Shown piece after piece: positions 1 through 64,000 of a DNA stretch of 64,000 nt; positions within the stretch are counted from its first letter, which is position 1; every line of letters starts with the position of its first letter. The translations under genes were made by a program, and so were the position numbers. The DNA is from Escherichia phage CMS-2020a. Under the pieces are notes generated by a model. It did no database searches, was not told the DNA's origin, and saw only the letters and a program-made list of their open reading frames with translations. The stretch lies in sequence record CP054387.1. The stretch is one strand, 5' to 3'.

Positions 1-282
1 CGTCTGAAACCACCCAAAAGCAGATCCACCGCTTCCTCGCGGAACAGGGGTAATGCGGATTTTGGCAATGTTGTCAGACTGCCCCATCATCTGATATTCA
101 CTCTCGTCCACAGACCACTTGTGGCCCTGTTTATTGGTGATCTGGATGTGGTATCTGTCATAGGTTTTGATATTGCGCTTCATCCATGCTTTAAAACCAG
201 GCTTATTGGCCTCAATTAAATCCAGAGCCTGTTTTGTATTGCGCACCTTTAGATGCCAGTGGCGGCCAAAATGTTTGGCCAT
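1..282 (-). CDS. tail assembly protein I-like, truncated by the window edge
   Basis: Minus-strand frame open from ATG at 282 to position 1 (MAKHFGRHWHLKVRN...IRITPVPRGSGGSAF); lies directly downstream of the K-like gene in lambda order M-L-K-I. Confidence 0.45.
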   Translation of the reverse strand, partial: MAKHFGRHWHLKVRNTKQALDLIEANKPGFKAWMKRNIKTYDRYHIQITNKQGHKWSVDESEYQMMGQSDNIAKIRITPVPRGSGGSAFGWFQT

Positions 283-305
283 AGGGCCGCCAAGCTGCAC
301 ATGAA

Positions 306-1130
306 CTAACTCAGACACGCCTCATCTCCCTTGAGCAAGTCTCTGTGACGCAAGTGATGCGTCGTATGTTTCTGATACATCCCGCCGTAATAAGCACGAC
401 AACTAAGGCGGTCGATCTGGTGATGAAGAATCATTCCATCGCCGATATAAACCGCGCAGTGGTCAGGCATTTTTCCGTATTGGATAAAGAAGACGTCCCC
501 ACGTTGAGGTTCTGTTCCGGGCGCAAGCCGTACCAATCCTTCGTTTCGGTAGTTCTGGTCGAGAATGTCGTTATCGCCGGTGTACCACGATGGAATATGC
601 AGGTGTGCGTTCGGGTTTAGTTCGACGTTAAACTCACGCTTCAAATAGTCCCGACACAACATCCAGCAATCGAATACGCCAAATACATACGGTCTACCCA
701 GGTATGGCATTTCGAAACCATCAGGTGTGATCACATTCATCTCGCTAAAATGGAAAGGGGCATCTCCCTCAACATTCTTGCGAATAGCCAGAATCATCCA
801 CGGAACTTCCGTCGCTTCGCAGCCTGCACGATCGGCATCAGATGCTTCTGCTGATTCATCAGTATGTGAATGCCAGATTGCGATAACATCACCCGCATCC
901 TCAGCCGCCATAATGTCGTCAACGTGCATTACAAAAGTGTTCTGCGGGTTCTCCGAAACATTCCGCGCTTCCATAAAGCGATATTTGTCGCCATTAGTTC
1001 TAACCAGAAAGCCACACGCTTCATTAGGGTAGCGATTTATGGCGCAGAGATAGATTTGCTGCATAACGTCAGAGCCAAGCTCAGGGATTGCTTTATTACC
1101 CATACCGCGTAGCTCCAATAAATCCGCCAA
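306..1130 (-). CDS. tail assembly protein K-like (MPN/JAMM plus NlpC/P60 domains)
   Basis: JAMM motif HSHTDESAEASDAD; C-terminal Cys/His NlpC/P60-like residues; true start may be an internal Met (1103 or 1064) since the ORF overlaps L. Confidence 0.6.
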   Translation of the reverse strand: MADLLELRGMGNKAIPELGSDVMQQIYLCAINRYPNEACGFLVRTNGDKYRFMEARNVSENPQNTFVMHVDDIMAAEDAGDVIAIWHSHTDESAEASDADRAGCEATEVPWMILAIRKNVEGDAPFHFSEMNVITPDGFEMPYLGRPYVFGVFDCWMLCRDYLKREFNVELNPNAHLHIPSWYTGDNDILDQNYRNEGLVRLAPGTEPQRGDVFFIQYGKMPDHCAVYIGDGMILHHQIDRLSCRAYYGGMYQKHTTHHLRHRDLLKGDEACLS

Positions 1131-1794
1131 AATGGATCACACCGTCGGCAAAATAATTCCGACGCGCATTACAGGCGTCATAACGTTTTGTGCAGTAGTC
1201 CGCACCAGACATAGACGTCTGCTGGTTATTTTTGTCGAAATATGGACCGGTATAGCCGCATTCTGGCCCTCGATATTTCCACGGGCAGGTGTTTTTAATG
1301 ATCTGACGATACGGCAGTTGCACCCCCATCAAATCGAACACACTGGACAATTCAAACTCGACAACCTGATGAGTTTCGAGAGTTTTCTGTTCGATAAACC
1401 ACATTTCATCGGGGAAATGTTGGTTTGGATCTGCTGTTGGGTTGCCGTCTTTAAAATTAACGGCATCGAGGAAGCGAGCCAGCGTCATCTTGCGAATAAT
1501 GCGGCAGCCAACAAGATCGTCGTTTGCCTGAACTTCCGCAGAGACGGTTCCGGCAAAGTTCGATACCTGAATTTTTGGACGTGGCAACGTTCCCTGGCCC
1601 GTTTTGTCAAAACCTGATGCTTTGATTGGCCACGGCTCGTATGTCACTCCTTGCCAGACGACCGGTTGCATCAGTTCGTTTGTTCCGGCGTGGAAGAATA
1701 GCTTCCCCCCTGAAGTTGTATTCGACATATCCAGTACGAACAACTCAATGAGTGCAGAGGGAGATAAGCTCTGAATATCAGCTTTAATTCCCAT
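1096..1794 (-). CDS. minor tail protein L
   Basis: Recalled lambda gpL signatures ARFLDAVNF, VWQGxxYxPxPIxxSGF, YRGPECGYTGP and a C-terminal Cys cluster; start set at MGIKADIQ (ATG 1794, RBS AAGGA), giving 232 aa. Confidence 0.75.
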   Translation of the reverse strand: MGIKADIQSLSPSALIELFVLDMSNTTSGGKLFFHAGTNELMQPVVWQGVTYEPWPIKASGFDKTGQGTLPRPKIQVSNFAGTVSAEVQANDDLVGCRIIRKMTLARFLDAVNFKDGNPTADPNQHFPDEMWFIEQKTLETHQVVEFELSSVFDLMGVQLPYRQIIKNTCPWKYRGPECGYTGPYFDKNNQQTSMSGADYCTKRYDACNARRNYFADGVIHFGGFIGATRYG

Positions 1795-1876
1795 TGTTTC
1801 ATCCTTGAAATAAGTAGGCGCTGACATCCTGTCAGCGCCACAATAATAGTAAATTAGCACTTACTTATCCAGATGC

Positions 1877-2212
1877 TTAAACCTCAAATACTTGTCTGAA
1901 TGTAGCAGTTAAGACACAGTACCCCTGATATCGCTTGACCGTATGACTGTCACATACAACTACAATCTGCTTGCCTCTTGGATTAACCCAATAGAACGAT
2001 TCAACGCCTGATCGCTCAGTCAGGAAGTCATCGATTGCATTAATTTCGTTGTATGATCTGGTAAAGGTTAACGACCATTCTTCTTTAATACGATTAAGAC
2101 CTTGAGCCTGTCGCTGCTCGTAGTCATCACCAAAATTAAGTACCGTTACATTCGGTTTTACGCTTTTTTCAGATTCGTAATCTGGATACCAATTAAACGT
2201 TTGTCTTTCCAT
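1877..2212 (-). CDS. minor tail protein M-like
   Basis: 111 aa; FGDDYEQRQAQGLN resembles lambda gpM FGDGYSQRAPAGLN; position between tape measure and L. Confidence 0.6.
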   Translation of the reverse strand: MERQTFNWYPDYESEKSVKPNVTVLNFGDDYEQRQAQGLNRIKEEWSLTFTRSYNEINAIDDFLTERSGVESFYWVNPRGKQIVVVCDSHTVKRYQGYCVLTATFRQVFEV

Positions 2213-2254
2213 CTCACATCCTTGTGAGACTACCCCGGTCGGGGCAGTCGATAG

Positions 2255-5200
2255 TTAGTTACGTTGAGTGTTTGGGTTGAGTGATCCGCCAGGGCGTTTC
2301 TCTTGAGCGATAGTCTCAAGCGCGATTGCTTTCATCCGTTGAGCGGCATTGTTCCATATGCTTTCTGTATCGCCGGATTCAGTTGTGCTACCGTCACTAT
2401 GGACGTTGATCTCAATTGATACCGGAGAAAGAACATTTCCTCCTCCACTCATACCATCGGTACTGAGCGTTACAGGGATTGTTCGACCATCAGGCAATGG
2501 AACATACGCCTCATTCATATCGCCTTCCCCAAACAACGCCAATTGAGGTGAGTTGGCGATACCGCCTTTTTGGTATGCCCGGAGCGGGATCACGCCGTCT
2601 TTTCCGAATATTCCTCCATTTGCAAACTTCGGGATTGCAGGAATGCCTTTAGTTCCGTCAGCCACACTGCTGGTTGCGGTTTTAGCAGAGCTTGATGTCA
2701 CGCTGTCGAAACCACCGCCAGCCCAAGCTGAAACAAGACCAGATGCAACCGTTGCTCCAAAACTCAACCACTTATTACCAGAGCCGGAAGCATTAGCTCC
2801 AAGCATTGCAAACGCGGCAGACAGCGCGCCGGTAACAGAGCTGAGGTTCTGCATCGAGAAGATGGAGTCCTTCACGGCTTTTGTCTCGGCATCTTTGGCT
2901 TCAGTGCTATCAAATAGCCCTGATACCCAGCTACCAATCGCATTTGTTGCAGTGCCAATTGCGCTGGTGGTCTGCTGTGTTGTTTGCCCCAATCCAGTTA
3001 CCGAACTGGACGTCTCCTTCGTGGCTTCTCCTACAGACTTGTCGCCGTTAACAGTGTTGCCCATTCGTACCCCTTGATTGGCAACGGCGGAAGCAACCCC
3101 GGTCAGCAAATTACCACTCTGTGAACTACCAGCTGCGGTGGTTCCCATCCCCAACATGTTCATTAGAGGCAGCGTGATCTGCGACTTCACGACCATATTG
3201 GTGATATCTTTCAAAATAGACTGAGATAGGCTGGAGAAACTCATCTTCCCGTTAATAACGAAATCAGTCAGGACATCAGTTAAGCCACTAAACAAATCAG
3301 TCCAGGTGCTTTCGATCTGCTCTGCCAGGTTTTCGTATTCCAGTGCCAACTTCTGCGTCGCAGTCCCCGTCTCTTTAATAAGCGCGGTATTGCCAGCAGC
3401 AATCAGTTGATTGATTTTCTTTGTATAAAGCGCCACAACTTTAGGATCAGACGCCTTATCACGAAGTTCTATCAACGCTTTGAGATTGCGGTTGTAGGTG
3501 TCTTCGAAATCAGCAACTTTCTCTTCACGAGACGGCGTATAGCCAGCACTAATAATGGAATCCGACTCCGGTGCCCAGGTGGAGATCATCTGCTCAACAT
3601 TGCGGCGATTAAACATCTCGCGATATTCAGGTGTCGCATTTTTGAGGTCTTCAAGACGTTTTTTCGCCTTGTCGATCATCTCTTGAGTGATGAACTCGTT
3701 AGGAACCGCATTAGCCAAATCTGTCAGCGATTTCGTTGTATCGCGAAGAGACTGATCAAACGATACCGTAGCCTTAGAGCTTTCACCCATTTGCCCCATA
3801 AGCTGATCGGCTTTGTCCAGAGCCTTCTGGTATCCGGCTGCCAGTTTCTGTTGCGCTGCCTGTTCTTTCTTGGCCGCACGCTGCGAGGCATTAGCTGATC
3901 GTTGGGCTGCTTTTTCGGCGGCTGCTGCATCCTGTTCACGAGCTTTAGTCAGTGCAGCAATGGCTGCGGCACGCTCTTCATCGCTCATTTTCTCCAGAGA
4001 GCTGGCACTGGATGCTTTCTGCAAATTAAGCTGCGTCTTGAGTTGTTTAGGCCCAATAATCGGCTTACCTTCGAAGTCCATCATCGGAGTGCCGTCAGGC
4101 AAAGTACGCTGATAAGTCGCAGAATCCATCTGGTTTCGCATATATTGCGCCAACGCCTTCTGGGCAGCTTTATCAGTTGTACCTAACCCAAGAACAGTCC
4201 CCTGGTTTGACATTACGCCCTTACCAGTTTTGGCAGCGTTATCTCTCTCGAACTCTGCCTGAGTCAGTTCCTGAGCGACGACTTCCAAATTCTCCTGATA
4301 ACCACGAATACTTCCTTGCAGTTTCTTGATCTGCTCGGTGTTTCCTTCCTTTTTCGCTTTTTCAAGCTGATCATTAAGAGTGGCTATTTGCCCCTCGACA
4401 GCATTCTTACGAGAAGAAAGTGAATCAACCAGTTTTTGCGCAGGCTCCAGATAGCTTTTGTTTACCGTTTCACGTAACGGTGCCAATAGCTTGTTCTTTT
4501 CGTCATCTGAAAGTGAACCGTCATCATTGATTTTCTGGATCTTATCCAGAGCCTCCTGCCGGGCTTTCACGAATGTTGCCGCAAAGTCTCTATTCTCTTC
4601 CCGTATTTTCTCTATCTGTGATTCTGCCGCATCTTTTGCAAGACGTTTGGCTACAGCAATGTCTCCGCGTTCAATTGCCCCAGTAGTTTTATCGCGTTTC
4701 TTACGAAGGTCATTTAGCTCATTTTCTATACGCTTACGTTCATCCTGATTAATCTTTACTGTAGTTCCGGCCATACCCGGCCCATAAACCACCTTTTCGC
4801 CAGATTTTAACTCTTGTTCCTTTTGCGTGATTTGTTGCTCAAGACGCGCTTTATACTCCGCCATCTGTGCACGTTTGGCCGCCGTCATCGCCTCTGGTAT
4901 TTTCCTAATCTCGTCAACGACCTTTGAAGTTTCGCTGCGGAGCATGGTCATGTACGTGATTAGGCCAGCAACAGCTACAGTGGCAACTGTAAATGCTGCC
5001 CCTATAGGATTTGCTGCAATGAACGCCGTTAATCCAGCAAAAGCGCCTTTAAGCCCCGTAATCGCCCCACGGATGGCGAAAATAAGAGAGGGGATCGGAG
5101 CCAGCCCCATACGTGCCGCACGATTGAATCGAGTTACTGCTGTAGCGCCGAGGTTAAATGGAGTCTGTATGGCGGTCGCCATCGTGGCAAAGGTGCTAAC

Positions 5201-6838
5201 CATCTGGCTGCCTGCGCCAACTACCCCCATGATCCCTGCTCGCATCAGTTTGAACGCAACCATCGCGGCCACGACCTTACCGAGATTAATTACCAGCTCT
5301 TGGTTCTTTGCTAACCATTGAGCAAGCTGACGCAACCCATCGATTGCCGTTGTTAACCCCGAACCTAAAGAATTGGCAAACGAAATCCCTTCGGCGCTAT
5401 TCATGATTGAAGCCAGTTCTTTCATCCCCTTCGATAGAGAATCCAGATATCCGGCCTGACCAACCCGATCAGCAAATAACGTGAATGACGTCTGAAGTTG
5501 CGCCAGCGCACCTGTGTAGGTTTGCATCATGTCTTTCGCTGCGTTCTCATTCTCCGCACGCAGACCAACAAACATCAGAGACAACGCCTGTTTTGCCTCA
5601 ACCGTACCGCTGGCAACGGCTTTAGTCAGTTCCCCCATAGTGATGCCTGCTGCGTCCGCCATTGCCTGCATCGCGTTAGGAACGGCTTCACCTAATTGCT
5701 GACGTAGCTCTTCCATTGACACGACGCCCTTACCGGACATCTGCTGAACGGCCACAGCCGCACGTTTCAACAGCTCACTATTACCACCAAAACGAGCAAC
5801 GGAGTCCACCAGCGCCTTCAGAGAACCATCGGTTGGATCTAAGCCAGCAGAACGAAACTTCACGAAGGAGTCTGTTAACGCCTGCATCGCGAACGGCGCA
5901 TTTTGAGCCATGTCTACGATGTACTTCATATCATCAGCGGCAGCCTGGCCCGGGTTGGACTTCTCCTTATTCAACCCTCGAAGCATCACCCGCATACGTT
6001 CCATTTCGGCCGCAGCTTCAATAATAGGCTTCTGCCAACCAAACATGATACTGGTGACGGTTCTTGCAGCATCTCCGATCTCACCAAGCAGGAAAATGTT
6101 GCCACGAAGGCCAGAGAACATACTGCCTTCGTTATTTTTACCGATATGCCAAGAGTAACCACCACGTCCACCGCTACCCCCACCATTTCCGCTTCCTGAT
6201 GTGCGAACGCGTACAGGCTTGTTAATCAGTTGCTGACGTCCGATAACTTCGTCCATCTGCTCACGAACTTTTTTTAGTCCCTCGGCAGCCTGGCTTGTTG
6301 TCACACCCCAATTACTGAGTCGCTTCGTCGTGGTATTAAGGCGCGTATTCATGCCACTCACGGACGCAGAGGCTTCTTTGACCTCCGTACCAAAACGGCT
6401 TGCGCTTTTGCTTGCATAGGTCGCCCAATCAGAGAAATCATTTAGCTCTGATTGCACTTTACGTAATGACGCGGTGAGTTTATCTACTGAAGAAGTTGTC
6501 GTATCGACGCGCTCAATCAGGGCTTTAAGACCAGAATTGAGGCTGGTGATGTTGCCACGCATTTTACGCGTAGCATCTGAAGCAAGCTCAAAACCGGCAG
6601 CTACATCCTGTAGTTTATCTGCCGTAGAATCGAGCTTGCTTTCCAGAACGCCAATGATACGGGCGACCGAACCCAAAGAGCGTTCAAAGGTTTGGATTTT
6701 TTGAGCAGGCTTTGTTACCTGCTCACCAAATCGAGTAAGCAGTTTTCCCGCACGATCGATTGACGCTGTAAACTGTTTGTCTTCCAGCGACAGGATAAAC
6801 TCTACGTTTTGTGACATTCCCTTGTCATCCTCTGCCAA
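2255..6838 (-). CDS. tail tape measure protein
   Basis: 1527-aa ORF, long Ala/Gln/Lys-rich helical stretches and Gly-rich segments, located between G/T chaperones and M/L/K. Confidence 0.8.
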   Translation of the reverse strand: MAEDDKGMSQNVEFILSLEDKQFTASIDRAGKLLTRFGEQVTKPAQKIQTFERSLGSVARIIGVLESKLDSTADKLQDVAAGFELASDATRKMRGNITSLNSGLKALIERVDTTTSSVDKLTASLRKVQSELNDFSDWATYASKSASRFGTEVKEASASVSGMNTRLNTTTKRLSNWGVTTSQAAEGLKKVREQMDEVIGRQQLINKPVRVRTSGSGNGGGSGGRGGYSWHIGKNNEGSMFSGLRGNIFLLGEIGDAARTVTSIMFGWQKPIIEAAAEMERMRVMLRGLNKEKSNPGQAAADDMKYIVDMAQNAPFAMQALTDSFVKFRSAGLDPTDGSLKALVDSVARFGGNSELLKRAAVAVQQMSGKGVVSMEELRQQLGEAVPNAMQAMADAAGITMGELTKAVASGTVEAKQALSLMFVGLRAENENAAKDMMQTYTGALAQLQTSFTLFADRVGQAGYLDSLSKGMKELASIMNSAEGISFANSLGSGLTTAIDGLRQLAQWLAKNQELVINLGKVVAAMVAFKLMRAGIMGVVGAGSQMVSTFATMATAIQTPFNLGATAVTRFNRAARMGLAPIPSLIFAIRGAITGLKGAFAGLTAFIAANPIGAAFTVATVAVAGLITYMTMLRSETSKVVDEIRKIPEAMTAAKRAQMAEYKARLEQQITQKEQELKSGEKVVYGPGMAGTTVKINQDERKRIENELNDLRKKRDKTTGAIERGDIAVAKRLAKDAAESQIEKIREENRDFAATFVKARQEALDKIQKINDDGSLSDDEKNKLLAPLRETVNKSYLEPAQKLVDSLSSRKNAVEGQIATLNDQLEKAKKEGNTEQIKKLQGSIRGYQENLEVVAQELTQAEFERDNAAKTGKGVMSNQGTVLGLGTTDKAAQKALAQYMRNQMDSATYQRTLPDGTPMMDFEGKPIIGPKQLKTQLNLQKASSASSLEKMSDEERAAAIAALTKAREQDAAAAEKAAQRSANASQRAAKKEQAAQQKLAAGYQKALDKADQLMGQMGESSKATVSFDQSLRDTTKSLTDLANAVPNEFITQEMIDKAKKRLEDLKNATPEYREMFNRRNVEQMISTWAPESDSIISAGYTPSREEKVADFEDTYNRNLKALIELRDKASDPKVVALYTKKINQLIAAGNTALIKETGTATQKLALEYENLAEQIESTWTDLFSGLTDVLTDFVINGKMSFSSLSQSILKDITNMVVKSQITLPLMNMLGMGTTAAGSSQSGNLLTGVASAVANQGVRMGNTVNGDKSVGEATKETSSSVTGLGQTTQQTTSAIGTATNAIGSWVSGLFDSTEAKDAETKAVKDSIFSMQNLSSVTGALSAAFAMLGANASGSGNKWLSFGATVASGLVSAWAGGGFDSVTSSSAKTATSSVADGTKGIPAIPKFANGGIFGKDGVIPLRAYQKGGIANSPQLALFGEGDMNEAYVPLPDGRTIPVTLSTDGMSGGGNVLSPVSIEINVHSDGSTTESGDTESIWNNAAQRMKAIALETIAQEKRPGGSLNPNTQRN

Positions 6839-7094
6839 ATATTTGCATCAGTTGCTCTTTGGCGTCAGGGTCTGCCCTATCCTGGCTTGGATCGTAGACT
6901 TTATCTGTTACGACTGGTCTTCCAATCCTGAGTTGCAAACCCTCCATGAACGCCTTCACGCTCTCGCCATCTGCCTGAGCAGCGAGAGCGACTTGCAGGT
7001 TGCGGACATCCTCTTCCGCACGTAGACGGTCGATGTTGCGACTGAGCATCCAGAACATCGTGAGAGGGATGTTCAGTAGTTCTAACGGCGACAC
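6825..7094 (-). CDS. tail assembly chaperone T-like segment, possibly made as a G-T fusion by -1 frameshift
   Basis: Frame is -1 relative to the upstream G-like ORF and stays open across the G stop codon; ends overlapping the tape measure start; no canonical slippery heptamer identified. Confidence 0.4.
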   Translation of the reverse strand: MSPLELLNIPLTMFWMLSRNIDRLRAEEDVRNLQVALAAQADGESVKAFMEGLQLRIGRPVVTDKVYDPSQDRADPDAKEQLMQIFGRG

Positions 7095-7174
7095 GGCGTA
7101 GTGAGCAACTACACGACTGAAATAGAATCCGAGATCTATTGAGACGGTCCTTGTCCCGGATTCATCGCGGGAAA

Positions 7175-7492
7175 TTACTTTGCCCCTTCGCCAGCCGCTT
7201 TTTCGTTTTCTTCATCAATCACTTCCATAGCGAAGGTGAAGATCTGCTGAAGTTGCGGAACAGTCAGTTTTTCAAGAACTTCGTCGGGCACTGAAGGGAT
7301 AACCTTGCGAACCAGATCTGCATAAGCTGTCACTTGCTCAACAGGAGACATATTGGTCAGATCTTTACCTTCCATCTGCTTAATGGAAACGAACAGACCT
7401 ACCGTCATTTCAACGATGGGATATTCCTGGCCGCCAAATTTGACACTTTTTTTAGGAGGTAGGATGGAGTCGAGATCGAGTAATTTTGTCAT
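7175..7492 (-). CDS. tail assembly chaperone G-like
   Basis: 105-aa acidic protein directly upstream of the tape measure gene, conserved lambda-like position. Confidence 0.5.
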   Translation of the reverse strand: MTKLLDLDSILPPKKSVKFGGQEYPIVEMTVGLFVSIKQMEGKDLTNMSPVEQVTAYADLVRKVIPSVPDEVLEKLTVPQLQQIFTFAMEVIDEENEKAAGEGAK

Positions 7493-7559
7493 TTGTTAAA
7501 ATCCTTTTAAAAGAGAGGCCCATCATGAGCCTCAATTTATAGATTAATAAGTTGCTTGA

Positions 7560-8297
7560 TTATTGATTAACCGTCACTAATTTGGTTACTTTCTTGCTAC
7601 CGCTATTGCTGGTGAATGATATGTTTGCAGAACCTTGTTCCACACCACGCACAAGACCAGTCTGATCAACAGTGGCTTTTTTATTATCAGATGACCATAC
7701 GCCTGTTTTATCAACTACATCATCTGGGGTGAAATTAGCAGTCAGTTGAACTGTCGCCCCGACCTTTACACTCGGAGATTCAGGTGTAATCGTCACGTTT
7801 TTCACCGGTTTTGGGCCACTCATTTTGCCAAGAACCCCCTCATCATCAGGGTACGCGTTGAACTGAACAGAGAACACACGTACATCATCAGACTGGTAGG
7901 ACATAGTGAAGTTGCCAGCGGTTGCCGCTTTCGGGAGCGTCAACACATAGTCGGTGGTGTCCTGCGGTGTCAGGACGAGTTCCTTCGCCACGTTGATCAG
8001 ATTTACGCCCTGTGCAGATGTGATGGTGACGGAGTTGTCATCTTCGCTCAAAGTAGAACCAGGCATAAGATCGACCATGTTTTTGAGCACAGACTCGGCC
8101 AGAGGTGCGGTAATGGTAATGTTACGCCCCTGAACCAATTCAGAGATTACAGTCTGACCTTGTTGATCGACTGTAACTTTAAGCGTTTCAGTGGCTACTT
8201 CAACCTGAACACCACCTTTGGTGTAACCCAGATCCACACCACCAAATGATACCTTGCAGGCACCAAGCTTGATGTTTTTTACATGGGTATTAGACAT
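7560..8297 (-). CDS. major tail protein with C-terminal Ig-like (Big_2-type) domain
   Basis: 245 aa; C-terminal VTITPESPSVKVGATVQLTANFTPDDVVDKTGVWSSDNKKATV is Ig-like; position upstream of G/T. Confidence 0.65.
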   Translation of the reverse strand: MSNTHVKNIKLGACKVSFGGVDLGYTKGGVQVEVATETLKVTVDQQGQTVISELVQGRNITITAPLAESVLKNMVDLMPGSTLSEDDNSVTITSAQGVNLINVAKELVLTPQDTTDYVLTLPKAATAGNFTMSYQSDDVRVFSVQFNAYPDDEGVLGKMSGPKPVKNVTITPESPSVKVGATVQLTANFTPDDVVDKTGVWSSDNKKATVDQTGLVRGVEQGSANISFTSNSGSKKVTKLVTVNQ

Positions 8298-8370
8298 TGA
8301 TGGAAACTCCTTTTTCCGTTAATTTCACGCATTCATTGCGCTATATTTAAGTATATACTTACCTATTTAT

Positions 8371-8754
8371 TTAATTCAATAAATAGCCAGCAAATTCAAC
8401 TGGAATACCGGCTTCTATTAACGATCCATCATTTTTCGGATAAACGACAGGCATAGCCATAGGCCGTACAAGTCGAAAATAGACCTCTCCAGATTCCGTT
8501 TCCTCTACGGGAAACATATCAATGATCTTACGCGCTTTCTCAATAGTCGTTGTAATTGACGAGCCACGCACAATGATTGTGAACGACTCATGATAAAAGC
8601 CCTGTAACTCATGATCGATACTGATACCGGTATTTGGGTTAATAAGCAGGACACCGGATTTGACATAGGCAGGTAAGTAATGACAGAAAATGTCTGTCCC
8701 TACCGTGCCAATCTTTGCCTTCTGCATCAAATTTGCAAATGCTTCAATAAACAC
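8371..8754 (-). CDS. tail terminator / tail completion protein (putative)
   Basis: Position between head-tail genes and major tail protein; start placed at GTG 8754 overlapping upstream stop (alternative ATG 8727). Confidence 0.4.
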   Translation of the reverse strand: MFIEAFANLMQKAKIGTVGTDIFCHYLPAYVKSGVLLINPNTGISIDHELQGFYHESFTIIVRGSSITTTIEKARKIIDMFPVEETESGEVYFRLVRPMAMPVVYPKNDGSLIEAGIPVEFAGYLLN

Positions 8755-8755
8755 A

Positions 8756-9229
8756 TTAACCTCTCGTAAACCCGGCTTTTTTGGCAGCCTCAAGAATCGC
8801 TTCGGAGAACTGCTTCTCGCTAATTTCCACCGCTCTTTCCAGAAAGTGTGGACCAACACGAGGTTTTACACCTTCAATTGGTGGGTTTGTCACGTTCTTC
8901 ATTCGAGAAAGATAACCGAGACGGTATTTGCCCAGCTCCATGTACTTAGCATAGTCACCTACTTCTACGCCAGGATGCCCCTGACGTGGCTTTGCCCCAG
9001 ACACAGAAAGCTCAATGCGCAGCCCTGAATAACCTTCTTTAATCACCCTAGCAAAGATGGCTGTCTCCAGAGATCCGGTTTCCAGCGGGGCCATTGCACG
9101 GCTGAGGCGCTCAACCAAACGCGCCAGCTTTTCCATGTCCCGAATAAGATATCGCTTAAATGCTTTCTGGCTGTTGTTGAGTCTATTCCCCGCACGTTTG
9201 AACTGATGCGCATCGTATTTCAGACCCAT
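8756..9229 (-). CDS. head-tail joining protein (HK97 gp10-like, putative)
   Basis: 157 aa, synteny in morphogenesis module. Confidence 0.4.
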   Translation of the reverse strand: MGLKYDAHQFKRAGNRLNNSQKAFKRYLIRDMEKLARLVERLSRAMAPLETGSLETAIFARVIKEGYSGLRIELSVSGAKPRQGHPGVEVGDYAKYMELGKYRLGYLSRMKNVTNPPIEGVKPRVGPHFLERAVEISEKQFSEAILEAAKKAGFTRG

Positions 9230-9564
9230 ATATTCGCCCCTACTTCAAGATGCCCAGGTCTTCCTCGTAGCCCCCAGCGGCGATGAACACTGGACACCTT
9301 TAATTTTTGACCTTCAAGGATCAGTACATCATCAAGTTCTACAGCCGATTCCAAAGGAACAACTAACACAGCATCAAACAGCTCCAGACTCGCCTTGCCA
9401 CGACTACCAGAGCTATCAGCACGAACTGACGATTTCTCATTACTCTGTTCGAATTTAACTACACCTACATTCGTCTTCCTGACGAACTGCAATTGCGCTT
9501 CACCGTAGACGTTCTTTGTGCCAAAGCGGTAGATCGCAATTTCTGTTTGCCATGAAATATTCAC
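9220..9564 (-). CDS. head-tail connector / head closure protein (putative)
   Basis: 114 aa, synteny. Confidence 0.35.
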   Translation of the reverse strand: MNISWQTEIAIYRFGTKNVYGEAQLQFVRKTNVGVVKFEQSNEKSSVRADSSGSRGKASLELFDAVLVVPLESAVELDDVLILEGQKLKVSSVHRRWGLRGRPGHLEVGANIWV

Positions 9565-9635
9565 GCTCTCTCCCTGTTGTCGATCTCATTGCCAGCCAAA
9601 ACTATTGCTTCCAAAACCAAATAATGAGAAAGACA

Positions 9636-10469
9636 TTACGAACGTCGGACAATCATACGATTGTCTATATAACGGATCAGTAAACGCCAGGTGCTGCGAG
9701 CAACATGCACGTTTGCTGATTTACCGGTACGATACATGTTGGTAGTTTCACCGATAGATTCTGACAAAATGCCATCCTCTCGTGCTGCGACGATATCATT
9801 GCCATTTGCTATCTCACACGCTTCATTAACAACGGCTAGCATTAACGCTTCTTTGAAGTAGTCAGGGAACTCTTCAAACTTCTCCTGAGTAATCTTTTCC
9901 CAATCGACTAAATCATGCCGGTACGCTCCATCTGCTCCCCACGGAATGTCATACACATTCAGCATATTTTGAGGGCGATCGTATCGGTCAAAGTCGATAC
10001 GTAGAATTTTGCGGATTGAGAACGGTAAAGTTTTAATACGTCTTGTAGCCTCAATGAGACGCTTGCGCATTAAGCCTTCACCATCCGACAGCAAAGTGTC
10101 CCCATTCAGCATATCGATCGCCTGCATTTGAGCATCAGCGACAGTTGCAAACGACTGTTCTGGTATCGACAGTTCAAAAGTATTCAGCAGAACATACATT
10201 TGACGCTCTTCATGCGTCAGGCCCGATGCAACAGCCTTCACAATGACGTACCGCAGATCTCGCTCTTTCTCAGAGAGCTGGTTATATTCAGCCGACACGA
10301 CAACCGGAATCGACATTTGACCGCTGGTAATTTCTAGCGGCTCGCCATCAACGAGAATAGCCCCGGTGCTGTCCTTTACTGTGTAGGTGGCAGATTCGAT
10401 ATCCAGCACGTTGAAGGCAAATGAAAGAGAAACAGCTTCACCGCTACGATACGAGTCGATCTGCGCCAT
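9636..10469 (-). CDS. hypothetical virion morphogenesis protein
   Basis: 277-aa ORF within the head module, no recognisable motif. Confidence 0.35.
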   Translation of the reverse strand: MAQIDSYRSGEAVSLSFAFNVLDIESATYTVKDSTGAILVDGEPLEITSGQMSIPVVVSAEYNQLSEKERDLRYVIVKAVASGLTHEERQMYVLLNTFELSIPEQSFATVADAQMQAIDMLNGDTLLSDGEGLMRKRLIEATRRIKTLPFSIRKILRIDFDRYDRPQNMLNVYDIPWGADGAYRHDLVDWEKITQEKFEEFPDYFKEALMLAVVNEACEIANGNDIVAAREDGILSESIGETTNMYRTGKSANVHVARSTWRLLIRYIDNRMIVRRS

Positions 10470-10903
10470 TACTCACCGCCTTGTGCTTTCAGGATGCCGT
10501 CAATCATTTCGACAATTCCTTTCGCCTTAACACCAATCTTATTCCCAATTGAACGTAAACCGGCAATACCCTCACTATCAGCAATTGACTCCAGTTCTTC
10601 CCGTGTGAAAGTTTGAATTGGTTTAGCTGGTTCATCTGCCGTTCCGCGCTTCATTGGAACAATGTCAGGTGCTGATGGCTCAACAATCTGATCTACGTTC
10701 AGATCATTACGTTCGCCATATGCAGCAGATGGAGAAACGTTTTTACCCTCAACAGTTGATGCGCGCATTGATGCACAAATCCTCTGCTGGTCGATAAAAG
10801 GTAACTCGGAAACGGATACCCCATTCTCAAACTTAACTCCACACAACATTCCCGAATAATCAGAAAATTGCGGTTCCAATAAACGAATTTTTGCTGGTTT
10901 CAT
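10469..10903 (-). CDS. hypothetical head protein (possible decoration/adaptor)
   Basis: 144-aa ORF immediately downstream of the putative capsid gene. Confidence 0.35.
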   Translation of the reverse strand: MKPAKIRLLEPQFSDYSGMLCGVKFENGVSVSELPFIDQQRICASMRASTVEGKNVSPSAAYGERNDLNVDQIVEPSAPDIVPMKRGTADEPAKPIQTFTREELESIADSEGIAGLRSIGNKIGVKAKGIVEMIDGILKAQGGE

Positions 10904-10931
10904 TACGCTTTCTCGCTATACAGGCATATTT

Positions 10932-10968
10932 AAAACCTACAAAAAGGGTGGGCGTATAGCCCACCCTT
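10932..10968 (-). terminator. rho-independent terminator after the putative capsid gene
   Basis: Hairpin AAGGGTGGGC-TATA-CGCCCACCCTT followed by a T-rich run on the minus strand. Confidence 0.55.
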
Positions 10969-11000
10969 AAGCATAGGTAATTACATACCTATTGTTTTAG

Positions 11001-11921
11001 TTAAATTTTTACATTGTTCAGTGCAGCGATAGCCTTATCGTGCTTATTCGCCAGAGAGCAGTACCATTTCACACGAGTACGTACTGCATCTTTATTCTGT
11101 ACCGTGCCAATGTTCTCCACAACGATACCAGCATTGTCACCGCCATACAGACCGGTAAGACCATTTTCTTCTGACAAATGCAGACAATAAATGTTAGCAG
11201 TACCTTCCTGGCCTTCCGTTTTCTGCTCTGAACCTTCAGTAACTTTAACCCCATTTTTAGGAATGAAGTCGTTAACAATAAATGGAATACCATTATGGCA
11301 CAGCATAGGACGACCGAAGTTCTCCATCATGATTTCAGACGGGCCTACGTTTACTGTACGCAGCAGCGCACGGTAAGCACGCAGGTGCTCTGAACGCATC
11401 ATGATGCAGTCAGCGCCCAAATCTTTCACCGCATCGACCAGCTCGTCGAACATAGAGAAAGTCATAGATGCACCAGCAATGTCGATCTTCTGATCTTTGT
11501 GCATCAGACGCGGAATACCATCAAACGCTTTGGTATTAGTTTCAGAATTACCCAAGATCAGATTTCGACGGAATGCACGAGCCAGACCTTTCACTTTCTG
11601 GCGAACCTGAACAGCCAACTGATTGTTAGTATCGGACATAGTTGTTGCCAAGAATTTATCAACGTCAACGTCACCAGCCAGAATACGCAGTTTTGCAACA
11701 TGTTCGCTGAATGTTGCTGCGCCTTCCGCAATAGTATCGTTTACATCAATAAAGGTCGCTTCACTAAGCGTTGCTTCGCGATTATAAAGATATGCCTTCG
11801 AGTTAATCTTCATAAAAGGCAGAATCGCAAACAGGTCATCGCGATCGATGATAGTTTCGATCACACCCTGTTCAAGTTCATTATTGGATAGCTTTTCAGC
11901 TTCTTCACGCAGTAATGGCAT
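11001..11921 (-). CDS. putative major capsid protein
   Basis: 306 aa, directly follows the scaffold-like gene; a terminator hairpin follows its stop. Confidence 0.45.
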   Translation of the reverse strand: MPLLREEAEKLSNNELEQGVIETIIDRDDLFAILPFMKINSKAYLYNREATLSEATFIDVNDTIAEGAATFSEHVAKLRILAGDVDVDKFLATTMSDTNNQLAVQVRQKVKGLARAFRRNLILGNSETNTKAFDGIPRLMHKDQKIDIAGASMTFSMFDELVDAVKDLGADCIMMRSEHLRAYRALLRTVNVGPSEIMMENFGRPMLCHNGIPFIVNDFIPKNGVKVTEGSEQKTEGQEGTANIYCLHLSEENGLTGLYGGDNAGIVVENIGTVQNKDAVRTRVKWYCSLANKHDKAIAALNNVKI

Positions 11922-11946
11922 CTATCAATTCCCTTTGATTTAGATG

Positions 11947-12834
11947 TTACTTAAGTCCAATTTTCCCAAGACCAGAGGTCAACTTATCCATAGTCGACTT
12001 GTTCTTCGGTTGGGATATTGTGTAGGTCGATTTGGAATGTGAGCCTACACCCTGCTTGGCTTCGCTACGCATCAATGCGTCAGCTTCCGGATCTGCCCGC
12101 ACAATGCGTTCAATCGCGGATTCAAACGGCAACGGCTTACCTTCACCGTCAACCAGAACAGCTCGTTCTTTATGACCTGCCGGTTTGTCATAACCCACTA
12201 CGCTACCGTCTTCACCCACTTCAAAATGAGAACCGTAGATCACGCGGGCTTTTGCCGGGGTCATCAGAACTTTGTCACGTAGGAAGAGAGAGTTACTGAA
12301 GGAAGCGCCCACGGTCATCTCGACTAATTGAGATTTCAGTGATGCGTTTTCACTTTCCAGTGCTGTATAACGTTCGTCACGCTGTGCCAGCTCTGCCTGG
12401 TGTGCTTCGATCATCTGTTTTTTAACAGCATCGAACTCACCACGACGCTCCAGTTCAGCTTGCTCCGCCTCACGACGTGCATTTTCTGCGGCCTGTTCAG
12501 CTTCTAAAAGCTGGCGAGCACGCGCCGGGTCGATATCACCGTACTGAGCAAGCTGATCGGCCAATGTGCGCTCTTTCTCTTTGCGCTTCATGTTCTCCTT
12601 CAGCAGTTCAGCACCAGCTTTCTTGGTTTTACGAAGTTCGGCCAGTAACTCTTCCTGAGTCATGCCAGCGTATTCGTCATCGCCCTTCGGCTGCTCTTTT
12701 TGTTCACCCTGTTTGTCAGGATCTTGTGTGCTCTGCTCATTATCAGCAGCTACACCGCCAGCGCCTCCACGCTCATGCGCTTCAGCGACATCCATCAGAC
12801 CACGACGGGCCAAAAGCATTTGCCACAGATTCAT
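11947..12834 (-). CDS. scaffolding protein (putative)
   Basis: 295 aa, highly charged Glu/Ala/Lys/Arg helical region, between portal and capsid genes; RBS AAAGGAA. Confidence 0.5.
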   Translation of the reverse strand: MNLWQMLLARRGLMDVAEAHERGGAGGVAADNEQSTQDPDKQGEQKEQPKGDDEYAGMTQEELLAELRKTKKAGAELLKENMKRKEKERTLADQLAQYGDIDPARARQLLEAEQAAENARREAEQAELERRGEFDAVKKQMIEAHQAELAQRDERYTALESENASLKSQLVEMTVGASFSNSLFLRDKVLMTPAKARVIYGSHFEVGEDGSVVGYDKPAGHKERAVLVDGEGKPLPFESAIERIVRADPEADALMRSEAKQGVGSHSKSTYTISQPKNKSTMDKLTSGLGKIGLK

Positions 12835-12855
12835 AAAAATTCCTTTTGTTACTTA

Positions 12856-14430
12856 TCACTCGTTCTCTTGAGTAGATGAGTCCCCATTCCCTCGGGGTTG
12901 ATCTTGCCCGCTTTCTTGGGCTGCACCACGATCATAAGTAAGTACTGACTTATTTTCAAGGGTATTTAGATCATTTTTTGGAGGAAAATTCAAGAGATCT
13001 TTATCAAATTCCTTTTTCATCGCCTCAGTAATGTTCGGGAAAATCTTCTCAATAAGCATTTCCATCTGGTGACGACGTACAGAGTCCGGTGCCTGAAGTA
13101 ATGACAGTTTCTCGGCAACAGAAAATTCATCAGTAAGGCCACGAATATCGAAACTTTCTGGATACGCAATTAAAGAGTGGTCTTCGTCCAGATCTACCCC
13201 CATCCATTTCGCAACCAGTAGCATGATTTGGCGTTCAGCCCTTTCCAGACGCTCTGCTTTTGTGACAAGCAAGCTATTTACACGCTGGAAGTCATACATT
13301 TTTGCGGCACCAGATGAATTATCGATTCCCTGTGCGTTGTCCTGCTTCGTTCGCTCACCAGCTACACCAACTGAATGGTAGATTTCGTTAATCACCGTCT
13401 TAATCGTAGTGATGATCATCTGAGCTTGTTTCGGGTCTGGTGACAGATAAAACGGCTGGTTTCCACCTTCAGAATCGTAGGTGAAGACTCGCTTTGTGCC
13501 CATTTCAAGCACTTTAGTGTGGTTTTCATCACCAGGTAAAAGCGACTGTACCGGTATAGCCAACTGGCTAAATGTCTGATCCTGAATAATGGCATCAAGG
13601 TTTGACAGATAGTTTGCAACCGCACGATCAAGATAAGCGATATCATCGATCAACGATGGGCTGAAATACGGTGATTCACTTTCTCCAATACAATCAACAG
13701 GAAACACAGGAACTACGCCGAGATTATGCTCACCGCTATCCTCTAAAATAACTTTTGCCTGACGGCGACCTGCTCCACCAGCGCCCTTCTTCACTTCCTC
13801 ACGGAACAGATACCACTCGTTTTGTGTCCACAGACGATAACGTTGGTATTCCTGACCTGTAGAAGTAAAAGGATCTGCGTCATCACGAGCGACTTCCACA
13901 ATTAACGCCCACAACATATTCCCGTCGTCGTCCCATGCCACATCCAGCATTTGCTGAGGTGAAATCCAGTAGGCGTAGGCGCGAGCATCTTTCTTTTTCT
14001 CGTCAGCTACTGACTCAACATCACCACTCATCGTGCTATCGACAACAACCCATATGCGACCGTAAATAGACGACTGCAAATCAATGGCGGCCATAAATGA
14101 GTCAATAGAGGCATTCTGGCGAGTCGCACGTTTCCAGAAATTGCGGATCTGCTCTGGTGCCTCTTCGATATTTCTATGAATGTCTTCTTTAAAGAGATAT
14201 TTGTTGATGAGGTTTACCACCTCACGAGTGTGGTTGAAGCGATAGGCACGCTCAACACGCTCCTTAAACTCCTGATCTCCCTCTTTAAAGTAACGAAAGA
14301 TATTGTCTGTAAACCAACCACGCCCGCCAGCGTAAGTGCTGGCGAGGAAGTCCCAATGTTCTTTTTTCTTTTCGTATTCCGGGTGGCGTCGCGCCACCAG
14401 ATCCTTAATTTGTTTGTCGTTCAAATCCAT
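12856..14430 (-). CDS. portal protein (putative)
   Basis: 524 aa, directly downstream of the large terminase gene. Confidence 0.55.
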   Translation of the reverse strand: MDLNDKQIKDLVARRHPEYEKKKEHWDFLASTYAGGRGWFTDNIFRYFKEGDQEFKERVERAYRFNHTREVVNLINKYLFKEDIHRNIEEAPEQIRNFWKRATRQNASIDSFMAAIDLQSSIYGRIWVVVDSTMSGDVESVADEKKKDARAYAYWISPQQMLDVAWDDDGNMLWALIVEVARDDADPFTSTGQEYQRYRLWTQNEWYLFREEVKKGAGGAGRRQAKVILEDSGEHNLGVVPVFPVDCIGESESPYFSPSLIDDIAYLDRAVANYLSNLDAIIQDQTFSQLAIPVQSLLPGDENHTKVLEMGTKRVFTYDSEGGNQPFYLSPDPKQAQMIITTIKTVINEIYHSVGVAGERTKQDNAQGIDNSSGAAKMYDFQRVNSLLVTKAERLERAERQIMLLVAKWMGVDLDEDHSLIAYPESFDIRGLTDEFSVAEKLSLLQAPDSVRRHQMEMLIEKIFPNITEAMKKEFDKDLLNFPPKNDLNTLENKSVLTYDRGAAQESGQDQPRGNGDSSTQENE

Positions 14431-14456
14431 TTGAATAACCTTAGATAATTACTTAC

Positions 14457-15713
14457 CTATCGAGAACCACCAAGAATAACACGGTTTTTGACTGGATACC
14501 TACGATGTACTGGATAGCCCAATGCGTCTGCACTATGCTCAATGCCACCTGTCTTATCCATATCTCGTGTTCCAGGCTTGTAGATGACTTTTTCCAGTGA
14601 ATCAATCAAATGCTTGCACTTCGGATCGATATACAGCCGGATATCTCCAGATGCGGACATCAGCATTCGGTTAACAGCATTAACACGATCCGCAATTGGC
14701 GGGTGCTTTTTCGAATAATCGACACGTAAGAATCCCTTCTCTTTGAATATGTCTACGTCAGACTCCCCACGAGCATGTTGGCGATAAGCACCTGCCGGAT
14801 CTGGAAATACCGTTACCTGTGATTTCCAGCGCCAGAAGCGTCTCTCAAGCTCATCACAAACTTCTGCCGTGTTAGAGGAAAAGAGCACCAATTCATCAAT
14901 TGCCCATAGCTCACCATTTGGCTGAGGTTGCAAAATTACTGAAGACATCGGGTCAATGTTGAAGTCCTGCCCTACCCATATAGGCAACCGAGGGTTGAAC
15001 TGAAGCGGTTTTACATGCACGTTACGATCGAACGGGTAGTAAACGCGCCCGGACATGTTCTCAAAGCTGGCCAGGTACTCCTGAGCGAACGATTTGGGGT
15101 CCATATCGTTCTTAGCAGCTTCAATTTCCGCCGTAGGTACAAACGGAGAATCGGCAGTTACAAACTGCCAGCTCTTCCACTGTCCCTTTCTTTGCAGCTC
15201 TACGTTCTGGCCTATAGTCCACAGTTTGTGAAATTCCGAGAAGCCTTTTGGCGTACCAATGATCAGTGCACCGCCGCGTGTCGATGAAAGAGTAGGTCGT
15301 AACACCTTGTACCAGGTGTCAGCCTTCATATCCTGAAATTCATCAAGCACTACAAAATGCAACGCTACGCCGCGCAGAGTGTCAGGCTTATCAGCACCTT
15401 TGAGGGCGATCTCCGAACCGTTCTTCAACACGATTGTCATCGTGGTGTCGTTCTTTTTCCTAACCCACTTACGAGGCAGAACTTCCTGTAGATCGTCCCA
15501 CAAAATCTGGCGAGCCATCTGGTAAGTAGGAGCGACATACCAGACCCTTTGCTTTTTTTCCTTTGCCGCCGCACGAATAATAGTGGAGATCGACAACCGG
15601 GATTTTCCCCAGCGTCGACCAGCACAAACAACTTTAAATCGATGCGGAGACTGGAAGACTTTCATCTGTCCAGAATGCAGTTGCACAAGACTGAGCGAGG
15701 ACGGGATTGCCAT
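14457..15713 (-). CDS. terminase large subunit
   Basis: Walker A VVCAGRRWGKS, Walker B HFVVLDEFQD, C-terminal nuclease-like acidic motifs. Confidence 0.75.
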   Translation of the reverse strand: MAIPSSLSLVQLHSGQMKVFQSPHRFKVVCAGRRWGKSRLSISTIIRAAAKEKKQRVWYVAPTYQMARQILWDDLQEVLPRKWVRKKNDTTMTIVLKNGSEIALKGADKPDTLRGVALHFVVLDEFQDMKADTWYKVLRPTLSSTRGGALIIGTPKGFSEFHKLWTIGQNVELQRKGQWKSWQFVTADSPFVPTAEIEAAKNDMDPKSFAQEYLASFENMSGRVYYPFDRNVHVKPLQFNPRLPIWVGQDFNIDPMSSVILQPQPNGELWAIDELVLFSSNTAEVCDELERRFWRWKSQVTVFPDPAGAYRQHARGESDVDIFKEKGFLRVDYSKKHPPIADRVNAVNRMLMSASGDIRLYIDPKCKHLIDSLEKVIYKPGTRDMDKTGGIEHSADALGYPVHRRYPVKNRVILGGSR

Positions 15714-16345
15714 TATTTGTCCTCCCCTTCACTTCCATCATCTGTCGCATCAAATTCGCTTAGAGCTTCTTCTTCCAACGTCTCAAGCAATTCGTCATCG
15801 ATGATTTCAGGCTCGTCGTCTTCCTGACGTAATTTCGCCACCTGGGAAGGCGTAAGCTCACCAAATACCAGGTTCGGAATTTCTTCCTCGTCATTTTCCG
15901 CATGATCCATGCCCAATGCTTTGGACGAAACTTCAAAGCATTTTGCAAGGGTATTACTGGCTCTCTGTAAGCTCTTGAGAGAATCCTCAATCGCCCCTAA
16001 AGGCTTACCCTCACGTTTGGCCGTAGTGACTTCGACCATCACCATCTGCCCCAACGCATACGCCCAGCCGTCATAACGTGTACGACGTTCTTCTATCTTT
16101 TCCGCACGGGCTTTAGCGCGAAGCTCTGCGTCAGATTTAAGAGACTCACGAACCATCTTCCCAACAGAGTCCGCGCCTTTCTCTAATCCTCGCTTTTTGA
16201 AATGTCTGGAGAGTGTTTCACGACGAATGCCGTACTCTTCCTCCAGCTTTGAGAGTGTATATTCGCCTGACGTCCATTTGGCTTCAGCTTCGGCCCACTC
16301 CGCTGGTGTCAGGCGAGTTTTTACCTCGTCTTTTTCGACCGTCAT
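15713..16345 (-). CDS. terminase small subunit (putative)
   Basis: 210 aa, N-terminal HTH-like region, very acidic C-terminus, stop overlaps large terminase start. Confidence 0.5.
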   Translation of the reverse strand: MTVEKDEVKTRLTPAEWAEAEAKWTSGEYTLSKLEEEYGIRRETLSRHFKKRGLEKGADSVGKMVRESLKSDAELRAKARAEKIEERRTRYDGWAYALGQMVMVEVTTAKREGKPLGAIEDSLKSLQRASNTLAKCFEVSSKALGMDHAENDEEEIPNLVFGELTPSQVAKLRQEDDEPEIIDDELLETLEEEALSEFDATDDGSEGEDK

Positions 16346-16440
16346 AGATCCCTCTAAAACACACAGAGCGCGTCCATGCGCTCTAAAACAACTTGTTTAC
16401 TGCATCTGCTAACCAACTTGTTTTCTGGGGTGTTTAATTA

Positions 16441-16532
16441 GGTCTGGCATGTCTTACGAAGCCTGCTTCCGTATATATTTAATAAGTTACTTATTATTTA
16501 TATATACAGATGCAGGTCTTTAAATAAGCTCC
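16441..16532. repeat. large imperfect palindrome (GCCTGCTTCCGTATAT, AT-rich core, ATATACAGATGCAGG)
   Basis: Inverted arms at 16461-16477 and 16501-16518 with outer GGTCTGG/CCAGACC; second copy at 47951-48040. Confidence 0.5.
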
Positions 16533-16540
16533 CAGACCGA

Positions 16541-16807
16541 TTACATCACCAGTAACTTCGCTTTGGCTCGACCTAAAGTGGTTAACCCAAGAGTTCGGCG
16601 GTGATAGCGATTGTCACTGCGTTGGCGCGTATGCCCTTTCTCCACCAGCCCCTTTTTTATCAGAGCGCGAATTGAGAACTGGATACTTTGCTTGGTTGTC
16701 TTGTACGGCAAAACTTCAAGCAATTCGTCCAGGTCAAGTAGATGACCTCGCTCATAACCGAGATTGAGCGTTTTGATGATGTCCTTTTGTTTATCGGTTA
16801 ACGTCAT
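16541..16807 (-). CDS. small DNA-binding protein (winged-helix-like, putative)
   Basis: 88-aa basic ORF. Confidence 0.35.
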   Translation of the reverse strand: MTLTDKQKDIIKTLNLGYERGHLLDLDELLEVLPYKTTKQSIQFSIRALIKKGLVEKGHTRQRSDNRYHRRTLGLTTLGRAKAKLLVM

Positions 16808-16816
16808 GGCAAATCC

Positions 16817-17707
16817 TTATGCCGGTAAAGCAATTTCTAACGGTTTATCCAAAGGTTGTTTGTCGAATGCCAGCAATGGCAGCGTGTCAGGCAGTCGACG
16901 ACCAAAGTCAGGGTTTCGATACACACCATACAACGGAGACGTAAAGCTCAGGTTGTGAATGTCCTTGAGCAGCTTCACAATGCTGGCCTCGTCCACCAGA
17001 CTGTCGGCAATGTCCTGAATCGTCGTGCCACGATTCCGCCCAGCTTTTGCCAGGGAACTGTTCTTGTGGTAGTCCGCCACCAGATCACGCAGTGCACGGC
17101 GACGACGAGACTCGCTCATTGCGAACAACTCTTTGACGATCGCCTCGTTATCACCCGTGTCGGAACGGAAATGGCGCTGGAATACACGCAGTGCACTTTC
17201 ATAGCTCTTCGGTCGCTCAGGGCGGATGAACTTAAACCCTGCTTTCATGGCGAAGGGATTGTATTTGCTCATCGAGGACTGGATCTCAATGATTGGCCGG
17301 TCATGCATCCTGCTAACCAGGTTAATCATTCGATAAGAGACGCCTACGCCACGATACTGAGTATCCACAACTGAGCGACTGATCACCGCAAAGTTGTTAT
17401 TCACGTACCGACCCCAGTACTGGTTAGCCACGGTGGTATTAGTGGTTGGTTTCAACTTAGGAAACATGCGGTGGCGAGGTGCCAACAGTAGTTTCGGGTA
17501 AGCCATAACCACGACGCCCACCAGACGATCATCAAGTTCGCAGCGATAGTAAGTTGGCGCGAAAGGTTTGCCGTCTGTTTTGTAGTGAAGCGACTTAAGA
17601 GCGTGCCAGTCCTCTACAGTTCCCTTTGTAACAGTCATTCGCTCCAGAAAGTCCAGATGACGCGGAAACTCTTCAGGGCGGTAGCGTTTAATGATGATGT
17701 CCGTCAT
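16817..17707 (-). CDS. hypothetical protein (296 aa), fourth gene of the ParB/ABC operon
   Basis: Translationally coupled to the ABC ATPase gene (ATGA overlap at 17704-17707); weak GNAT-like YRGVGVS motif only. Confidence 0.5.
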   Translation of the reverse strand: MTDIIIKRYRPEEFPRHLDFLERMTVTKGTVEDWHALKSLHYKTDGKPFAPTYYRCELDDRLVGVVVMAYPKLLLAPRHRMFPKLKPTTNTTVANQYWGRYVNNNFAVISRSVVDTQYRGVGVSYRMINLVSRMHDRPIIEIQSSMSKYNPFAMKAGFKFIRPERPKSYESALRVFQRHFRSDTGDNEAIVKELFAMSESRRRRALRDLVADYHKNSSLAKAGRNRGTTIQDIADSLVDEASIVKLLKDIHNLSFTSPLYGVYRNPDFGRRLPDTLPLLAFDKQPLDKPLEIALPA

Positions 17708-18369
17708 AAATGGACCTCATCATGACTACCATTGTGATATTCCACCTTCACGCGTTCTTTGTAGTGCTTGGTGATCTGCATATCCGGGCGCAGCGCGTTC
17801 TTCAGGTCTTCGTGAGTCGTCGCCACCATTACCGTCGCACCAACCTTTCGAGCGGCACGCTGGAGGTTAGATGCCACAACCTGAGCGGTTACACGGTCTA
17901 GAACAGCACCGAACTCGTCAGCAGCCCACACTTTAGCGCCTGACTCAATCAGTTTGGCAATCTTGAGACGATATTTCTGGCCGTCTGACATTTCAGAAGG
18001 CTTGCGAACAAACAGATATGCATCGTTCAGACCAGCCATAGATAACAACCCAAGCGCATCGCTGGTCGTTTTGCCCAACTGATCGATGACGTTAACCTCA
18101 TTATCGAAGGTAAAATCATCGATGGAGGCTACAGACAGCCCTTCATCCTTCATCTGTCGTTGCAACTCGCGCAGCACAACGGATTTGCCGGAACCGGATT
18201 GGCCGGTGATGTACACCACATCGCCCTGCTTCACTTCCAGCTCCAGATTGTCGTAAAGCGTCCACTCTTTTTCGTCCAGGCCAAGCCCGAACGACTCAGC
18301 GATTTCCAACGTGCGCGTGGTTTTATTTACGCGTGTCTGAAACGATACGTTGATGTTGTATTTGCTCAT
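17704..18369 (-). CDS. stand-alone ABC-type ATPase
   Basis: Walker A GQSGSGKS, ABC signature MSDGQKYRL, Walker B VWAADEFG, H-loop ATTHE. Confidence 0.7.
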   Translation of the reverse strand: MSKYNINVSFQTRVNKTTRTLEIAESFGLGLDEKEWTLYDNLELEVKQGDVVYITGQSGSGKSVVLRELQRQMKDEGLSVASIDDFTFDNEVNVIDQLGKTTSDALGLLSMAGLNDAYLFVRKPSEMSDGQKYRLKIAKLIESGAKVWAADEFGAVLDRVTAQVVASNLQRAARKVGATVMVATTHEDLKNALRPDMQITKHYKERVKVEYHNGSHDEVHL

Positions 18370-19034
18370 GCAGCCATCTCCCCGGAAGAGATCTTCTCCG
18401 CATATGCCACAAATGCGTCTACCCCGCTTTCTCCCGTCATTTCTTCCATATGGGCAAGCAAATCACCAACAACAATGGCAGAGCCAGCAGGGAGAGTTTT
18501 AAAGCCCAATACGTCGACAACACGTACTTCTTCCGCTGCAACTTCACGACTGATCTCGGTGTGTTCATCCTTCTGTCGTTTAGTTTCTTCGCTAAGATCG
18601 ATAACTAGCGAGTCGGTGTCCATTTCTTCTGTCATACTGCCAACGAGAACATTCAACTCACGCTCTTCAAAGCCGAAAACCTCGATATCGTCCAGAACAA
18701 GCGACTCAAGCTCTTTCTGTAGCTTAATTGCATCGTAATCAATGCTGGCAAGTCGGTTATCTTCAAGGCGCTTCGCACGAACCTCGTCATCACTGAGATC
18801 ATCGCGAACAATAACCGGTACACGCTCAAGTCCAGCAAAAATTGCAGCCTCACGGCGGCCGTGGCCAGTAATAATTACGTCGTTCTTATCGACCGTAATT
18901 GGCTGGTCAAATCCGCGCTTTTTAATGGCTGCGGCCAGATCTCTGATCTGCTGTTCATCATGCTTTTTGGCATTCATCTCATAGGGAATAAGATCTGCCG
19001 GGTCGCGATATACGATTTCAAACTTTTTGGTCAT
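18366..19034 (-). CDS. ParB-like nuclease domain protein
   Basis: ParB N-terminal domain pattern (ITGHGRREAAIFAGLERVPVIV); start at ATG 19034 with AAGGAG RBS. Confidence 0.6.
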   Translation of the reverse strand: MTKKFEIVYRDPADLIPYEMNAKKHDEQQIRDLAAAIKKRGFDQPITVDKNDVIITGHGRREAAIFAGLERVPVIVRDDLSDDEVRAKRLEDNRLASIDYDAIKLQKELESLVLDDIEVFGFEERELNVLVGSMTEEMDTDSLVIDLSEETKRQKDEHTEISREVAAEEVRVVDVLGFKTLPAGSAIVVGDLLAHMEEMTGESGVDAFVAYAEKISSGEMAA

Positions 19035-19732
19035 TACATACGCTCCTTGTAGTAGTCGACCAGCCACACTAGAGCCTCACCAGCGTTTTCCATTTCATTG
19101 CCAGTATTAATTGCCTGGTCTTTGATGATGTTTTTTATGGTTTCTGCAACGCGATCTGACGCATCGAAGGTTACTTTGAAGCGCATGGTCTGATGTTCCG
19201 CACCGACACGTTCGGTTTTCTCTCGTTTGTCGGTATCGACAGGCTCATCACTACCACGAGACAACGCCTCCAGTGCTTCAAGGTCGATTGCCGCCTCTTT
19301 TGCTAAAACCATCGAGATTTCGTCGTCATACGGGGCGATTTCAGACAGTTGATAGTCAAGTTCTGACTGAATTTCTTCAATGAAGCGTTGCAATGCGATT
19401 TGGTCGTCTTCACCGTATCGCTCGTTGTCCACCAGTGACATCTGTTTTGCCACGACATCGCTAATTTTGCCCACAGAAAGCACAGGAACCGTTGAAATTC
19501 CTTGCTCAATAGCAGCACGCCAGCGATGTTCGCCGCCGAGGATTTCAAAAAATCCATCTTCAAGCTCACGAGCCAAAATTGGCTTAAAAAAGCCCAATTT
19601 TTCGATAGAACCTTTCAGTTTTTCGAAATTCTGCGCACCAACCGAATTGGTGTTCCAGGTATTCGGGCGAAGGTTGGCAACATCAACCTGCAAAATCGTG
19701 ATTTTTACGTCCATTTTATTGCTACAATCCAC
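19034..19732 (-). CDS. ParB-like nuclease domain protein
   Basis: ParB motif GGEHRWRAA; first gene of the four-gene operon; start uncertain (19732 or 19714). Confidence 0.6.
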   Translation of the reverse strand: MDCSNKMDVKITILQVDVANLRPNTWNTNSVGAQNFEKLKGSIEKLGFFKPILARELEDGFFEILGGEHRWRAAIEQGISTVPVLSVGKISDVVAKQMSLVDNERYGEDDQIALQRFIEEIQSELDYQLSEIAPYDDEISMVLAKEAAIDLEALEALSRGSDEPVDTDKREKTERVGAEHQTMRFKVTFDASDRVAETIKNIIKDQAINTGNEMENAGEALVWLVDYYKERM

Positions 19733-19796
19733 TAAGTAATCACTTACTTATTATAATAGCCAAATAACATACAAAAGGCACTAAGGAAAGAGGTTT

Positions 19797-21356
19797 ATGA
19801 CTGTTCGGATTGTATCTAACGCAGTAAATGCGCTTATTTCTGGCGCAGATGACAAGGTAAAGCAACTGGTGCAGCAAATGTTGAGCTACGAAGTCGAGGC
19901 TGGCGACTGGAAGGGCACAAGCACAATGTTCAACTGGAGCAAAAACTCGTTCCCTGCTGGCTTTGCCAAGCCCGTGGCGGCTAATTTGAACAAGGCGGGC
20001 ATCAAATGTGTTCATATCCGCAAAGACAAAGCCCCGGCGCTTGGTAAACCAAATCCGGCGGTTAACCCATTCCCATACAATCCTGATTATGCGTATCAGG
20101 ATCAGACTGTGGAAACACTGGTTCGAGAGGGAATGATGATTGCGCAGATCGCTACTGGTGGCGGGAAATCTAACGTTGCCTGCAAAGCAGCTGCACGTAT
20201 CGGTCGAATGACATTATTTTTAACAACCCGCTCTGTTCTGATGTTTCAAATGGCCGAAAACTTCCAGAGATCCATCGACTACCGCGCCGAAAATGGCGAA
20301 CCGTGGTTAAAGGGCCAAAAGGTTGGAGTCATTGGCTCGGGTGAGTTCCAGGTATCACGACATATCAACGTCGCTACAGTTCAAACTCTGGCAAGTTTCC
20401 TTGAAGAACCACCACGCGATGCAACACCAGATAAAAAGAGCTACCACCTCAAACGTCGGGAGTTGGTGAAACGCTTCCTTTCAAGTGTGTCTCTGCTTAT
20501 TCTGGAAGAAGCGCATGAGTCTTCAGGCTCTAATTTCTATGACATTGCTAGATTATGTGTGAACGCAGACTATCGTCTGGCGCTTACAGCCACGCCGTTC
20601 ATGAAGGATTCGACGGAAGCCAACATGCGCCTGATGGCGATGGCCGGGCGAATTGAAATTAAAGTCACAGAAAAGTATCTGATTGATCGAGGCATTCTGG
20701 CAAAGCCGTACTTCCTTTATCATAAAGTTGCCTACAAGCCAGACGAGGCCAGAATCAAGGCCGAACTTGCCAACAAACACCTCAATTTTAGAGTTGGTAT
20801 GAGCACCGCCTACCAAAAGGCTTATCAGTTGGGGATCGTGTATAATTTGGGACGTAACGAGGCCATTGTGCGCGAAGCATTGCTCTATAAGCAACATTCT
20901 CTCAATTGCATGACTCTGGTTCGTCTTAAACGCCACGGGCAAATCCTGATGGAGATGATGAAGGAGTCCGGCCTTATAGTTGACTTCATCTATGGGGAAT
21001 CGAACCAGGCGACAAGGCAAGCAAAGCTGAACAGTTTAGCGTCTGGCGAAATAGATGTTTTAATAGGCTCGACTATTCTGGATGTCGGTGTTGATGTGCC
21101 AAGCGTTGGTGCGGTCATTCTGGCTGGTGGTGGGAAAGCAGAAGTTGAAATGAGACAGCGTGTCGGTCGTGGCTTACGAGCCAAGAAGAATCAGGCAAAC
21201 GTGTGTTTTATCACTGATTTCATTGACATTAGCAACAAATACCTGTTGTCTCACTCTTATGAGCGAAAACACATCATCGACACCACACCTGGCTTTGCAG
21301 AAGGTGTATTGCCTGTTGATGGCGCATTCGATTTTGGAGTTCTGAAACGAGATTAG
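19797..21356 (+). CDS. superfamily 2 DNA helicase (DEAH-box)
   Basis: Walker A ATGGGKS, motif II ILEEAHES, C-terminal helicase domain; RBS AAGGAAAGAGG. Confidence 0.7.
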   Translation: MTVRIVSNAVNALISGADDKVKQLVQQMLSYEVEAGDWKGTSTMFNWSKNSFPAGFAKPVAANLNKAGIKCVHIRKDKAPALGKPNPAVNPFPYNPDYAYQDQTVETLVREGMMIAQIATGGGKSNVACKAAARIGRMTLFLTTRSVLMFQMAENFQRSIDYRAENGEPWLKGQKVGVIGSGEFQVSRHINVATVQTLASFLEEPPRDATPDKKSYHLKRRELVKRFLSSVSLLILEEAHESSGSNFYDIARLCVNADYRLALTATPFMKDSTEANMRLMAMAGRIEIKVTEKYLIDRGILAKPYFLYHKVAYKPDEARIKAELANKHLNFRVGMSTAYQKAYQLGIVYNLGRNEAIVREALLYKQHSLNCMTLVRLKRHGQILMEMMKESGLIVDFIYGESNQATRQAKLNSLASGEIDVLIGSTILDVGVDVPSVGAVILAGGGKAEVEMRQRVGRGLRAKKNQANVCFITDFIDISNKYLLSHSYERKHIIDTTPGFAEGVLPVDGAFDFGVLKRD

Positions 21357-21358
21357 TT

Positions 21359-21637
21359 ATGAGTGAAAAGAAAACAACTTATTGCCAAGTGGCATTGTCT
21401 GATAAGGCCAATGAAAAACTTGGAAAATTTCAAATAAAACTCAAAGAGAAAAAAATCAAGATGTCTAAGGCTGAAGTTATCAATGCCATTCTGGAGACGA
21501 TGACTATGGCTGAATTTGACAAAGTCACATCTGCCGTTGGGGTTTCCGCTAAGACGCGTGAGAAAATCATGCGCATCTATGAAAACTCCAATATGACAAA
21601 AAAAGATTTAGAGGAAATACTGAGCAGGTTGCCGTAA
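21359..21637 (+). CDS. hypothetical protein
   Basis: 92-aa ORF immediately after the helicase gene. Confidence 0.4.
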   Translation: MSEKKTTYCQVALSDKANEKLGKFQIKLKEKKIKMSKAEVINAILETMTMAEFDKVTSAVGVSAKTREKIMRIYENSNMTKKDLEEILSRLP

Positions 21638-21702
21638 CATTTCATATTTACCCCCTATCTACTAATTCTATGATGTGCTCACTTGTTAGAAAGAAGCACA
21701 TC

Positions 21703-22269
21703 ATGAGTTGGTTAAAAGAATTATCATTTGTTGACACCACTGGCGCTAAGAAAAATCATTCTTTCTGGAAAGTCAGCGATCCTTCTGATTTTCTTGTTGG
21801 TGCTAATGCTGCTTTTGAATTGCTTAACTTTTATCAACGTTATCCTGAAATGAAACACAGTCCACTCCTGTACAGAATAACAAACGATATGAATAGGTCT
21901 GGTTTATTATCAAGTGAGTCAGCGAAAGGCTTTTTTAGCAAAATAACGCCACACATATCATTCGATGCTGCAAACGAAATTGATTATCTATCCACGAAAC
22001 CTCAAGAACAATTATCTGTACCACCTGAGAAAAAAGAAAGACGAATTGCCAGCATTGAAAATATATCGAAAGAGCTTCGCACAACAACGTTGAGGCTGCT
22101 GAACTTTCTTACGCTACTGAATTGGATAGATGATCAAACATTGATTCCATCAACCGAAGCGTTGGATAACAGAGTCCTTCGTCTAAACAAAAAATCGCAA
22201 TTTGGTTTTGTGTTCACCAAAAAAGGTGAAGATTTAATCAAAAGAAAATATAGATTATTGAATAATTAA
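21703..22269 (+). CDS. hypothetical protein
   Basis: ORF 21670-22269; start placed at ATG 21703 after a hairpin at 21672-21702. Confidence 0.4.
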   Translation: MSWLKELSFVDTTGAKKNHSFWKVSDPSDFLVGANAAFELLNFYQRYPEMKHSPLLYRITNDMNRSGLLSSESAKGFFSKITPHISFDAANEIDYLSTKPQEQLSVPPEKKERRIASIENISKELRTTTLRLLNFLTLLNWIDDQTLIPSTEALDNRVLRLNKKSQFGFVFTKKGEDLIKRKYRLLNN

Positions 22270-22414
22270 TAGTCTACATGCAGGTGTATGAGAGCACCTG
22301 TATGTGACATTCATCACATTTTTTGAAGTACACACCTCCGGCTGAAAAAATTTCTTGATTGGCTGAACGATATTTGTAGGCTTTTCAATTGATAACTAAG
22401 GTCGGATACTGTAG

Positions 22415-22903
22415 ATGAGTATTTCTATAAACAAAATAATTAACTCTTTACGACATAAAATATCACATGGAAAAGATGTTCTTTTTAAAGACAAATATTA
22501 TCTATTCAACTTAGAGCCGTACAAATGTACAAAATTTTATATCACTCGCAACCGTAAATATTCAGTTTCAATCACAAAAGACATGAAGAAAATCTCTTCA
22601 GAAGAGTACTTCATATCACATATTTATATCTACCCATTTAAATTAGAACCATTAAATATAATTCTTCCAACAATAAAAGGGGTTGAACTTGAAGGTTATA
22701 CTTTAAGCTCTAACTTTAATGATATGGGTGTACAAAAACCAGGGACAAGGTCATACTACGCCTACAAAGTAAAATGCAATAACTACAACGCACTTAACAT
22801 GCTAATCAGCAAACTTGAAACGGAGATAGTCGAAGGAAATCTAAATGACGATCATGAAAAATTAGAACAAATAGAAAGACTTAGAAAGTGTGATGTTAAA
22901 TAA
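22415..22903 (+). CDS. hypothetical protein, low-GC accessory gene
   Basis: 162 aa, Lys/Asn/Ile-rich, visibly AT-rich versus the rest of the window. Confidence 0.4.
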   Translation: MSISINKIINSLRHKISHGKDVLFKDKYYLFNLEPYKCTKFYITRNRKYSVSITKDMKKISSEEYFISHIYIYPFKLEPLNIILPTIKGVELEGYTLSSNFNDMGVQKPGTRSYYAYKVKCNNYNALNMLISKLETEIVEGNLNDDHEKLEQIERLRKCDVK

Positions 22904-22918
22904 TTGGATTATCATGAT

Positions 22919-23518
22919 ATGAAAATGAAACTTTCGTTACTCCTTGCTTGCATATACCTCCCGGCGTTTTCCGCCAACGCATTATCAGATTTCGTCTCTG
23001 ACATGCAAAAAACGTACAGCATGTTTACCTCCGAAGACGTAGTAGAATACAAATCACGAGGTCTGAATCAGCCAGTTTGGTTCAGATTCTCAGACAACGC
23101 AGAAGAAACAATACTTAATGGAGGAAAAGAAAGATTACGGTTGCAAATTAACGGGACCGCTGTACCAGAAAACGTTAATGTAAGCTCTGACGAAGCCATG
23201 AAGCCATCTGGAATTGTTTTAGAAGTTCAAGACGGCACACTTTACTGTGATGAAATGGCTACAACAGGTTGCCAAGTAAACATTAGGGTTGGCAATGAAG
23301 ACCCTATCGTTACTTACGCCAAGGCTGAAGGGAATACAAGTGGAAAGGTATTGTTTATCGATGAAAATACCTCAAAACGTATCGTTCGTGACATACAGAA
23401 AACAGCGAACTCTAAATCCGTCGATAAAAAAATCTATGTTGAGGTTCCCTTCTTTGTCGTTGGTAACAAAGAATTTAAATTTGGGTTGCTGAAAACACCT
23501 CTAAGAGTATCAGAATGA
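22919..23518 (+). CDS. secreted/periplasmic protein (signal peptide)
   Basis: N-terminus MKMKLSLLLACIYLPAFSANA then LSD: signal peptide with AxA cleavage site; start placed at the first ATG. Confidence 0.45.
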   Translation: MKMKLSLLLACIYLPAFSANALSDFVSDMQKTYSMFTSEDVVEYKSRGLNQPVWFRFSDNAEETILNGGKERLRLQINGTAVPENVNVSSDEAMKPSGIVLEVQDGTLYCDEMATTGCQVNIRVGNEDPIVTYAKAEGNTSGKVLFIDENTSKRIVRDIQKTANSKSVDKKIYVEVPFFVVGNKEFKFGLLKTPLRVSE

Positions 23519-24039
23519 GAACATTGGACATCACCTACGGCATACCGGCTGAAGTATGGCCGCGAGACTACGAACATGCTGAACGTACCTTGCTCTTCTG
23601 GCGGAAAGCTAAATTTCCTGTCAGAGTCACACTTGAAGATGGTCAGGTGTTTTGCATGTATGTGCAGGGAACAATGTCTTCCCGCAACAAGCTAGATTTA
23701 TGTCCAGCACCGCTTGATAATGACAATCGTATAAGACTCCCACTTGAGCGCATTAGTACAATTGAATCAGGTGTCATTGATGGCATTGCTTACGATTTCA
23801 AAGGGAGACTAACAATACATCCTGACTATGTAGATAACCAGCCATCACGTCGTGACTTTTTTAAGATATGTCGTCAGGCTTACCAAAACGGCAAATCTAT
23901 AAGGGTCTACATGGCAGACGGTCGCGAAATTGAGGGAACGTCAGATGGTGTTGACGCCTGTCTAGTCACACTTAAGTTGGAGGACGGTAGAAAAATACTT
24001 ATTTTCTTCGATTGGGTTGAACGAATCCTTCCGTTCTAA
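23515..24039 (+). CDS. hypothetical protein, possible tandem Sm/Hfq-like fold
   Basis: ATGA overlap with the upstream gene; two internal repeats (VRVTLEDGQVF... and VRVYMADGREIEG...KILIFFDWVERI); terminator follows. Confidence 0.4.
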   Translation: MRTLDITYGIPAEVWPRDYEHAERTLLFWRKAKFPVRVTLEDGQVFCMYVQGTMSSRNKLDLCPAPLDNDNRIRLPLERISTIESGVIDGIAYDFKGRLTIHPDYVDNQPSRRDFFKICRQAYQNGKSIRVYMADGREIEGTSDGVDACLVTLKLEDGRKILIFFDWVERILPF

Positions 24040-24054
24040 TTTCTATAAGGGCAA

Positions 24055-24082
24055 TAACCGGCTAAGTCCGGTTATTATTTTA
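24055..24082 (+). terminator. rho-independent terminator
   Basis: ATAACCGGCTAAGTCCGGTTAT hairpin followed by TATTTT, after the gene ending at 24039. Confidence 0.6.
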
Positions 24083-24327
24083 CATGTCATTCATTTAATA
24101 CCTTTTCAATTCTACCCCGTATAAATATATAAGGTCGAAAGCCGGAATCAATTATTTATTTAGGGAACACCTTCGACGATCTCGCTTTTATTTCTAGGAC
24201 TTTCATCCCTGCAAAAATTTTAAAAAAATCGCTTGCAATCTTTTTTCGCATATCGATAATTGAACTCGTCGAAAGCAAACAAGCTAACGACAAATAAATT
24301 TAAATATTTACATTAAGGAATAAAATC

Positions 24328-24978
24328 ATGGCTAACATTATCATTTCTAAAAAGTCTATCATTGAAGCTGCATCTATTGTATCCGACGAGCTGCGCGAAA
24401 AAGCAGATCTGGCAACTCAAACATATAACGAACATTATAAAAATGGCACGCACACTAAAGCAGACAAAGCAAATATGCAAGCTGCGACCACTAAACTTGC
24501 TTACTTCATCAACAACGTCGTAAACGCAGTAGAAGACGAAAAATTATGCTCTGTTTTCTACTATGCGATTAAAGCAAGCAAACAAGCGCCAGAAGTATTT
24601 TTCCGTGATGCAATGACTAATAGTTATTCACTGGAAAAACTGGTTTATCTGGTTAAATCAATTAAATCTGGTAAATGCGTTTATTCCATCGCTGATATGT
24701 CTGGATCTCGTGTATTTGCTTTAATCGATATGATTAACGACGAGATCGACACGTTCACCAATGGCGCTGTTTTCGATTTAATGAATGAAGCTAAAAAAGC
24801 GTGTGAGATTAAATTGGACGCTGGCTATACTCAAGCCAACCAGTTGATCAATCTTTGCGAACGTCTTGGACTTGTTGAAAAAGTCAAAGGAGCTGGGATC
24901 GCAAAAGCTGGTACTCAGCAATATCGCTTCATTAAAAATGATTTCTACAATTATTTAGCTGACGCTTTCAAAGCGTAA
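24328..24978 (+). CDS. hypothetical protein
   Basis: 216-aa ORF with an AT-rich promoter-like region upstream. Confidence 0.4.
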   Translation: MANIIISKKSIIEAASIVSDELREKADLATQTYNEHYKNGTHTKADKANMQAATTKLAYFINNVVNAVEDEKLCSVFYYAIKASKQAPEVFFRDAMTNSYSLEKLVYLVKSIKSGKCVYSIADMSGSRVFALIDMINDEIDTFTNGAVFDLMNEAKKACEIKLDAGYTQANQLINLCERLGLVEKVKGAGIAKAGTQQYRFIKNDFYNYLADAFKA

Positions 24979-25026
24979 TTAATGGAATTAAGCGCCCATA
25001 GTGGGCGCTTTAAAGGAGCTTTAAAG

Positions 25027-25230
25027 ATGGTCAGCTATGACAAGATCCGCGCGGAATATCGCGCAAAGTATCGCGCTTATAAACTAGAATTAATCGATGA
25101 TTTGATCGCGCAACGCGACCAATTAAATTTTACGTTTTCTGATTTGCTTAACAGCAAGCGAGATTGCAAGCGCAAACGTGAATACTTACGTTTAAGCGCA
25201 TTAATCGGAAAACTTCAAAATTCTATTTAA
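25027..25230 (+). CDS. hypothetical small protein
   Basis: Start placed at ATG 25027 (RBS AAAGGAG) downstream of the hairpin at 24992-25010. Confidence 0.35.
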   Translation: MVSYDKIRAEYRAKYRAYKLELIDDLIAQRDQLNFTFSDLLNSKRDCKRKREYLRLSALIGKLQNSI

Positions 25231-25251
25231 TTTTTTTTAAGGAGCTTAATC

Positions 25252-25482
25252 ATGTTTGTTCTTATCGCTGGCGTTAACGTCCATAATGAATATTATGTTA
25301 ATCGCATCGCTGGGATCGCTGGTTACGCTGGGCGCGCAGTCGAGCTTATAGATGAAACGACGCGCAAAATTGACTTATTGAGCGACCAGGAGCGAAAAAA
25401 AGCAGACGTGAACGACGCTGATATATTTTTAATGTTAAAAGCGTTTGTCGAAATGGGATTTAAAATCAGTTTACACAAATAA
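25252..25482 (+). CDS. hypothetical small protein
   Basis: 76-aa ORF with RBS AAGGAG, followed by tandem terminators. Confidence 0.35.
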   Translation: MFVLIAGVNVHNEYYVNRIAGIAGYAGRAVELIDETTRKIDLLSDQERKKADVNDADIFLMLKAFVEMGFKISLHK

Positions 25483-25486
25483 AATC

Positions 25487-25513
25487 GAGCGCCCACTATG
25501 GGCGCTTTTTTCG
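25487..25513 (+). terminator. rho-independent terminator
   Basis: GAGCGCCCACTATGGGCGCTT hairpin followed by TTTTTC. Confidence 0.6.
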
Positions 25514-25532
25514 TTTCCAATACACCTACCAT

Positions 25533-25560
25533 AACGCGCCAATGATGGCGCGTTTTTATT
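25533..25560 (+). terminator. rho-independent terminator (second of a tandem pair)
   Basis: AACGCGCCAATGATGGCGCGTT hairpin followed by TTTATT. Confidence 0.55.
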
Positions 25561-26097
25561 GTCTTTAACTCACTCCAACAACATAAAAATAAGCGCCAAA
25601 ATAACGCCATAGACGCGCTTTTATATCCTTGTCAGTACATACCCATTACTTAACACATTAACGCGCTTAAAACACGTTATATTGCGCTATAGAGTATGGT
25701 TAATCATTGGCTTTTAGTCTTGCTATGTGATCCGCGTTTATTTGTCGGCGCGGATCGGCATTTTGTTTTGTTCCGTATCCGCTCGCGTATTATGTGCGCG
25801 TGATTTTTCACATAATCACACCACTTAATCACGTATGCGATTACGCTACGAAAGAAATCTGGATGTCTCAGGCGACGAAAGTCATCATAATTTTCCCCGC
25901 TCACCTGTCCGACAACCGCTGGTTGGATTCCACCAGCTTCCCGATGTTTTTTCTACATAAAGGCGAATGCAGCCGTTTCCCGAAAAAATCCTGGCCGTTC
26001 CCCGTCGGTTCATGAATACGTTCCTCGCCGTTTCTGAAAATTTCCCTGCGGCATCTGGTGGCTATAGAGAAAGGGCCGTTACTGGCCCTCTTCTCAG

Positions 26098-26580
26098 TTA
26101 CACGCCATCAAGGATGTGGATGCGGTTGCTTGCGTATACATTCAGCATAAAGTTAGCGCAAAACAGTTTCCATGTATCAACGCCAGCGGTATACGTAATG
26201 TTTTTGCATTTAATTGCATTGTTGGCGATCCGCATCCCCTGCGATACTGCTTCATCGTCGGAAAATTTGAACGACGATTGAGTTTTAATCCAGACAGAAA
26301 TCTGCGTAGCGAACTCAATCAGCTTGGACTGGCAGAATCGCCCGGAGCGCACCGGAAAGACGAACGTTCCGAATCCAGAATTTACCACATACGCTTTCTC
26401 AAATACCCGCGAGTAACGACGATTGCCAATGATGTCGCGTGCAATAATGCATTTTTCTTGTGCTGACAGTTCTACCGTCTCATTGTCGCGCCATGCACCA
26501 AGTACTCGTTTTTCAATGTCAGAGAACGTTACAGCGATATTGCCATGTGCGGGTGCGTTTACAGTAGCGATAAAATTCAT
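26098..26580 (-). CDS. hypothetical protein
   Basis: 160-aa ORF. Confidence 0.4.
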   Translation of the reverse strand: MNFIATVNAPAHGNIAVTFSDIEKRVLGAWRDNETVELSAQEKCIIARDIIGNRRYSRVFEKAYVVNSGFGTFVFPVRSGRFCQSKLIEFATQISVWIKTQSSFKFSDDEAVSQGMRIANNAIKCKNITYTAGVDTWKLFCANFMLNVYASNRIHILDGV

Positions 26581-26930
26581 GATTAATTCCTTATCGTAAA
26601 TAACAAATTGTTTTCTTGTTGGCGTTAATTATCGTTGTACGAATAAGGCGTCAAAGTGGAAAGTTGCGGTAGCCGGACGGGAACAGGTGGGTTTGTCGGT
26701 TGCCTGGAGGTAAGAGGTTGGTGTTTTTAGCCTGCGGGAAACAGGATGGTCATTTAAGGCCACCAGCAGTGGTGGCCTTAATAATTATCGACCGATTACG
26801 CTAAGGATCTTTTCCTCAACTGATTTGTTGTTGCGACTAAACTGCCTTGCGTATCTGATGACAGAAGAGGCGTTTTGCTTTCTGACTATCTCGGCTCTTT
26901 CCTTCAGGCGTTTCTTGAAATCGCCCATAT

Positions 26931-27305
26931 TTACCACCAGGCGCAGAAGGTCAGTCTGTTATTGTGAAAGTCGTGGTTCTTAATCAGCTCTTCCACAAGT
27001 TTTTTCAACTCCCCCACGTCATGCCAGTACCCTTCATCGTACTCCTGACTGCCGAAGAAAAAACCTTCACAGGTAGGTAAGTACTCTTCGCAGTTACTTT
27101 CGTTCATGTGCATCAAATGAGCTTTCAGAGCACAAATGTCATTCATCGTTAATTCTAAAAGCTCACAATTTTTGACTTCACCTACGTTGCGTTCCATCCA
27201 CCCAAAGAGAGCATTGAACTTACGGAAGTAAGCAACCTTCTTTCTGGATGCATCGTTATTCAGATCGTTTTTTGGTTGCGTCTCAATGTAGATATCAAGT
27301 CCCAT
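26931..27305 (-). CDS. hypothetical protein
   Basis: 124-aa ORF, AAACAAnTTGTT motif upstream. Confidence 0.4.
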   Translation of the reverse strand: MGLDIYIETQPKNDLNNDASRKKVAYFRKFNALFGWMERNVGEVKNCELLELTMNDICALKAHLMHMNESNCEEYLPTCEGFFFGSQEYDEGYWHDVGELKKLVEELIKNHDFHNNRLTFCAWW

Positions 27306-27423
27306 GATGGTTTCCTTATCAAGTTGCTTTCAGTGAAAGCATTTTCACAAATCAGATAAGGCAGAAAACAAATTGTTATCGGGCATAAGAAAATGGCGCG
27401 GTTTACGCGCCATTCAAAGAGGA

Positions 27424-27819
27424 TTAAGCGAATACGCTTTCAGGGATTAAGGTGTCAGCAGGAATGCCGGAGGTAATGCGCAGACCATACTGACCAATCC
27501 AGGTAGTGTTAGTGTTCAGACTGGAAGCGAATACGGTGTTAACCATATTCATCATGGTTTCAAACACCTCTTTATTCACCTTACGGAAGTAACTTTCAAT
27601 TTTCAACAACAACGGGTCCGTTGCATCAAAAATGGACTGATATTGCGCCTCATATTCCCCGCCTGATGTATCTCCTTTACGCACAATAGTACTTGCCTGA
27701 ACTTCAGTTCCAGTTTCGGTGTTGTACGTAACGACGGTGATTTTAGCTACATTCTTACCTTCGGCGCTTTCTGAAGCATAGTAGACATCAACTGTCAGGT
27801 TTTCTCGTTTAACGCTCAT
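27424..27819 (-). CDS. hypothetical protein
   Basis: Start at ATG 27819 with RBS GGAGAG. Confidence 0.4.
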   Translation of the reverse strand: MSVKRENLTVDVYYASESAEGKNVAKITVVTYNTETGTEVQASTIVRKGDTSGGEYEAQYQSIFDATDPLLLKIESYFRKVNKEVFETMMNMVNTVFASSLNTNTTWIGQYGLRITSGIPADTLIPESVFA

Positions 27820-27944
27820 ATCACTCTCCATAGTGTCTTGGTTATTTTTCTATTTTATAGACATAGGTATGTACTTACAATACAAAAAACCCCGTAAGGA
27901 TGGCGGGGCTGTCGTACTGTCGACTAATTACCACTTGCACATTA

Positions 27945-28256
27945 TCAGGCTATTGCCATCACTGATGCTCTCTGAATCTCTTGCTGGGCCACGCGGTTAA
28001 CTTCCATCAAAGCCAGTTCGAGCTGATGTTCCGGCCACATTCTTTGAAATGCCATCCAGCCTTTTCCACGCTGGCGACGAACATTCATTACATAACGAGT
28101 AAAGGTGTTTTTATCGAAAGACACCGCTGTTTCACGGAACAGACGAATAGAGGTTCCATTGGCAACGATGTCCAGCAAAGTTAATTGAGCAACCAGTGCA
28201 GGCTTCTCTTTTCTCTTCTGGTCTTTGTCCAGACCAAGAACCAATGATTTTTTCAT
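27945..28256 (-). CDS. hypothetical protein
   Basis: Start at internal ATG 28256 preceded by GGAG and the palindromic motif. Confidence 0.4.
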   Translation of the reverse strand: MKKSLVLGLDKDQKRKEKPALVAQLTLLDIVANGTSIRLFRETAVSFDKNTFTRYVMNVRRQRGKGWMAFQRMWPEHQLELALMEVNRVAQQEIQRASVMAIA

Positions 28257-28267
28257 CACAACTCCGT

Positions 28268-28283
28268 AAACAACTTGTTTTCT
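28268..28283. promoter_or_regulatory. palindromic motif family 1 (AAACAA-N-TTGTTT), representative copy
   Basis: AAACAACTTGTTTTCT about 12 nt upstream of the start at 28256; similar copies at 16385, 26600, 27363, 28753, 31183, 31223, 35160, 40279, 44826, 45555, 55773. Confidence 0.5.
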
Positions 28284-28410
28284 CAATGGCGTAAATAATA
28301 CCAGTAAGAAAACGGCTACAAAGCATATTGATCAGGCGCATGAGCGATATGCAGGTTCTTCCCTGCGGCTACAGATGAAGTTAAGCCAGCAATGCTGGCT
28401 TTGGTTGGGC

Positions 28411-28740
28411 TTACGCGAATATCGCAAGGAAGTCCTGAACGTCCCAATGCTGGACGAGGTGAAGATAGACCTTAGAAATCACGTCATTTTCGCTATCGCA
28501 TGTGAAGTAGTACTTCTGGCTGCGGTTGTATGTGTCCACACAAAATTCGCTCATATCCATAAAGTCAGCATCTTCACCCATGTCGCAAATCATCAAAGCA
28601 GGTGCGTCATCACGAGTCATCAGCTCCAGCACCCATCTTGAATTAATCAGAGTGGAAGACCAACCTTCCAGCTCATAAAACTGGTCAAACTCTTTTTGAG
28701 TCAATTTCTTAATTTGGTTGATGTCGATATTTGCAAACAT
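28411..28740 (-). CDS. hypothetical protein
   Basis: Start at ATG 28740 (RBS AAGGA); motif copy immediately upstream. Confidence 0.4.
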   Translation of the reverse strand: MFANIDINQIKKLTQKEFDQFYELEGWSSTLINSRWVLELMTRDDAPALMICDMGEDADFMDMSEFCVDTYNRSQKYYFTCDSENDVISKVYLHLVQHWDVQDFLAIFA

Positions 28741-28878
28741 AAAGCAATCCTTAAACATGTTGTTTTCTGAATTACGTAAACAATACCAGTAAGAAAACGG
28801 CCACAAAGTATATCGTTACGGTGCTACGCTGCCCCGAGGTTAATAGCGACAAAAGCCACCGTGCTGGTGGCCTCACTC

Positions 28879-29097
28879 TTAATCTTGGTCGTCCGGGAAC
28901 TCGCTGTGTACCGCGCCCACCAGCTCCCGCTTTTCATCTTCACTCAGCAGGTGCCAGATATCCTTCCCTTTGGGCGATTCCCCTTCTGCCGGGACGAACG
29001 ACCACAACTTGCGGTACAACTCCGGCCCCACTGCATCCAGACACTCAGCCAGGGAATCCACGCCCCACACCTCAACCGTCACAGGCATCTTAATCAT
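28879..29097 (-). CDS. hypothetical small acidic protein
   Basis: 72-aa ORF. Confidence 0.3.
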   Translation of the reverse strand: MIKMPVTVEVWGVDSLAECLDAVGPELYRKLWSFVPAEGESPKGKDIWHLLSEDEKRELVGAVHSEFPDDQD

Positions 29098-29749
29098 CTC
29101 TTCATCCTCACTTCGTTTCTATAACGTCTAAATATGCTGTTTACTTGTTGGTGTTATTATCGCAATAAGATAAAGGCGAAAAAGGATTTTATGTCGGGAA
29201 AGCCAGGCTGGGCAGTGAATATCCGGGAACGACACGAGAGCCAGTATTTACGATATTCTGCTCTACGCGCGCCGCGGGGCTGGTGGGTAGAATAATCCTC
29301 TCCCCGAAAACCTACTGAAATCGATTGTGACCCGCTGGCTGTCTGGCACAATTACGCTGTATCTGGCATTCAGAGGGAATCCAGCGGTAAGCAAGTCAGC
29401 CTGCACGTGAGCGCCTCTCTTCTTCCCGCACATTACAGGTGGGTAGCTGCAACTCTCTCGCTATACCGGTACGCCGCCGTTCCTGAACCGGCATCGAGCC
29501 TTTTCCCGAAATCCACACAGGCAACTCGACCGTTTCCCTGAAAATCCCCAGCCGTTTCTGTAGCGTATGCAACCTTTTCTCTGTATGGACCGAAGGCTGA
29601 CCGTAGGGGTGTTACGGGGGGTGATGGTAAGATGTTGAATAAATACGAAAAAGGAGGCGACACACCTCCTTCCCTCTCCACTTATACATACCTGGCTTCT
29701 TCGCTATACATGTTGTGTTTTATCTGTCTCAACCTCTCTATAGGCGTTA

Positions 29750-39428: not shown

Positions 39429-39669
39429 TGGCTGCCTCCTGCTTTTCTGCCTTCAACACCATGCGAGAACCATCATCCAGCTCCCACACTATCTCACCAC
39501 CTTCAGCCATGACCAGTTGCCACACCAATTGAGCAGCCTCATTGGTAACATCACGACCTGGATCATTGCCAACGCGCATACGTCCACCTTCAACATCGCG
39601 CATTTTTGCCAGCATGATAGTTTTTGATAGCGGTGAAAAACCAAGCTGTAGTCGTGCTGAATTACTCAC
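39415..39669 (-). CDS. hypothetical small protein
   Basis: 84-aa ORF. Confidence 0.3.
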   Translation of the reverse strand: MSNSARLQLGFSPLSKTIMLAKMRDVEGGRMRVGNDPGRDVTNEAAQLVWQLVMAEGGEIVWELDDGSRMVLKAEKQEAASERN

Positions 39670-40208
39670 TGGTTGCCTCCTTTGCGAAGCTGGGCAGCAA
39701 AGTCAACTAACCACTCAGTCATTTCAACCTTCCCTACCAGGTCTGAACCAGGGTGCATACAGCAATCACTCTGCGCCGCTTTGAAATCCTTATACTCATA
39801 TTCTTGGGCCACCAGATTTTTTGCAGCTTCTATAGCAGCATCCACCCCCTGCGCACGTACTTCAGCCAGAAAAGCATCGGTGGCTGGAGTCTCCGTTAAT
39901 TCGCTAACCCAATTATCTCCGTGTTCCTCGGCACACATCGCATCGAATGCTCGCTCAGATTCTTTCAGGGCTGCATTCTCCGCCGCTAATGCGTCTCTCT
40001 GCGCCCGCAACTTCTCAATTTCGGCAGCCATGTAGTAACCAACCATAGCGAAGACGGCAAAAGAGTTGTCTGCCTCATCAGGCGACACTGAGGCCATTAG
40101 CAGACCATCGTAATAATCGTGACTCCCATTGGTGATCGCCACCTCATAGGAGTCGTGGTTCTCACGCTTGTGAATGAGAACTACGGGGTTTTCGATTTTG
40201 TTACTCAT
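39666..40208 (-). CDS. hypothetical acidic protein
   Basis: 180-aa ORF. Confidence 0.4.
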   Translation of the reverse strand: MSNKIENPVVLIHKRENHDSYEVAITNGSHDYYDGLLMASVSPDEADNSFAVFAMVGYYMAAEIEKLRAQRDALAAENAALKESERAFDAMCAEEHGDNWVSELTETPATDAFLAEVRAQGVDAAIEAAKNLVAQEYEYKDFKAAQSDCCMHPGSDLVGKVEMTEWLVDFAAQLRKGGNQ

Positions 40209-40346
40209 GTGTTTTTCTCTTCTTTGCTGTTACATAAGCACTACCAAGTGCTGGTTTATTTTCACAAATAAGAAAATGTAGAAAACAATTTATTTAAGGC
40301 CACAACTTATGGCCTTTATTTATTCATGCCGAAGGATTTGTAGCGT

Positions 40347-40727
40347 CTAATTGCCGTATAAAATGGGGTGAGGTGCTTGCCAGTAGGCTCCACCGGTCCA
40401 TGTGAACCCCATGCGAATAAGAGTGTTTATTGCGGCTTTGGTAGACTCCGATTCGACACTGGCTTTACGAAACTCTTGAACCTCTTTCGCCAACCTGTAT
40501 GTAATTGTGCAGGGGACGATTGCAGCCCAGCCTTTCTCATGACTGTTAATGACCATCTGGATGTGACCATCCAGAATAGGTTGATTAGACATGTTATTGA
40601 AAATGTCTGCCTGTTTTTGAATGTGAAGAAAAAGCCTTGCCAGCTCCATTTGCTCACTACGAGACAAGGGATTATCAAGAGGGCTTTTTGCAAAAGCGGC
40701 TATACGCTGTGCGTCAATGCCAAACAT
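40347..40727 (-). CDS. hypothetical protein
   Basis: 126-aa ORF. Confidence 0.35.
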   Translation of the reverse strand: MFGIDAQRIAAFAKSPLDNPLSRSEQMELARLFLHIQKQADIFNNMSNQPILDGHIQMVINSHEKGWAAIVPCTITYRLAKEVQEFRKASVESESTKAAINTLIRMGFTWTGGAYWQAPHPILYGN

Positions 40728-41431
40728 CAGCGCACCTCACCATCTTTATGGCTGGAGTTAACTTCCGCCATTAAATGTCTGACGTAATCGACAAGAGAGC
40801 CACCTGGTGGAATCTGGCATTCCTCAACTAACTGGAAGTAGATATCCGCAGCATTACGTGTATTGCTACCCGCGCATATTCTTTCTTCCCGAAGTGCATG
40901 AAGCTCGTTGATCAAACGGTCACACTCTCCGTTACGCTGATCCACAACAGCCTCAAGTTCTGCGACGCGTTCACCTGGCGTCTTACCTTCTTCGCGTTGG
41001 ATGGTAACGACGAAATCGCCAATTGCAGGGACGTTGTAATCCAGCTCAAGGTAGTTTTTGGCACCGCTGCGGACGAACTCACCCGCGAACATGGTGGCGA
41101 ACATCTCAGAGGCCATTGTGCTGTTGAAAAGTGACTCCAGATCTAACGGAGTCCCGGCAGCCAGAGCCTCTTTTGCTGTATCCATTGTATCCATGAACCG
41201 ATCAAACTCATTAGCGCGCTTTTCCAGGTCTTTCCATTGCTCGCTCCAACGTTTGGCAATGAAGTCTATGAATGTTTTCGCGGATTCATCAAAATCCCCC
41301 TCAAACTTAACGATGCCTTTATCAATAATGATCTGGCCTACCGCATCCTCTGCATAACCTTTCAATGTAAACTTGAAAGGAAAATCAGAATGGCCTGTGA
41401 CGTTAAAATGCTCTAACTGGAGGTTGTTCAT
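40727..41431 (-). CDS. hypothetical protein
   Basis: 234-aa ORF. Confidence 0.4.
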   Translation of the reverse strand: MNNLQLEHFNVTGHSDFPFKFTLKGYAEDAVGQIIIDKGIVKFEGDFDESAKTFIDFIAKRWSEQWKDLEKRANEFDRFMDTMDTAKEALAAGTPLDLESLFNSTMASEMFATMFAGEFVRSGAKNYLELDYNVPAIGDFVVTIQREEGKTPGERVAELEAVVDQRNGECDRLINELHALREERICAGSNTRNAADIYFQLVEECQIPPGGSLVDYVRHLMAEVNSSHKDGEVR

Positions 41432-41492
41432 ATGTTTTTCTCTTATCGTTTAGTTATTACATTCTTACACAAATTAAGTAAGTATTTACCTA

Positions 41493-43178
41493 TCATTTAA
41501 CGCGTTTGAAAACGTATACGCTGACTGTGATCCCTGTGTCTTCAAACTCGTTGGTAAACGACTTCCCTCTGGCATAAACGTAATTATCCATCGTCATCCA
41601 GTCCAGTATTGGCGCAGTGCCCGGCAATACTGCTACAAGACGCCCGCCGACTTTCAGATGCCCCAGCGCAGCCAGCGTGTGCTCTCTATGACGACCAAGC
41701 GAGTACGGCGGGTTCATAACGATTTTGTCGAACTGATAACCTGCGTTGTCCTCAGACCACTTTATGAAGTCGCAGCAAATCGTGTTCGTATACCCTTTTC
41801 CACGCAGGATATCAGCGAAGAGAGGTGCGATTTCTATGCAGGTAACATCTTCCAGATCGGCGTTAATATAGGCCAGAAGATCCCCACGTCCGGCTTGAGG
41901 CTCCAACAGCTTCTCACCAGGCTTCAATTCAGTGGCTCTGGCAACGTACTCAGCAATCAAGCGTGGGGTAGGGTAGAACTGGTGTGATTTTGTATCCGGT
42001 ATTAAACCGGTAGCCACAATCGTATTTAGCGTATGGCCGATCTCATACGGGAACTGCCAGTGCTTTTTCTCCTGCACGCCGCCAATGAAGCTCAGTGTGC
42101 GCTCAAGCTCTTCCACCTGCGACTTCTGGAGAGCTGAATCAGAGAAGTACCATACGCCTTTGTCTTTGCTCAATCGCCCGTCACGAAGCGCAGTGCGAAC
42201 CGGCACGGAGATCGTCTTCTGGATTAACCCGAACTGCTTTGGTGCCCGTGTTTTTGGCGCAGTTCGGCATGGCGCGGGGATTGCAGCAGGCATACTGTAA
42301 GCCAGCACCTCATTCAACTTCCAGGCCACGTCAGGATGTATTTCAAAGTGAACGTTGCCGTTCTTGAACATCTTCACGCGCATCAGATTTCCATCGACGT
42401 TCATCCAGTCACCGGTCTGGCAGTCGTTTGCCCGATACGCAGCTGATAGCACCTCAGCAGTGCGGTTGATGGTAATAAATTCTTTGTGCGCGAAGAAATG
42501 AAGCAAGACACGCAGATCGTCGATGTAGTCCTCTTTGCGATAGTTCACGCTAACGCTGTCACGCCAGAAATCAGAAATGCAGTCAGCGATTATCAGACGC
42601 TCGCTGAAACCGTTTGTCTTATTTGTCTTGTGCGCAGGACTCAGCGCCTTAAACAAGCCATACACGCGCTCAGAGAGATATTTGTGCCTGTCATTCAGCA
42701 AATTAAGCATCGTTGGTATGACCGTTTCTGCTTTGAACTCCGGTACACCAACGAACTCTTTAACCTTCATCTGATAGCCGGTTCTGTCAGTTTTGATGAC
42801 TTCCTGCTTGCCCTCGATAAATAGCTCACGCCACTCGTCGCGACGGGAAGCTGGCATGATCAGCAGAACGTTAGTCATATCCGTAACCTTCCTCCAGTAC
42901 TCGGCCCAAATATTCTGTTTCACCCATTCCAGATCGACGTTATCCAGCCAGACTCGATTCAAACGTGAGCGATCTTCATCTGGTCGGTGGTTTAGTCGAA
43001 GCAGGCGATTAATCATGTTGTGGCGTTCATCGCCATAAACGAAGTCGTGTACCTGATACATGAAGGAGATCTCTTTCTCGCACTCGGCCACAATTTCGTG
43101 GATGACGTTCATTTCCTGTCGATAGTCGATAGCAGTGTTTGAGCTGGCATCGCCCATGATGGAAAGGGCTGTATTCAT
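41493..43178 (-). CDS. DNA N6-adenine methyltransferase with a large N-terminal domain of unknown function
   Basis: C-terminal half has SAM motif LLEPQAGRGD followed by catalytic VMNPPYS; about 400 N-terminal residues unassigned. Confidence 0.55.
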   Translation of the reverse strand: MNTALSIMGDASSNTAIDYRQEMNVIHEIVAECEKEISFMYQVHDFVYGDERHNMINRLLRLNHRPDEDRSRLNRVWLDNVDLEWVKQNIWAEYWRKVTDMTNVLLIMPASRRDEWRELFIEGKQEVIKTDRTGYQMKVKEFVGVPEFKAETVIPTMLNLLNDRHKYLSERVYGLFKALSPAHKTNKTNGFSERLIIADCISDFWRDSVSVNYRKEDYIDDLRVLLHFFAHKEFITINRTAEVLSAAYRANDCQTGDWMNVDGNLMRVKMFKNGNVHFEIHPDVAWKLNEVLAYSMPAAIPAPCRTAPKTRAPKQFGLIQKTISVPVRTALRDGRLSKDKGVWYFSDSALQKSQVEELERTLSFIGGVQEKKHWQFPYEIGHTLNTIVATGLIPDTKSHQFYPTPRLIAEYVARATELKPGEKLLEPQAGRGDLLAYINADLEDVTCIEIAPLFADILRGKGYTNTICCDFIKWSEDNAGYQFDKIVMNPPYSLGRHREHTLAALGHLKVGGRLVAVLPGTAPILDWMTMDNYVYARGKSFTNEFEDTGITVSVYVFKRVK

Positions 43179-43281
43179 AATTGCACCATTAAGAAATGAT
43201 TTGTTTAATGATGCAATTATTTCAAAAATAAAAAGGTGCTAAATAGAAATTAACAGGCAATACTTAAAATAAAGGCATTGA

Positions 43282-43956
43282 CTAATCATACTTGGATGTA
43301 TTTATAACCAGGACTTTATTTGTATATAGTTTTTTTACATTCCATGTAACATTACTTGAATACCATTCACCATTATATATTTGGTTTCCCGTTGCGCCTG
43401 TCATTGTTACGTATACAGGTCTGTCGTAAGGTGTTCGTCTATAGTTATATACTCCAACCATTGCAGGCATTATCGCACACGGGTATCCCATATTTATGGT
43501 AAATTGAGGATTTGTAATAGTGATAATCTCTGCATCAAGGGGCATCATCTCACCGTGATATACCATTTTACCTGCGCTATTATACATGGCAATACCATAT
43601 CCTGAATGTGGTAACACCATATCAGAAAAAGCATAAACTGTTATCGTTCCGGGGTTTCCTCCAACCTGATTCAGTCTGAGAACATTATACCCATCTCTAA
43701 ATTCATGAACGAACATCATATTCGCCTTATTACTGCTTTTTATAAAGAAAAAACATGATTTGTTCGACGGTATTGAAGTCTTAAAAACAGAACCTTTAGA
43801 CGTGGACATTGTCCCCCTATTAATCAAATTTTGCGGTGTAAATTCTGGACTCATCCACACATTACCATTTGACTGAGTAATTGACATCCCGAACATTATT
43901 GTTATCCCCAATATGTATATATATAAGATCCAAGTCCCTTGTATAAATTTGACCAA
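43282..43956 (-). CDS. hypothetical membrane/secreted protein, low-GC accessory gene
   Basis: N-terminal hydrophobic segment WILYIYILGITIMFGM; AT-rich; overlaps ORF 43902-44183 in another frame (possible frameshift). Confidence 0.3.
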   Translation of the reverse strand: MVKFIQGTWILYIYILGITIMFGMSITQSNGNVWMSPEFTPQNLINRGTMSTSKGSVFKTSIPSNKSCFFFIKSSNKANMMFVHEFRDGYNVLRLNQVGGNPGTITVYAFSDMVLPHSGYGIAMYNSAGKMVYHGEMMPLDAEIITITNPQFTINMGYPCAIMPAMVGVYNYRRTPYDRPVYVTMTGATGNQIYNGEWYSSNVTWNVKKLYTNKVLVINTSKYD

Positions 43957-44237
43957 CTTACTGTATTGCCGTTAATAGTGATAGTTGGTGTAGGTATATT
44001 TACATGGTTATCGTTATTTAAAGGCATCAATGAGCACACAGCATGTAATGATTTGCCAGGTGGTGGATTTGGGTAAGTCTTAGAGCCTGACGTGGTTGTA
44101 AATCGATCAAGAAAAAAAATAGGAGTAAGGAAGCCGGTAACGTTAACTCCCTTATTATTGTAGATCCCTGTACCGTATGCCATTTTTCATCCTTGTTTTT
44201 ATCAACATAATATGGCCGATCATGCGGCCATATCAGA

Positions 44238-44807
44238 TCAATTAGAGCTTTGAAAGGCTTTGTGTGGCTGTGTTGCGAGGTTATGTCGATGGCTTAACTC
44301 ACGCATCATGTCTTCAAGGCGACTCTTTGTGTCGTCGAGTTGGTCAGCCATTGCTCCTAAAAGCTGACGAACTACCATCGGATCGTCGCTGTTTAGTGAT
44401 GGCATTTTATAACCCGCCTGAGAAGACATCAGATTGAATGCTGACATCAACATCGTTAGAGAGGATTTAAGCCCGGCAATTTCACGATCTTTGCTGGCAA
44501 TAATCGTCTCACTTTTGTTACTGTCATGAGTTCCTTGAGTCTCGATCACCATATCCAAAGTCTCTTGCAACTTATCAGCTCTCTGTTTTTCAGCAAGATA
44601 ATGAACACCGAAATGATGTGCTAAAGCTACAACCTGAGTTGGCTCTTCAAAGGTGGACTCAAAATTAAGTGCTGTAACCACTCTCTCAAAAATGGAAACG
44701 TCTTCTATTCCTCGAAGAATGGCTAACATTTTGACAAGTTCATTAGCATCCATTTCTTCGAATAGGGCGTTTTGTTCATCAGCTATTGCTTTGCATTTCT
44801 CGCACAT
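44238..44807 (-). CDS. hypothetical protein
   Basis: 189-aa ORF; AAACAAGTTGTTTTCT motif upstream. Confidence 0.4.
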   Translation of the reverse strand: MCEKCKAIADEQNALFEEMDANELVKMLAILRGIEDVSIFERVVTALNFESTFEEPTQVVALAHHFGVHYLAEKQRADKLQETLDMVIETQGTHDSNKSETIIASKDREIAGLKSSLTMLMSAFNLMSSQAGYKMPSLNSDDPMVVRQLLGAMADQLDDTKSRLEDMMRELSHRHNLATQPHKAFQSSN

Positions 44808-45104
44808 ATGTTTTCCTTAATGCTTAAACAAGTTGTTTTCTTATTGGCTTTATTGTGATGTGGCATAAAAGGGGAGCAAGCTAAACGTAAAGGTGCAAAC
44901 TCTCTATTTCGGTCAACGAAACACAATGGCCATTTGACCCTTGTCATTAACACGTTGCTTTACGGACTAGCGGATAAGCGAAGTAGATCGCCAGACCAAT
45001 GAGGACGCCATCAGAAATGACAGACATCATCTTTCCCGTAAAATCCACCAACACCGCCATCACCAGAAGAGCAATGACGGTCACAAGCCGGAATCTCTCA
45101 AGCA

Positions 45105-45530
45105 TTAGAGATAAGCATCCAGTGACAACTGAAGCGCCTGGGCGATCTTTTTCAGCGCCTGCTCTTCTGGTTCATCAATGCCGTCTTGGTCGGCAATATC
45201 AAGGCACAGACAAAGTACATCTACTGCATCATCAGTCCCGGCCACATCCGCCAGCTCACGTAAAGCCTGGGCATTAGCACGGCGCGGTGAGGCTTCGTAT
45301 TGAGCGCGGATATTGGCGCTCATCTGGGCAATCTCACCAGCAAAAGGAGAAAATGCAGGCAGAGCTGCAATTGTTTTCTCAAGAATGGAAATTTCTTTTG
45401 CATCGCATGTACCGTTGGCATAGGAGATCATGTACCCACCCCACACGGTGGCTTCAACCGCATCACGGTTCTCCATTTTTTTGACTTCGATAACTGCTTT
45501 ACGAGTTTTCTTTTTGAAGAAACCTAACAT
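45105..45530 (-). CDS. hypothetical protein, possibly TerB-like
   Basis: 141 aa; weak TerB-like pattern; motif copy upstream. Confidence 0.3.
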   Translation of the reverse strand: MLGFFKKKTRKAVIEVKKMENRDAVEATVWGGYMISYANGTCDAKEISILEKTIAALPAFSPFAGEIAQMSANIRAQYEASPRRANAQALRELADVAGTDDAVDVLCLCLDIADQDGIDEPEEQALKKIAQALQLSLDAYL

Positions 45531-45623
45531 GTGTTTTCCTTTTGTTATTGGTCAAAACAAGTTGTTTTCTAGTTAAATAAATTGCTTACGCAAAGACGGT
45601 CAATGCATATGCACTAACAACCG

Positions 45624-45812
45624 TCAGAAATAACCAAGTACCGAACCGACTGGAAAAATAAAAATCCCAACTACACGAGCCAAGGTCATGCCAGCCTGAA
45701 ACTGGAGATCGCCAGAGCAAACAAGTTTTATAATGTTCGATACCCAACCGGCGGCCATGAGGGCAAGAATTGCCAGCCAAATTTTTCCAAAGTGATTTGA
45801 AAACCAGTTCAT
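45624..45812 (-). CDS. small membrane protein (two predicted TM helices)
   Basis: 62 aa, hydrophobic (IWLAILALMAAGWV and VVGIFIFPVGSVLGYF). Confidence 0.35.
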   Translation of the reverse strand: MNWFSNHFGKIWLAILALMAAGWVSNIIKLVCSGDLQFQAGMTLARVVGIFIFPVGSVLGYF

Positions 45813-45821
45813 ACAACCGCC

Positions 45822-46337
45822 TTAGTCACAGCATGATCCTGAGTAACTGGATGAACTTGAGGTATCGCATCCACCGTCATCCCATCCAGAGTGACAGGTC
45901 GCTCTACTGGAGTGGTGGTAATTGTCGTCGACGGAGGTGTGGTGATGGATGAATCCGGCATCAAAAGGCTCTGACCGGCTGGAACGGCTACCGTCGCCAG
46001 TGAAACTATAATGAGAACGTAGGCCATTGGTTTCAGCCTCTTTCTTTGAAAATTTTCCATTCGAACTGTCCTTGTTGTTTTTCTCCTTCACTAAAGGCCG
46101 TGCATTTTTCGCTTCGCGTGAAGAACCAGAGGCAACAATCGCCCACACGTTCGCAACAACTGACGCTTGATTATCTAAACGTTCATTCAGCAACCGAACG
46201 GTAGTCTCTAGTTCATCAAGGCGTGACATAACACGACCGCTAAATAATTCGGCCAAAATTTGACGTAAAGAACGAGGACGTTTAGTTACAGAAGTGAAAT
46301 AGGTTTGACGTGCCATGTGGACTCCATCCAGTGTCAT
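45822..46337 (-). CDS. hypothetical protein (3' portion uncertain)
   Basis: 171-aa ORF; N-terminal 90 aa look protein-like, C-terminal Ser-rich part overlaps alternative ORF 45809-46060 encoding a signal-peptide protein. Confidence 0.3.
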   Translation of the reverse strand: MTLDGVHMARQTYFTSVTKRPRSLRQILAELFSGRVMSRLDELETTVRLLNERLDNQASVVANVWAIVASGSSREAKNARPLVKEKNNKDSSNGKFSKKEAETNGLRSHYSFTGDGSRSSRSEPFDAGFIHHHTSVDDNYHHSSRATCHSGWDDGGCDTSSSSSYSGSCCD

Positions 46338-46461
46338 AAAGAGTTGCGGCTGGCAATCGCCAGCCGCCTTTCTCGTTCCATCCTGGAACTGTGTCTTACC
46401 GACACATTGTCATCCTGACGCCGATAAGATACATGATTTATAATGATAGGTAAACACTTAC

Positions 46462-47055
46462 TTACTGTTTGTTATAAACAAAACCAATATCTTTCTTGTG
46501 AGGCATATCTGCTGCTGAAAAAGCTGCGATCTTCGCGAGTCGATCACATATTTCATTTTCACGATGCCCGGCGTGACCTTTAACCCACTTCCAGCGAACA
46601 TTATGTCGACTTGCGGCCTCATCCAGACGCTTCCACAGATCAACATTCTTTACCGGTTTTTTGTCAGAAGTCATCCATCCATTGCGTTTCCACCATTTCA
46701 TCCACTGTGTCATGCCGTTTTTCAGATACTGGCTATCAGAGTGCAAAATAACGTTGCATGGATATTTCAAACGCTCCAGCCCGATAAGTGCCCCCATCAT
46801 CTCCATGCGGTTATTGGTGGTGCTATGAAAACCATCTGAGAACTCGCGTTCCTCGCCACGATACTGGAGAACGATACCGTAACCGCCCGGGCCACCCGGA
46901 TTTTTAAGGCAAGAGCCATCACTAAAGATTTTCACGGTTTTAAGCTGGGGATTGAACTCTACGACAGGCGTTGTGGGATTGGTGCGGGGAGAATTTTTGT
47001 TTTTGTCTTTTTTGCGAGTTTTTGCTTGCGGTCGGGCTGGTGTCTTCGTTGTCAT
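46462..47055 (-). CDS. ribonuclease HI
   Basis: [18 protein letters not shown] and FSDGSC...GYG motifs typical of RNase HI; start at ATG 47055 (RBS AGGAG). Confidence 0.8.
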
Positions 47056-47636
47056 ATAAACTCCTGAATCAAGCGCCGCGCCGATTTTTCCTCGCGCGTG
47101 CGCACACGCGTGCGTGTTAATAATTATTAAAATAAACAAATTACTTCCCAGAACAGGTTTTTATAAACCTGAACTGAACGAACGAAGTGAGTGAAGTTCA
47201 CCTCGAACGAAGTGAGAGGTTGTCTTTTCAGGTAATACTCTCCCAGGGAGGTGAGTATAAAATTCCTCACCAACCTGGTCGTTTCATAACCTGAAAAGCT
47301 ATGGTCTAAGTCTACTGCCAGCTTAGACTTGGGAAGTTATGGATGACAGCACCCCAGAACCGAGATCTTCCCACACTTTATGAAGGGGAGTACTGGATTC
47401 AACCTCTCGAAACACCCCAGACTCGACAATCATAAAGTGACCCTTGTCTCCGCTCACTTTGGTTCCCCCTTCCCCGACACCTAAACGGCACCGGTTCTAC
47501 GCTGGTAGTGAGCTTTTTTAAACCTGACGCCAGTGACGCTTACCCCCACCCATCAGGTCGAGTCTCCAGTCTACGACTGGAAACTATCAGATCTTAGCAC
47601 TTACAATTCATCTTATGAATAGTTTGTACTTATCTA

Positions 47637-47891
47637 TCATTTCGATTGATTATTTTCTCGACCATGTAGTTGAACATTCAAGGCAAACACCTCGTTGATC
47701 AACTCACCTAAAAGCTGTTCAACAAGTTCGCGATGCTCCCCAAGATGCAAGCACTTAATTGCCCACTCGTACAAGTTGAAAGCCTGCTCACGATCTTTCA
47801 TCATTTCACGAGCCTGGGCCAGAAAATCGCTGTCTACGAGCGCAACGACATTAGTCGGGTATGACATGTTGGTTTCCTTAAAGTGGTTCAT
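47637..47891 (-). CDS. hypothetical small protein
   Basis: 84-aa ORF. Confidence 0.35.
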   Translation of the reverse strand: MNHFKETNMSYPTNVVALVDSDFLAQAREMMKDREQAFNLYEWAIKCLHLGEHRELVEQLLGELINEVFALNVQLHGRENNQSK

Positions 47892-47950
47892 AAAATCGAT
47901 TTTAAAGCGTCTGGGAAGGGGGGTCTAGTGGATTCTGTAGTGATGTTCAG

Positions 47951-48040
47951 GTCTGGAGTCTCTGATACAAAACAGCCTGCTTCCGTATATTAATAATTAA
48001 TATGTAGTTATTTATATATATACAGAAGCAGGCTAATTAC
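47951..48040. repeat. second copy of the large imperfect palindrome
   Basis: CAGCCTGCTTCCGTATAT ... ATATACAGAAGCAGGCTAA, one mismatch between arms. Confidence 0.5.
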
Positions 48041-48055
48041 AGACGCCAGAACAAA

Positions 48056-48649
48056 CTAAGCAGCCTTCTTTGATGGTCTTTTTTTCCTGATCACATTCGC
48101 AGGATCATACCCTCCCAGACTTTTCATGACGTCCAAAGGGATCTTGCTTATAGAGTGCCCAGCGTCCTGACAGAATCCTCGAAAAACAACGAGCATACTG
48201 CCACCGGGGTTGATGTTTACTTCTACCTGACCCAAATTGACGTCAGGCTCGACAAACGCTACGCGGCCACCAGACAGAATAATCGTCTCATTCGCATACT
48301 CTGTTGCACGCTCATACCACTTTGTATCGAGGGATTGAGGAATTAGCATCACTGTAGTAACTCCGCGAGCCTGCTCACGTATAGCAGCATCAATCCAGGG
48401 GGAGATTTTGGAGTAGGGTGGATTGAGGAAGGCAATTGTACCTGGCTGTCCCCATTCAGATTTCAAAGCATCACGCTCAATGCCTATGAAATTAGGCAGC
48501 TTTGCGTTGTCCTTGTTGCAGGCAACGTCAACATCAAATGTCACTCCAAGATAACGTTGAATGGCAGAAAACAGCCAATCAGGTGTTCTCCAGAGGTCAC
48601 GAAGAGAGTTGTCGCGCTTTCGCTGTTTGATTTTTTCGGCTGCAATCAT
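48056..48649 (-). CDS. DNA N6-adenine methyltransferase (phage Dam-type)
   Basis: 197 aa; FLNPPYSKISPW catalytic motif; architecture of small phage Dam methylases. Confidence 0.7.
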   Translation of the reverse strand: MIAAEKIKQRKRDNSLRDLWRTPDWLFSAIQRYLGVTFDVDVACNKDNAKLPNFIGIERDALKSEWGQPGTIAFLNPPYSKISPWIDAAIREQARGVTTVMLIPQSLDTKWYERATEYANETIILSGGRVAFVEPDVNLGQVEVNINPGGSMLVVFRGFCQDAGHSISKIPLDVMKSLGGYDPANVIRKKRPSKKAA

Positions 48650-48660
48650 CTTCTTTCTCG

Positions 48661-48680
48661 ATAGGTAAGTAAATACCTAT
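48661..48680. promoter_or_regulatory. palindromic motif family 2 (ATAGGTAAGTA...TACCTAT), representative copy
   Basis: ATAGGTAAGTAAATACCTAT; related copies at 8348, 10973, 14442, 19733, 27863, 41473, 46441, 58211, 62893, mostly just upstream of minus-strand gene starts. Confidence 0.5.
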
Positions 48681-48715
48681 TTTTGCATTTGATTTTATGT
48701 ATGGCAATCAAATAA

Positions 48716-48761
48716 AACGCGCCAGAAATGCGAACAAGAAGCTCTCTGGCGCGTTTTTTTG
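48716..48761. terminator. bidirectional hairpin terminator
   Basis: CGCGCCAGA...TCTGGCGCG stem with TTTTTTT on the plus side and A-run on the other side; second perfect hairpin GTGCTGGGTA/TACCCAGCAC at 48761-48792. Confidence 0.55.
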
Positions 48762-48831
48762 GTGCTGGGTATGGGTTATCTTACCCAGCACTATAAAGCT
48801 CTCTATGGGCTTTATTTTCAGTAGGGGAACG

Positions 48832-49641
48832 TCATCCAATAGTGTACTCCGCGACAAACTTCTTAACGATCGGTGATTCTTCGTTCAATGTTAGATTTCC
48901 ACCGTCTCTAACGGCAATTCCTGTAGCTGGAAATACAGCCATCATTTGCCCAGCCTGAGTTGACGCAGTGTTAAGCGGATACGGTTTTTCTGGATTGCTC
49001 ATTAAAGCAATCTTAATACTATTACTTGTAGCCTTCTTTTCTGTAAGAAGGTGTCTCATGGAAATTACCGTGTAAACACTAATATCTGGACCTCCGCTAA
49101 ACCAATTAAGAAGGTTTAATATCTTATCCTTCGCTTTGACAGGCGCGTTTTCGTAAGCGTCTAAGAAAATATCTTTTTCTAAGCCTGCTTTATTGAAAAA
49201 CGAATCATCTTTATCACTTAAAGTAAAACTAGGACCTCTTGCAGCACGAGTTTTTTTATTTGTATTGCTATCATTTGACTGTTGAACTTTTAATTCATCA
49301 TTAACCTCAACACAATCTTCAACCTCAATGATCCCCAACTGTTCTGGCTCATTTTCGGCAGCTTCACCACTTTCAGCGTTAATTACGTTTATAGGCTCAT
49401 GCGCTAACTCCAACTCATTTAAAGCAGAGCTGAAATCACCTGCTTTTTCTTCATTGAACAGTTCTTCGGCAACATCATCAGAACTCATGGCTACGCCAGC
49501 ATCGATGCCGAGAAGCAGATCGTCAATATCATCAGTATTTTCAACCTGTGCAGCTTTTTTTACTGGTTCATCAAGTGATTGCAACATGGCTGTCAGCTCA
49601 TCCAGATCATCATTTGTCATTACATTTTCAACCGAACTCAT
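48832..49641 (-). CDS. hypothetical highly acidic protein
   Basis: 269 aa with a long Asp/Glu-rich N-terminal half. Confidence 0.4.
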   Translation of the reverse strand: MSSVENVMTNDDLDELTAMLQSLDEPVKKAAQVENTDDIDDLLLGIDAGVAMSSDDVAEELFNEEKAGDFSSALNELELAHEPINVINAESGEAAENEPEQLGIIEVEDCVEVNDELKVQQSNDSNTNKKTRAARGPSFTLSDKDDSFFNKAGLEKDIFLDAYENAPVKAKDKILNLLNWFSGGPDISVYTVISMRHLLTEKKATSNSIKIALMSNPEKPYPLNTASTQAGQMMAVFPATGIAVRDGGNLTLNEESPIVKKFVAEYTIG

Positions 49642-49801
49642 GTAAGTCTCCTTCTGTTTAGTTGCATTTGCGTTTCGATGGCTACATTTTGACTAAACCT
49701 ATCAGGCGGAAAAGTATTAAATACAGGCAGGAAATGATTGAAAGGCGACTGTTCTTTAAAAGAAAGCCTGCTTCAAACTCTCTTTAAAGCAGGCTTTTGT
49801 T

Positions 49802-50359
49802 TTACACAATTTCAGAGGGTAATTTAAAAAATCCGTATTTATTACGTGCCTTAAAGAAGCATTGCATCATTAAGTTTGTGTCATATAAGGCACTATGTGC
49901 TTTGGCATGATCGTATATAAAGCCAAGAGAGAAGGCCAATTCTTCAAGGCGAGGACGTTTACCGTCTTCTGTGGCCCACAATCCCGATAACATAGTATCT
50001 ATAACGGGAACGTCTGGCAGTCTTACTCCATACCCTGAAAACTCGTGTCTAATAAATGGTATATCAAACGCTTCGCCGTTATGAGCAACCCACGCACTAC
50101 ATGCCTCCATATAAGCGCCAATTTCGCTAGCATGATTTGACAACAAAGGTTCAGCTGCGAGCTGTTCTAATGAAATGCCATGAACGGCTTGAGCTTTCGG
50201 ATCTATGTTTCTGCGAGGGTTAAAACGCATCTCCAGACTATCAATATGTCTCTGTGTCTCCAGTTCATAGCGGGTAATTGCGATTTCAATAATTTTATGA
50301 CCAGCAAGGAAATCCAGTCCCGTAGACTCGATATCGATGCCTGCAACAATCGTTGTCAT
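49802..50359 (-). CDS. DnaQ-like 3'-5' exonuclease (DEDDh)
   Basis: Exo I GIDIESTG, Exo II HNGEAFDIPF, Exo III HSALYD. Confidence 0.75.
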   Translation of the reverse strand: MTTIVAGIDIESTGLDFLAGHKIIEIAITRYELETQRHIDSLEMRFNPRRNIDPKAQAVHGISLEQLAAEPLLSNHASEIGAYMEACSAWVAHNGEAFDIPFIRHEFSGYGVRLPDVPVIDTMLSGLWATEDGKRPRLEELAFSLGFIYDHAKAHSALYDTNLMMQCFFKARNKYGFFKLPSEIV

Positions 50360-50368
50360 CAGAACTCC

Positions 50369-50788
50369 TTACAACTTCTTAGCGCCCTTAAGTAGTGCGC
50401 TACGTACAAATTGAGCCGCTTTTTTCAAAGTTTCTTCACTGGTTTCACAGACAATCGGATCTTTCCACTTACCTGACGCAGTGTTGAGAATATTGATTTG
50501 GTTGCTATCCAGACAAACAGAGATATAAAGCACCGTGCCACCAGCCAGCATCAAATGCATAGGAAACAGAGGCTTTTTACTGTCTTCACTGAACTGAGAC
50601 ATGGCGATGTTAATGGCTTCACCTACTTGTGCGCCAACAAGCCCCTGCGCAGTTTCGAATATGGCACGAATAGCCAGACGAGCCTCTCGATCGCTCATAA
50701 GCGACCGGGAATGTTCGTCCGCTACACGAATCAAAGCCTCTGTTGTTTTCCGATCCAGTTCATCTTCAAGCAACATTTCACTAAACAT
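50369..50788 (-). CDS. hypothetical protein
   Basis: 139-aa ORF. Confidence 0.4.
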   Translation of the reverse strand: MFSEMLLEDELDRKTTEALIRVADEHSRSLMSDREARLAIRAIFETAQGLVGAQVGEAINIAMSQFSEDSKKPLFPMHLMLAGGTVLYISVCLDSNQINILNTASGKWKDPIVCETSEETLKKAAQFVRSALLKGAKKL

Positions 50789-50849
50789 TTTTTATCCTTA
50801 ACCCATTTTGAGAGTTTTATTGTCGCAATGTCGAAGAGGCGAACAATTT

Positions 50850-51494
50850 CTAATGAACGGTCACTCGACCACAGAACCGGTTTTCTATCTTTTCTACAGC
50901 GTTATCTAGCATTCTCATCACTGATCTGGCTCTTGCTTCAACCGTGCGATATCGGTTGGAAACGACGAAGGTTTGCAGATCCCCCCTTTGCGGATGCAGG
51001 TGAATTTTTGTCAGTTCCCCGCACATCAACGCATCAATACGAGCGACATACAGACGGTCTAATGATGCTCGTTGTGATCGCAAGTAATCTCGCTCTGAGA
51101 GAGCGACTCCCGGGCGTAGGCCAGCAATGGCGTTAAAGTTTGAAATAGCAGTTTTGTGGCAAAACTTTTCGATATCGAGGGCTAACTCAATACATCGATC
51201 TTCATTGGTATGGCCGACCAAATCCAACGTGTAGGCCATAACATCAGCAGGTGTGCGATCGATAACAAAGCCTTCAACACCACGCGTAAGTAGCTCTATA
51301 TGCTTTGCGATTTCCATTTGAATCTGAAGCCGCTCATATAGAGGCATAGACTCACCTACTCGAACACCGAGTCGGCTCATCAAACTTCCGACACCAGCAT
51401 CCACGTAAGGGATTCCGTAATGTTTGTCGATATATTTTGCCAGGGTTGTTTTCCCACTGCCCTGAGCACCAGTGATCCCAATCCGGTAATCCAT
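50850..51494 (-). CDS. P-loop kinase, putative (deoxy)nucleoside monophosphate kinase
   Basis: Walker A GITGAQGSGKTTLAKY; sits within the nucleotide-metabolism block. Confidence 0.5.
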   Translation of the reverse strand: MDYRIGITGAQGSGKTTLAKYIDKHYGIPYVDAGVGSLMSRLGVRVGESMPLYERLQIQMEIAKHIELLTRGVEGFVIDRTPADVMAYTLDLVGHTNEDRCIELALDIEKFCHKTAISNFNAIAGLRPGVALSERDYLRSQRASLDRLYVARIDALMCGELTKIHLHPQRGDLQTFVVSNRYRTVEARARSVMRMLDNAVEKIENRFCGRVTVH

Positions 51495-51970
51495 TACGAC
51501 CTTCTGTATACGATCTGCGAAAAGCCAGGCTCTTCCTCGCTGGCTCGTTGGGTAAAAACTGTTTCAACAGGCACAAAGCCTAAATTACGCATCATGCTTG
51601 CCGGGAAGAATGCATCGGCGTTTGGCACATCAACGCCGATGTGGGAGAGCCAAATCTCTTCAACATGCGGCATGAATAGCGAGTAAATTTGTTCCCCGCC
51701 AATCACCCACACAGGCTCTGGTAATCGCAACACATCATCCACACCAGCAGGGTAGAATCCATTTGGTACAAAGCCATGAGAGCGCGTCAAAACGAGGTTA
51801 TGACGCTCTGGAAGAGGGCGTTTGAGACTTTCCATCGTTTTACGCCCCATAACGACAGTGGCGTTTTTGGTGAGTCTCTTAAATAGCTTCAGATCGGTAG
51901 AACAACGCCAGGGCAGTTCGTTCGCTATGCCGATCTCATAGTTACGGCCAACAGCAGCTATCATCTTCAT
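51494..51970 (-). CDS. dihydrofolate reductase
   Basis: 158 aa; IAAVGRNYEIGIANELPW...VVMGRKTMESL matches DHFR signatures. Confidence 0.8.
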   Translation of the reverse strand: MKMIAAVGRNYEIGIANELPWRCSTDLKLFKRLTKNATVVMGRKTMESLKRPLPERHNLVLTRSHGFVPNGFYPAGVDDVLRLPEPVWVIGGEQIYSLFMPHVEEIWLSHIGVDVPNADAFFPASMMRNLGFVPVETVFTQRASEEEPGFSQIVYRRS

Positions 51971-52380
51971 TTGCTCACCTCATAGATGACCGGTCTATGA
52001 TGAGAGTCAGCTAAAGCGGCACGGAGTCGAGGATCGTGCACCAGCGCAGCGATAAGCAGATCGCCTTTATGCTCCGCTAATGTGCGCTTAATATGCTTCT
52101 CATAACTGGTGCCATTCGGTACGAGATGAAGCCAGTCGTAATCAACGCCAAAATCTTTCAGCCATCGTTTAGTGGGCGCTTCAAGAGTTTCAGAGCGGCT
52201 ACTGATAAGCACCACTTCAGCCCCTGAGCGAGCAAAACCACGCAACATACGGCTGGTGGGGAAAATGAGTTCATCACCGGCAATGAGCTGGCCTGCATCC
52301 GTGTCAGGTACAGATTTACGATGGCTGGTATTTGCCAGCACACCTTCAATTTCGCATAAGACATACATACCTCTTGCCAT
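51967..52380 (-). CDS. hypothetical protein
   Basis: Start at ATG 52380 just after the ThyA stop; ORF-track start 52428 overlaps ThyA. Confidence 0.35.
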   Translation of the reverse strand: MARGMYVLCEIEGVLANTSHRKSVPDTDAGQLIAGDELIFPTSRMLRGFARSGAEVVLISSRSETLEAPTKRWLKDFGVDYDWLHLVPNGTSYEKHIKRTLAEHKGDLLIAALVHDPRLRAALADSHHRPVIYEVSK

Positions 52381-52381
52381 A

Positions 52382-53485
52382 TCACACCGCCACTGGAACC
52401 TTGATCCACGGTAGAGGGTCATAGCCAAGAATCAGAATATCGTCCCATTTGAAATCATCCAGCTCAGACCATTCATGAGGGAAAATAACGACCGGATCTG
52501 AATGCTCTGGAGCCTGTCGTTTCATTAGCTCACACACACCTTCCATGTGGTTGTTGTACAAATGCACGTCAAAGCCAAAATGCACAAATGCACCGGCCAT
52601 GTGACCCGTAATCTTCGCGAGAAAATGAGTGAGAATGCCATAGCCAGCAATATTGAATGGCATACCAACAAAAGTGTCTACGCTACGCTGTACGAGGCAG
52701 GAGTTGAGGATGCGTTTGGGGATTCCAAGTTCATCCAGTTCAGTTTCAGTAACACTGCCGTCCATCTCCAGATCGTATAGCATCTTGGTGTAGATAGACT
52801 CATAACCGAAGCGACTGTGTTGAAGACCAATGTCAGTTGCCATCGTTAAACGGGTTTCAAAATCAAGCTCACGACTCCACAAAGAGAAGACAAAGTGGCA
52901 AGGTGGCAGTTTCATATCCTCAAGCTCGCCTACGTTCCATGCGTTAAGCATGATGCGACGATCGGTAGGGTTCGTGCGCAGTGTGTCGACAATACGCTGT
53001 AGCTGATCGATTTCACGGGACAGCACTACGCGATCTTCACTGATACCCAGGTATCCCTCGACTTTGTACCCGCGTTCACGGAAAGTAGCGATCTTGCTCA
53101 GATATTCACTATGGCTCACGATGCGGGTATCTTCCCATCGACGCCACTGCTTACCGTAAACCGGCCCCAAATCGCCATTCTCATCGGCCCATGCATCCCA
53201 AATCTTAACGCCGTTATCCTTAAGAAATTGGATGTTGCCCGTGCCTTTCAGATACCACTCAAGTTCGACAAGCAGTGGCTTAAGATTTACCGCCTTTCCA
53301 GAAATAAGCGGCACAGTCCCACCAGTAAGCATGTAGTAAGAGGGAACGTAGCAGGTGCTTAAAGTACCAGTGCCTGTGCGATCATCAGTCTGCACGCCGC
53401 TTTTAAGCACCGTCTCAATAACTTTTGCATACGATGCGTTTGTTACCTGACCGTTCGTATGCTCACGATTCAAAAGGAGTGACAT
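52382..53485 (-). CDS. thymidylate synthase family protein (ThyA-like, with insertions)
   Basis: DRTGTGTLS, IWDAWAD, GDLGPVYGKQWRRW, LPPCHF (catalytic Cys), VQRSVDTFVGMPFNIAGY; 367 aa is longer than canonical ThyA. Confidence 0.7.
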   Translation of the reverse strand: MSLLLNREHTNGQVTNASYAKVIETVLKSGVQTDDRTGTGTLSTCYVPSYYMLTGGTVPLISGKAVNLKPLLVELEWYLKGTGNIQFLKDNGVKIWDAWADENGDLGPVYGKQWRRWEDTRIVSHSEYLSKIATFRERGYKVEGYLGISEDRVVLSREIDQLQRIVDTLRTNPTDRRIMLNAWNVGELEDMKLPPCHFVFSLWSRELDFETRLTMATDIGLQHSRFGYESIYTKMLYDLEMDGSVTETELDELGIPKRILNSCLVQRSVDTFVGMPFNIAGYGILTHFLAKITGHMAGAFVHFGFDVHLYNNHMEGVCELMKRQAPEHSDPVVIFPHEWSELDDFKWDDILILGYDPLPWIKVPVAV

Positions 53486-53652
53486 AAAACCTCACGAAGA
53501 TAAGTAATCAATTATTTATCACGTGAGTTTACATTCATTGATAAAACAAGACCAGATAGATAAAAAATGGTGGCCATAGGCCACCAAAAAGAATAGTCGT
53601 TCCAGAGTTTTATACGCAAATCAAATATACATTAGTAGATAATCACCTACAA

Positions 53653-54522
53653 TTATTTTTTGATCATTCCGTACATTGCTGAGGCTTTAGCTTGCTCAAC
53701 AAAGGAGGATAAATCGACATCACTATAGGTTGGAGACTTCAGAATCTTTCCATCGGAAATTCGAAAACCGATCATCTTATCGGTGCCATCAGCATGGCGA
53801 AATCCCAGGTCTGAAGAGTCGTATTTGCAGTTGGCCACAGCCTGGCGACGTTCCTCTACATCAGCAGGCCATAATTTTGTCATGTTAGACCGATGAATTT
53901 CGCCAACCAGCTCGACTACATTGATACCGAGGAAATCAGCCAGTCGATAGGTCATCATGCACGCCACATAGATTTTGTTCATGACACGGCGCAGTTCCTG
54001 AATCAGCTCAGAATCCTTAACAGTCTTGTTCTCAAGTTTATCTGCCAGCTCTTCGAGCATACATGACGCCTCACGAGCTTCCTGAAATGGCATTGCCATA
54101 TCATCGAAAACAGTGTTACCGGGCACAAAAATTGTCTGCATAAAGCGATCAATGCTCTGTTCCTGCGTGTAATAGGTCATGCCGGTAGAAATACCACCTT
54201 TGATGGCGACCATCGTACCAACACCAACGTATAAAAAGTCGGCCATTGCATCCAGCAGTTGCTCAATATCCCCATTCATTGCAGCTGGAATACCTTCCAC
54301 TACAGCTTCTTCATGAATCAGGCTTGCACGGAGACGAAGCAGCTCTGGTGTCGGCATAACGCGTCTCGGATGCTGGAAGAGTTCATGAAACTGATCGACC
54401 ATCTTGTAAATACTTTCAGTAGCTACACCATGACCTTCATGCAACTCATATGGTTCTGGCTTAAATCCAATGAGACGATCGGTGGCAAGTTTCAGGTGGT
54501 CAGTCAGTTTGGTAAAGTTCAT
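53653..54522 (-). CDS. hypothetical protein, possibly MazG/HisE-like nucleotide pyrophosphohydrolase
   Basis: All-alpha, EE-rich segments; start at ATG 54522 (RBS AAGGA); weak call. Confidence 0.3.
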   Translation of the reverse strand: MNFTKLTDHLKLATDRLIGFKPEPYELHEGHGVATESIYKMVDQFHELFQHPRRVMPTPELLRLRASLIHEEAVVEGIPAAMNGDIEQLLDAMADFLYVGVGTMVAIKGGISTGMTYYTQEQSIDRFMQTIFVPGNTVFDDMAMPFQEAREASCMLEELADKLENKTVKDSELIQELRRVMNKIYVACMMTYRLADFLGINVVELVGEIHRSNMTKLWPADVEERRQAVANCKYDSSDLGFRHADGTDKMIGFRISDGKILKSPTYSDVDLSSFVEQAKASAMYGMIKK

Positions 54523-54599
54523 GCTAGTTTTGTTCCTTCTTAATTCTTGTGATCCATTGTGGCCCAGCGTTGCCAGGTCACATAATGCTTTGTATCGGT

Positions 54600-55742
54600 T
54601 CACAGGTCTGCAAACTGGCTTAGAGAAGCCTTGTCCACGGTAGAATCGATCTGACCTACCAGATATGTGCTTTGCTCTGCCTCTTGTGGTGCAATTTGCA
54701 GTGTGTCGGTTAACAACCACTTGTTCATCCAGACCAGCGGATCGGTGGTAACCTCTGGAAATAAAGCCTTCAGGCCAAGACGATTCATAGCCAGATTGGT
54801 GCGGTATTTTACATAGGTCTTCAAAATATCCGCGTTTAAACCAATCATCGAACCGTCTTTGAAGAGATACTCGGCCCAGTTCATTTCTTGTTCGGCGACT
54901 GATTTCATGGTGTCGTAAATGACGTTTTCTTCATCAGCAGCAATCTCTTTCCACAATAAACCTTCGCGACCGGTACGCATGAAGCGGATCATGCGTTCAG
55001 TTCCTTCGCAATGCAGAGCTTCATCACGGGCAATAAAGCGCATAATTTTGGTGTTACCCTCAAGCAACTTCCGTTCGCCAAAGGCAAACGTACATGCAAA
55101 ACTTACATAGAAACGGATCGCCTCAAGCGCATTAATGGACACCAACGTGCGGAAAAGCTGACGGTGCAAAGGATATGGCTCCCAGCCATATTCATTTACG
55201 TACAGACGCTCAAATTCCTTCTCGCCTAACGACTGGCGCTCGCAGGTCATCCCATAAAGCCTGTCATATTCAGCAGAGATACTGATCGCTCGGTTGATGA
55301 TTTCTTCATCCGTAACAATACCGTCAAAAACAATGCTCGGATCGTCCACCATGCCACGAATAATGTGGGTGTAGCTGCGGCTATGGATAGTCTCAGAGAA
55401 AGACCATGTTTCAACCCACGTTTCCAGTTCAGGAATAGAGATAAGCGGCAGCAGCGTTGCATTTGGGCTACGTCCCTGAACTGAATCGAGTAACGTTTGA
55501 TAACGGAGATTGCTCAGAAAAATGTGACGTTCGTGGTCCCGCAGCTTCGTGTTGAAGTCGATACGATCGCTCGAAATATCAACTTCTTCCGGCCGCCAGA
55601 AGAAAGACAATTGACGTTCAATCAACTTTTCAAAATCACGGTATTTTTGCTGATCGTAACGTGCCACGTTGACAGATTGTCCGAGGAACATAGGCTCTTT
55701 GGTTGCATCATTAGCACCCAAACGGAACGTTGAATATGACAT
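54600..55742 (-). CDS. nrdB: ribonucleotide reductase class Ia beta subunit
   Basis: Very close to recalled E. coli NrdB (MSYSTFRL...RPEEVD...[15 protein letters not shown]...[13 protein letters not shown]...ARDEALH); start at ATG 55742. Confidence 0.9.
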
Positions 55743-55847
55743 GTGTTTTTCCTTTTGCTTTTTGATGTGTTTAAACAAGTTGTTATCCTATTTGTTTAAA
55801 CAAGGCTTACAAATCAAAGAGAAGGTGGGGATACACCCCACCATATG

Positions 55848-58163
55848 TCAGATTTTGCAGGCTCCGTCGCACTCATCTTCTGGCTCGACGGCTACAGCTT
55901 GCGTCAGTGGATTCTGCGGTTCGTCGTCATCACGCTTTCCTGCCCCATCTCTGGTGTTGTGGTAGTAAAGCGTTTTAACTCCCATCTTGTAGGCGAGAAG
56001 CAAATCTGACAGTAGCGTCATCATTGGGACTTTATCGCCTTCAAAGCGAGAAGGGTCATAGTTGGTATTGGCCGAAATAGCCTGGTCAAAGAACTTCTGG
56101 ATGATCGCCACCTTTGTCAGATAGCCGCGGTTGTCCGGCATATCCCACAGGTATTCATACTGTTCCTTCAGTTTTTCAATCTCAGGCACGACCATCTTAA
56201 CGATGCCGTCCTTAGAAGATTTCACCGACACCGGTCCACGAGGCGGTTCGATGCCGTTTGTGGAATTAGTGATCTGGCTGGAAGTCTCGCATGGCATTTG
56301 TGCCGTCAGTGTGGAGTTGCGAAGACCGTATTTTGCAATACGTTCACGCAGTTCTTCCCACGGCATCTTTAACTCAAAGTTGGTTTCGCCACTTTCGTCT
56401 AATGAAGAACGGTAATGGTCGATCGGCAACTGACCAATTGCGTACTTGGTCTGCTCAAACCAGTCACACTCACCTTTTGCTTCAGCAAGTTGGCAGCTGG
56501 CATCAAGAAGGTAATACTGGATAGCTTCGAACGTTTCATGCACCAGTTTATTACCAGCGGTATCAGAATAACGAATGCCATTCTTTGCCAGGTAATAAGC
56601 AAAGTTGGTTACACCGATCCCCAGGCTACGACGAGCTTTGGCAGGCACTTCGGCTGCCTCCATCGGATAGTCTTGATAATCCAGTAACGAATCCAGTGCA
56701 GCAACGGCATAGAACGCCACCTCTTTAAGAGACTCCAGTGAACGGATGGCTCCGAGGTTAAAAGCGGATAAAGTGCATAGCGCGATCTCACCGTTCGGGT
56801 CGTCGGTAAATGCCAGTGGACGGGTAGGTAGGGTGATCTCCATACACAGGTTTGACTGGCGGACAGGTGCAAGAGCAGGAATGAAAGCGCCATGCTCATT
56901 AATATGATCGACGTTCGCAATATAAATTCGGCCCGTGGACGCTCGTTCCTGCATCAGAGATGAGAACAGCTCAATGGCAGGTACTGACTTCTTGCGAATT
57001 GAATCATCGGCTTCGTATTTATGGTACAGCTTTTCAAACAGCTCCTGGTCTGTGAAGAAGGCTTCGTACATATCAGGCACATCATGCGGGCTGAACAGAG
57101 TGATGTTCTCGCTTCTGACGAGTCGACGGTACATTAGACGGTTACTCATGACGCCGTAATCAAGATGGCGAACGCGGTTTTCATCAATACCACGGTTATT
57201 TTTCACCACCAGCAGACTTTCAACTTCAAGATGCCAGATCGGGTAAAACGCTGTTGCTGCGCCACCACGAACACCACCTTGCGAACAAGATTTAACAGCC
57301 GTCTGGAAATGCTTCAGGAATGGAATAACTCCGGTATGGGTGGCTTCACCATTGCGGATCTCGCTGCCCAGCGCACGGATACGGCCAAAACCAATACCAA
57401 TTCCAGCACGACGTGAAACGTAGTCGATAATTGCGGCTGAAGCTGCACTAATCCCTTTCAGACTATCGCCAGACTCAATCAGCACACAACTGGAGAACTG
57501 ACGGGTTGGAGTACGGACGCCGGCCATGATTGGTGTGGGCAGAGACAGTTTGAACGTACTTGTAACGTCATAGAAACCTTTGACCATCTCCATACGTGTT
57601 TTGCCAGCGCAGTCGTCTTCCCAATTCTGGAACAGACACATGCCTACCAGCATATAGATATGTTGCGGCCCCTCATGAATCTCACCAGTAACACGGTTTT
57701 GAACGAGGTATTTGCTTTGCAACTGCACCGTAGCTGCATAGCCAAAAAGATCGTCACGTTTCGGCTTAATGTAATTACCGAGTTCTTCGATCTCTTCAAA
57801 CGAATAATGTGTCAGCAAATCCTTGTCATAAACGCCCTTGTTAACGTTCTTGACAATGTGTTGGTAGAAGTTCGGATAGTCGTAACGACCGAAGGCATCT
57901 TTGCGGATTTTAAAAATGTTCAGGCGGGCAGCCACCTGTGAGTAATTTGGTGCTTCTGGTGAGATCAAATCAGCGGCAGATTTAACCAAAGCCTCATGCA
58001 ACTGGCTGGTGGTCATCCCATCAAAAATGCTGGCCGCAGCTCCCATTGCTACAGCGGATGCGCTTACACCACGAATGCCTTCTACGCCATACATTACGAC
58101 GCGGTTGTATTTTTCTTCGGATAACGGCTCTGTTTGGCCGTTACGTTTTACGATGCTTATCAT
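55848..58163 (-). CDS. nrdA: ribonucleotide reductase class Ia alpha subunit
   Basis: 771 aa; SLPTPIMAGVRTPTRQFSSCVLIE and AVKSCSQGGVRGGAATAFYPIWHLEVESLLV match NrdA active-site regions; C-terminal Cys pair. Confidence 0.9.
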   Translation of the reverse strand: MISIVKRNGQTEPLSEEKYNRVVMYGVEGIRGVSASAVAMGAAASIFDGMTTSQLHEALVKSAADLISPEAPNYSQVAARLNIFKIRKDAFGRYDYPNFYQHIVKNVNKGVYDKDLLTHYSFEEIEELGNYIKPKRDDLFGYAATVQLQSKYLVQNRVTGEIHEGPQHIYMLVGMCLFQNWEDDCAGKTRMEMVKGFYDVTSTFKLSLPTPIMAGVRTPTRQFSSCVLIESGDSLKGISAASAAIIDYVSRRAGIGIGFGRIRALGSEIRNGEATHTGVIPFLKHFQTAVKSCSQGGVRGGAATAFYPIWHLEVESLLVVKNNRGIDENRVRHLDYGVMSNRLMYRRLVRSENITLFSPHDVPDMYEAFFTDQELFEKLYHKYEADDSIRKKSVPAIELFSSLMQERASTGRIYIANVDHINEHGAFIPALAPVRQSNLCMEITLPTRPLAFTDDPNGEIALCTLSAFNLGAIRSLESLKEVAFYAVAALDSLLDYQDYPMEAAEVPAKARRSLGIGVTNFAYYLAKNGIRYSDTAGNKLVHETFEAIQYYLLDASCQLAEAKGECDWFEQTKYAIGQLPIDHYRSSLDESGETNFELKMPWEELRERIAKYGLRNSTLTAQMPCETSSQITNSTNGIEPPRGPVSVKSSKDGIVKMVVPEIEKLKEQYEYLWDMPDNRGYLTKVAIIQKFFDQAISANTNYDPSRFEGDKVPMMTLLSDLLLAYKMGVKTLYYHNTRDGAGKRDDDEPQNPLTQAVAVEPEDECDGACKI

Positions 58164-58236
58164 GTATCACCAAATAAAGAGGGCCACTAAATATAGTGGC
58201 CCATGTTAATAGATAAGCACTTACCTATCAATGAAA

Positions 58237-58806
58237 TCAAATGAGAGACTTAAGAACATCGCGCACCTGGCGGAACTGATCTGTTTGCATACCGGTATGG
58301 ATGGCAGCCACCGCATCAGCCAAATGTTCGTTTTTGTTCACGAGAACATCCTGTCCAGATTGCTTACGACGCAGCCACGGTGCTTTAGAGTGTTTTTTCG
58401 TAGCCCACTGGATAATCTCTTCTTTCGATGTAGTAAGTTTATTGCCGACAAAATGCTTGATTTCGTTTGGAGTAACCTGGATCAATGGCTTATCCACACA
58501 CGCAAGTACACCGATACAAATACCGTAAGACGTCTGCGAACGAGAGTTTTGGCTCCCAACCGGTAGCTCACAAAAAACCATATTTGCCTTATCAATGATT
58601 GGCTTCGCAACACGCCATATTTCACTGGCTCGGCGCAGATCGTCACTGTTCACACGAACGGTCTTTTTGTTACTCCCCGCTTTAGTCTCAACAAGAGTAA
58701 GGTCGTGAATCTCAAGTTCGTCCGTTTCAAGGTCTAAAGTGCCCACAGCAAGCCCAAAGTTGCTCATTGAGGGATCAACACCAACTACGCTGATTTTTTT
58801 ACTCAT
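58237..58806 (-). CDS. RuvC-like Holliday junction resolvase (putative)
   Basis: N-terminal ISVVGVDPSMSNFGLAVG resembles RuvC-fold nucleases; acidic residues downstream. Confidence 0.4.
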   Translation of the reverse strand: MSKKISVVGVDPSMSNFGLAVGTLDLETDELEIHDLTLVETKAGSNKKTVRVNSDDLRRASEIWRVAKPIIDKANMVFCELPVGSQNSRSQTSYGICIGVLACVDKPLIQVTPNEIKHFVGNKLTTSKEEIIQWATKKHSKAPWLRRKQSGQDVLVNKNEHLADAVAAIHTGMQTDQFRQVRDVLKSLI

Positions 58807-58815
58807 ATAGTCTCC

Positions 58816-59559
58816 TTACCATGTTCCCCATATAGGGTTTTCCAATAATCTCGCCTCCAACGAATTGGTTACTATTGCCGTTTGCAACGTTGGTTGGGGA
58901 GAGTTTGCAAAGTCTGAATACTCATTTTCCTGCGTGACACGTTTATCTACGGCATGTTTAACGCCACTTGCTATGAAATGACGCATGATGCCCAACAGCC
59001 TCCGACTGTCTGCACTATCGTTTGCTAAAACATGCGGGAGCTGAAGTTCGATTTCTACCATTTCTCCATACTTACCAACAAACTGTAGTTTGTCCGCACT
59101 GTACTTTTTATCCCTCCTTTGGATAAGGAAACCAGTAAAAGCATCACCTGGCGATGCCAAACTATCCACCCGCTTATTGGCAAGTCGAATAAGGTTGGTG
59201 AAAGCCATACAGTGATGCGCACCCATTCCCCCAAAGAACCCTTCGCTATTAATGTTAAGATCTTCATTTTCATGGGATGCAATAAACCCAGGCCCGACGT
59301 TGGGAAGATATCCCCCCTCAACAAAAGGATTAATCAGGATCGGCGCAATACATCCAGGTGGTAGTGATTTCAAACTTTGCATCAATGGCGTCTCGGATAT
59401 TAGACCAAGCAACGCGGCAAATTGTACTCCGTCAATATTGTTGCTGCCCCACAGAATACGTGGAGCCGCACCATTGGAAGTATGCCCATTGATCAGTTTT
59501 ATCGACTGCATCACTGCAAATACCTGCAAAAACTGCGAGCGGCTTAATTTAAACGACAT
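58816..59559 (-). CDS. hypothetical protein
   Basis: 247-aa ORF between SbcC-like and RuvC-like genes. Confidence 0.4.
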   Translation of the reverse strand: MSFKLSRSQFLQVFAVMQSIKLINGHTSNGAAPRILWGSNNIDGVQFAALLGLISETPLMQSLKSLPPGCIAPILINPFVEGGYLPNVGPGFIASHENEDLNINSEGFFGGMGAHHCMAFTNLIRLANKRVDSLASPGDAFTGFLIQRRDKKYSADKLQFVGKYGEMVEIELQLPHVLANDSADSRRLLGIMRHFIASGVKHAVDKRVTQENEYSDFANSPQPTLQTAIVTNSLEARLLENPIWGTW

Positions 59560-61465
59560 AGCTGCGCCCCTCTTTAACTTCCAGCGTAATAGTTTCCCGG
59601 AACCATGACTTCATCTCTTTATGGGAGATAATCAGCACAGTACCTCGCTCGCGAGCTTTGGACTCCAGAATACCCATGAGGCGTTCAAGACCGGCTGTAT
59701 CGAGTGCATCGTCAATTTCGTCGCCGATAAACAAATCGATGTTTTTACTCGCCCGGTTACTAACCAGATCCTGCAATGCCAAAGAACACGCAATGCGAAC
59801 CTTCCGCTTCTCACCACCAGAGAGGGTCTGGAACGACTTACTTGAACCTTTCTTCTGCACACTAATGTTGAATTTGTCGCGATACTCACCTTTTTTGGTG
59901 ACATCCATCGTCGACCACTCAGCAGTAATATTCCCGTCAGACAACGTATTGAGATACTCGGCAGTGCGTGTATTCAGGAAAGGCGTAACAGACGTCAAAA
60001 TATGAGAACGCACCCCGGCAGGAGAGTAGACCTGACGAGCTTTTTCCAATAGCAACGTTTGTTCCTGAATAGCCTTCAACTCATCTTTTAAGGACTTGAA
60101 GGTAGACTTACTGGATACCAGGTTATCTTCGTGTCTGGCGATAAGAGCAATAAACGGATTAATCTCTTTTGATATACGATCGACCTCAGTACGAGCACGA
60201 GTCACAAGAGACTCAATAGCAACAATCTCCTTCTCACGATGACGCAAAGATGAGAGTTGTTTCGTAAGCTCTTCAATCCGGGCAATGATAGCCGTTACAT
60301 CAGGTGTCGTTTTAACAAGGGCAGACTCAATGCTTAACGCTTTCTCAAGATTCGTTTTGTGTTTAGCCATTGCCTCTGCAAGTGTCTTCGCCTGACCAAT
60401 TTCCTGACGTGCTTGTTCAATGAAATTCTCCTTCACCGTTGATAGATCTTCTTCGCAGTAGGCTTTGCCACAAGTAGGGCATGGTGATCCCACTTTAGTA
60501 CCAACCTCTTCTGCTTTGGTCTTAAAATTACGCGCGCGGTTCATTGCATCAGCCTGACTATTTTCTGTAGCTTTGATGCTTGCCCGAATATCAGTTATCG
60601 CACCACGAACTTTGAGCAACTTGGCGTCATGTTCTTCTTTTGAGGCTAACTTTTTGCGCTCACTTTCGATTGCCTTCTCGGTATCACGGATCTGTTCGGG
60701 AAGAGTGCGGATCTCAAGTTCAACTTCCGTTAACTCAACTTCGGCACTTGCCAGCCCAGCCAGGGCATCGTCATAACGTTTAGAACGCTCTTGTTCCCAT
60801 GATTCAGAGGAGGCTTTCGCGGACTCAATTTCTGACTGTGTTGCCTCAATGGTCGAGATTGTCGACTCCAATTTGGTTTTAACCACATCCATACGTGCGG
60901 CAGCTGCATTAGCTCGCTCACGAGCAATAGCGTAGGCGCGTGTCAGTCTGTCAACGCCAGCGGCTTCTTCTACGATGGTTTTGAGGTTTTTGTCGGACAT
61001 TCCAGGTAAATCTGGCATAGCTTCTTGGCTCGCATAGATGGAAGCCATGAAAACCTCTTTAGATGCACCGATCAGACGCTCGACGAACTCTTGCGTCAGC
61101 GCATCTTTGCCTTTCGTCATATCGCCGTCTTCACCACGAACGATAAGCCGATTTTTGAACTCTTTGTGTTTACGGTGACGAATGATCGCATATCTCTTGC
61201 CTTCATCCTCGATGGTTACTGCAACACGACAGTTCTTTTCATGGTCGGTAGACAACACATCGTCACCCTTCACACCATGAGCTGTTTCGCCATAAAGACA
61301 CCACATCAGGCTATTCATTAGCGTTGACTTTCCAGAGCCATTACTTGATGCGGAACTATCATCACTATTAACACCCTGAATGAGCACTAAACCACGCTGA
61401 TCTAACTCGACCTCCGCGCTAGCGATAGCCATAAAATTCTCAACCTGGAGCTTTAAAAACTTCAT
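59549..61465 (-). CDS. SbcC/Rad50-like recombination ATPase
   Basis: Walker A NGSGKSTLMNSL, central coiled coil, signature LSGGEKRKVRIACSLAL, Walker B LFIGDEIDDALD. Confidence 0.8.
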   Translation of the reverse strand: MKFLKLQVENFMAIASAEVELDQRGLVLIQGVNSDDSSASSNGSGKSTLMNSLMWCLYGETAHGVKGDDVLSTDHEKNCRVAVTIEDEGKRYAIIRHRKHKEFKNRLIVRGEDGDMTKGKDALTQEFVERLIGASKEVFMASIYASQEAMPDLPGMSDKNLKTIVEEAAGVDRLTRAYAIARERANAAAARMDVVKTKLESTISTIEATQSEIESAKASSESWEQERSKRYDDALAGLASAEVELTEVELEIRTLPEQIRDTEKAIESERKKLASKEEHDAKLLKVRGAITDIRASIKATENSQADAMNRARNFKTKAEEVGTKVGSPCPTCGKAYCEEDLSTVKENFIEQARQEIGQAKTLAEAMAKHKTNLEKALSIESALVKTTPDVTAIIARIEELTKQLSSLRHREKEIVAIESLVTRARTEVDRISKEINPFIALIARHEDNLVSSKSTFKSLKDELKAIQEQTLLLEKARQVYSPAGVRSHILTSVTPFLNTRTAEYLNTLSDGNITAEWSTMDVTKKGEYRDKFNISVQKKGSSKSFQTLSGGEKRKVRIACSLALQDLVSNRASKNIDLFIGDEIDDALDTAGLERLMGILESKARERGTVLIISHKEMKSWFRETITLEVKEGRSYVV

Positions 61466-61694
61466 ATAACACCTTTGATACCGTGTGTTAGCTTTTGACC
61501 TTCTTTCAATCTGAACTCCGTATGCGCCGGGAAGGATCTGCGCCTCAATACGCCTTTTCTGGTTAACCTTCCAAGATAAAACGCTACGGGATTTCCTTGT
61601 GGCGGGTAGGGCTTGTGAAACATCACCGTCTGGCCTCGTTCAAGTCTTTTCATCGTGATGGCAAAGTCTCGAAAGCTCCCATAACGACTTTGTC

Positions 61695-62780
61695 TCACAC
61701 AGCCTCCGAACTCTCCGCTTCGGTGAGGATTTCCTGACACAAAATATCCAACTTGCTCAGATCAAATCCGCCGTCAGTATCGTGGACAATCTTGCAATAA
61801 GCAGATACCGACTCTCCCAGGCTATCGATTTTGCTGGTTTCAGTTGTGCTGGCTGTCCCTTCCATCATTGATGACTTACGGATGAAGTTGCACACGACAC
61901 CTTTTGCGCCCATTGTTTTGAGGATGTTCTGGTACTTAATGCCTTCTTCATCGTTCTCAATTACGGCGCGGAAACGCACGTAGTTGCCGCGAATTTGGTC
62001 ATCAGCAACATCATCTTCCAGGTTAATGAATTTAGGCGCACTGGTTTCGTAGTGACTGAAACTGCCGTCCGGGTTTACGATCATGTAACCAGCCAGAGAT
62101 CCAACATCTCCCCAATTTTGATGGGTCAGTGCACCGACACTGATAACTCCAGGAATGACCTCTTTGTGGTTGTGGTAATGCCCACTAAGCACGAGACGAA
62201 AGCCGATATCCTTTAACTCCTGCGCATCGATACCGACGTCAGGCATTGTTGGAATGGCTTTGTTAATGGATGTATGGATAACAACGTCATGATTATCACC
62301 TTCTACGCTCTTACGTAATGCTTTCAGATCGCTGATAAGCTCCGCATGATTGTTACGCCAGCTAATCAGGTGGACAGTCACATCACCAATTTTTATTGAG
62401 TGTGGGCGTTTGCCACATACGATTACCACGCCGATAGAACTCAGCGATGCTGCTGCGTTGGCGCTATATACTGAATCGTTGGTTTCAAGATCGTGATTAC
62501 CGGCCAGCATTACTACTGTCAGATCAAGCTCGTTGATAATCCACTTGTACGTTTCAGTTACGTAATGCAAAACAGAAGGGGACACAGTTCCTCGGACGTG
62601 AAATGTATCACCGGCAACCAACATGTACTTACAACCGGCCTTCTTCATGGCGATGGCTGCTTCTTTCGTTGCTTCCAACTGTATTTCAAGTCTGGAGTTA
62701 AGCCCCTCTGCGTTCGTCGTGGAGAACGCATCCCATTTGTGGTAGTGGCAGTCAGAAATGACGCCGTATGGCAAAGTCAT
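61695..62780 (-). CDS. SbcD/Mre11-like nuclease
   Basis: Calcineurin-like phosphoesterase motifs ISDCHYH, VAGDTFH, LAGNHD, GHYHNH. Confidence 0.8.
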   Translation of the reverse strand: MTLPYGVISDCHYHKWDAFSTTNAEGLNSRLEIQLEATKEAAIAMKKAGCKYMLVAGDTFHVRGTVSPSVLHYVTETYKWIINELDLTVVMLAGNHDLETNDSVYSANAAASLSSIGVVIVCGKRPHSIKIGDVTVHLISWRNNHAELISDLKALRKSVEGDNHDVVIHTSINKAIPTMPDVGIDAQELKDIGFRLVLSGHYHNHKEVIPGVISVGALTHQNWGDVGSLAGYMIVNPDGSFSHYETSAPKFINLEDDVADDQIRGNYVRFRAVIENDEEGIKYQNILKTMGAKGVVCNFIRKSSMMEGTASTTETSKIDSLGESVSAYCKIVHDTDGGFDLSKLDILCQEILTEAESSEAV

Positions 62781-63034
62781 GTGTTTTTCCTTTGTGGTTA
62801 TTTTGATACAAATTTTAAGAGCAATGAGAAGGTAAACAACTATGCATAACGGTATGTTAGGAATGAAACGAGCGTCTTAATATACAAAATTTATAAGTAA
62901 GTATATACCTATTTATTGTGGCGCAACTTTGCTTGTCTGTATGACTAAAAATAAGACAGGATCACTGTAGAACGCTATGAGAGCTATTTTGAGGAGGCGT
63001 AGATTCTATCTACGCCAATATACGATCTGGAGGG

Positions 63035-63679
63035 TTACAGCGCGTCAGTGGGCTTTTTACGCGCTGCGTTTATGCTTATGACGCCAGCTTTTGGACGTGG
63101 GTCAACAAGGTTAAGCTCTTCTTCGCTGTGGTATTCGAGGTCGAACTCACGTTTTACATGTCTGATGTAGATTGCGGTGAGCAGGCTATCTTTGGTCAGA
63201 AAGTGTCCGTAGGATTTGCGGATCACTTCTTCTACCTTCTCGATTTTCTCACCACCCATACAGAGATGATTAAACCGGCTGTGTTTCCGCAACATTTCGT
63301 CTACTGGGCCTGAGTAAACCTTGTCTACTTTCCCAAAACGGATGATTTTTCCTGTGTCTGCGGATACGAGGCAAATCAGCTTGTCTGGTGATAAACGATC
63401 TCGCCACGTCACACCTGAACGGAGTGTGTTGAAGTAGGGGGCATCCAATCCGATGATCGGTTTACGAAATGCGAGTAATGGAACGTACCTGATGCAACTG
63501 TTTAAATGAAAATTCACACCAGCCTTATCAAGTTTAATTCTGGTTTCGTAGATCGGGCACTTCGCCGCTATACCGCAGATGTCACAAAGCAACTTCTGCT
63601 TATTCAGGTTGGAATTTGATTCGATAGTGTAGGAGCCGTCTTCAAGACGACGAACCCAGCGCGTGCGTTTTAGATCCAT
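63035..63679 (-). CDS. hypothetical protein
   Basis: 214-aa ORF with CDICG...C cysteine pattern, adjacent to the origin-like region. Confidence 0.4.
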   Translation of the reverse strand: MDLKRTRWVRRLEDGSYTIESNSNLNKQKLLCDICGIAAKCPIYETRIKLDKAGVNFHLNSCIRYVPLLAFRKPIIGLDAPYFNTLRSGVTWRDRLSPDKLICLVSADTGKIIRFGKVDKVYSGPVDEMLRKHSRFNHLCMGGEKIEKVEEVIRKSYGHFLTKDSLLTAIYIRHVKREFDLEYHSEEELNLVDPRPKAGVISINAARKKPTDAL

Positions 63680-63757
63680 ATGTCATTTTTCTGTGATTGT
63701 TAGCCGAGGCAACGATAACCCACCAGGTGCGCCGAAGGTAGTAAATGCCTGTTTTAA

Positions 63758-63774
63758 TTATTCACATATCCACA
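63758..63774. promoter_or_regulatory. tandem DnaA boxes
   Basis: TTATTCACA (perfect TTATNCACA) overlapping ATATCCACA (8 of 9). Confidence 0.55.
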
Positions 63775-63778
63775 GGAT

Positions 63779-63832
63779 AGATCCTAATAAAGAGATCCAT
63801 AGATAGATCCTTATATAGATCAAATAAGATCC
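63779..63832. repeat. five GATC-containing heptamer repeats (AGATCC/AGATCA)
   Basis: AGATC[CA] at 63779, 63793, 63805, 63817, 63827 with 10-14 bp spacing. Confidence 0.6.
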
Positions 63833-63883
63833 CCGATCGCTGTAAGCCGCGCCACGACTGGTCTGAAGTCATGTTCATGTATG

Positions 63884-63979
63884 CTGTCAGCGGTAATTGA
63901 TAGTCTGTCAGCGGTTCACCGTATGCTGCCAACTGTTTTTGGTATTCTGTCAGCGGCAAATCAAGTATGCTGTCAGCGG
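63884..63979. repeat. iteron array (five direct repeats of CTGTCAGCGG, about 21-22 bp spacing)
   Basis: CTGTCAGCGG at 63884, 63905, 63948, 63970 and a degenerate copy near 63926; array runs to the window edge. Confidence 0.6.
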
Positions 63980-64000
63980 TTGAATGACAAAGGTGTCCAC

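Follow-up and report, generated by a model that had tools for sequence, protein, structure and literature searches.

A recurrent 20-bp palindrome at gene boundaries of an SSU5-like phage-plasmid, probably a dispersed repressor operator

The 64,000-nucleotide stretch of DNA analysed here (the window) represents an SSU5-like phage-plasmid of E. coli with 98% identity to phage PhiR41_1. It carries 14 copies of a 20-bp palindrome, ATAGGTAAGT|ACTTACCTAT in the family consensus with A-rich and T-rich flanks, against approximately 0.2 expected by chance. Scans of the window recovered 5 matches to the core TAAGTATATACTTA with at most two mismatches (0.11 expected) and 12 matches to the half-site ATAGGTAAGTA with at most one mismatch (0.59 expected), and no shuffled sequence reached either count. 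A symmetrised 20-bp weight matrix gave 15 positions above 14 bits, versus 0.16 in shuffles; because this matrix was derived from the motif sites themselves, the core and half-site scans constitute the independent test of enrichment.

All 11 positions listed in the first-pass annotation proved to be genuine or half-degenerate copies (20-mers beginning at 8347, 10973, 14441, 19732, 27863, 41474, 46446, 48661, 53500, 58209 and 62893), and its assignments of the downstream genes held up (Ig-domain tail protein, portal, thymidylate synthase, NrdA, SbcD-like phosphoesterase and Dam). Copies at 1849-1868 and 12934-12953 and a weak one at 47618-47637 were missing from that list. The proposed location just upstream of gene starts is only partly descriptive: in eight cases the motif touches or overlaps the preceding gene's stop codon, at offsets of -4 to +8 nt, and across the copies the distance to the next start codon runs from 10 to 112 nt. 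No copies were found at 20-27.8 kb or 28-41.4 kb of the window, which are regulatory and accessory regions.

The promoter-like and hairpin features described for the individual copies below all lie on the minus strand. Within the structural genes, the copy at 1849..1868 (15.5 bits; minus-strand reading ATAAGTAAGTGCTAATTTAC) separates the stop of a tail M-like gene from the tail L gene and has orthologues in SSU5, pJN2-26 and PhiR41_1. A promoter-like TGGATA-17-TATTAT at 1843..1871 shares the motif's first 3 nt with its -35 and places its -10 directly after the motif, in a register identical in three genomes; a terminator-like GC-rich hairpin with a T-run (1817..1839) begins 4 nt past the -10, so positioned that the predicted start at about 1836 would fall within its 5′ arm. 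The 8347..8366 copy (25.5 bits) precedes the Ig-domain major tail gene, 4 nt past the upstream stop, and the -10 of a promoter-like TTGAAT-18-TATACT (8350..8379), conserved in SSU5 and pJN2-26, sits at its centre. The perfect palindrome TAAGTATATACTTA with TATACT, previously offered as the general core, is peculiar to this copy. At 10973..10992 (28.5 bits) the motif lies 8 nt past the stop of a structural gene that is of Ig-domain/decoration type in the window and encodes the major capsid protein in SSU5 and pJN2-26; no convincing promoter was found at this copy (promoter score only 3.8), and a conserved terminator-like hairpin (10950..10966) follows directly downstream. The 12934..12953 copy (24.0 bits), which falls in the portal gene's 3′ end with the next gene 99 nt on, is invariant at 20 of 20 columns in three genomes. 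Here the motif's nt 1-17 form the spacer of a promoter-like TTGAAA-17-TATGAT (12931..12959) and its last 3 nt open the -10; this is the top promoter match within window positions 1-20000, scoring 13.1 in three genomes. The copy at 14441..14460 overlaps the stop of the terminase large subunit gene, with the portal ATG 10 nt on; promoter scoring detected no promoter there, and the copy has decayed in PhiR41_1.

Farther along, the 19732..19751 copy (22.3 bits) occupies the divergent region between a ParB-like gene (minus strand) and a helicase operon (plus strand), adjoins the palindromic ATTATAAT and has syntenic counterparts in Acinetobacter and Aeromonas elements. At 27863..27882 (17.7 bits; 18 of 20 columns invariant) the left half has changed into the -35 box of a promoter-like TTGTAA-17-TAAAAT (27852..27880), whose spacer holds the right half; a terminator hairpin read from the sequence, CCCCGCCATCCTTACGGGG plus a T-run (27890..27908), lies directly upstream. 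The 41474..41493 copy (27.0 bits) overlaps the stop codon of a DUF4942 methylase-like gene, and 7 nt past it the alignment indicates a putative extended -10, TGtAAGAAT (41461..41469), which reads TGTAAGAAT in the window and SSU5 and, with one substitution, TGTAGGAAT in pJN2-26. Two further copies also overlap stop codons: 46446..46465 (23.5 bits) that of the RNase H gene, and the weak 47618..47637 (13.0 bits), with one good half-site only and an SSU5 orthologue of 19.2 bits. The Dam methylase ATG lies 11 nt beyond the 48661..48680 copy (28.5 bits), which covers the predicted start (about 48672) of a promoter-like TTGCCA-17-(TGc)AAAAAT (48679..48707) that is conserved in SSU5 and pJN2-26 and whose -10 ends in the motif's first 2 nt. 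The half-degenerate copy at 53500..53519 (20.5 bits; orthologues 25.5 and 27.2 bits) precedes the thymidylate synthase ATG by 14 nt. Ahead of nrdA, the 58209..58228 copy (26.5 bits) shares its first 3 nt with the -35 of a promoter-like TTGATA-17-TAACAT (58203..58231), the -10 follows the motif directly, and the register is identical in three genomes; a terminator-like hairpin (58181..58202) begins directly past this -10, and the predicted start at about 58196 would lie in its 5′ arm. Finally, the 62893..62912 copy (27.2 bits; 18 of 20 columns invariant within divergent flanks) stands 112 nt before the SbcD-like gene, with a -10-like TATATT (62879..62884; TGyCATAAT in relatives) 8 nt past it.

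Comparison of the copies revealed strong dyad symmetry, with G5 T6 and A15 C16, 10 bp apart, as the best conserved bases. Where one half deviates, the other tends to remain consensus; joint deviation of the two sides of pair 9/12 was seen in 6 copies versus 11.7 expected, with a single compensatory change. Such independent or anti-correlated half-sites are expected of a protein dimer, and the symmetry suits a dimeric DNA-binding protein dedicated to the motif. An RNA-level hairpin, serving as a processing site, terminator or translational operator, possibly for the FljA-like protein encoded at 23515-24039 (PF03614), appears very improbable. It gains something from start codons 1-17 nt beyond some copies, from an idealised 32-nt version of the motif that folds at -14.9 kcal/mol, and from the action of Salmonella FljA on fliC mRNA (PMC2652032). 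Real copies, however, fold weakly (-0.5 to -6.6 kcal/mol), and the copies compared exhibit no RNA-type compensation or covariation between half-sites: of 120 distinct copies, no more than 65-76 could pair at 4/17, 8/13 and 9/12. A further point against a role in RNA is that several registers put the motif ahead of the predicted start, where it would not be part of that transcript. Nor does the Acinetobacter element, which carries the motif family, encode an FljA-like protein, and the Aeromonas element's FljA-like match is only marginal, to an Hfq-like gene.

SSU5, pJN2-26 and PhiR41_1 each carry 24-26 copies genome-wide. Exact 18-mer matches, scanned in the viral collection and one genome per species, fell in SSU5-like DNA only, apart from two low-complexity fragments, in agreement with the element-family specificity claimed earlier. 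The conservation check on related genomes that had been called for showed that motif positions are kept: across three genomes 80% of motif columns are invariant versus 56-61% in the 30-nt flanks, suggestive of purifying selection. Copies remain syntenic and stable between genomes of 79% identity and even across genera. This stability counts against a recombination or mobility signal (a module boundary, a site-specific nuclease target or a miniature mobile element), as do the lack of visible target-site duplications or longer repeat bodies around the copies and an orientation-specific promoter association that it would leave unexplained; although copies lie at gene boundaries, often on stop codons, we give this explanation scarcely any credence.

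The suggested association with promoters oriented as the genes was borne out by both overlap and sense-direction scoring. Minus-strand promoter-like matches (calls being consensus matches) number 31 in 60 kb, and 6 of them fall on the 14 copies versus about 0.35 expected; the mean promoter score in the sense direction is 7.85 versus 5.81 for the antisense direction of the same palindrome (p=1.5e-5, the sense score being the greater in 50 of 66 copies). Hexamers overlapping the motif are presumed to be active promoters. Motif registers relative to the hexamers vary by site (-4, 6, 11, 17, 20 and 25) while orthologues agree, such that the motif covers the -35 and spacer, the -10, or the transcription start. 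Approximately five site groups have no recognisable promoter, and a simple promoter-occlusion model fails to explain these.

This variety bears on the earlier proposal of a special promoter class or dedicated activator site. An activator of this kind would be a phage-encoded dimer that brings host RNA polymerase to middle or late promoters from its site on the palindrome. Copies do stand ahead of many lytic genes, and those at 41474 and 62893, with their orthologues, have an extended -10 alone without a -35. However, the distance from motif to -10 spans -4 to +25 nt, TATACT occurs in one copy only, and four site groups have the motif over the -10 or transcription start, from where an activator could not work. 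Several promoters also possess near-consensus boxes at the optimal 17-nt spacing (TTGAAA-17-TATGAT, TTGATA-17-TAACAT, TTGCCA-17-TGcAAAAAT) and so would not need one. A non-exhaustive search brought up no protein homologous to known phage activators. Together with the repressor-gene copy and the lysogen expression described below, these features make an activator unlikely.

A conserved promoter core with no dedicated binder, in which duplicated promoter cassettes are alike by descent or recombination, could account for the many sites where the -35, spacer or -10 is partly made up of motif sequence, and for the Acinetobacter -10 TATAAT that overlaps the motif's 3′ end at many sites. We consider it unlikely: six registers for one 20-bp sequence do not describe a single promoter cassette, spacer function requires neither dyad symmetry nor the G5 T6/A15 C16 spacing, promoterless copies exist, and deviation in one half-site tends to leave the opposite half consensus.

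Relatives encode, outside the window and adjoining the integrase, a 128-aa XRE-type helix-turn-helix putative repressor. In every lineage sampled, its promoter TTTACA-16/17-TAATAT is followed directly by ATC(G/A)GTAAGCACTTACC, so that a motif copy with the core GGTAAGyACTTACC covers the promoter's start. The protein family is confined to enterobacterial contigs of about 100-116 kb; its predicted fold is of XRE/Cro-CI type, with weak fold-search E-values (0.004 or worse), and wherever the motif does not vary, the protein's recognition-helix region hardly varies either. SSU5 was isolated as a phage that forms plaques, and its genome is without the orf70-repressor-integrase block present in relatives 93-94% identical to it.

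In distantly related phage-plasmids, motif and repressor co-diverge. An Acinetobacter element whose large terminase is 59% identical carries, in the corresponding spacers, about 30 sites of the form TTAGTAAGCGCTTACTAA, and a repressor homologue of 38% identity in the syntenic place. An Aeromonas element carries CAGTAA-N4-TTACTG at 21 sites versus 0.4 expected, one of them about 60 nt before a repressor homologue of 33% identity. The XRE protein is thereby suggested as the binder of the motif, by one autoregulatory-looking copy and co-divergence in three lineages.

Other conserved proteins co-occur with the motif equally well, among them two ParB-like proteins (19034-19732 and 18366-19067), both with a ParB N-terminal domain. 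These could load or bind at the motif, either to regulate globally in the manner of KorB or to organise DNA in lytic growth or packaging; enterobacterial, Acinetobacter and Aeromonas elements all conserve them, with a motif copy directly before the operon in all three. Such a role is favoured by the binding of ParB and KorB proteins to 13-16 bp palindromes that recur on a plasmid. Nevertheless, outside the N-terminal domain neither a helix-turn-helix nor a KorB-type DNA-binding domain was detected, the copy at the XRE repressor promoter would be left unexplained, and in the lysogen both proteins are at background although their targets are silent, so they are not the lysogenic silencer. We regard ParB binding as distinctly unlikely.

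Published RNA-seq of the Cyrano lysogen shows the repressor expressed and lytic genes at background (PMC9928086, supplementary file 2). In these data (PMC9928086) expression steps up after promoters that are strong but carry weak copies (CYRAN_4/5, 12, 34, 56, 60 and 107), the step at CYRAN_12, the entry for the 8350..8379 promoter, being +2.5 log2; none was seen behind the best copies (nrdA, dam, sbcD). The corresponding correlation, which is resolved only to whole genes, is weak (Spearman rho -0.45 to -0.51, p about 0.05), and promoter strength confounds it. Silence of every target gene in the lysogen would also suit an activator; leakage behind weak rather than strong copies, like the copy over the start of the repressor promoter, would not. 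Expression of the helicase operon beside the 19732 copy in the lysogen counts against repression.

Varied registers, near-consensus promoters, the repressor-gene copy and leakage behind weak copies all point to a repressor operator, which the differing promoter registers favour over an activator site or special promoter. We therefore judge it reasonably likely that the palindrome is a dispersed operator of the prophage's master repressor, set within host sigma-70 promoters and analogous to that of P1 C1. While the element persists as a plasmid prophage, roughly 25 sites would most likely be occupied by the small XRE-type repressor as a dimer, in short spacers ahead of most lytic units (structural, lysis, and DNA replication and metabolism genes). 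Binding is expected to repress: bound repressor would block RNA polymerase and, at the copy just past its own promoter, limit its own synthesis, whereas its loss or inactivation would free all operator-bearing promoters together. The promoterless copies, at the terminase/portal junction and before the 10950-10966 terminator, may act as roadblocks or auxiliary sites.

The system would then be a further case of a recognised kind. In P1, one prophage repressor, C1, acts on more than 12 promoter-overlapping operators dispersed through a plasmid prophage some 100 kb long. Both systems would place many operons, DNA-metabolism genes included, under one repressor, but P1 operators are asymmetric 17-mers rather than a 20-bp palindrome, and C1 is large and unrelated to the 128-aa XRE-type candidate. 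Mycobacteriophage L5 and other Cluster A phages carry 20 to 30-odd gp71 repressor sites (stoperators) in short intergenic spacers genome-wide, often on stop or start codons and some without promoters. The terminase/portal copy resembles this arrangement; stoperators, however, are 13-bp, asymmetric, orientation-dependent and elongation-blocking, whereas the present motif is symmetric and mostly over promoter hexamers.

RK2/IncP KorA/KorB similarly use palindromic operators at many promoters of one plasmid for coordinated repression, and ParB-family proteins like KorB are encoded beside one copy here; yet the sequences are unrelated, and KorB is ParB-type and can act at a distance, while the favoured binder is XRE-type and lies in the integrase module. 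CI/Cro of lambdoid phages, 434 and P22, and Rep of Salmonella phage SPC32H (PDB 5d4z), a small XRE repressor inactivated by antirepressors, share a dimeric helix-turn-helix and palindromic operator. As in CI/Cro systems, key bases lie one helical turn apart, the repressor's own promoter would be negatively controlled, and the fold match is XRE/Cro-CI; operators in all of these systems, however, occupy one or two control regions only, not about 25 promoters. P1 Lpa late promoters and T4 MotA-box middle promoters also have a phage-specific element replacing or overlapping the -35 at many genes, but at a fixed distance from the -10 and with an activator needed, whereas here the distance varies and includes positions over the -10 and start.

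P1 late genes use the activator Lpa, whereas here structural genes also carry the motif. With late structural genes on plain sigma-70 promoters, temporal control is not obvious and another layer must exist, for which a second palindrome family, AAACAAnTTGTTT, is a candidate.

Searches of the window with a 14-mer core of the palindrome (up to two mismatches) returned 5 matches against 0.11 expected, and those with an 11-mer half-site (up to one mismatch) returned 12 against 0.59 expected. Alignment of the copies yielded a 20-bp palindromic consensus, ATAGGTAAGT/ACTTACCTAT, and a symmetrised weight matrix recovered 14 clear copies together with weak ones, 15 positions in the window exceeding 14 bits versus 0.16 in shuffled sequence. 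All 11 positions listed in the first-pass annotation proved genuine; three were missing from its list, namely 1849, 12934 (in the 3′ end of the portal gene) and the weak copy 47618 (copies are named by start coordinate). The palindromic core with an internal TATACT that it described is the centre of the 8347 copy alone. The downstream genes that the first-pass annotation named, by Pfam match or synteny with the SSU5 annotation, are indeed those for an Ig-domain tail protein, portal, thymidylate synthase, NrdA, an SbcD-like phosphoesterase and Dam. Nearly all window genes lie on the minus strand; eight copies in the window touch or overlap the upstream gene's stop codon, and the next start codon follows at 10 to 112 nt.

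The window matches PhiR41_1 at 98% identity, and Salmonella phage SSU5 and several Klebsiella phage-plasmids at about 79-81%; it therefore belongs to an SSU5-like phage-plasmid, about 108 kb in length. Matrix scans of whole genomes located orthologously placed copies in SSU5 (26), pJN2-26 (24) and PhiR41_1 (26), the retention of positions among relatives that the first-pass annotation had anticipated. These 24-26 copies per ~105-kb genome are scattered before structural, lysis and DNA-metabolism genes, including those for portal, decoration, tail, fibre, holin, the helicase region, SSB, sbcD, nrdA, thyA and dam. In three-way alignments, 80% of motif columns were invariant versus 56-61% in the flanking 30 nt. 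An exact 18-mer matched SSU5-like DNA alone in a viral contig collection, and in a scan of one genome per species it matched two SSU5-like contigs and two low-complexity fragments. The motif is thus specific to the SSU5-like element family, which argues for an element-encoded rather than a host-encoded factor. A host transcription-factor site is unlikely, since the scan of one genome per species found the 18-mer in no host chromosome. The palindrome is not known to match host boxes such as those of LexA, TrpR, TyrR and similar regulators.

The information profile of the motif is symmetric, and its peak bases, G5 T6 and A15 C16, are separated by 10 bp, or one helical turn. Among 120 distinct copies, half-site deviations were non-compensatory: pair 9/12 carried 37 and 38 deviations, which coincided in 6 copies versus 11.7 expected and included a single Watson-Crick compensation. 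Such dyad symmetry with independent half-sites is that of sites for dimeric helix-turn-helix proteins, and the pattern reads as a dimeric protein site on DNA rather than a hairpin. An RNA hairpin or intrinsic terminator was rejected, given weak predicted folding of real copies (-0.5 to -6.6 kcal/mol), the lack of covariation and an Rfam search of the window that returned no family at the gathering threshold. Among the five alternatives that we ranked roughly by plausibility, a palindrome acting as an RNA-level operator stands fourth, and one acting as a recombination signal fifth.

The relation of the motif to promoters was assessed through consensus matches, and all promoter calls are to be read as such. 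A sigma-70-like scan of the minus strand found 31 matches in positions 1-60000, of which 6 fell on motif copies versus about 0.35 expected; promoter-like matches of the scan thus coincide with 6 of the 14 copies in the window. These comprise TTGAAA-17-TATGAT (12959-12931, the best match of the first 20 kb), TTGAAT-18-TATACT (8379-8350), TGGATA-17-TATTAT (1871-1843), TTGATA-17-TAACAT (58231-58203), TTGCCA-17-AAAAAT with an upstream TG (48707-48679) and TTGTAA-17-TAAAAT (27880-27852), all on the minus strand. A conserved promoter scoring at least 9 was present in about 15 of 25 site groups. Because the motif is palindromic, its antisense direction provided an internal control: across 66 copies from three genomes, the mean best promoter score was 7.85 in sense versus 5.81 in antisense, with sense exceeding antisense in 50 of 66 (p=1.5e-5), a significance somewhat overstated since orthologues are non-independent and orthologous copies inflate sample sizes.

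The register of motif to hexamers varied between sites and was constant among orthologues. The motif forms the spacer at the portal-internal, RecA/membrane and SSB sites; overlaps the -35, with the -10 directly after it, at nrdA and tail L; contains the -10 at the major tail gene and the small gene SSU5_066; covers the predicted start at dam; and precedes a -10 or extended -10 by 5-9 nt at 27863, 41474 and 62893. At SSU5_066 only 1 nt separates the motif from the start codon, so that the transcript would be leaderless. The -10 of nrdA and tail L is followed after 1-4 nt by a terminator-like hairpin whose 5′ arm contains the predicted start; we infer that transcripts arriving from upstream may terminate there while the promoter's own transcripts would miss the full stem.

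Judged on consensus matches, the motif therefore overlaps elements of the controlled gene's core promoter (-35, spacer, -10 or start). The first-pass annotation had proposed special promoters or sites for a dedicated activator, and an activator site remains the first of the five alternatives in plausibility. Activator-dependent promoters of the P1 Lpa or T4 MotA type would be expected to show a fixed distance to the -10 and a poor -35, whereas the registers here ranged from -4 to +25 and several promoters combine a 17-nt spacer with a -35 box that matches at 4 or 5 of its 6 positions. The last of the register groups above accounts for an apparent puzzle: some copies stand too near a start codon to serve as upstream promoter elements, the predicted promoter lying upstream of the motif or within it. 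The variable register, reaching the -10 and the start, and the several near-consensus promoters argue for repressor operators and against the activator or special-promoter proposal. Ranked second is a shared promoter core without a dedicated protein, on which the coincidence with promoter matches and the variable register both bear; a promoter element of fixed spacing was rejected, as the pooled alignment of 66 copies displayed no sharp downstream -10 and the different registers emerged from per-site analysis only.

About five site groups had no recognisable promoter: the terminase/portal junction, the copy before the terminator at 10950-10966, hyp038, the CobT-internal site and hyp089. The terminase/portal copy (14441-14460) scores 25 bits in the window and 12 bits (ATAGGTGTGTGGTTATTTAA) at its PhiR41_1 position, 47639, a decay that suggests weaker constraint on promoter-less copies.

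A candidate binder is encoded outside the window. Cyrano, a relative with published lysogen RNA-seq, PhiR41_1 and pJN2-26 all carry an integrase gene, an opposite-strand gene for a 126-128 aa "putative repressor", and a divergent 70-aa ORF (orf70). In every lineage sampled (repressors 66-100% identical), the sequence 5′ of the repressor gene reads CTTTACAA-N-TGTAATAT, followed at once by ATC(G/A)GTAAGCACTTACC, so that a motif copy, GGTAAGCACTTACC, stands at the repressor's own promoter. With a good predicted promoter and the motif core over the start, this appears to be the classical arrangement for negative autoregulation.

The candidate, named XRE at NCBI, belongs to a family confined to ~100-116 kb contigs from E. 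coli, Salmonella, Klebsiella, Enterobacter, Citrobacter, Cronobacter and Raoultella. The helix-turn-helix region of the protein, GYKNxNNLSLIKSGKIPLP, hardly varies, paralleling the invariance of the motif in the same hosts. An AlphaFold model (mean pLDDT 80.5) gave weak best fold matches in the PDB (E at least 0.004) to C-proteins, Stl, a Salmonella phage repressor, HigA and 434 repressor; Pfam helix-turn-helix matches were below family cut-offs. By its modelled fold the protein would belong to the general XRE/Cro-CI class.

The XRE repressor has no counterpart in SSU5. Contigs 93-94% identical to SSU5 (loci L091 and L095) carry the orf70-repressor-integrase block of 3-6 kb, and SSU5 itself (L002) has a clean junction at the same place (about 42,633-42,639). 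We therefore rejected the missing gene as counter-evidence, as it corresponds to a clean deletion. SSU5 appears to be a natural descendant of a pHCM2-like plasmid prophage that has lost the repressor and is lytic for that reason; this fits its isolation as a plaque-forming phage and would explain its retention of all copies.

A large-terminase search recovered about 1000 plasmids, among them elements from Acinetobacter (terminase identity 59%) and Aeromonas (53%). On the Acinetobacter baumannii plasmid NZ_CP107594.1, a palindrome, TTAGTAAGCGCTTACTAA, occurs at about 30 places (39 matches with up to 4 mismatches vs 9 in shuffles), and a TATAAT often overlaps its 3′ end. The spacers are the same: terminase/portal, post-capsid with terminator, helicase/ParB, CobT/MoxR, pre-sbcD and nrdA/nrdB. 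This element encodes a 38%-identical XRE repressor homologue in the syntenic place, and neither an FljA-like gene nor orf70. On the Aeromonas veronii plasmid NZ_AP027934.1, CAGTAA-N4-TTACTG is found at 21 places versus 0.4 expected, among them terminase/portal, DUF6651/capsid, ParB/helicase, CobT/MoxR, nrdA, thyA and the sbcD operon, with one site about 60 nt before a 33%-identical XRE homologue. The core GTAA-N4-TTAC is constant in the enterobacterial, Acinetobacter and Aeromonas lineages, and the outer half-site bases (AG/CT, TA/TA and CA/TG) shift alongside the start of the recognition helix (NANN, NQNM and NQTS). Such co-change has the direction expected if the XRE protein reads the site, three lineages being few.

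A second candidate binder, the FljA-like protein (PF03614), was judged unlikely: no homologue was found in the Acinetobacter element and only a marginal match (E=0.01, to an Hfq-like gene) in the Aeromonas element, yet both keep the motif family. This full-length FljA-type protein ("repressor of phase-1 flagellin", E=9e-80) is encoded at 23515-24039 on the plus strand, within the oppositely oriented helicase operon, and its C-terminal 50 residues have marginal Hfq-like matches (PDB E about 1; Aeromonas plasmid Hfq gene E=0.01). A PDB sequence search returned nothing for either the XRE repressor or the FljA-like protein, and the literature on the FljA target yielded no operator sequence.

Published lysogen RNA-seq bears on the proposed regulation. 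In the Cyrano lysogen, repressor gene CYRAN_45 is expressed at ~10 times background and genes behind motif copies are at background (PMC9928086, supplementary file 2); ciprofloxacin induces Cyrano (PMC9928086). In the 6-hour macrophage samples of that study, expression steps occurred exactly behind strong predicted promoters with weaker copies, at CYRAN_4/5 (+1.2, then higher), CYRAN_12 (+2.5), CYRAN_34 (+2.4), CYRAN_56 (+3.6), CYRAN_60 (+3.7) and CYRAN_107 (+1.3). No step appeared in these samples behind the best copies (nrdA, dam, sbcD), and the nrdA and dam promoters score as high as those with steps. At gene level, site score and expression step were negatively correlated (rho -0.45 to -0.51, p about 0.05), a sign that weakly favours repression.

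The motif-free segment 28000-41400 holds accessory genes (MetRS, a Mrp/MinD-like ATPase, a UmuD-like peptidase and Ea-type genes), several of which have Cyrano homologues that the lysogen expresses. An intergenic, conserved non-coding stretch of about 360 nt (47273-47637) lies downstream of the weak 47618 copy. CYRAN_81, a small ORF annotated in its Cyrano counterpart, is at about 12 times background in the lysogen, a level suggestive of an abundant small transcript; the stretch matched no Rfam family, and a tRNA scan found none.

With moderate confidence, we regard the palindrome as a repressor operator. That its binder is the 128-aa XRE-type protein we hold with somewhat less confidence. Indirect evidence that a cognate repressor would bind the site and lower transcription comes from the motif copy at the XRE gene promoter, the three-lineage co-divergence and the lysogen RNA-seq. 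The operator would sit within host-type promoters of the lytic genes. Bound as a dimer at ~25 copies in the plasmid prophage, the XRE-type repressor would occlude RNA polymerase and restrict its own synthesis; upon its loss or inactivation, all units would fire. Promoter-less copies may act as roadblocks or helper sites. The SSU5-like family also encodes an Ant-like protein. Third in plausibility among the alternatives, and in our judgement improbable, is that the palindromes are loading sites, instead of or besides repressor operators, for the two ParB-family proteins encoded beside the 19732 copy. Loading at ~25 sites and spreading or sliding from them, as KorB does on RK2, would then serve genome-wide transcriptional regulation, or DNA organisation for partition and packaging at the lytic switch, with the XRE repressor sharing or competing for the sites.

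As a repressor operator, the motif resembles the P1 C1 system in its many operators dispersed over a phage-plasmid before separate operons. The P1 operator is an asymmetric 17-bp sequence, whereas the site here is a 20-bp palindrome and the XRE-type candidate has no named family match, so that homology was not found and the system is an analogue of P1 C1, not a member. Cluster A mycobacteriophage stoperators are asymmetric, single in orientation and mostly off promoters, whereas the copies here are palindromic and most lie on promoter-like hexamers; the minority without a promoter (e.g., 14441 and 10973) makes for a partial likeness. The RK2 KorA/KorB regulons are partly alike in logic. Site and protein here are unrelated to those of all three systems. 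The searchable literature contained no description of the motif sequence, of SSU5 or pHCM2 promoters or operators, or of SSU5-group regulation or lysis-lysogeny control.

SSU5-like phage-plasmids (pHCM2, pMT1-related, pECOH89-like, Cyrano) occur commonly in E. coli, Klebsiella, Salmonella, Enterobacter and Yersinia; ~1000 plasmid records carry this terminase, some with resistance genes. If correct, the repressor-operator assignment would supply a map of lytic promoters, an operator sequence and a candidate master repressor, and would explain the lytic behaviour of SSU5. Immunity groups would become definable, because the outer half-site bases differ among the enterobacterial, Acinetobacter and Aeromonas lineages. 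Such a system would be useful to phage-plasmid researchers and is unsurprising in principle.

The regulatory picture is incomplete, as a second, more numerous palindrome, (aaga)AAACAAnTTGTTT(aa), has a distribution complementary to that of the 20-bp motif. It occurs at 16385, 28268, 31173, 44826, 45554 and 55772, with variant copies at 26602, 27367, 31226 and 35164, and is probably the "first" palindrome of the first-pass annotation. SSU5, pJN2-26 and PhiR41_1 each have about 21-24 copies, usually 12-40 nt before a start codon and adjoining the ribosome-binding site, often paired around TGnGATAAT; the genes concerned include those for small terminase, ParA, DnaB, CobT, NrdB and many accessory functions. 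An inverted repeat of about 53 nt, long and AT-rich (CCTGCTTCCGTATAT...ATATACAGAAGCAGG), is present in two copies (16463-16515 and 47977-48031), one of them just upstream of the small-terminase region, near the start of the linear SSU5 and Cyrano records; it might be linked to packaging or replication. Abutting the 46446 copy of the 20-bp motif is an antisense promoter-like sequence, CTGACG-18-TATAAT (46415-46444, plus strand), kept in SSU5 and pJN2-26. This copy is separated from the next gene by some 80 nt of structured sequence together with a bidirectional terminator (46346-46367), and the interval 46346-46465 could give rise to a small RNA or to a transcript antisense to the RNase H gene.

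Follow-up and report, generated by a model that had tools for sequence, protein, structure and literature searches.

A 16-base near-palindrome, AGAAAACAA-N-TTGTTT (here motif-1), occupies a fixed place at about a dozen putative promoters of an SSU5-like phage-plasmid of E. coli that shows 97.7% identity to Escherichia phage PhiR41_1. Motif-1 is probably (at a probability of roughly 0.6) an operator at which a dimeric repressor, or a dimer of dimers, silences dispersed sigma-70-type promoters. A putative global-repressor site is the most likely reading because the motif keeps its place at promoters both here and in the Salmonella, Klebsiella, and Yersinia relatives. The first-pass annotation of this DNA had suggested an operator for a dimeric phage regulator or a conserved phage promoter element. 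The promoter position, the palindromic core, two site geometries, pairs of sites 51 bp apart, conservation in five lineages, and silence in the lysogen all agree with the first of these suggestions; from these features we infer that the -10-like hexamers belong to promoters, that a protein binds motif-1, and that such binding represses.

In the window, i.e., the whole stretch of 64,000 nucleotides that was analyzed (record CP054387.1), the exact 13-mer AAACAA-N-TTGTTT occurs 7 times, versus 0.02 expected, and none of 100 shuffles matched this count, which bears out the expected enrichment over a shuffled background. The 16-mer AGAAAACAANTTGTTT with up to 2 mismatches gives 22 strand-matches (0.32 expected), no other 9-mer of the window is as frequent as AGAAAACAA (15 copies), and the motif-1 core is the sole recurrent perfect palindrome of the 6 + gap + 6 type (7 copies, where shuffles reached no more than 2). 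Scanning with a matrix based on AGAAAACAANTTGTTT yields 14 strong sites, of which 13 are in non-coding DNA; at scores of at least 16, non-coding sites make up 14 of 15, non-coding DNA being 12.6% of the window. Of the 38 intergenic gaps that measure 50 bp or more, 12 contain the motif. The only strong match within coding DNA, AGAAAACAACTTATTG (positions 21369..21384, plus strand; score 20), covers codons 4 to 9 of a 92-aa gene and may be a chance occurrence. A weak site, TGAAAATAAGTTGTTT (30285..30300, plus strand; score 16), lies in a C/A-rich non-coding stretch and has a counterpart at the equivalent location in SSU5 and Klebsiella pJN2-26.

All 12 copies listed by the first-pass annotation exist, with small coordinate corrections (the site at 31174-31189 had been given as 31183), and there is an extra one at 16411. 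The symmetric form AGAAAACAA-N-TTGTTTTCT proposed there does not hold, as the AGA extension is present on a single arm, and this arm always faces the -10 hexamer. Both 6-base arms are invariant and the central base is free. A plain symmetric dimer leaves the asymmetry of a one-sided AGA unaccounted for.

The 13 listed sites of the window display two geometries, 9 belonging to class A and 4 to class B. Class A sites lie 10 to 11 nt 3' of a -10-like hexamer (GATAAT or TATTAT), are centered at about +12, and make up the bulk of the 5' leader, with a median of 19 nt between site and start codon; of 30 class A sites in three genomes, 18 have the -10 hexamer 10 to 11 nt upstream. Their flanks share the sequence GCCgTTTTCTTA...GATAAT...aCaCCAaCA. 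On the minus strand, the site at 26601..26616 has GATAAT 11 nt upstream and the ATG of gene 26098-26580 20 nt downstream; that at 28268..28283 has TATTAT 11 nt upstream and an ATG (28256) 11 nt downstream; that at 28753..28768 follows TATTGT by 11 nt and precedes an ATG (28740) by 12 nt; and that at 44826..44841 follows CACAAT by 10 nt and precedes an ATG (44807) by 18 nt. Three more minus-strand sites are found 24 nt before the ATG of the TciA-like gene 45105-45530 (45555..45570), between nrdA and nrdB, 30 nt before the nrdB ATG (GGATAACAACTTGTTT, 55773..55788), and 13 nt before the ATG of the DUF5983 gene 30861-31160 (31174..31189).

The remaining two class A sites lie 25 bp apart on the minus strand in the terS leader. 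The promoter-distal one, AGTAAACAAGTTGTTT (16386..16401), is retained in Cyrano, SSU5, pMT1, and Klebsiella; the other, AGAAAACAAGTTGGTT (16411..16426), adjoins a -10-like hexamer, TAATTA. Between these sites and the terS ribosome-binding site, the leader contains a hairpin, AGAGCGC-N6-GCGCTCT, followed by GTGTGTTTT (16365..16384, minus strand), whose stem is preserved through a different sequence in NZ_CP101792. The predicted regulon would take in accessory and early genes, nrdB, and the late terS operon within the window, and parA, dnaB, and cobT outside it; the earlier description of the motif as a feature of early/accessory genes was too narrow.

Class B sites are inverted, lie directly 3' of the terminator hairpin of the upstream gene, and precede the next start codon by 60 to 120 nt, with 16 nt from the site to a (TGn)GAAAAT or GATAAT hexamer; their centers are at about -38 of the next putative promoter. 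All four are on the plus strand. That at 27363..27378 comes after the hairpin 27394-27412 of the upstream gene and 16 nt before TGtGAAAAT, the putative promoter of gene 26931-27305. That at 35160..35175, upstream of a umuD-like gene and 16 nt before GAAAAT, is fused to the hairpin TTAAGGCCAC-N5-GTGGCCTTAA (35174..35198, minus strand), which ends gene 35213-35776 and is followed by the T-rich motif arm. The site AGAAAACAATTTATTT (40280..40295) is fused to the hairpin 40296-40316 and is followed after 16 nt by TGtGAAAAT and then by gene 39666-40208. The fusion of some copies to GGCCAC...GTGGCC hairpins, noted previously, is confirmed at 35174-35198 and 40296-40316. The placement ahead of a minus-strand start codon with the ribosome-binding site in between, stated there for the copies in general, is seen in 9 of them (11 to 65 nt upstream) and not in the 4 inverted ones. 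The fourth class B site (31222..31237) is paired with the class A site at 31174..31189. Between them is a GATAAT hexamer (31200..31205, minus strand), separated by 16 nt from the class B site, which it follows, and by 10 nt from the class A site, which it precedes. Measured from center to center, the pair is spaced by 51 bp, as are the A+B pairs flanking one putative promoter in Cyrano and SSU5.

Under the repressor reading, the class A operator would cover about +4 to +19, directly after a good -10 hexamer, and a protein bound there might block open-complex formation or promoter escape, as the Lac repressor does at O1. The likeness to lac O1, a palindrome centered at about +11/+12 in the leader right after the -10, is a positional analogy only; the O1 sequence is unrelated to motif-1, and no LacI-family protein was found. 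The class B operator would cover the -35 region, with its center at about -38. The 51-bp spacing corresponds to about five helical turns and would put both sites of a pair on the same face of the helix, so that cooperative binding is possible.

Motif-1 is retained at orthologous promoters, namely, those of terS, parA, dnaB, cobT, nrdB, and accessory genes, in Cyrano, SSU5, Klebsiella pJN2-26, Klebsiella NZ_CP101792, and Y. pestis pMT1, the last of which keeps 2 to 3 sites. It is the best-conserved stretch of its promoter regions: identity between the window and SSU5 is 0.91 in the 16-mer, 0.65 to 0.72 upstream, and 0.51 and then 0.31 downstream. Elements of Escherichia, Salmonella, Klebsiella, and Yersinia all have the identical motif, which is altered in those of Pectobacterium and Moellerella. 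Such a distribution would also suit a transcription factor that hosts among the Enterobacteriaceae and Yersinia have in common, with the promoters plugged into a host regulon, as would the presence of sites in pMT1 even though it lacks the 119-aa candidate binder described below. This explanation has a slim chance of being right: we know of no E. coli regulator with the motif-1 consensus, no paper in the literature searched for the 13-mer contains the motif, and the sequences with multiple sites in the viral collection are all about 90 to 112 kb, the size of the SSU5-like family.

The motif might instead be a protein-independent part of a duplicated promoter/leader cassette, combining an initial-transcribed sequence with an A/U-rich translational enhancer next to the ribosome-binding site and spread through duplication of promoter modules before accessory genes. 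The class A motif makes up nearly the whole 5' leader, TTGTTTAAGGAG resembles U-rich enhancer leaders, and the shared class A flanks suggest common descent of cassettes; the distant relatives Drgb1 and Moellerella retain nothing of the motif after the -10 but its left arm, AAGAAAA(C). However, an enhancer does not need a perfect 6+1+6 palindrome with invariant arms and a free central base, the motif is kept while both of its flanks diverge, and the 51-bp pairing is conserved. Class B sites, being inverted and upstream of the -10, are not in the leader of the gene that they precede. RNA folding of single-site leaders is no better than that of shuffles (z of about 0), and an Rfam search of the leaders matched no family; with the single-site leaders unstructured, a role at the DNA level fits best. 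The cassette explanation is distinctly unlikely.

We take the -10-like hexamers near motif-1 to be promoters. A scan of the window for the sigma-70 consensus calls none of them, because their -35 regions are weak. According to published RNA-seq of LF82/Cyrano (table S1 in PMC9928086), the first genes behind motif-1 in the Cyrano lysogen have a median of 7.5, at a background of 9.8, the main exception to background levels being the parA operon, at 50 to 89 (PMC9928086). This operon is expressed although it carries a motif-1 site, which counts against repression; such expression is, on the other hand, expected of an autoregulated maintenance operon. Given the weak -35 regions, silence of the downstream genes in the lysogen could also mean dependence on an activator or a promoter-specificity factor that is made early in infection and is absent from the lysogen, and the class B centers, at about -38, lie near the class II activator position. 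We regard this as improbable, since 9 of the 13 sites are centered at about +12, where activators do not act. A separate and better activator-type candidate is a second palindrome of the window, AAGTAA-N4-TTACTT, which abuts -10 hexamers at about -22.

Among known systems, repressor C1 of phage P1 binds operators that are scattered around the genome beside the promoters it shuts (PMC8198154). The element studied here is, like P1, an enterobacterial plasmid prophage with dispersed promoter-adjoining operators (here putative) and a separate class of activator-dependent late promoters (here proposed); unlike P1, a myovirus, it is of the unrelated siphovirus SSU5 type. The P1 operator is an asymmetric 17-mer, ATTGCTCTAATAAATTT. 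Its 17-bp consensus has no match in the window at up to 3 mismatches, and none of the scanned window proteins looked like a C1 homologue. For the SSU5-like group, a review on how phage-plasmids are regulated mentions no regulator by name.

In plasmid RK2/RP4, KorB has 12 OB sites, TTTAGC-S-GCTAAA; besides partnering the partition ATPase, the protein bound there acts as a global repressor. Motif-1 has the same architecture as the KorB operator, a 13-bp palindrome with two 6-bp arms and a free center, and occurs likewise in about a dozen copies at plasmid promoters. With two ParB_N-domain genes in the window (19034-19732 and 18366-19067), the sites might be dispersed centromere or silencing sites of these proteins, as KorB sites are in RK2. 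We consider this very improbable. KorB is a ParB-family helix-turn-helix protein whose sites lie upstream of, or far from, promoters, whereas motif-1 class A sites are at +12. The OB sequence TTTAGCSGCTAAA has one match in the window, at 2 mismatches and inside the tape-measure gene, which is at chance level. The two ParB_N genes belong to an operon just upstream of terS and are not beside parA, and neither is expressed in the lysogen, the orthologues CYRAN_119 (5.0) and CYRAN_120 (9.5) being at or below the background of 9.8 (PMC9928086).

The leading candidate for the binder, put forward tentatively, is a 119-aa protein encoded outside the window (CYRAN_29 in Cyrano, SSU5_034 in SSU5), which would act like the ParG and omega partition adaptors, themselves promoter repressors. 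Its gene directly follows that of a small Walker-type ParA, CYRAN_28 (222 aa), also outside the window, which matches AAA_31/MipZ/CbiA and has no N-terminal DNA-binding domain; this gene order is type Ib-like. As with ParG of TP228 and omega of pSM19035, a small ParA is followed by a small basic-tailed protein, with an operator (here putative) at the parA promoter and tight half-site spacing. The half-site centers of motif-1 are 7 bp apart, which is tighter than in the usual helix-turn-helix dimers and fits adjacent omega-type ribbon-helix-helix dimers. Motif-1 is the sole palindrome at the parA promoter of Cyrano, SSU5, and NZ_CP101792, with one site just 3' of the -10, and the parA genes of Drgb1 and Moellerella have split motif arms. 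A putative ribbon-helix-helix pattern, recognized by eye, comprises a strand (IKSRTMS) and a helix (FTRSDVIRAAI) that are invariant down to 49% overall identity. The protein is present in 797 PLSDB plasmids from the same genera and, in the lysogen, is expressed 9-fold over background (PMC9928086).

Pfam and PDB sequence searches with CYRAN_29 gave no match, and hhalign assigns a probability of 0.1% to its similarity with ParG. The AlphaFold monomer, a poor model (pLDDT 64), has a disordered N terminus followed by two helices, and a Foldseek fold search with this model was empty. In Yersinia, the PLSDB search found no match to this protein, and pMT1 is without it yet has 2 to 3 motif-1 sites. 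ParG and omega bind arrays of 4- to 7-bp repeats clustered at few promoters, whereas motif-1 is found singly or in pairs at about 20 promoters across 100 kb; the single site at parA, in place of an array, counts against this candidate.

An 88-aa MarR-like winged-helix protein (16541..16807, minus strand), suggested as a binder by the first-pass annotation, is an unlikely one. It does have this fold, but its orthologue CYRAN_123 is at 7.8 in the lysogen, where background is 9.8 (PMC9928086), and its recognition helix is invariant in the Pectobacterium relative Drgb1, which lacks the palindrome. A still weaker candidate is a 92-aa protein (21359..21637, plus strand) with an N terminus that looks ribbon-helix-helix-like by eye. 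Its orthologue CYRAN_117 is expressed in the lysogen, at 114 versus the background of 9.8 (PMC9928086); clades with an identical motif differ in the residues predicted to point toward the DNA, which counts against it. Finally, the binder might be some other element-encoded or host protein.

A bolder and rather doubtful version of the repressor reading makes a type Ib partition adaptor the master silencer, acting through about 20 sites, single or in pairs, that extend across 100 kb and would also serve as dispersed centromeres. Omega controls several promoters of its plasmid, and the linear phage-plasmid N15 has four dispersed SopB centromere palindromes near phage promoters that influence expression. 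As in N15, the palindromes here are scattered through phage genes, with the link to partition being hypothetical in this case; N15 differs in that its SopAB system is of type Ia and its repeats, 16 bp long and sopC-type, are at 4 sites, rather than about 20. In the bolder version, the sites would cover early, accessory, replication, and late promoters. A single circuit would then serve both segregation and the maintenance of lysogeny, and loss of the adaptor, or its titration by a change in copy number, might trigger lytic growth. The AAGTAA-N4-TTACTT palindrome at about -22 would then mark activator-dependent middle and late promoters, possibly read by the 88-aa MarR-like protein.

The SSU5-like plasmid-prophages are a widespread and poorly studied family, with marker proteins in about 800 PLSDB records. 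Among them are pHCM2 of Salmonella Typhi and pMT1 of Yersinia pestis, as well as hundreds of plasmids from Klebsiella, Enterobacter, and E. coli; clinical isolates commonly harbor these elements, some of which carry resistance genes. A defined operator would provide a handle for finding the regulator, mapping its regulon, and predicting shared immunity among relatives. If the regulator is indeed the partition adaptor, plasmid segregation would be linked to the control of lysogeny.

The window has a single recurrent perfect 6+gap+6 palindrome, AAACAA-N-TTGTTT, which forms the core of a near-palindromic 16-mer, motif 1. It is present in 7 copies and never in more than 2 in shuffled sequences, which bears out the enrichment anticipated in the first-pass annotation. 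Exact copies of the core AAACAANTTGTTT number 7 (0.02 expected), and 14 places match when up to one mismatch is allowed; the longer form AGAAAACAANTTGTTT gives 22 strand-matches with up to two mismatches (0.32 expected), and the commonest 9-mer of the window is AGAAAACAA. On a gene map corrected from the annotations of PhiR41_1 and Cyrano, all but one of the 15 sites with matrix scores of at least 16 fall in non-coding DNA, which makes up 12.6% of the window; there are 38 intergenic gaps that measure 50 bp or more, and 12 of them contain the motif. All 12 positions listed in the first-pass annotation are recovered with small coordinate corrections, and an additional copy is found at 16411. When the sites are aligned on the strand where AGAAAACAA runs 5' to 3', the invariant positions are A-G-A-A/T-A-A-C-A-A, followed by a free central base and T-T-G-T-T-T; the mirror-image TCT is not conserved among them. 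The proposed inverted repeat thus applies to the core, which is perfectly palindromic around a 1-base center, but one arm is longer by three bases.

The sites show two geometries relative to a -10-like hexamer. Class A (16386, 16411, 26601, 28268, 28753, 31174, 44826, 45555, and 55773) has, on the gene-sense strand, the hexamer (mostly GATAAT or TATTAT), 10 to 11 nt (often aCaCCAaCA), and then the motif, with the ribosome-binding site and start codon 3' of it (median distance, 19 nt; minimum, 11 nt). Should this hexamer be the -10 element, the motif would lie at about +4 to +19 and take up most of the leader. In class B (27363, 31222, 35160, and 40280), the inverted motif directly follows the hairpin that terminates the upstream gene, which explains its fusion to GGCCAC...GTGGCC, and is separated by 16 nt from a GAAAAT/GATAAT hexamer, with an upstream TG in two cases; this distance would place the class B center near -38. 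The placement ahead of the ribosome-binding site and start codon, originally described as typical of the motif, therefore holds for 9 sites, whereas 4 are inverted and sit behind the hairpins of upstream genes. In both classes, the long arm points to the -10. At 31174/31222, a single GATAAT (31200-31205) lies between a class A and a class B site whose centers are 51 bp apart. Cyrano and SSU5 have this pair as well, identically spaced. A sigma-70 consensus scan does not call the motif-linked promoters and shows no overall enrichment; promoter assignment for the motif 1 sites uses fixed -10 hexamers alone. Immediately ahead of the umuD-like peptidase S24 gene (34651-35040), a perfect LexA box, TACTGTGTAAATGAACAGTA (35057-35076), coincides in part with a TATACT hexamer, so this gene has its own predicted SOS-controlled promoter, downstream of a class B site.

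The window belongs to an SSU5-like phage-plasmid, as its 20-kb stretch 26000-46000 shows: this stretch is 97.7% identical to Escherichia phage PhiR41_1 over 94% of its length, matches phage Cyrano, which is the pLF82 plasmid of E. coli LF82, at 95% identity, and has blocks in common with Salmonella phage SSU5 and with Klebsiella phage-plasmids. The late structural operon (1-16345) is on the minus strand, as are nearly all of the ParB-like, accessory, nucleotide-metabolism, and recombination genes from 16.5 kb to 64 kb; a low-GC island (19.8-25.5 kb) is on the plus strand. Within this island (38 to 39% GC), the gene at 23515-24039 (+) encodes a 174-aa protein that matches the Pfam family Flag1_repress (FljA, phase-1 flagellin repressor; E = 9e-80), suggesting that the phage-plasmid may switch off host flagellin via this predicted FljA-type protein. 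Cargo unusual for a phage includes a full-length methionyl-tRNA synthetase gene (metG; 31322-33355, minus strand) and, on the opposite strand, a gene for an Mrp/NUBPL-type iron-sulfur P-loop ATPase (33513-34613; Pfam ParA, PF10609; E = 2e-102), which is expressed in the LF82 lysogen (92 versus a background of 9.8). Two copies of the direct repeat AGGGATTGTGT, 18 bp apart (31239-31267), lie between the metG terminator and a class B site. About 800 bp at 29750-30550 display extreme strand asymmetry, with plus-strand skews that reach +0.53 for GC and -0.66 for AT, so that the gene-sense strand is C/A-rich. This stretch carries four TGGGTAATGGC-type repeats, has no convincing ORF or Rfam match, and lies between a strong terminator (29648-29674) and a class-A-like promoter that contains half a motif (30494-30509); it could represent a replication origin or encode a long non-coding RNA.

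When whole genomes of relatives are scanned with the motif 1 matrix, strong sites number about 20 in the 108 kb of Cyrano and about 21 in the 103 kb of SSU5, and the 28-kb structural operon contains none. Sites beyond the window precede parA, a DnaB-type helicase gene, cobT, and one further gene, and orthologous positions are conserved at parA, dnaB, cobT, nrdB, the terS leader, and numerous accessory genes. In Klebsiella phage pJN2-26, 40 kb contain 11 strong sites; Yersinia pestis pMT1 retains the terS-leader sites and one other; and in NZ_CP101792, a more distantly related Klebsiella element, the motif occurs at roughly a dozen accessory promoters as well as at parA, dnaB, and the terS leader. 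In eight orthologous pairs from the window and SSU5, identity is 0.91 inside the 16-mer, with differences mainly at the free central base, as opposed to 0.65 to 0.72 in the upstream flank and 0.51 declining to 0.31 downstream. The compact palindrome is absent from the distantly related Pectobacterium plasmid Drgb1 and a Moellerella plasmid, which retain a -10 followed by AAGAAAA(C); their parA promoters contain the arms AAGAAAACAA and GGTTTTCTT about 30 bp apart. Among the matches listed when viral contigs were searched for the 16-mer, those with several sites are about 100 kb long. In NZ_CP101792, GATAAGTAA..TTACTTATC is also repeated many times, both in the replication module and within the late operon, and the integrase gene is preceded by a LexA box.

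RNA-seq values for every Cyrano gene in the LF82 lysogen (background median, 9.8) are available in table S1 of PMC9928086. The first genes behind motif 1 read 7.1 (terS), 21 (dnaB), and 12.9 (nrdB), and the others read 7.8, 5.7, 7.0, 7.1, 6.3, 7.5, 12.8, 12.2, 5.7, 6.7, and 25.5; the main exception is the parA operon, at 50 to 89 (PMC9928086). The motif-bearing promoters are therefore essentially off while the element lives as a plasmid. Such silence fits repression, and motif 1 fits a putative operator of a dimeric or tetrameric repressor: the palindromic core with its free center would suit such a protein, binding over +12 or over the -35 would block the promoter, paired sites on the same helical face would be consistent with repressor binding, and conservation of the sites above that of their flanks is what an operator might show. 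Silence could also stem from dependence on an activator, given that the inferred promoters have poor -35 regions and are missed by the consensus scan, but +12 is not a position from which activators work. A role at the RNA level is unlikely, because class B copies lie outside the leader of the gene that they precede; in addition, there is no Rfam match, and single-site leaders fold no better than shuffles. The 1-nt spacer is also too short to form a hairpin loop.

A second palindrome, AAGTAA-N4-TTACTT, has 14 matches in the window with up to two mismatches (2.8 expected), including 16-mers at 1851, 8349, 12936, 16484, 19734, 41476, 46448, 48667, 53502, and 62895. It is located 0 to 5 nt upstream of a -10-like hexamer, as in AAGTAATCACTTACTTatTATAAT at 19734, with its center at about -22 and no -35, and it precedes tail genes, the terS region, the ParB/helicase divergent region, thyX, sbcD, and a methylase gene. 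Related forms are found in NZ_CP101792 and Drgb1. This palindrome probably marks an activator-dependent class of middle/late promoters. Its gaps differ from those with motif 1, both being found together only in the terS leader, and the existence of this separate, apparently activator-dependent class strengthens the view of motif 1 as a distinct, repressor-controlled set. In the terS leader (16340-16430, minus strand), a 7-bp G+C hairpin followed by GTGTGTTTT lies between the putative operator sites and the terS ribosome-binding site. This hairpin is conserved in SSU5, pJN2-26, and pMT1, is kept through a different sequence (GGCGTC...GATGCC) in NZ_CP101792, and may be an attenuator or terminator controlling the late genes. 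The two motif 1 copies in the leader RNA are able to pair with each other (z = -2.2).

The 88-aa protein encoded at 16541-16807, put forward in the first-pass annotation as a DNA-binding candidate, is predicted to form a minimal winged helix (pLDDT 84), with MepR, MarR, and AdcR as the closest structural matches (Foldseek E about 1e-4), which makes it a credible predicted DNA binder. As a reader of motif 1, however, it is less likely: its expression in the lysogen does not exceed background, and Drgb1, which lacks the motif 1 palindrome, has the recognition helix unaltered. That helix is invariant in the elements carrying the second palindrome (the window, NZ_CP101792, and Drgb1), and since this palindrome is conserved even in Drgb1, the MarR-like protein fits it better and is its possible reader. 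The lysogen expresses the 92-aa protein (21359-21637), which by eye resembles a ribbon-helix-helix protein, a fold that no tool supports (hhalign, 2.4%); its putative DNA-facing residues vary between clades with the same motif, which argues against it. CYRAN_45, the annotated Cyrano repressor encoded beside the integrase outside the window, is an unlikely candidate, as its own divergent intergenic region lacks motif 1 and SSU5 retains the full regulon without the whole module. The window also encodes two ParB_N proteins, which are improbable binders, as they are silent in the lysogen.

The most coherent, if still doubtful, candidate is the ParA-partner protein (CYRAN_29/SSU5_034), encoded outside the window directly after a small ParA and expressed 9-fold over background in the lysogen. 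Small adaptors of type Ib partition systems normally double as repressors of their operons, and motif 1 is the only palindrome in the promoter of the operon that encodes the ParA partner. A putative strand, IKSRTMS, and a putative second helix, FTRSDVIRAAI, do not vary even where identity drops to 49%, and the protein is present in 797 plasmids of the same genera; a search for the cassette outside phage-plasmids gave only an uninformative IS-disrupted fragment. The assignment is kept tentative because pMT1 lacks the protein yet retains a few sites and because the fold is unconfirmed: PDB and Pfam profile searches and Foldseek are empty, and the AlphaFold monomer is poor.

Functional analogues of the motif 1 sites include the dispersed C1 operators of P1 (PMC8198154), the scattered SopB sites of N15, and the KorB sites of RK2, which share the 6+1+6 architecture; the proposed binder would have its analogues in the omega/ParG adaptors. 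The C1 operator and KorB OB sequences themselves are absent, and no motif 1 is found near repA (IncFIB), which eliminates P1 C1 operators, OB sites, and IncFIB RepA iterons as identities of motif 1. As its sequence matches none of these systems and the 13-mer core is not found in the literature searched, motif 1 would represent the operator set of a putative plasmid-prophage global repressor.

Follow-up and report, generated by a model that had tools for sequence, protein, structure and literature searches.

The closest described counterparts of the repeats analysed here differ widely in function. HSV oriS and oriL are palindromic origins in which inverted UL9 boxes stand around an AT-rich spacer, and there are three such origins per genome. 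In RSF1010, ssiA and ssiB are priming signals that stand inverted to each other at oriV, one on each strand, and the phage-plasmid N15 has dispersed palindromic sites, namely four scattered SopB sites. The plasmid-prophage P1 carries more than 14 C1 operators of 17-28 bp, annotated as 17-bp asymmetric sites that also form bivalent inverted overlapping pairs.

Here, we describe long AT-centred inverted repeats in an E. coli SSU5-like phage-plasmid, of which a stretch of 64 kb (the window) was analysed. Like the HSV origins, they consist of inverted boxes that flank an AT-rich, easily melted centre, form a hairpin-capable palindrome and occur as three intergenic copies on a genome with its own replisome. 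Unlike the HSV origins, to which they show no homology, they have spacers of 25 to ~120 nt and co-oriented flanking genes (divergent in HSV). As in ssiA/ssiB, the inverted pair puts an oriented conserved signal of ~24-40 nt on each strand beside AT-rich DNA, an arrangement that would suit bidirectional priming by the primase of the phage-plasmid, but adjoining iterons are missing, the loci number three instead of one, and no link between the phage primase and these sites is evident.

Anatomy and gene context of elements A and B

An earlier note on this DNA had described two palindromic copies with AT-rich centres within inverted repeats. Both copies, A and B, are present with AT-centred cores and begin where the note placed them, but each extends beyond the end it gave (16532 for A and 48040 for B; Table 1). 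They have a common layout, a core of 55-57 nt in which CCTGCTTCYGTATATA is followed by an AT-rich centre and TATATACRGAAGCAGG, enclosed by outer arms GGTCTGG/CCAGAMC, the right outer arm of B having one mismatch. The two cores tie for the most AT-rich stretches of 30-40 nt in the 64-kb window. With up to three mismatches, the 17-mer AGCCTGCTTCCGTATAT has four matches in the window, where chance alone would give 0.16; a core profile recovers A and B only (E 7e-18 and 7e-16), and a half-unit profile recovers their four arms and nothing else. Folded as single-stranded DNA, both strands of A and B form hairpins of ~100 nt (z -5.1 to -6.5; 0 of 200 shuffles as good). The stem measures 20-45 bp, and its top is AT-rich.

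Table 1. Elements A and B and the features around them (positions in the window)
Feature	Position	Strand	Remarks
Element A, full imperfect palindrome, 98 nt	16441..16538		between stop of 88-aa winged-helix ORF and terS
Element A core, 55 nt	16462..16516		plus strand: CCTGCTTCCGTATATA, AT-rich centre, TATATACAGATGCAGG
Element A outer arm GGTCTGG	16441..16447		pairs with CCAGACC at 16532-16538
Element A outer arm CCAGACC	16532..16538		
Element B, full imperfect palindrome, 102 nt	47951..48052		between dam stop codon and 84-aa ORF
Element B core, 57 nt	47976..48032		CCTGCTTCCGTATATT, AT-rich centre, TATATACAGAAGCAGG
Element B outer arm GGTCTGG	47951..47957		pairs with CCAGAAC at 48046-48052
Element B outer arm CCAGAAC	48046..48052		
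terL	14457-15713	-	
terS, phrog_867	15713..16345	-	start codon 96 nt downstream of element A
88-aa winged-helix-like ORF, phrog_900	16541..16807	-	stop codon 2 nt from element A
84-aa ORF, phrog_5343	47637..47891	-	first gene downstream of element B
Sigma-70-like promoter TAGACC-17-TAAAAT	47899..47927	-	between element B and 84-aa ORF
T-rich tract CTGTTTTGTATCAG	47962..47975	-	right after element B core on coding strand; terminator-like look
Dam-family methyltransferase (PF05869)	48056..48649	-	stop codon 3 nt from element B

The note had also named the neighbouring genes correctly, and all of them lie on the minus strand; its suggestion that the elements could be strong promoters is not supported. 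No promoter-like site occurs in 16200-16900, across element A, and the sole promoter match that touches element B lies on the non-coding strand, directed against the genes. The coding-strand match is ~45-75 nt downstream of the core of B, and a relative has a similar promoter, TGGAAC-16-TAGAAT, at the position matching 47899..47927. A sigma-70 promoter flanked by operator arms is not supported either, as no coding-strand -35/-10 pair lies in or overlaps A or B. Element A has no equivalent of the T-rich tract of B.

A third copy and lineage-specific arms

In relatives, a third copy, C, which falls outside the window, precedes the DnaB-primase module. The comparison with relatives that the earlier note had proposed finds the element conserved, with all 127 of 127 IMG/VR matches at three syntenic sites: A between the winged-helix gene and terS, B between dam and ORF84, and C between a variable upstream side and phrog_2500-DnaB-primase. 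In PLSDB, the element is found on ~800 plasmids (enterobacterial, Yersinia pestis included). Each copy starts 0-25 nt past a stop codon, and the next gene and promoter-like motifs follow 40-200 nt on. In every lineage examined, copy A precedes terS by 35-100 nt; B and C, which are conserved equally, are 25-45 kb away from terS. Judged from these sequences, a triad of fixed, strongly conserved AT-centred inverted repeats is common to every SSU5-like phage-plasmid; we found no published description of it. Mobile palindromic repeats (REP/BIME, ERIC or MITE) are rejected by this synteny and by the presence of exactly two copies in the window.

Four divergent lineages have four arm variants, each common to all sites within a genome: GCCTGCTTCCGTATAT in the main lineage, GCCTGGCTCCTATATA in KpPF25, GCCTTGCTCTGGATAG in pCAV1099-111 and GCCGTGCTCCCATAAT in Providencia. 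One variant per lineage is the pattern expected if the sites co-evolve with a trans-acting factor. Where an arm change is limited to one site, it is mirrored in the partner arm. In Cronobacter JZ38, sites B and C keep the arms CCTGCTTCCGTATA / TATACGGAAGCAGG intact amid flanks and a centre that cannot be aligned, and they lack the outer arms; the exceptions in this genome are an altered left arm of A and two differences in the right arm of B. The arms are ~25 to ~120 nt apart across lineages (52 to ~120 nt in Providencia), and there are three sites per genome, or four in one lineage. The units form inverted pairs at A, B and C, and Providencia has one single unit besides. In one contig of the E. 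coli lineage, the cores of A and C are identical (55/55) despite unrelated flanks, so the sites exchange sequence, which points to conversion between sites within a genome. The earlier proposal that the arms are protein-recognition sites draws support, of an indirect kind, from their invariance amid diverged surroundings and from the lineage variants common to all sites.

Candidate functions

On these grounds, the elements are most likely DNA sites with an easily melted core that are recognised by a protein; the arms are probably read by a protein of the phage-plasmid itself. Our best guess on their function, a tentative one, is that they are initiation sites of lytic-cycle replication. Each element would be a cis-acting site at the DNA level rather than in RNA, made of two inverted units of ~24 bp, GCCTGCTTCCG then TATATATAAATA, whose AT-rich ends abut in this lineage and so give an AT-rich, easily melted core, which could be extruded as a hairpin or cruciform as well. 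The GC-containing arms would be recognised by a sequence-specific protein of the phage-plasmid, its binding would open the core, and the DnaB-like helicase, primase and Pol III alpha replisome would be loaded; the three sites per genome would then be the start points of lytic-cycle DNA replication. The hairpin at B and C may have gained its T-tract secondarily, and there probably also terminates read-through transcription. Two inverted boxes around an AT-rich unwinding element are the architecture of palindromic viral origins, site C is directly upstream of the helicase-primase module, and the phage-plasmid, which lacks an annotated lytic origin, has genes for a full replisome and a recombination set. 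No initiator or origin-binding protein was identified, and a fold search with the phrog_2500 protein, the neighbour of site C, gave no informative match.

It is possible, if doubtful, that the elements are terminators or insulators at module boundaries, whose hairpin (in RNA, or in DNA with a protein roadblock) would block read-through into the packaging, ORF84 and replication operons, an effect that would matter most in the plasmid-prophage state. Such a role suits their intergenic place just past stop codons and before the next gene and promoter-like motifs; with intrinsic terminators and T7-type RNase III hairpins they also have in common a long stable hairpin in co-directional operons, and with the T7 sites a sequence common to several copies. 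In the Cyrano lysogen, transcription drops across site C from ~6-fold above to below background (CYRAN_30 versus CYRAN_31; PMC9928086), and the G.U pairs of the arms point to the sense strand by 41 to 11, counts that are phylogenetically non-independent. The T-tract that in intrinsic terminators directly follows a compact GC-rich stem with a short loop is, within the main lineage, a property of B and C only, where the 9 nt after the hairpin hold 5.6-6.0 T on the sense strand versus 3.0-3.9 on the antisense strand. T8 follows site A of pCAV, but main-lineage A has no T-tract (2.9 T in 9 nt), and neither A nor B is called by a terminator consensus scan. The folding energies as RNA (sense/antisense -56.1/-54.2 for A, -45.5/-53.8 for B and -39.4/-40.1 for C) have no consistent strand bias, and Rfam 15 at the gathering threshold has no match in the whole window. 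Moreover, terminators need no sequence of 14-16 nt that is invariant across genera and common to all sites of a genome, nor do they resemble the Providencia sites, with loops of up to ~120 nt between widely spaced arms and no clear T-tract. In pCAV and KpPF25, ordinary GC-hairpin terminators adjoin the units, which therefore do not act as the terminators in these two lineages. The range of spacers, the Providencia sites and these separate terminators make an RNA hairpin or terminator unlikely as the conserved function, and on the last two counts a hairpin with a T-tract is not what the relatives have conserved.

We regard it as unlikely that the inverted units are operators, bound by a regulator of the phage-plasmid that would control the late/packaging operon, the ORF84-anti-repressor region and the replication operons. 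All three sites do stand before operons that need silence in lysogeny, and arm variants that differ by lineage and are common to all sites are a classic signature of operator/repressor specificity. As in the P1 C1 operators, the unit formed by each arm is asymmetric, its GC part being joined to an AT-rich one, and is found in inverted pairs (and once singly, in Providencia) that make an incomplete palindrome with an AT-rich centre, and the sites are scattered before lytic functions of a plasmid-prophage. This match is architectural only: there are three or four sites rather than more than 14, and they measure 55-100 nt rather than 17-28 bp. The elements overlap no sigma-70 promoter; the closest promoter-like sites are 40-100 nt downstream, in a geometry that varies between lineages. 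A much better operator candidate is ATAGGTAAGTAnnTACCTAT, with many copies placed directly at promoter-like sites, also downstream of site C. The P1 C1 system proper is rejected, as no C1-family repressor was found on the phage-plasmid; a search for C1 or Lpa homologues found none, and a tblastn search with P1 C1 in the window, SSU5, pJN2-26, pCAV and Providencia reached a best E of 4.

The pac sites suggested in the earlier note are improbable. TerS would bind the arms and TerL would cut the AT-rich centre to start headful packaging, much as P1 pac has recognition repeats around a central cleavage region with an IHF site (P1 annotation). The position of copy A next to terS fits, and TerL is of the T4-like/Terminase_3 type usual for headful packaging, but the distance of B and C from terS, at equal conservation, does not fit a single packaging site. 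Three conserved pac sites are not known from any phage, and a near-symmetric site would give packaging no direction. The GenBank record of SSU5, which was sequenced from virions, is opened within the AT-rich centre of A; however, the left arm of A is also where the plasmid-state contigs L142 and L155 stop, and the start of the Cyrano record was copied from the SSU5 orientation (PMC9928086), so record breaks in A are not evidence of virion ends. Assembly breaks induced by the palindrome are a sufficient explanation for them.

Little credence is likewise given to the three palindromes as programmed break sites that start T4-style recombination-dependent replication. Once the prophage is induced, they would form cruciforms or lagging-strand hairpins, an SbcCD/gp46-gp47-like nuclease of the phage-plasmid would cut them and so provide the circular plasmid-prophage with DNA ends, and a UvsX-like recombinase and gp32-like SSB would then drive replication. 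Frequent repair of such breaks from the other copies would explain the concerted evolution of the arms and the identical cores of A and C.

Least probable are dispersed centromere-like sites of the N15 SopB or RK2 KorB OB type, serving partition and/or global silencing. N15 offers a precedent for dispersed palindromic sites in a phage-plasmid, and all lineages have genes for two proteins with ParB_N domains 2-3 kb upstream of A. Here too a few conserved palindromic sites, with binding that is predicted, are scattered near replication and lytic-control regions, on a plasmid-prophage of low copy number (5.5 per cell; PMC9928086). The sites of N15 and RK2 are short perfect palindromes for one ParB-family dimer, whereas here a long AT-rich spacer separates the half-sites. 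Known parS, sopC and OB sites are compact palindromes of 13-16 bp, which the half-sites of 14-24 bp, not palindromic singly and spaced 25 to ~120 nt apart, do not resemble, which speaks against ParB-parS, SopB-sopC or KorB-OB sites; the plasmid ParA and its small partner protein are a type Ib system located elsewhere. A hairpin-telomere site of the N15 telRL type is rejected because the related records are circular and the copies number three instead of one; no protelomerase is listed in the annotations of SSU5, pJN2-26, JZ38, pCAV and KpPF25.

Significance for SSU5-like phage-plasmids

Few large plasmids of Klebsiella, E. coli, Enterobacter and Salmonella are as common as the SSU5-like phage-plasmids, the group including plasmids of Yersinia pestis, and they carry resistance genes, but their lytic replication and gene regulation are essentially unstudied. 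The palindromes account for recurrent assembly breaks and for the arbitrary point at which the SSU5 reference record begins. The triad predicts one DNA-binding protein per lineage, which should be retrievable with the arms, and names three places in which to seek origins of lytic replication, starts of packaging or insulation between operons. Heading the packaging, replication and ORF84 modules, these sites offer a concrete experimental handle.

The two elements and a third syntenic copy

Judged by its sequence, the window belongs to an E. coli SSU5-like phage-plasmid: BLAST of the two element regions gives 97.6-99.2% identity with the Escherichia phages PhiR41_1 and CMS-2020a and 97.4-99.2% with Cyrano (pLF82); against Salmonella phage SSU5 and a group of Klebsiella phage-plasmids, the figure is 77-88%. 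Both palindrome copies claimed in the earlier note are present at their loci and in the gene context it described, element A separating the stop of an 88-aa winged-helix-like ORF from terS/terL and element B the stop of a Dam-family methylase from an 84-aa ORF (ORF84), with all flanking genes on the minus strand; only its end coordinates were short, by 6 nt (A) and 12 nt (B). Each element is composed of inverted arms around an AT-rich core and further outer arms. The two cores tie for the highest AT content of any 30-40-nt stretch in the window, and DNA folding predicts ~100-nt hairpins from both strands of A and B (z -5.1 to -6.5). The arm 17-mer, allowing up to three mismatches, has four matches in the window versus 0.16 expected, and profile searches of the 64 kb return only elements A and B and only four half-units.

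In SSU5, the core is found at three places: the record ends (site A), 78.3 kb (site B) and 33.46 kb (site C). The last falls beyond the limits of the window; its neighbours are a DUF2971 gene on one side and, on the other, a hypothetical gene that precedes a DnaB-like helicase and a primase. A degenerate core pattern matched 120 loci in IMG/VR and, when these and the reference genomes were classified by their flanks, 127 of 127 elements were assigned to A (50), B (43) or C (34). An anchor search with the 3' end of the winged-helix gene, which is independent of the element, showed that no complete SSU5-like locus lacks the core at site A. Approximately 800 PLSDB plasmids also match the element, from Klebsiella, Escherichia, Enterobacter, Yersinia (including Y. 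pestis CO92), Salmonella, Citrobacter and Cronobacter; a TerS search of GTDB genomes recovered only four close relatives. The comparison with relatives proposed earlier thus reveals family-wide conservation with all copies at three syntenic sites, and this strict synteny, together with the wide occurrence, marks the element as a fixed family feature, not a mobile repeat. The genes adjoining the three sites, when compared, are mutually unrelated and not paralogues, and the phrog_2500 protein next to C gave no informative sequence or fold match.

Arm anatomy, divergent lineages and exchange between sites

The core is 52-57 nt long, most commonly 55 nt, with essentially invariant CCTGCTTCYGTATA / TATACRGAAGCAGG arms and a centre that is variable yet AT-rich throughout. 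The plasmid of Cronobacter sp. JZ38 lacks the outer GGTCTGG arms, and its intergenic flanks and centre are unalignable; the left arm is exact at B and C and the right arm at A and C, the departures being an altered left arm at A (CCTGCTTCCCATA) and two differences in the right arm at B. The centre of JZ38 site C is inverted relative to its A and B, the sole such case, and flip-flop inversion of the spacer was not seen in the main lineage. Core polarity is conserved: a profile built in the transcription direction gives the coding strand 61 and 54 bits and the other strand 44 and 43. This polarity stems from TATAAATA, which is on one arm only. In most main-lineage genomes, this T4 late-promoter octamer is found at all three sites, in the left unit on the coding strand; it is absent from the partner arm and from the Providencia, pCAV and KpPF25 lineages, and may be a chance occurrence in TA-rich DNA.

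Single-site changes are mirrored on the partner arm, as in pJN2-26, which has CTTTCG / CGAAAG at site B and the arm pair CCTGTTTC / GAAACAGG at site C, and in one B variant with CGTCTG / CAGACG. In one lineage, both outer arms of A are altered in a genome with a standard site B, and RNAalifold detects compensatory changes in three pairs among 21 site-A variants. Such mirrored changes may reflect selection for pairing; palindrome-templated correction could leave the same pattern.

The divergent lineages provide the most informative result. Plasmids with a TerS 46-61% identical carry inverted arms around AT-rich DNA at all three syntenic sites, and the arm sequence differs between lineages, with a recognisably common variant at all sites within each genome. 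In Providencia, the arms are spaced 52 to ~120 nt apart with no clear T-tract after them, and a fourth, single unit lies between cobT-like and cobS-like genes; an operator-like palindrome follows this unit in front of the cobS-like ATPase gene. The pCAV and KpPF25 plasmids have weaker left arms, that of B lying within the dam 3' end, and ordinary GC-hairpin terminators adjoin their units. The conserved entity is best described as a ~24-bp DNA unit made up of a GC-containing 10-14-mer and, after it, a TATA-rich tail; nearly always, two copies are present in inverted orientation, separated by AT-rich DNA. In one E. coli-lineage contig, the A and C cores are identical (55/55) and their flanks unrelated, so the sites exchange sequence; we read this as evidence of gene conversion between copies >30 kb apart. 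The A and C cores of SSU5 differ from each other.

Features of the elements and their surroundings (window positions unless a record is named)
Feature	Position	Strand	Detail
Element A	16441-16538		98-nt imperfect palindrome; outer arms GGTCTGG / CCAGACC
Element A core	16462-16516		55 nt
Element B	47951-48052		outer arms GGTCTGG / CCAGAAC
Element B core	47976-48032		57 nt
Left unit with TATAAATA	16494-16516; 48008-48032	minus	
Gene block upstream of terS	16541-19067 and onward	minus	
AAACAAsTTGTTT	16364-16430	minus	
AAACAAsTTGTTT, further copies	~26596, 28263, 28748, 30489, 31169, 31220, 35160, 40280, 44821, 45541, 55768		
ATAGGTAAGTAnnTACCTAT palindrome	~1843, 8343, 10973, 12934, 14442, 41462, 46440, 48655-48682, 58203, 62887-62916		
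Tandem ~30-nt repeats	26693-26756; 30178-30244		consensus ..GGTAGCCTGG.GnAAGAGGTTGGT.TTTT
CYRAN_81	47323-47457	minus	44-aa ORF
Main lineage arm variant			GCCTGCTTCCGTATAT
KpPF25 p2 arm variant			GCCTGGCTCCTATATA
pCAV1099-111 arm variant			GCCTTGCTCTGGATAG
Providencia pPROV236-2 arm variant			GCCGTGCTCCCATAAT
Providencia single unit	pPROV236-2 (CP096299), ~91789	reverse complement	GCCGCGCTCCCATAATATTTATATAG; right after cobT-like stop
Identical A and C cores	IMGVR_UViG_3300045988_149282		loci L109 (site A) and L030 (site C)
IS1 end in element A	L158 (IMGVR_UViG_2695420523_000009), ~13250 onward		GGTGATGCTGCCAACTTACTGATTTAGTG..., right after CCTGCTTCTG

Candidate reader and candidate functions

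The unit is probably recognised by an element-encoded, sequence-specific protein, since it is invariant within lineages, lineage-specific variants are common to all sites and very different spacers are tolerated. The palindrome-reading factor could be encoded in the conserved gene block that lies upstream of terS in every lineage examined. This block comprises two ParB_N-domain proteins, an ABC-type ATPase, the 88-aa winged-helix protein and a fusion of an ATPase with an acetyltransferase-like domain (annotated MK0520/TmcA-like); the gene of a DEAD/DEAH helicase is transcribed divergently from the block.

As for the function of the sites, we tentatively favour a putative role in lytic replication initiation, because of the box / AT-rich core / box anatomy and both-strand hairpin potential, the location of C beside the helicase-primase module, the fact that the element encodes a complete replisome but has no known lytic origin, and the evidence of recombination between sites. 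GC and AT skew across the whole SSU5 genome has no inflection at the three sites; it is monotonic with gene direction and therefore uninformative here. The idea of CCAGAC iterons was rejected, as the motif forms no array and has just one or two copies beyond the outer arms. Elsewhere in the window there are iteron-like tandem ~30-nt repeats, in two pairs 3.5 kb apart.

A terminator or insulator is a doubtful alternative. Main-lineage B and C probably terminate transcription: on the coding strand only, the 9 nt after the hairpin contain 5.6-6.0 T, and transcription in the Cyrano lysogen falls to background across C (PMC9928086). Element A has no T-tract, with 2.9 T in 9 nt. Lysogen RNA-seq is at background around A and B (PMC9928086), and is therefore informative for C only. 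We regard termination at B and C as secondary use of an existing hairpin, and the long spacers and separate terminators of other lineages weaken the case that the conserved role is that of a terminator or an RNA element. RNA folding energy has no consistent sense-antisense bias, an Rfam scan gave no match, and sigma-70 promoter and terminator scans called neither element. The earlier suggestion of strong promoters is not supported, with no sigma-70-type promoter in or across the elements; a plausible ORF84 promoter lies 45-75 nt downstream of B.

That the sites are operators of a second regulator is unlikely. They share with P1 C1 operators an asymmetric unit, bivalent pairing in inverted orientation and a dispersed distribution; despite this similar architecture, the missing C1 homologue argues against a P1 C1 system, and no Lpa homologue was found either. 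A better candidate for the prophage-repressor operator than A, B or C is the operator-like palindrome ATAGGTAAGTAnnTACCTAT (variants ATAAGTA...ACTTAT), with at least 10 copies in the window. Relatives have one palindrome of this type in a promoter-like region just downstream of site C, and the main-lineage core centre, ATAAGTnACTTAT, resembles its half-sites.

A packaging-initiation (pac) function, also raised in the earlier note, is improbable: A adjoins terS, but B and C do not. The SSU5 reference record NC_018843 is linearised inside the AT-rich centre of A (start L003, end L005), the Cyrano record is oriented like SSU5 (PMC9928086), its start (OV696614, ends L135 and L136) copying that of SSU5 with a 1-nt offset, and the left arm of A is where two plasmid-state IMG/VR contigs (L142 and L155) end, one being a full-length plasmid contig of 108.6 kb. 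Since Cyrano was re-oriented and plasmid-state contigs break at A, failure to assemble the palindrome, a recurrent assembly break point, suffices as explanation. Truncation of IMG/VR loci was unusable as contig-end evidence, stored loci being cut for other reasons, and no termini data were found in the SSU5, pHCM2 and phage-plasmid literature. An IS1 end lies within A of one further locus (L158), so at least one plasmid is maintained with A disrupted. Centromere-like sites are highly improbable, and telomere resolution is dismissed by circular records, no protelomerase and three copies.

Neighbouring motifs and place in the family

The near-palindromic AAACAAsTTGTTT recurs in many intergenic regions, often with a short GC hairpin directly after it, and looks like a phage-specific (possibly late) promoter or activator site. 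Two copies and the hairpin AGAGCGC-ATGGAC-GCGCTCT separate element A from the terS ribosome-binding site; pairing is kept with other sequence in JZ38 (CGGCGC/GCGCCG) and pCAV (GGCGTC/GATGCC). CYRAN_81, ~500 nt downstream of element B, is ~12-fold over prophage background in the LF82 lysogen transcriptome (117 versus a median of 9.8), with silent neighbours, and may be a lysogeny-expressed small protein or sRNA.

Neither Rfam nor the literature on SSU5, pHCM2 and phage-plasmids yielded a description of the element. It is not new in kind, because inverted repeats that flank AT-rich DNA and are recognised by proteins are familiar; what is uncharacterised is this particular cis element, which defines a clinically widespread group of phage-plasmids.

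Follow-up and report, generated by a model that had tools for sequence, protein, structure and literature searches.

The window analysed here, that is, the whole 64-kb stretch of DNA, is an SSU5-type phage-plasmid with 99% identity to Escherichia phages PhiR41_1 and Cyrano. Between a divergently transcribed helicase gene and the terminase genes lies a conserved five-gene phage module encoding two ParB-fold proteins (hereafter ParB1 and ParB2), an ABC ATPase, a GNAT protein and a small DNA-binding protein (Table 1). The original prediction had placed four ORFs here, all of which lie on the minus strand at the coordinates it gave, and the three overlapping stop/start codons it described can be read directly from the sequence: TAATG with a 1-nt overlap at 19034 (ParB1/ParB2), and ATGA with 4-nt overlaps at 18366-18369 (ParB2/ABC ATPase) and 17704-17707 (ABC ATPase/GNAT). 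The proposed four-gene operon is nevertheless one gene short, as an 88-aa gene preceded by AAGGA starts 9 nt past the GNAT stop at 16817, and the module does not directly adjoin the terminase genes as claimed, since a 195-nt gap (16346-16540) with regulatory elements precedes terS. All module genes are under strong purifying selection (dN/dS 0.013-0.062 versus SSU5 and Klebsiella phage pJN2-26). The helicase is a conserved left-hand neighbour whose divergent position is kept in nickie, RHph_N1_15 and BUCTxx99, and the terS-like gene on the other side is annotated in Cyrano as terminase small subunit.

Table 1 Features of the module and its flanks, in window coordinates
Feature	Position	Strand	Details
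UvsW-like DEAD/DEAH helicase, divergently transcribed	19797..21356	+	519 aa; Pfam ResIII, DEAD, Helicase_C
ParB-fold protein 1	19034..19714, alternative GTG start 19732	-	ParB_N, phrog_723
ParB-fold protein 2	18366..19034	-	222 aa; ParB_N, phrog_930
ABC-type ATPase, stand-alone	17704..18369	-	221 aa; ABC_tran
GNAT-fold acyltransferase-like protein	16817..17707	-	296 aa
wHTH-like fifth gene	16541..16807	-	88 aa; phrog_900
55-nt imperfect palindrome	16462..16516	.	inverted repeats I1 and I2, centre 16488
Dispersed near-palindromic motif AACAAGTTGKTT, two copies	16386..16422	.	upstream of terS
Terminator-like hairpin	16364..16385	-	consensus scan
terS-like DNA-binding protein, context gene	15713..16345	-	210 aa; phrog_867 3.7e-100
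Large terminase, context gene	14457..15713	-	418 aa; Pfam Terminase_6N 3.1e-09

The product of the fifth gene is basic (pI 10.2), belongs to phrog_900 (1.9e-45) and shows a weak, below-cut-off resemblance to the Sta1/Lrs14 HTH regulators of NCBIfam (E 0.0025-0.004), suggesting that it is probably a winged helix-turn-helix (wHTH) protein. The gene is syntenic in most relatives (nickie, BUCTxx99 and SSU5-like loci) and is annotated in Cyrano as 'DNA binding domain containing protein'. In the gap that follows, the GenBank records of SSU5 and Cyrano start within the 55-nt palindrome, their ends mapping to window positions 16480 and 16479; the palindrome is a candidate pac/cos site, protein-binding site or RNA hairpin. 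The AACAAGTTGKTT motif occurs at about 13 sites of the window, giving 22 strand matches against an expectation of 1.04; none of 100 shuffles reaches 22. Its sites are mostly intergenic and shortly upstream of minus-strand genes, and a scan of the window found no copy upstream of ParB1. The hairpin, with an 8-bp stem containing five G-C pairs followed by TGTGTTTT, ends 19 nt before the terS ATG. Its assignment as a terminator is only suggestive, because the consensus scan as a whole found five hairpins against 4.2 expected from shuffles and thus no enrichment.

ParB1 and ParB2 both contain an N-terminal ParB domain (Pfam ParB_N, 3.4e-13 and 1.3e-08) and match phrog_723 (2.7e-79) and phrog_930 (3.2e-112), respectively, while scoring 43.2 and 43.3 against TIGR00180 (parB_part), under its cut-off of 58.45. 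The motifs reported earlier were located, reading GGEHRWRAA in ParB1 and GHGRREAAIF in ParB2: box II of ParB1 (GEHRWRA) is one substitution away from the canonical GERRxRA, and that of ParB2 (GHGRREA) is divergent with arginines kept. The two proteins are paralogous across 116 aa only (33% identity, E 5e-10) and equally acidic (pI 4.5 each). ParB1 aligns with Spo0J (1vz0) and ParB (6t1f) across the N-terminal domain and weakly beyond residue ~105; we found no HTH or other DNA-binding domain in either protein, the alignment to Spo0J/ParB being weak past the N-terminal domain. The AF2 model of ParB1 has a pLDDT of 38.6, and its gene has a dN/dS of 0.05-0.06. The start of ParB1 is ambiguous, with relatives annotated from the ATG at 19714 (226 aa), the GTG giving 19034..19732, and database versions ranging from 226 to 234 aa. 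The N-terminal part of ParB2 additionally matches phrog_498 'DNA methyltransferase' (1.1e-31) and the PADLOC model MTase_II (PDLC03229, 2.2e-17).

The third protein carries every ABC-type motif noted in the original prediction, i.e., Walker A (GQSGSGKS, residues 56-63), signature (SDGQ, 128-131), Walker B (VWAADE, 147-152) and H-loop (TTHE, 184-187). Its best Pfam match is ABC_tran (5.6e-13), its match to the CbiA/ParA family (E 0.0023) is weak and under cut-off, and its dN/dS is 0.02-0.03. These features bear on a role in plasmid partition, in which the ParB-like proteins would be centromere binders and the ABC ATPase the motor. Such a role would suit a phage-plasmid, which must segregate, and two proteins that share the ParB N-terminal (CTPase-fold) domain with ParABS systems, one of them with a near-canonical box II; many database records indeed call the first protein 'chromosome partitioning protein ParB'. 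We nevertheless consider it highly improbable. The Walker A motif is classical, not the deviant form of ParA-type ATPases; none of the latter is encoded alongside, and no parS has been identified. Cyrano annotates a separate ParA gene ~29 kb away, beyond the window. Both ParB-fold proteins are acidic, and both stay under the ParB family cut-off. Moreover, virulent ~110-kb phages of Pseudomonas, Rhizobium and Stenotrophomonas repeat the arrangement helicase / ParB-ParB-ABC-GNAT-wHTH / terS-terL-portal, and the whole module is kept in virulent or non-plasmid phages such as nickie, RHph_N1_15 among the Rhizobium RHph phages, and BUCTxx99, a synteny in virulent genera (e.g., Nickievirus) that argues against plasmid partition. 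The earlier statement that this is not a standard partition cassette thus holds.

The fourth protein, for which the original prediction saw no clear family but suggested a GNAT-like or transglycosylase-like fold, does have a GNAT fold: it is predicted with high confidence over residues ~1-165, followed by a basic helical C-terminal region, and Foldseek agrees. GNAT motif A (R/Q-x-x-G-x-G/A), which binds the pyrophosphate of acyl-CoA, is present as R119-G-V-G122-V-S124, and 40 homologues all keep R119 and G122. The invariance of motif A and of a set of polar residues fits an enzyme rather than a scaffold. A family can be named as well, because the protein matches one half of proteins labelled in JGI/IMG and in some GenBank entries as 'ABC-type ATPase fused to / with a predicted acetyltransferase domain', which we take to be COG2401. 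A profile search with the GNAT family returned 886 proteins. Many of these measure 450-560 aa, and their GNAT part spans residues ~200-480 (E 1e-27 to 1e-15); ABC_tran lies upstream of the GNAT part in all ten fused proteins tested.

The window ATPase in turn matches the N-terminal halves of fused homologues (phmmer E 1e-46 to 1e-63) and shares with the fused ORFs the family-specific motifs AFGLG..DE, LSDGQKYR and DEF..LDR..A in an alignment. Motif A of the fused family reads RGIGLG, in which R337 and G340, the equivalents of R119 and G122, never vary. Since the remote homologues are single-chain ABC-ATPase and GNAT fusions, sequence comparison identifies the two window genes as a split ABC-GNAT enzyme, with the ABC ATPase as the N-terminal half and the 296-aa GNAT protein as the C-terminal half. 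The two genes co-evolve, both changing very slowly and to the same extent (98% amino-acid versus 89-90% nucleotide identity to SSU5), which likewise speaks for a joint enzyme.

This domain partnership also bears on the ABC transporter that most GenBank and PHROG annotations imply. ABC_tran and the PHROG 'ABC transporter' label, carried by the ATPase and, wrongly, by the 296-aa protein, point that way; however, no gene for a membrane-spanning partner was found in the operon or nearby (12.8-24 kb of the window), the 296-aa 'ATP-binding subunit' has a GNAT fold and no P-loop, and the partner domain across the family is GNAT, leaving a transporter scarcely credible.

Outside this genome, co-occurrence of the genes is wide. 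The module had been described as unrecognised, yet its members all fall into populated PHROG families (723, 930, 293, 886 and 900); a characterised partition or packaging system to which all four proteins are related is not known. In every member of the ~110-kb clade, terS-terL-portal comes just after the module. Among 80 viral contigs with the fused ABC-GNAT form, TerL lies immediately upstream on the same strand, often overlapping, in 61 and directly downstream in three more, making it a recurrent neighbour. ParB was not detected near the fused form in any of these 80 contigs, so ParB is not obligatory for the ABC-GNAT enzyme. Four Planctomycetota loci (L105, L107, L117 and L121) show the order ABC-GNAT-ParB-TerL, Gordonia phage NHagos has ParB / ABC-GNAT / gp3 / terminase, and phage Jace combines ParB with ABC-GNAT. 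In other lineages ABC-GNAT adjoins DNA pol III alpha and PolB/RecA, and a recurrent 1260-aa fusion joins it to PolB, a family-B DNA polymerase (read on 24 contigs; the index lists it in 35 blocks of the collection).

TerL is the tightest neighbourhood link, rather than other modification genes, and it fits a packaging role equally well. In a packaging accessory complex, the ParB-fold proteins, ABC-GNAT and the wHTH protein would assist or regulate the terminase and leave DNA chemistry unchanged; the complex might act on the concatemer, marking or organising it at the packaging start site, or it might acetylate TerS, TerL or the portal. Besides the TerL counts, the position of the module just ahead of terS-terL-portal throughout the ~110-kb clade, the gene order in NHagos and the palindrome between module and terS, within which two GenBank records start, all favour such a complex. 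Elsewhere, however, ABC-GNAT sits in replication modules by pol III alpha, PolB or RecA, or is fused to PolB, far from any terminase within the sequence covered, and the gap to terS contains, besides the terminator-like hairpin, the regulatory motif, of which ParB1 has no upstream copy. To our knowledge, no terminase system requires a GNAT. We regard a packaging complex as unlikely. DNA-modification genes that are expressed late, such as mom of phage Mu, act late in infection, so closeness to packaging genes does not separate a modification from a packaging role.

Structural comparison raises another alternative, in which the module acetylates a protein or RNA and so helps the phage to take over the host or to counter its defences, with the ATPase remodelling the substrate as in TmcA/NAT10; candidate targets are tRNA, ribosomal proteins, RNA polymerase and a defence protein. 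TmcA and NAT10 are ATP-dependent RNA cytidine N4-acetyltransferases in which a helicase-type ATPase module is fused N-terminal to the GNAT domain. They are the top Foldseek PDB matches of the window GNAT (2zpa, 9j3c and 9aym), which also include RimI and Naa enzymes, and they resemble the window enzyme in coupling an NTPase to a GNAT, one that acylates a nucleobase in their case and is predicted to do so here. Anti-defence-type small genes, e.g., DUF2829, are inserted within the module in Rhizobium phages, and phage GNATs that acetylate host proteins are known, such as phiKMV Rac (cited in PMC7824862). By contrast, the match to TmcA/NAT10 is limited to the GNAT core (TM ~0.34, 8-10% identity), and the GNAT likenesses as a whole are at superfamily level only (6-16% identity). 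The window ATPase is ABC-type and encoded separately, compared with the same-chain helicase-type module of TmcA/NAT10, whose substrate is RNA. The repeated partners of the family, i.e., ParB-fold proteins, terminase and DNA polymerase, including the covalent PolB fusion, point to DNA rather than to RNA or protein, and we consider an RNA- or protein-directed role distinctly improbable.

Among viral structure models, the best match of the window GNAT is Mom (11-12% identity, i.e., likeness at fold level only). Mom of phage Mu is a GNAT-fold DNA adenine carbamoylmethylase using Gly-tRNA-Gly. It acts as a single enzyme without ATPase or ParB partner and lacks a counterpart of the extra ~130-residue C-terminal region of the window protein, for which no Mom-family sequence match was found in Pfam, NCBIfam or PDB sequences. 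Mom is the one GNAT known to modify dsDNA (PMC13219725), and the match to it, like that to the ATPase-coupled cytidine acetyltransferases TmcA and NAT10, also speaks for a DNA-modifying role.

Of the three functions offered in the original prediction, DNA modification is thus the best supported, by the GNAT fold, the ABC-GNAT fusions and the DNA-handling neighbours. The ABC-GNAT pair has already been predicted by comparative genomics, reportedly by Iyer, Zhang, Burroughs and Aravind (NAR 2013); here it is split and accompanied by a ParB pair and a wHTH gene. For 'a GNAT coupled with an ABC ATPase', Iyer et al. (Viruses 2021, PMC7824862) independently predicted acylation of a DNA base, and Tenacibaculum phage pT24, an example these authors name, is matched by the fused query. 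The window enzyme shares with their system two domains in the order ABC then GNAT, homology of both halves and a phage-borne location, but is divided between two translationally coupled genes, with two paralogous ParB-fold genes before it and the wHTH gene after it. The links of ABC-GNAT to DNA-handling proteins in several independent lineages, as seen in gene neighbourhoods, lend support to DNA acylation. In the literature we found no report of a modified base in SSU5-like, Nickievirus or related phages and no experimental work on an ABC-ATPase and GNAT system. The acidity of both ParB-fold proteins, in which no DNA-binding domain could be recognised, and the lack of ParB near the fused form in the 80 viral contigs also weigh against this reading.

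We therefore propose, at slightly less than an even chance, that the module is an ATP-dependent DNA-base acylation system with a split ABC-ATPase/GNAT core, and we infer that DNA is its substrate. ABC ATPases dimerise on ATP. The window ATPase would do so as well, its cycle holding or opening the DNA, whereupon the basic GNAT subunit would transfer an acyl group to a base, most plausibly to an exocyclic amine. An acyl-CoA could be the donor, or else an aminoacyl-tRNA, the type of donor on which Mom draws. ParB1 and ParB2, both acidic, may bind NTP and serve as cofactors for activating or targeting the enzyme, and the small basic wHTH protein may contribute DNA binding or regulation. Phage DNA would receive the mark once replicated, ahead of packaging or in its course, and in the next host the mark would protect or label the genome. 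The fuller picture, an undescribed acyl- or aminoacyl-derived base mark on phage DNA that depends on ATP and on two ParB-fold NTP switches and is timed to replication and packaging, is put forward as only a little less probable.

The proposed role of ParB1 and ParB2 is comparable to that of phage ParB homologues that activate thymidine dioxygenases, which provide a working precedent. Activation of phage DNA-modifying enzymes by ParB-fold proteins has been proven: to become active, the thymidine dioxygenase 5mYOX requires a phage ParB that is encoded next to it and has no obvious DNA-binding domain (PNAS 2026, PMC13229309). That system differs in having an Fe/2OG dioxygenase as the partner, a single ParB and no ABC ATPase. 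Fusions of ParB-fold proteins to methyltransferases are also frequent and are reported as enriched in phages and prophage regions; one fusion to an acetyltransferase is known from a bacterium (PMC12704722). In its N-terminal domain ParB2 resembles the ParB part of the methyltransferase fusions, but it contains no methyltransferase domain; its label 'DNA modification methylase' in PhiR41_1 was transferred from the ParB part only. This label and the 'ABC transporter' and 'ParB partition protein' labels now attached to module genes are misleading.

The system is easily testable, because E. coli K-12 lysogens that can be induced are available, as are virulent relatives. If the proposal is correct, the SSU5-like phage-plasmids of Klebsiella, E. 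coli and Salmonella, which form a large group common in clinical settings, would carry an undescribed chemical mark on their DNA, as would many further tailed viruses infecting bacteria and archaea. Mom would be joined by a second GNAT-type pathway of DNA modification, the first that requires an ABC ATPase, bringing new enzymology in which an ABC ATPase drives a GNAT on DNA with ParB-fold cofactors, and it would widen the scope of the newly found role of ParB homologues in activating DNA-modifying enzymes. Among SSU5/pHCM2-type phage-plasmids, which are widespread in Salmonella, E. coli and Klebsiella, possession of such a system would affect restriction evasion, host range and the appearance of their genomes in native-DNA sequencing.

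The region of the window is 99.3% identical to that of the Escherichia phage PhiR41_1, 98.9% to Cyrano, 85% to the Salmonella phage SSU5 and 81% to Klebsiella SSU5-like phage-plasmids, identifying the window as an SSU5-type phage-plasmid. The four minus-strand ORFs of the original prediction are all present where it placed them, as are the motifs it quoted for the two ParB-like proteins and the ATPase. The overlapping stop/start codons it described are also seen on the reverse strand: the ParB1 stop and the ParB2 start have one base in common (TAATG at 19034), an ATGA at 18366-18369 joins ParB2 to the ATPase gene and a second ATGA at 17704-17707 joins the latter to the gene of a 296-aa protein. 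The four genes overlap as claimed, but the unit does not end at 16817, since a gene for an 88-aa protein comes 9 nt later. Nor does the unit lie directly upstream of the terminase genes, as had been proposed; a 195-nt gap separates the 88-aa gene from terS.

Features of the module, its junction inserts in relatives and the gap before terS (window coordinates unless a fetched locus is named)
Feature	Position	Strand	Remarks
88-aa gene (probable wHTH protein)	16541..16807	-	AAGGA in front; syntenic in most relatives
terS	16345..15713	-	beyond the gap from the module
Near-palindromic motif AACAAGTTGKTT	16386-16398, 16411-16422, 21372, 26602, 27366, 28268, 28754, 30289, 31174, 31225, 35163, 44826, 45555, 55773		core AAACAA[G/C]TTGTTT
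Imperfect palindrome, 55 nt	16462-16516		arms CCTGCTTCCGTATATATTTAATAAGT / ACTTATTATTTATATATACAGATGCAGG; between 88-aa gene and terS
Terminator-like hairpin	16385..16364	-	between module and terS
Junction insert SSU5_128	L260 (SSU5) 1235-1489		84 aa
Junction insert pJN226_0053	L261 (pJN2-26) 4798-5349		183 aa
Junction insert nickie gp156	L003 (nickie) 5646-5981
Junction insert of three genes, including a DUF2829 gene	L004 (Rhizobium phage) 5043-5898		Rhizobium phages

The start of ParB1 is ambiguous (GTG 19732 or ATG 19714), and database versions are 226-234 aa long. A simple scan of the 19715-19796 gap gave no sigma-70-type promoter for the module, and the window contains no ATPase paralogue or additional ParB at E < 1e-3. 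Strong purifying selection acts on each of the five genes relative to SSU5 and pJN2-26 (dN/dS 0.013-0.062); constraint is highest on the ATPase and the 296-aa protein, which evolve at equal rates (98% amino-acid versus 89-90% nucleotide identity).

The ATPase carries a Walker A motif (residues 56-63), SDGQ (128-131), a Walker B motif (147-152) and TTHE (184-187). Its best Pfam match is ABC_tran, and CbiA/ParA (E 0.0023) falls under its cut-off, confirming that it is not a ParA-type ATPase; the 120 homologues listed by the search are all at least 85% identical to it. The 296-aa protein has no sequence match in Pfam, NCBIfam, PADLOC or PDB. It falls within the well-populated phrog_886, and a word-indexed protein search returned 341 homologues. 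An alignment of 40 homologues reveals an invariant polar block (H41, Y42, K43, R78, H79, D115, R119, G122, E141, S144 and S147), and the AlphaFold2 model built from it has a pLDDT of 87.1 and a pTM of 0.79. A GNAT-like fold had been raised as one possibility for this protein, and Foldseek agrees: TmcA and NAT10 lead the PDB matches and Mom leads those among viral models, all of them at superfamily level with 6-16% identity. GNAT motif A fits R119-x-x-G122-x-S124, and the C-terminal stretch of ~130 residues is helical. The protein is basic in its two halves alike (pI 9.3-10.0), and the 88-aa protein is basic too (pI 10.2).

Searching 1.84 billion representatives with a profile gave 886 relatives, many of which are 450-560 aa long with the GNAT-like part at ~200-480. 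In 10/10 fused relatives scanned, ABC_tran lies upstream of that part (hereinafter, the fused form is designated ABC-GNAT). Thirty aligned fused proteins have in common with the window's ATPase the motifs AFGLG..DE before the P-loop, LSDGQKYR, DEF..LDR..A and ATTH, and with its GNAT protein FHY[KR], RG.G, E..A.M..YNPF and Y..W.NP. In phmmer comparisons, single fused ORFs match the window ATPase at 1e-46 to 1e-63 and the 296-aa protein at 1e-10 to 1e-19, and proteins of both window types carry the JGI label 'ABC-type ATPase with predicted acetyltransferase domain'. Judged by sequence, the ATPase and the GNAT protein are one enzyme encoded by split genes.

Elsewhere the two genes are fused into one; in relatives that have them apart, small accessory genes occur at their junction, an insertion hot spot that is empty in the window and in Cyrano. 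One fused homologue (P0284, 847 aa) contains an intein with a LAGLIDADG homing endonuclease inside the ATPase domain near Walker B.

Genomic neighborhoods were compared in 80 genome loci and 80 viral contigs (L172-L251) fetched with A2, an alignment of the fused family; a search with alignment A1 retained no locus below 80% identity. Across genomes, ABC-GNAT recurs beside TerL, ParB and polymerase genes. TerL is directly upstream on the same strand in 61 of the 80 viral contigs and just downstream in three more. ParB was found near the fused gene in 0/80, a soft absence, as neighbors were detected in raw ORFs by home-made jackhmmer profiles seeded from window proteins. In 28/80 contigs the fused gene stops no more than 400 nt short of the contig end, and in L006 it is the final phage gene ahead of host genes, so that the TerL/ABC-GNAT pair seems to occupy a genome or provirus terminus in this viral lineage. 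Clustering of the 80 viral-contig proteins gives 21 groups at 70% identity and 4 at 50%, indicating that the set represents mainly one broad lineage.

Planctomycetota MAGs show the order ABC, GNAT, ParB, TerL (L105, L107, L117 and L121). Genome contigs L108 and L109 show ABC, GNAT, ParB, and ParB adjoins in L100, L106 and L112. Contigs of Bathyarchaeia and Nitrososphaeria contain fused forms as well. The genome of Gordonia phage NHagos opens with ParB, ABC-GNAT, gp3, terminase and portal. In phage Jace (L252), ParB (gp85) and ABC-GNAT (gp86) are followed by an 'aspartate decarboxylase' (gp87, 6125-6550), and a viral 'aspartate 1-decarboxylase' model is the second structural match of our GNAT model; this may hint at the transferred group, or gp87 may be a mis-annotated GNAT-related protein. 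In some lineages the fused gene adjoins DNA pol III alpha and in others PolB and RecA. A 1260-aa PolB-ABC-GNAT fusion (P0324; L257 and L258, 6001-9783) was read on 24 metagenomic phage contigs, including ENA and JGI samples, where it sits in a Prim-Pol/RecA/RNA ligase/SbcC-like replication module, and the index places it in 35 blocks of the collection. What the terminase, ParB and DNA polymerase neighbors have in common is phage DNA. Acetylation of protein or RNA, serving takeover or anti-defense, would be in keeping with how promiscuous GNATs are and with the matches to TmcA and RimI, but does not fit these DNA-centered contexts, and we regard it as quite unlikely.

The whole module is conserved beyond the SSU5 group. 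With the 296-aa protein as query, tblastn matched 30 cultured-phage records, from the SSU5 group and from ~105-122-kb phages of Pseudomonas (nickie and relatives), Rhizobium (RHEph10 and the RHph series), Stenotrophomonas and Xanthomonas. Nickie, RHph_N1_15 and BUCTxx99, which are phages of virulent genera or other non-plasmid phages, keep an identical order: divergent helicase, ParB, ParB, ABC, GNAT, small protein, terS-like, TerL, portal and, further on, major capsid protein. Cyrano has a separately annotated ParA gene about 29 kb off the module. A partition role, which the ParB-like genes might call to mind, is therefore very unlikely, in line with the earlier view that an ABC-type ATPase unit is not a standard partition cassette. 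Transport by the ABC ATPase is likewise contradicted by the tested features and can practically be dismissed.

The gap between the module and terS holds a terminator-like hairpin and two copies of motif AACAAGTTGKTT, which has no copy 5' of ParB1; module and terS thus appear to be transcriptionally separate. The motif has 22 strand matches at about 13 sites in the window against 1.04 expected, a count reached in 0/100 shuffles. Its sites are mostly intergenic, within about 60 nt 5' of minus-strand genes, and a phage regulator probably uses it as an operator or promoter element. The corresponding gap of nickie (L003 7215-7254) contains ACAAGTTGTTAA / TTAACTACTTGTTTT. The GenBank records of SSU5 and Cyrano begin inside the 55-nt palindrome, at window 16480 and 16479; the palindrome may serve as a pac/cos site or bind a protein, or the records may start there merely by annotation convention. 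Both the palindrome in which these records begin and the linkage to TerL speak for a packaging accessory, a role we consider unlikely given the replication-module and PolB-fusion contexts and the apparent separation from terS.

Both ParB1 and ParB2 match ParB_N in Pfam and are acidic (pI 4.5). ParB1 has a near-canonical box II (GEHRWRA), and the ParB domain of ParB2 resembles that in methyltransferase fusions. The 120 ParB1 homologues listed are all close relatives (at least 85% identity), and the AlphaFold2 model of ParB1, from a shallow alignment of 10 sequences at the same identity, reaches a pLDDT of only 38.6. The ParB-CTPase fold takes CTP, ATP or GTP; phages often have it in fusions with methyltransferases, and a bacterial fusion joins it to an acetyltransferase (PMC12704722). 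In relatives' records (PV340561.1, NC_018843.1 and NC_042091.1), ParB2 is labelled 'DNA modification methylase' or 'DNA methyltransferase' despite having no methyltransferase domain, and the GNAT protein 'ABC transporter ATP-binding subunit' despite having no P-loop; these annotation errors are spreading through GenBank.

We tentatively favor ATP-dependent acylation of phage DNA bases by the ABC ATPase and the GNAT protein, to which we assign somewhat less than an even chance; functions other than those weighed here take the remaining probability. Such a role was predicted for GNAT plus ABC ATPase by Iyer et al., who refer to their own NAR paper of 2013 and give Tenacibaculum phage pT24 as an example (PMC7824862), both of whose 'ABC transporter' genes are matched by our fused query. 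A recent experimental precedent is Mom, a GNAT that modifies dsDNA with Gly-tRNA-Gly (PMC13219725). In the acylation reading, ATPase and GNAT protein would join in a complex; beyond this step, we infer that ABC dimerization on ATP would clamp or open DNA for the GNAT protein to acylate a base, that ParB1 and ParB2 may act as NTP-dependent activators or targeting factors, and that the wHTH protein may provide DNA binding or regulation. These biochemical roles are all predictions. A literature search turned up neither experimental studies of ABC-GNAT proteins nor any description of modified DNA from SSU5-like phages; a report of wheat-phyllosphere phages with DNA modifications concerns phages outside the module's clade.

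The window also encodes a full-length methionyl-tRNA synthetase (31322..33484, minus strand), with the divergent gene of an Mrp/ApbC-like P-loop ATPase (33513..34613, plus strand) immediately beside it. This arrangement matches that of metG-mrp on the E. coli chromosome, and the pair is therefore probably host-derived cargo on the phage-plasmid, not a clade feature; the synthetase was accordingly rejected as supplier of an aminoacyl-tRNA donor. A 214-aa protein (63035-63679, minus strand) is annotated in Cyrano as 'ASCH RNA-binding domain', a label that Pfam and PDB sequence searches did not support; outside the SSU5 group it has weak matches in only two Pseudomonas (Nickievirus-group) phages. 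Among ASCH domains are amidohydrolases that act on N4-acyl-cytosine, as well as domains predicted to read modified bases. The 214-aa protein is a possible lead as reader or eraser of N4-acyl-cytosine, which would bear on the acylation reading.

The original prediction had not recognized the module; modification of DNA by the ABC-GNAT family had in fact already been predicted computationally, and the window's unit is a split, ParB-accompanied member. New here are the quantified linkage to terminase, ParB and polymerase, the split-gene relationship of ATPase and GNAT, the module's fifth gene, and the tie to phage ParB homologues that switch on thymidine dioxygenases (PMC13229309), a precedent for ParB proteins as activators.
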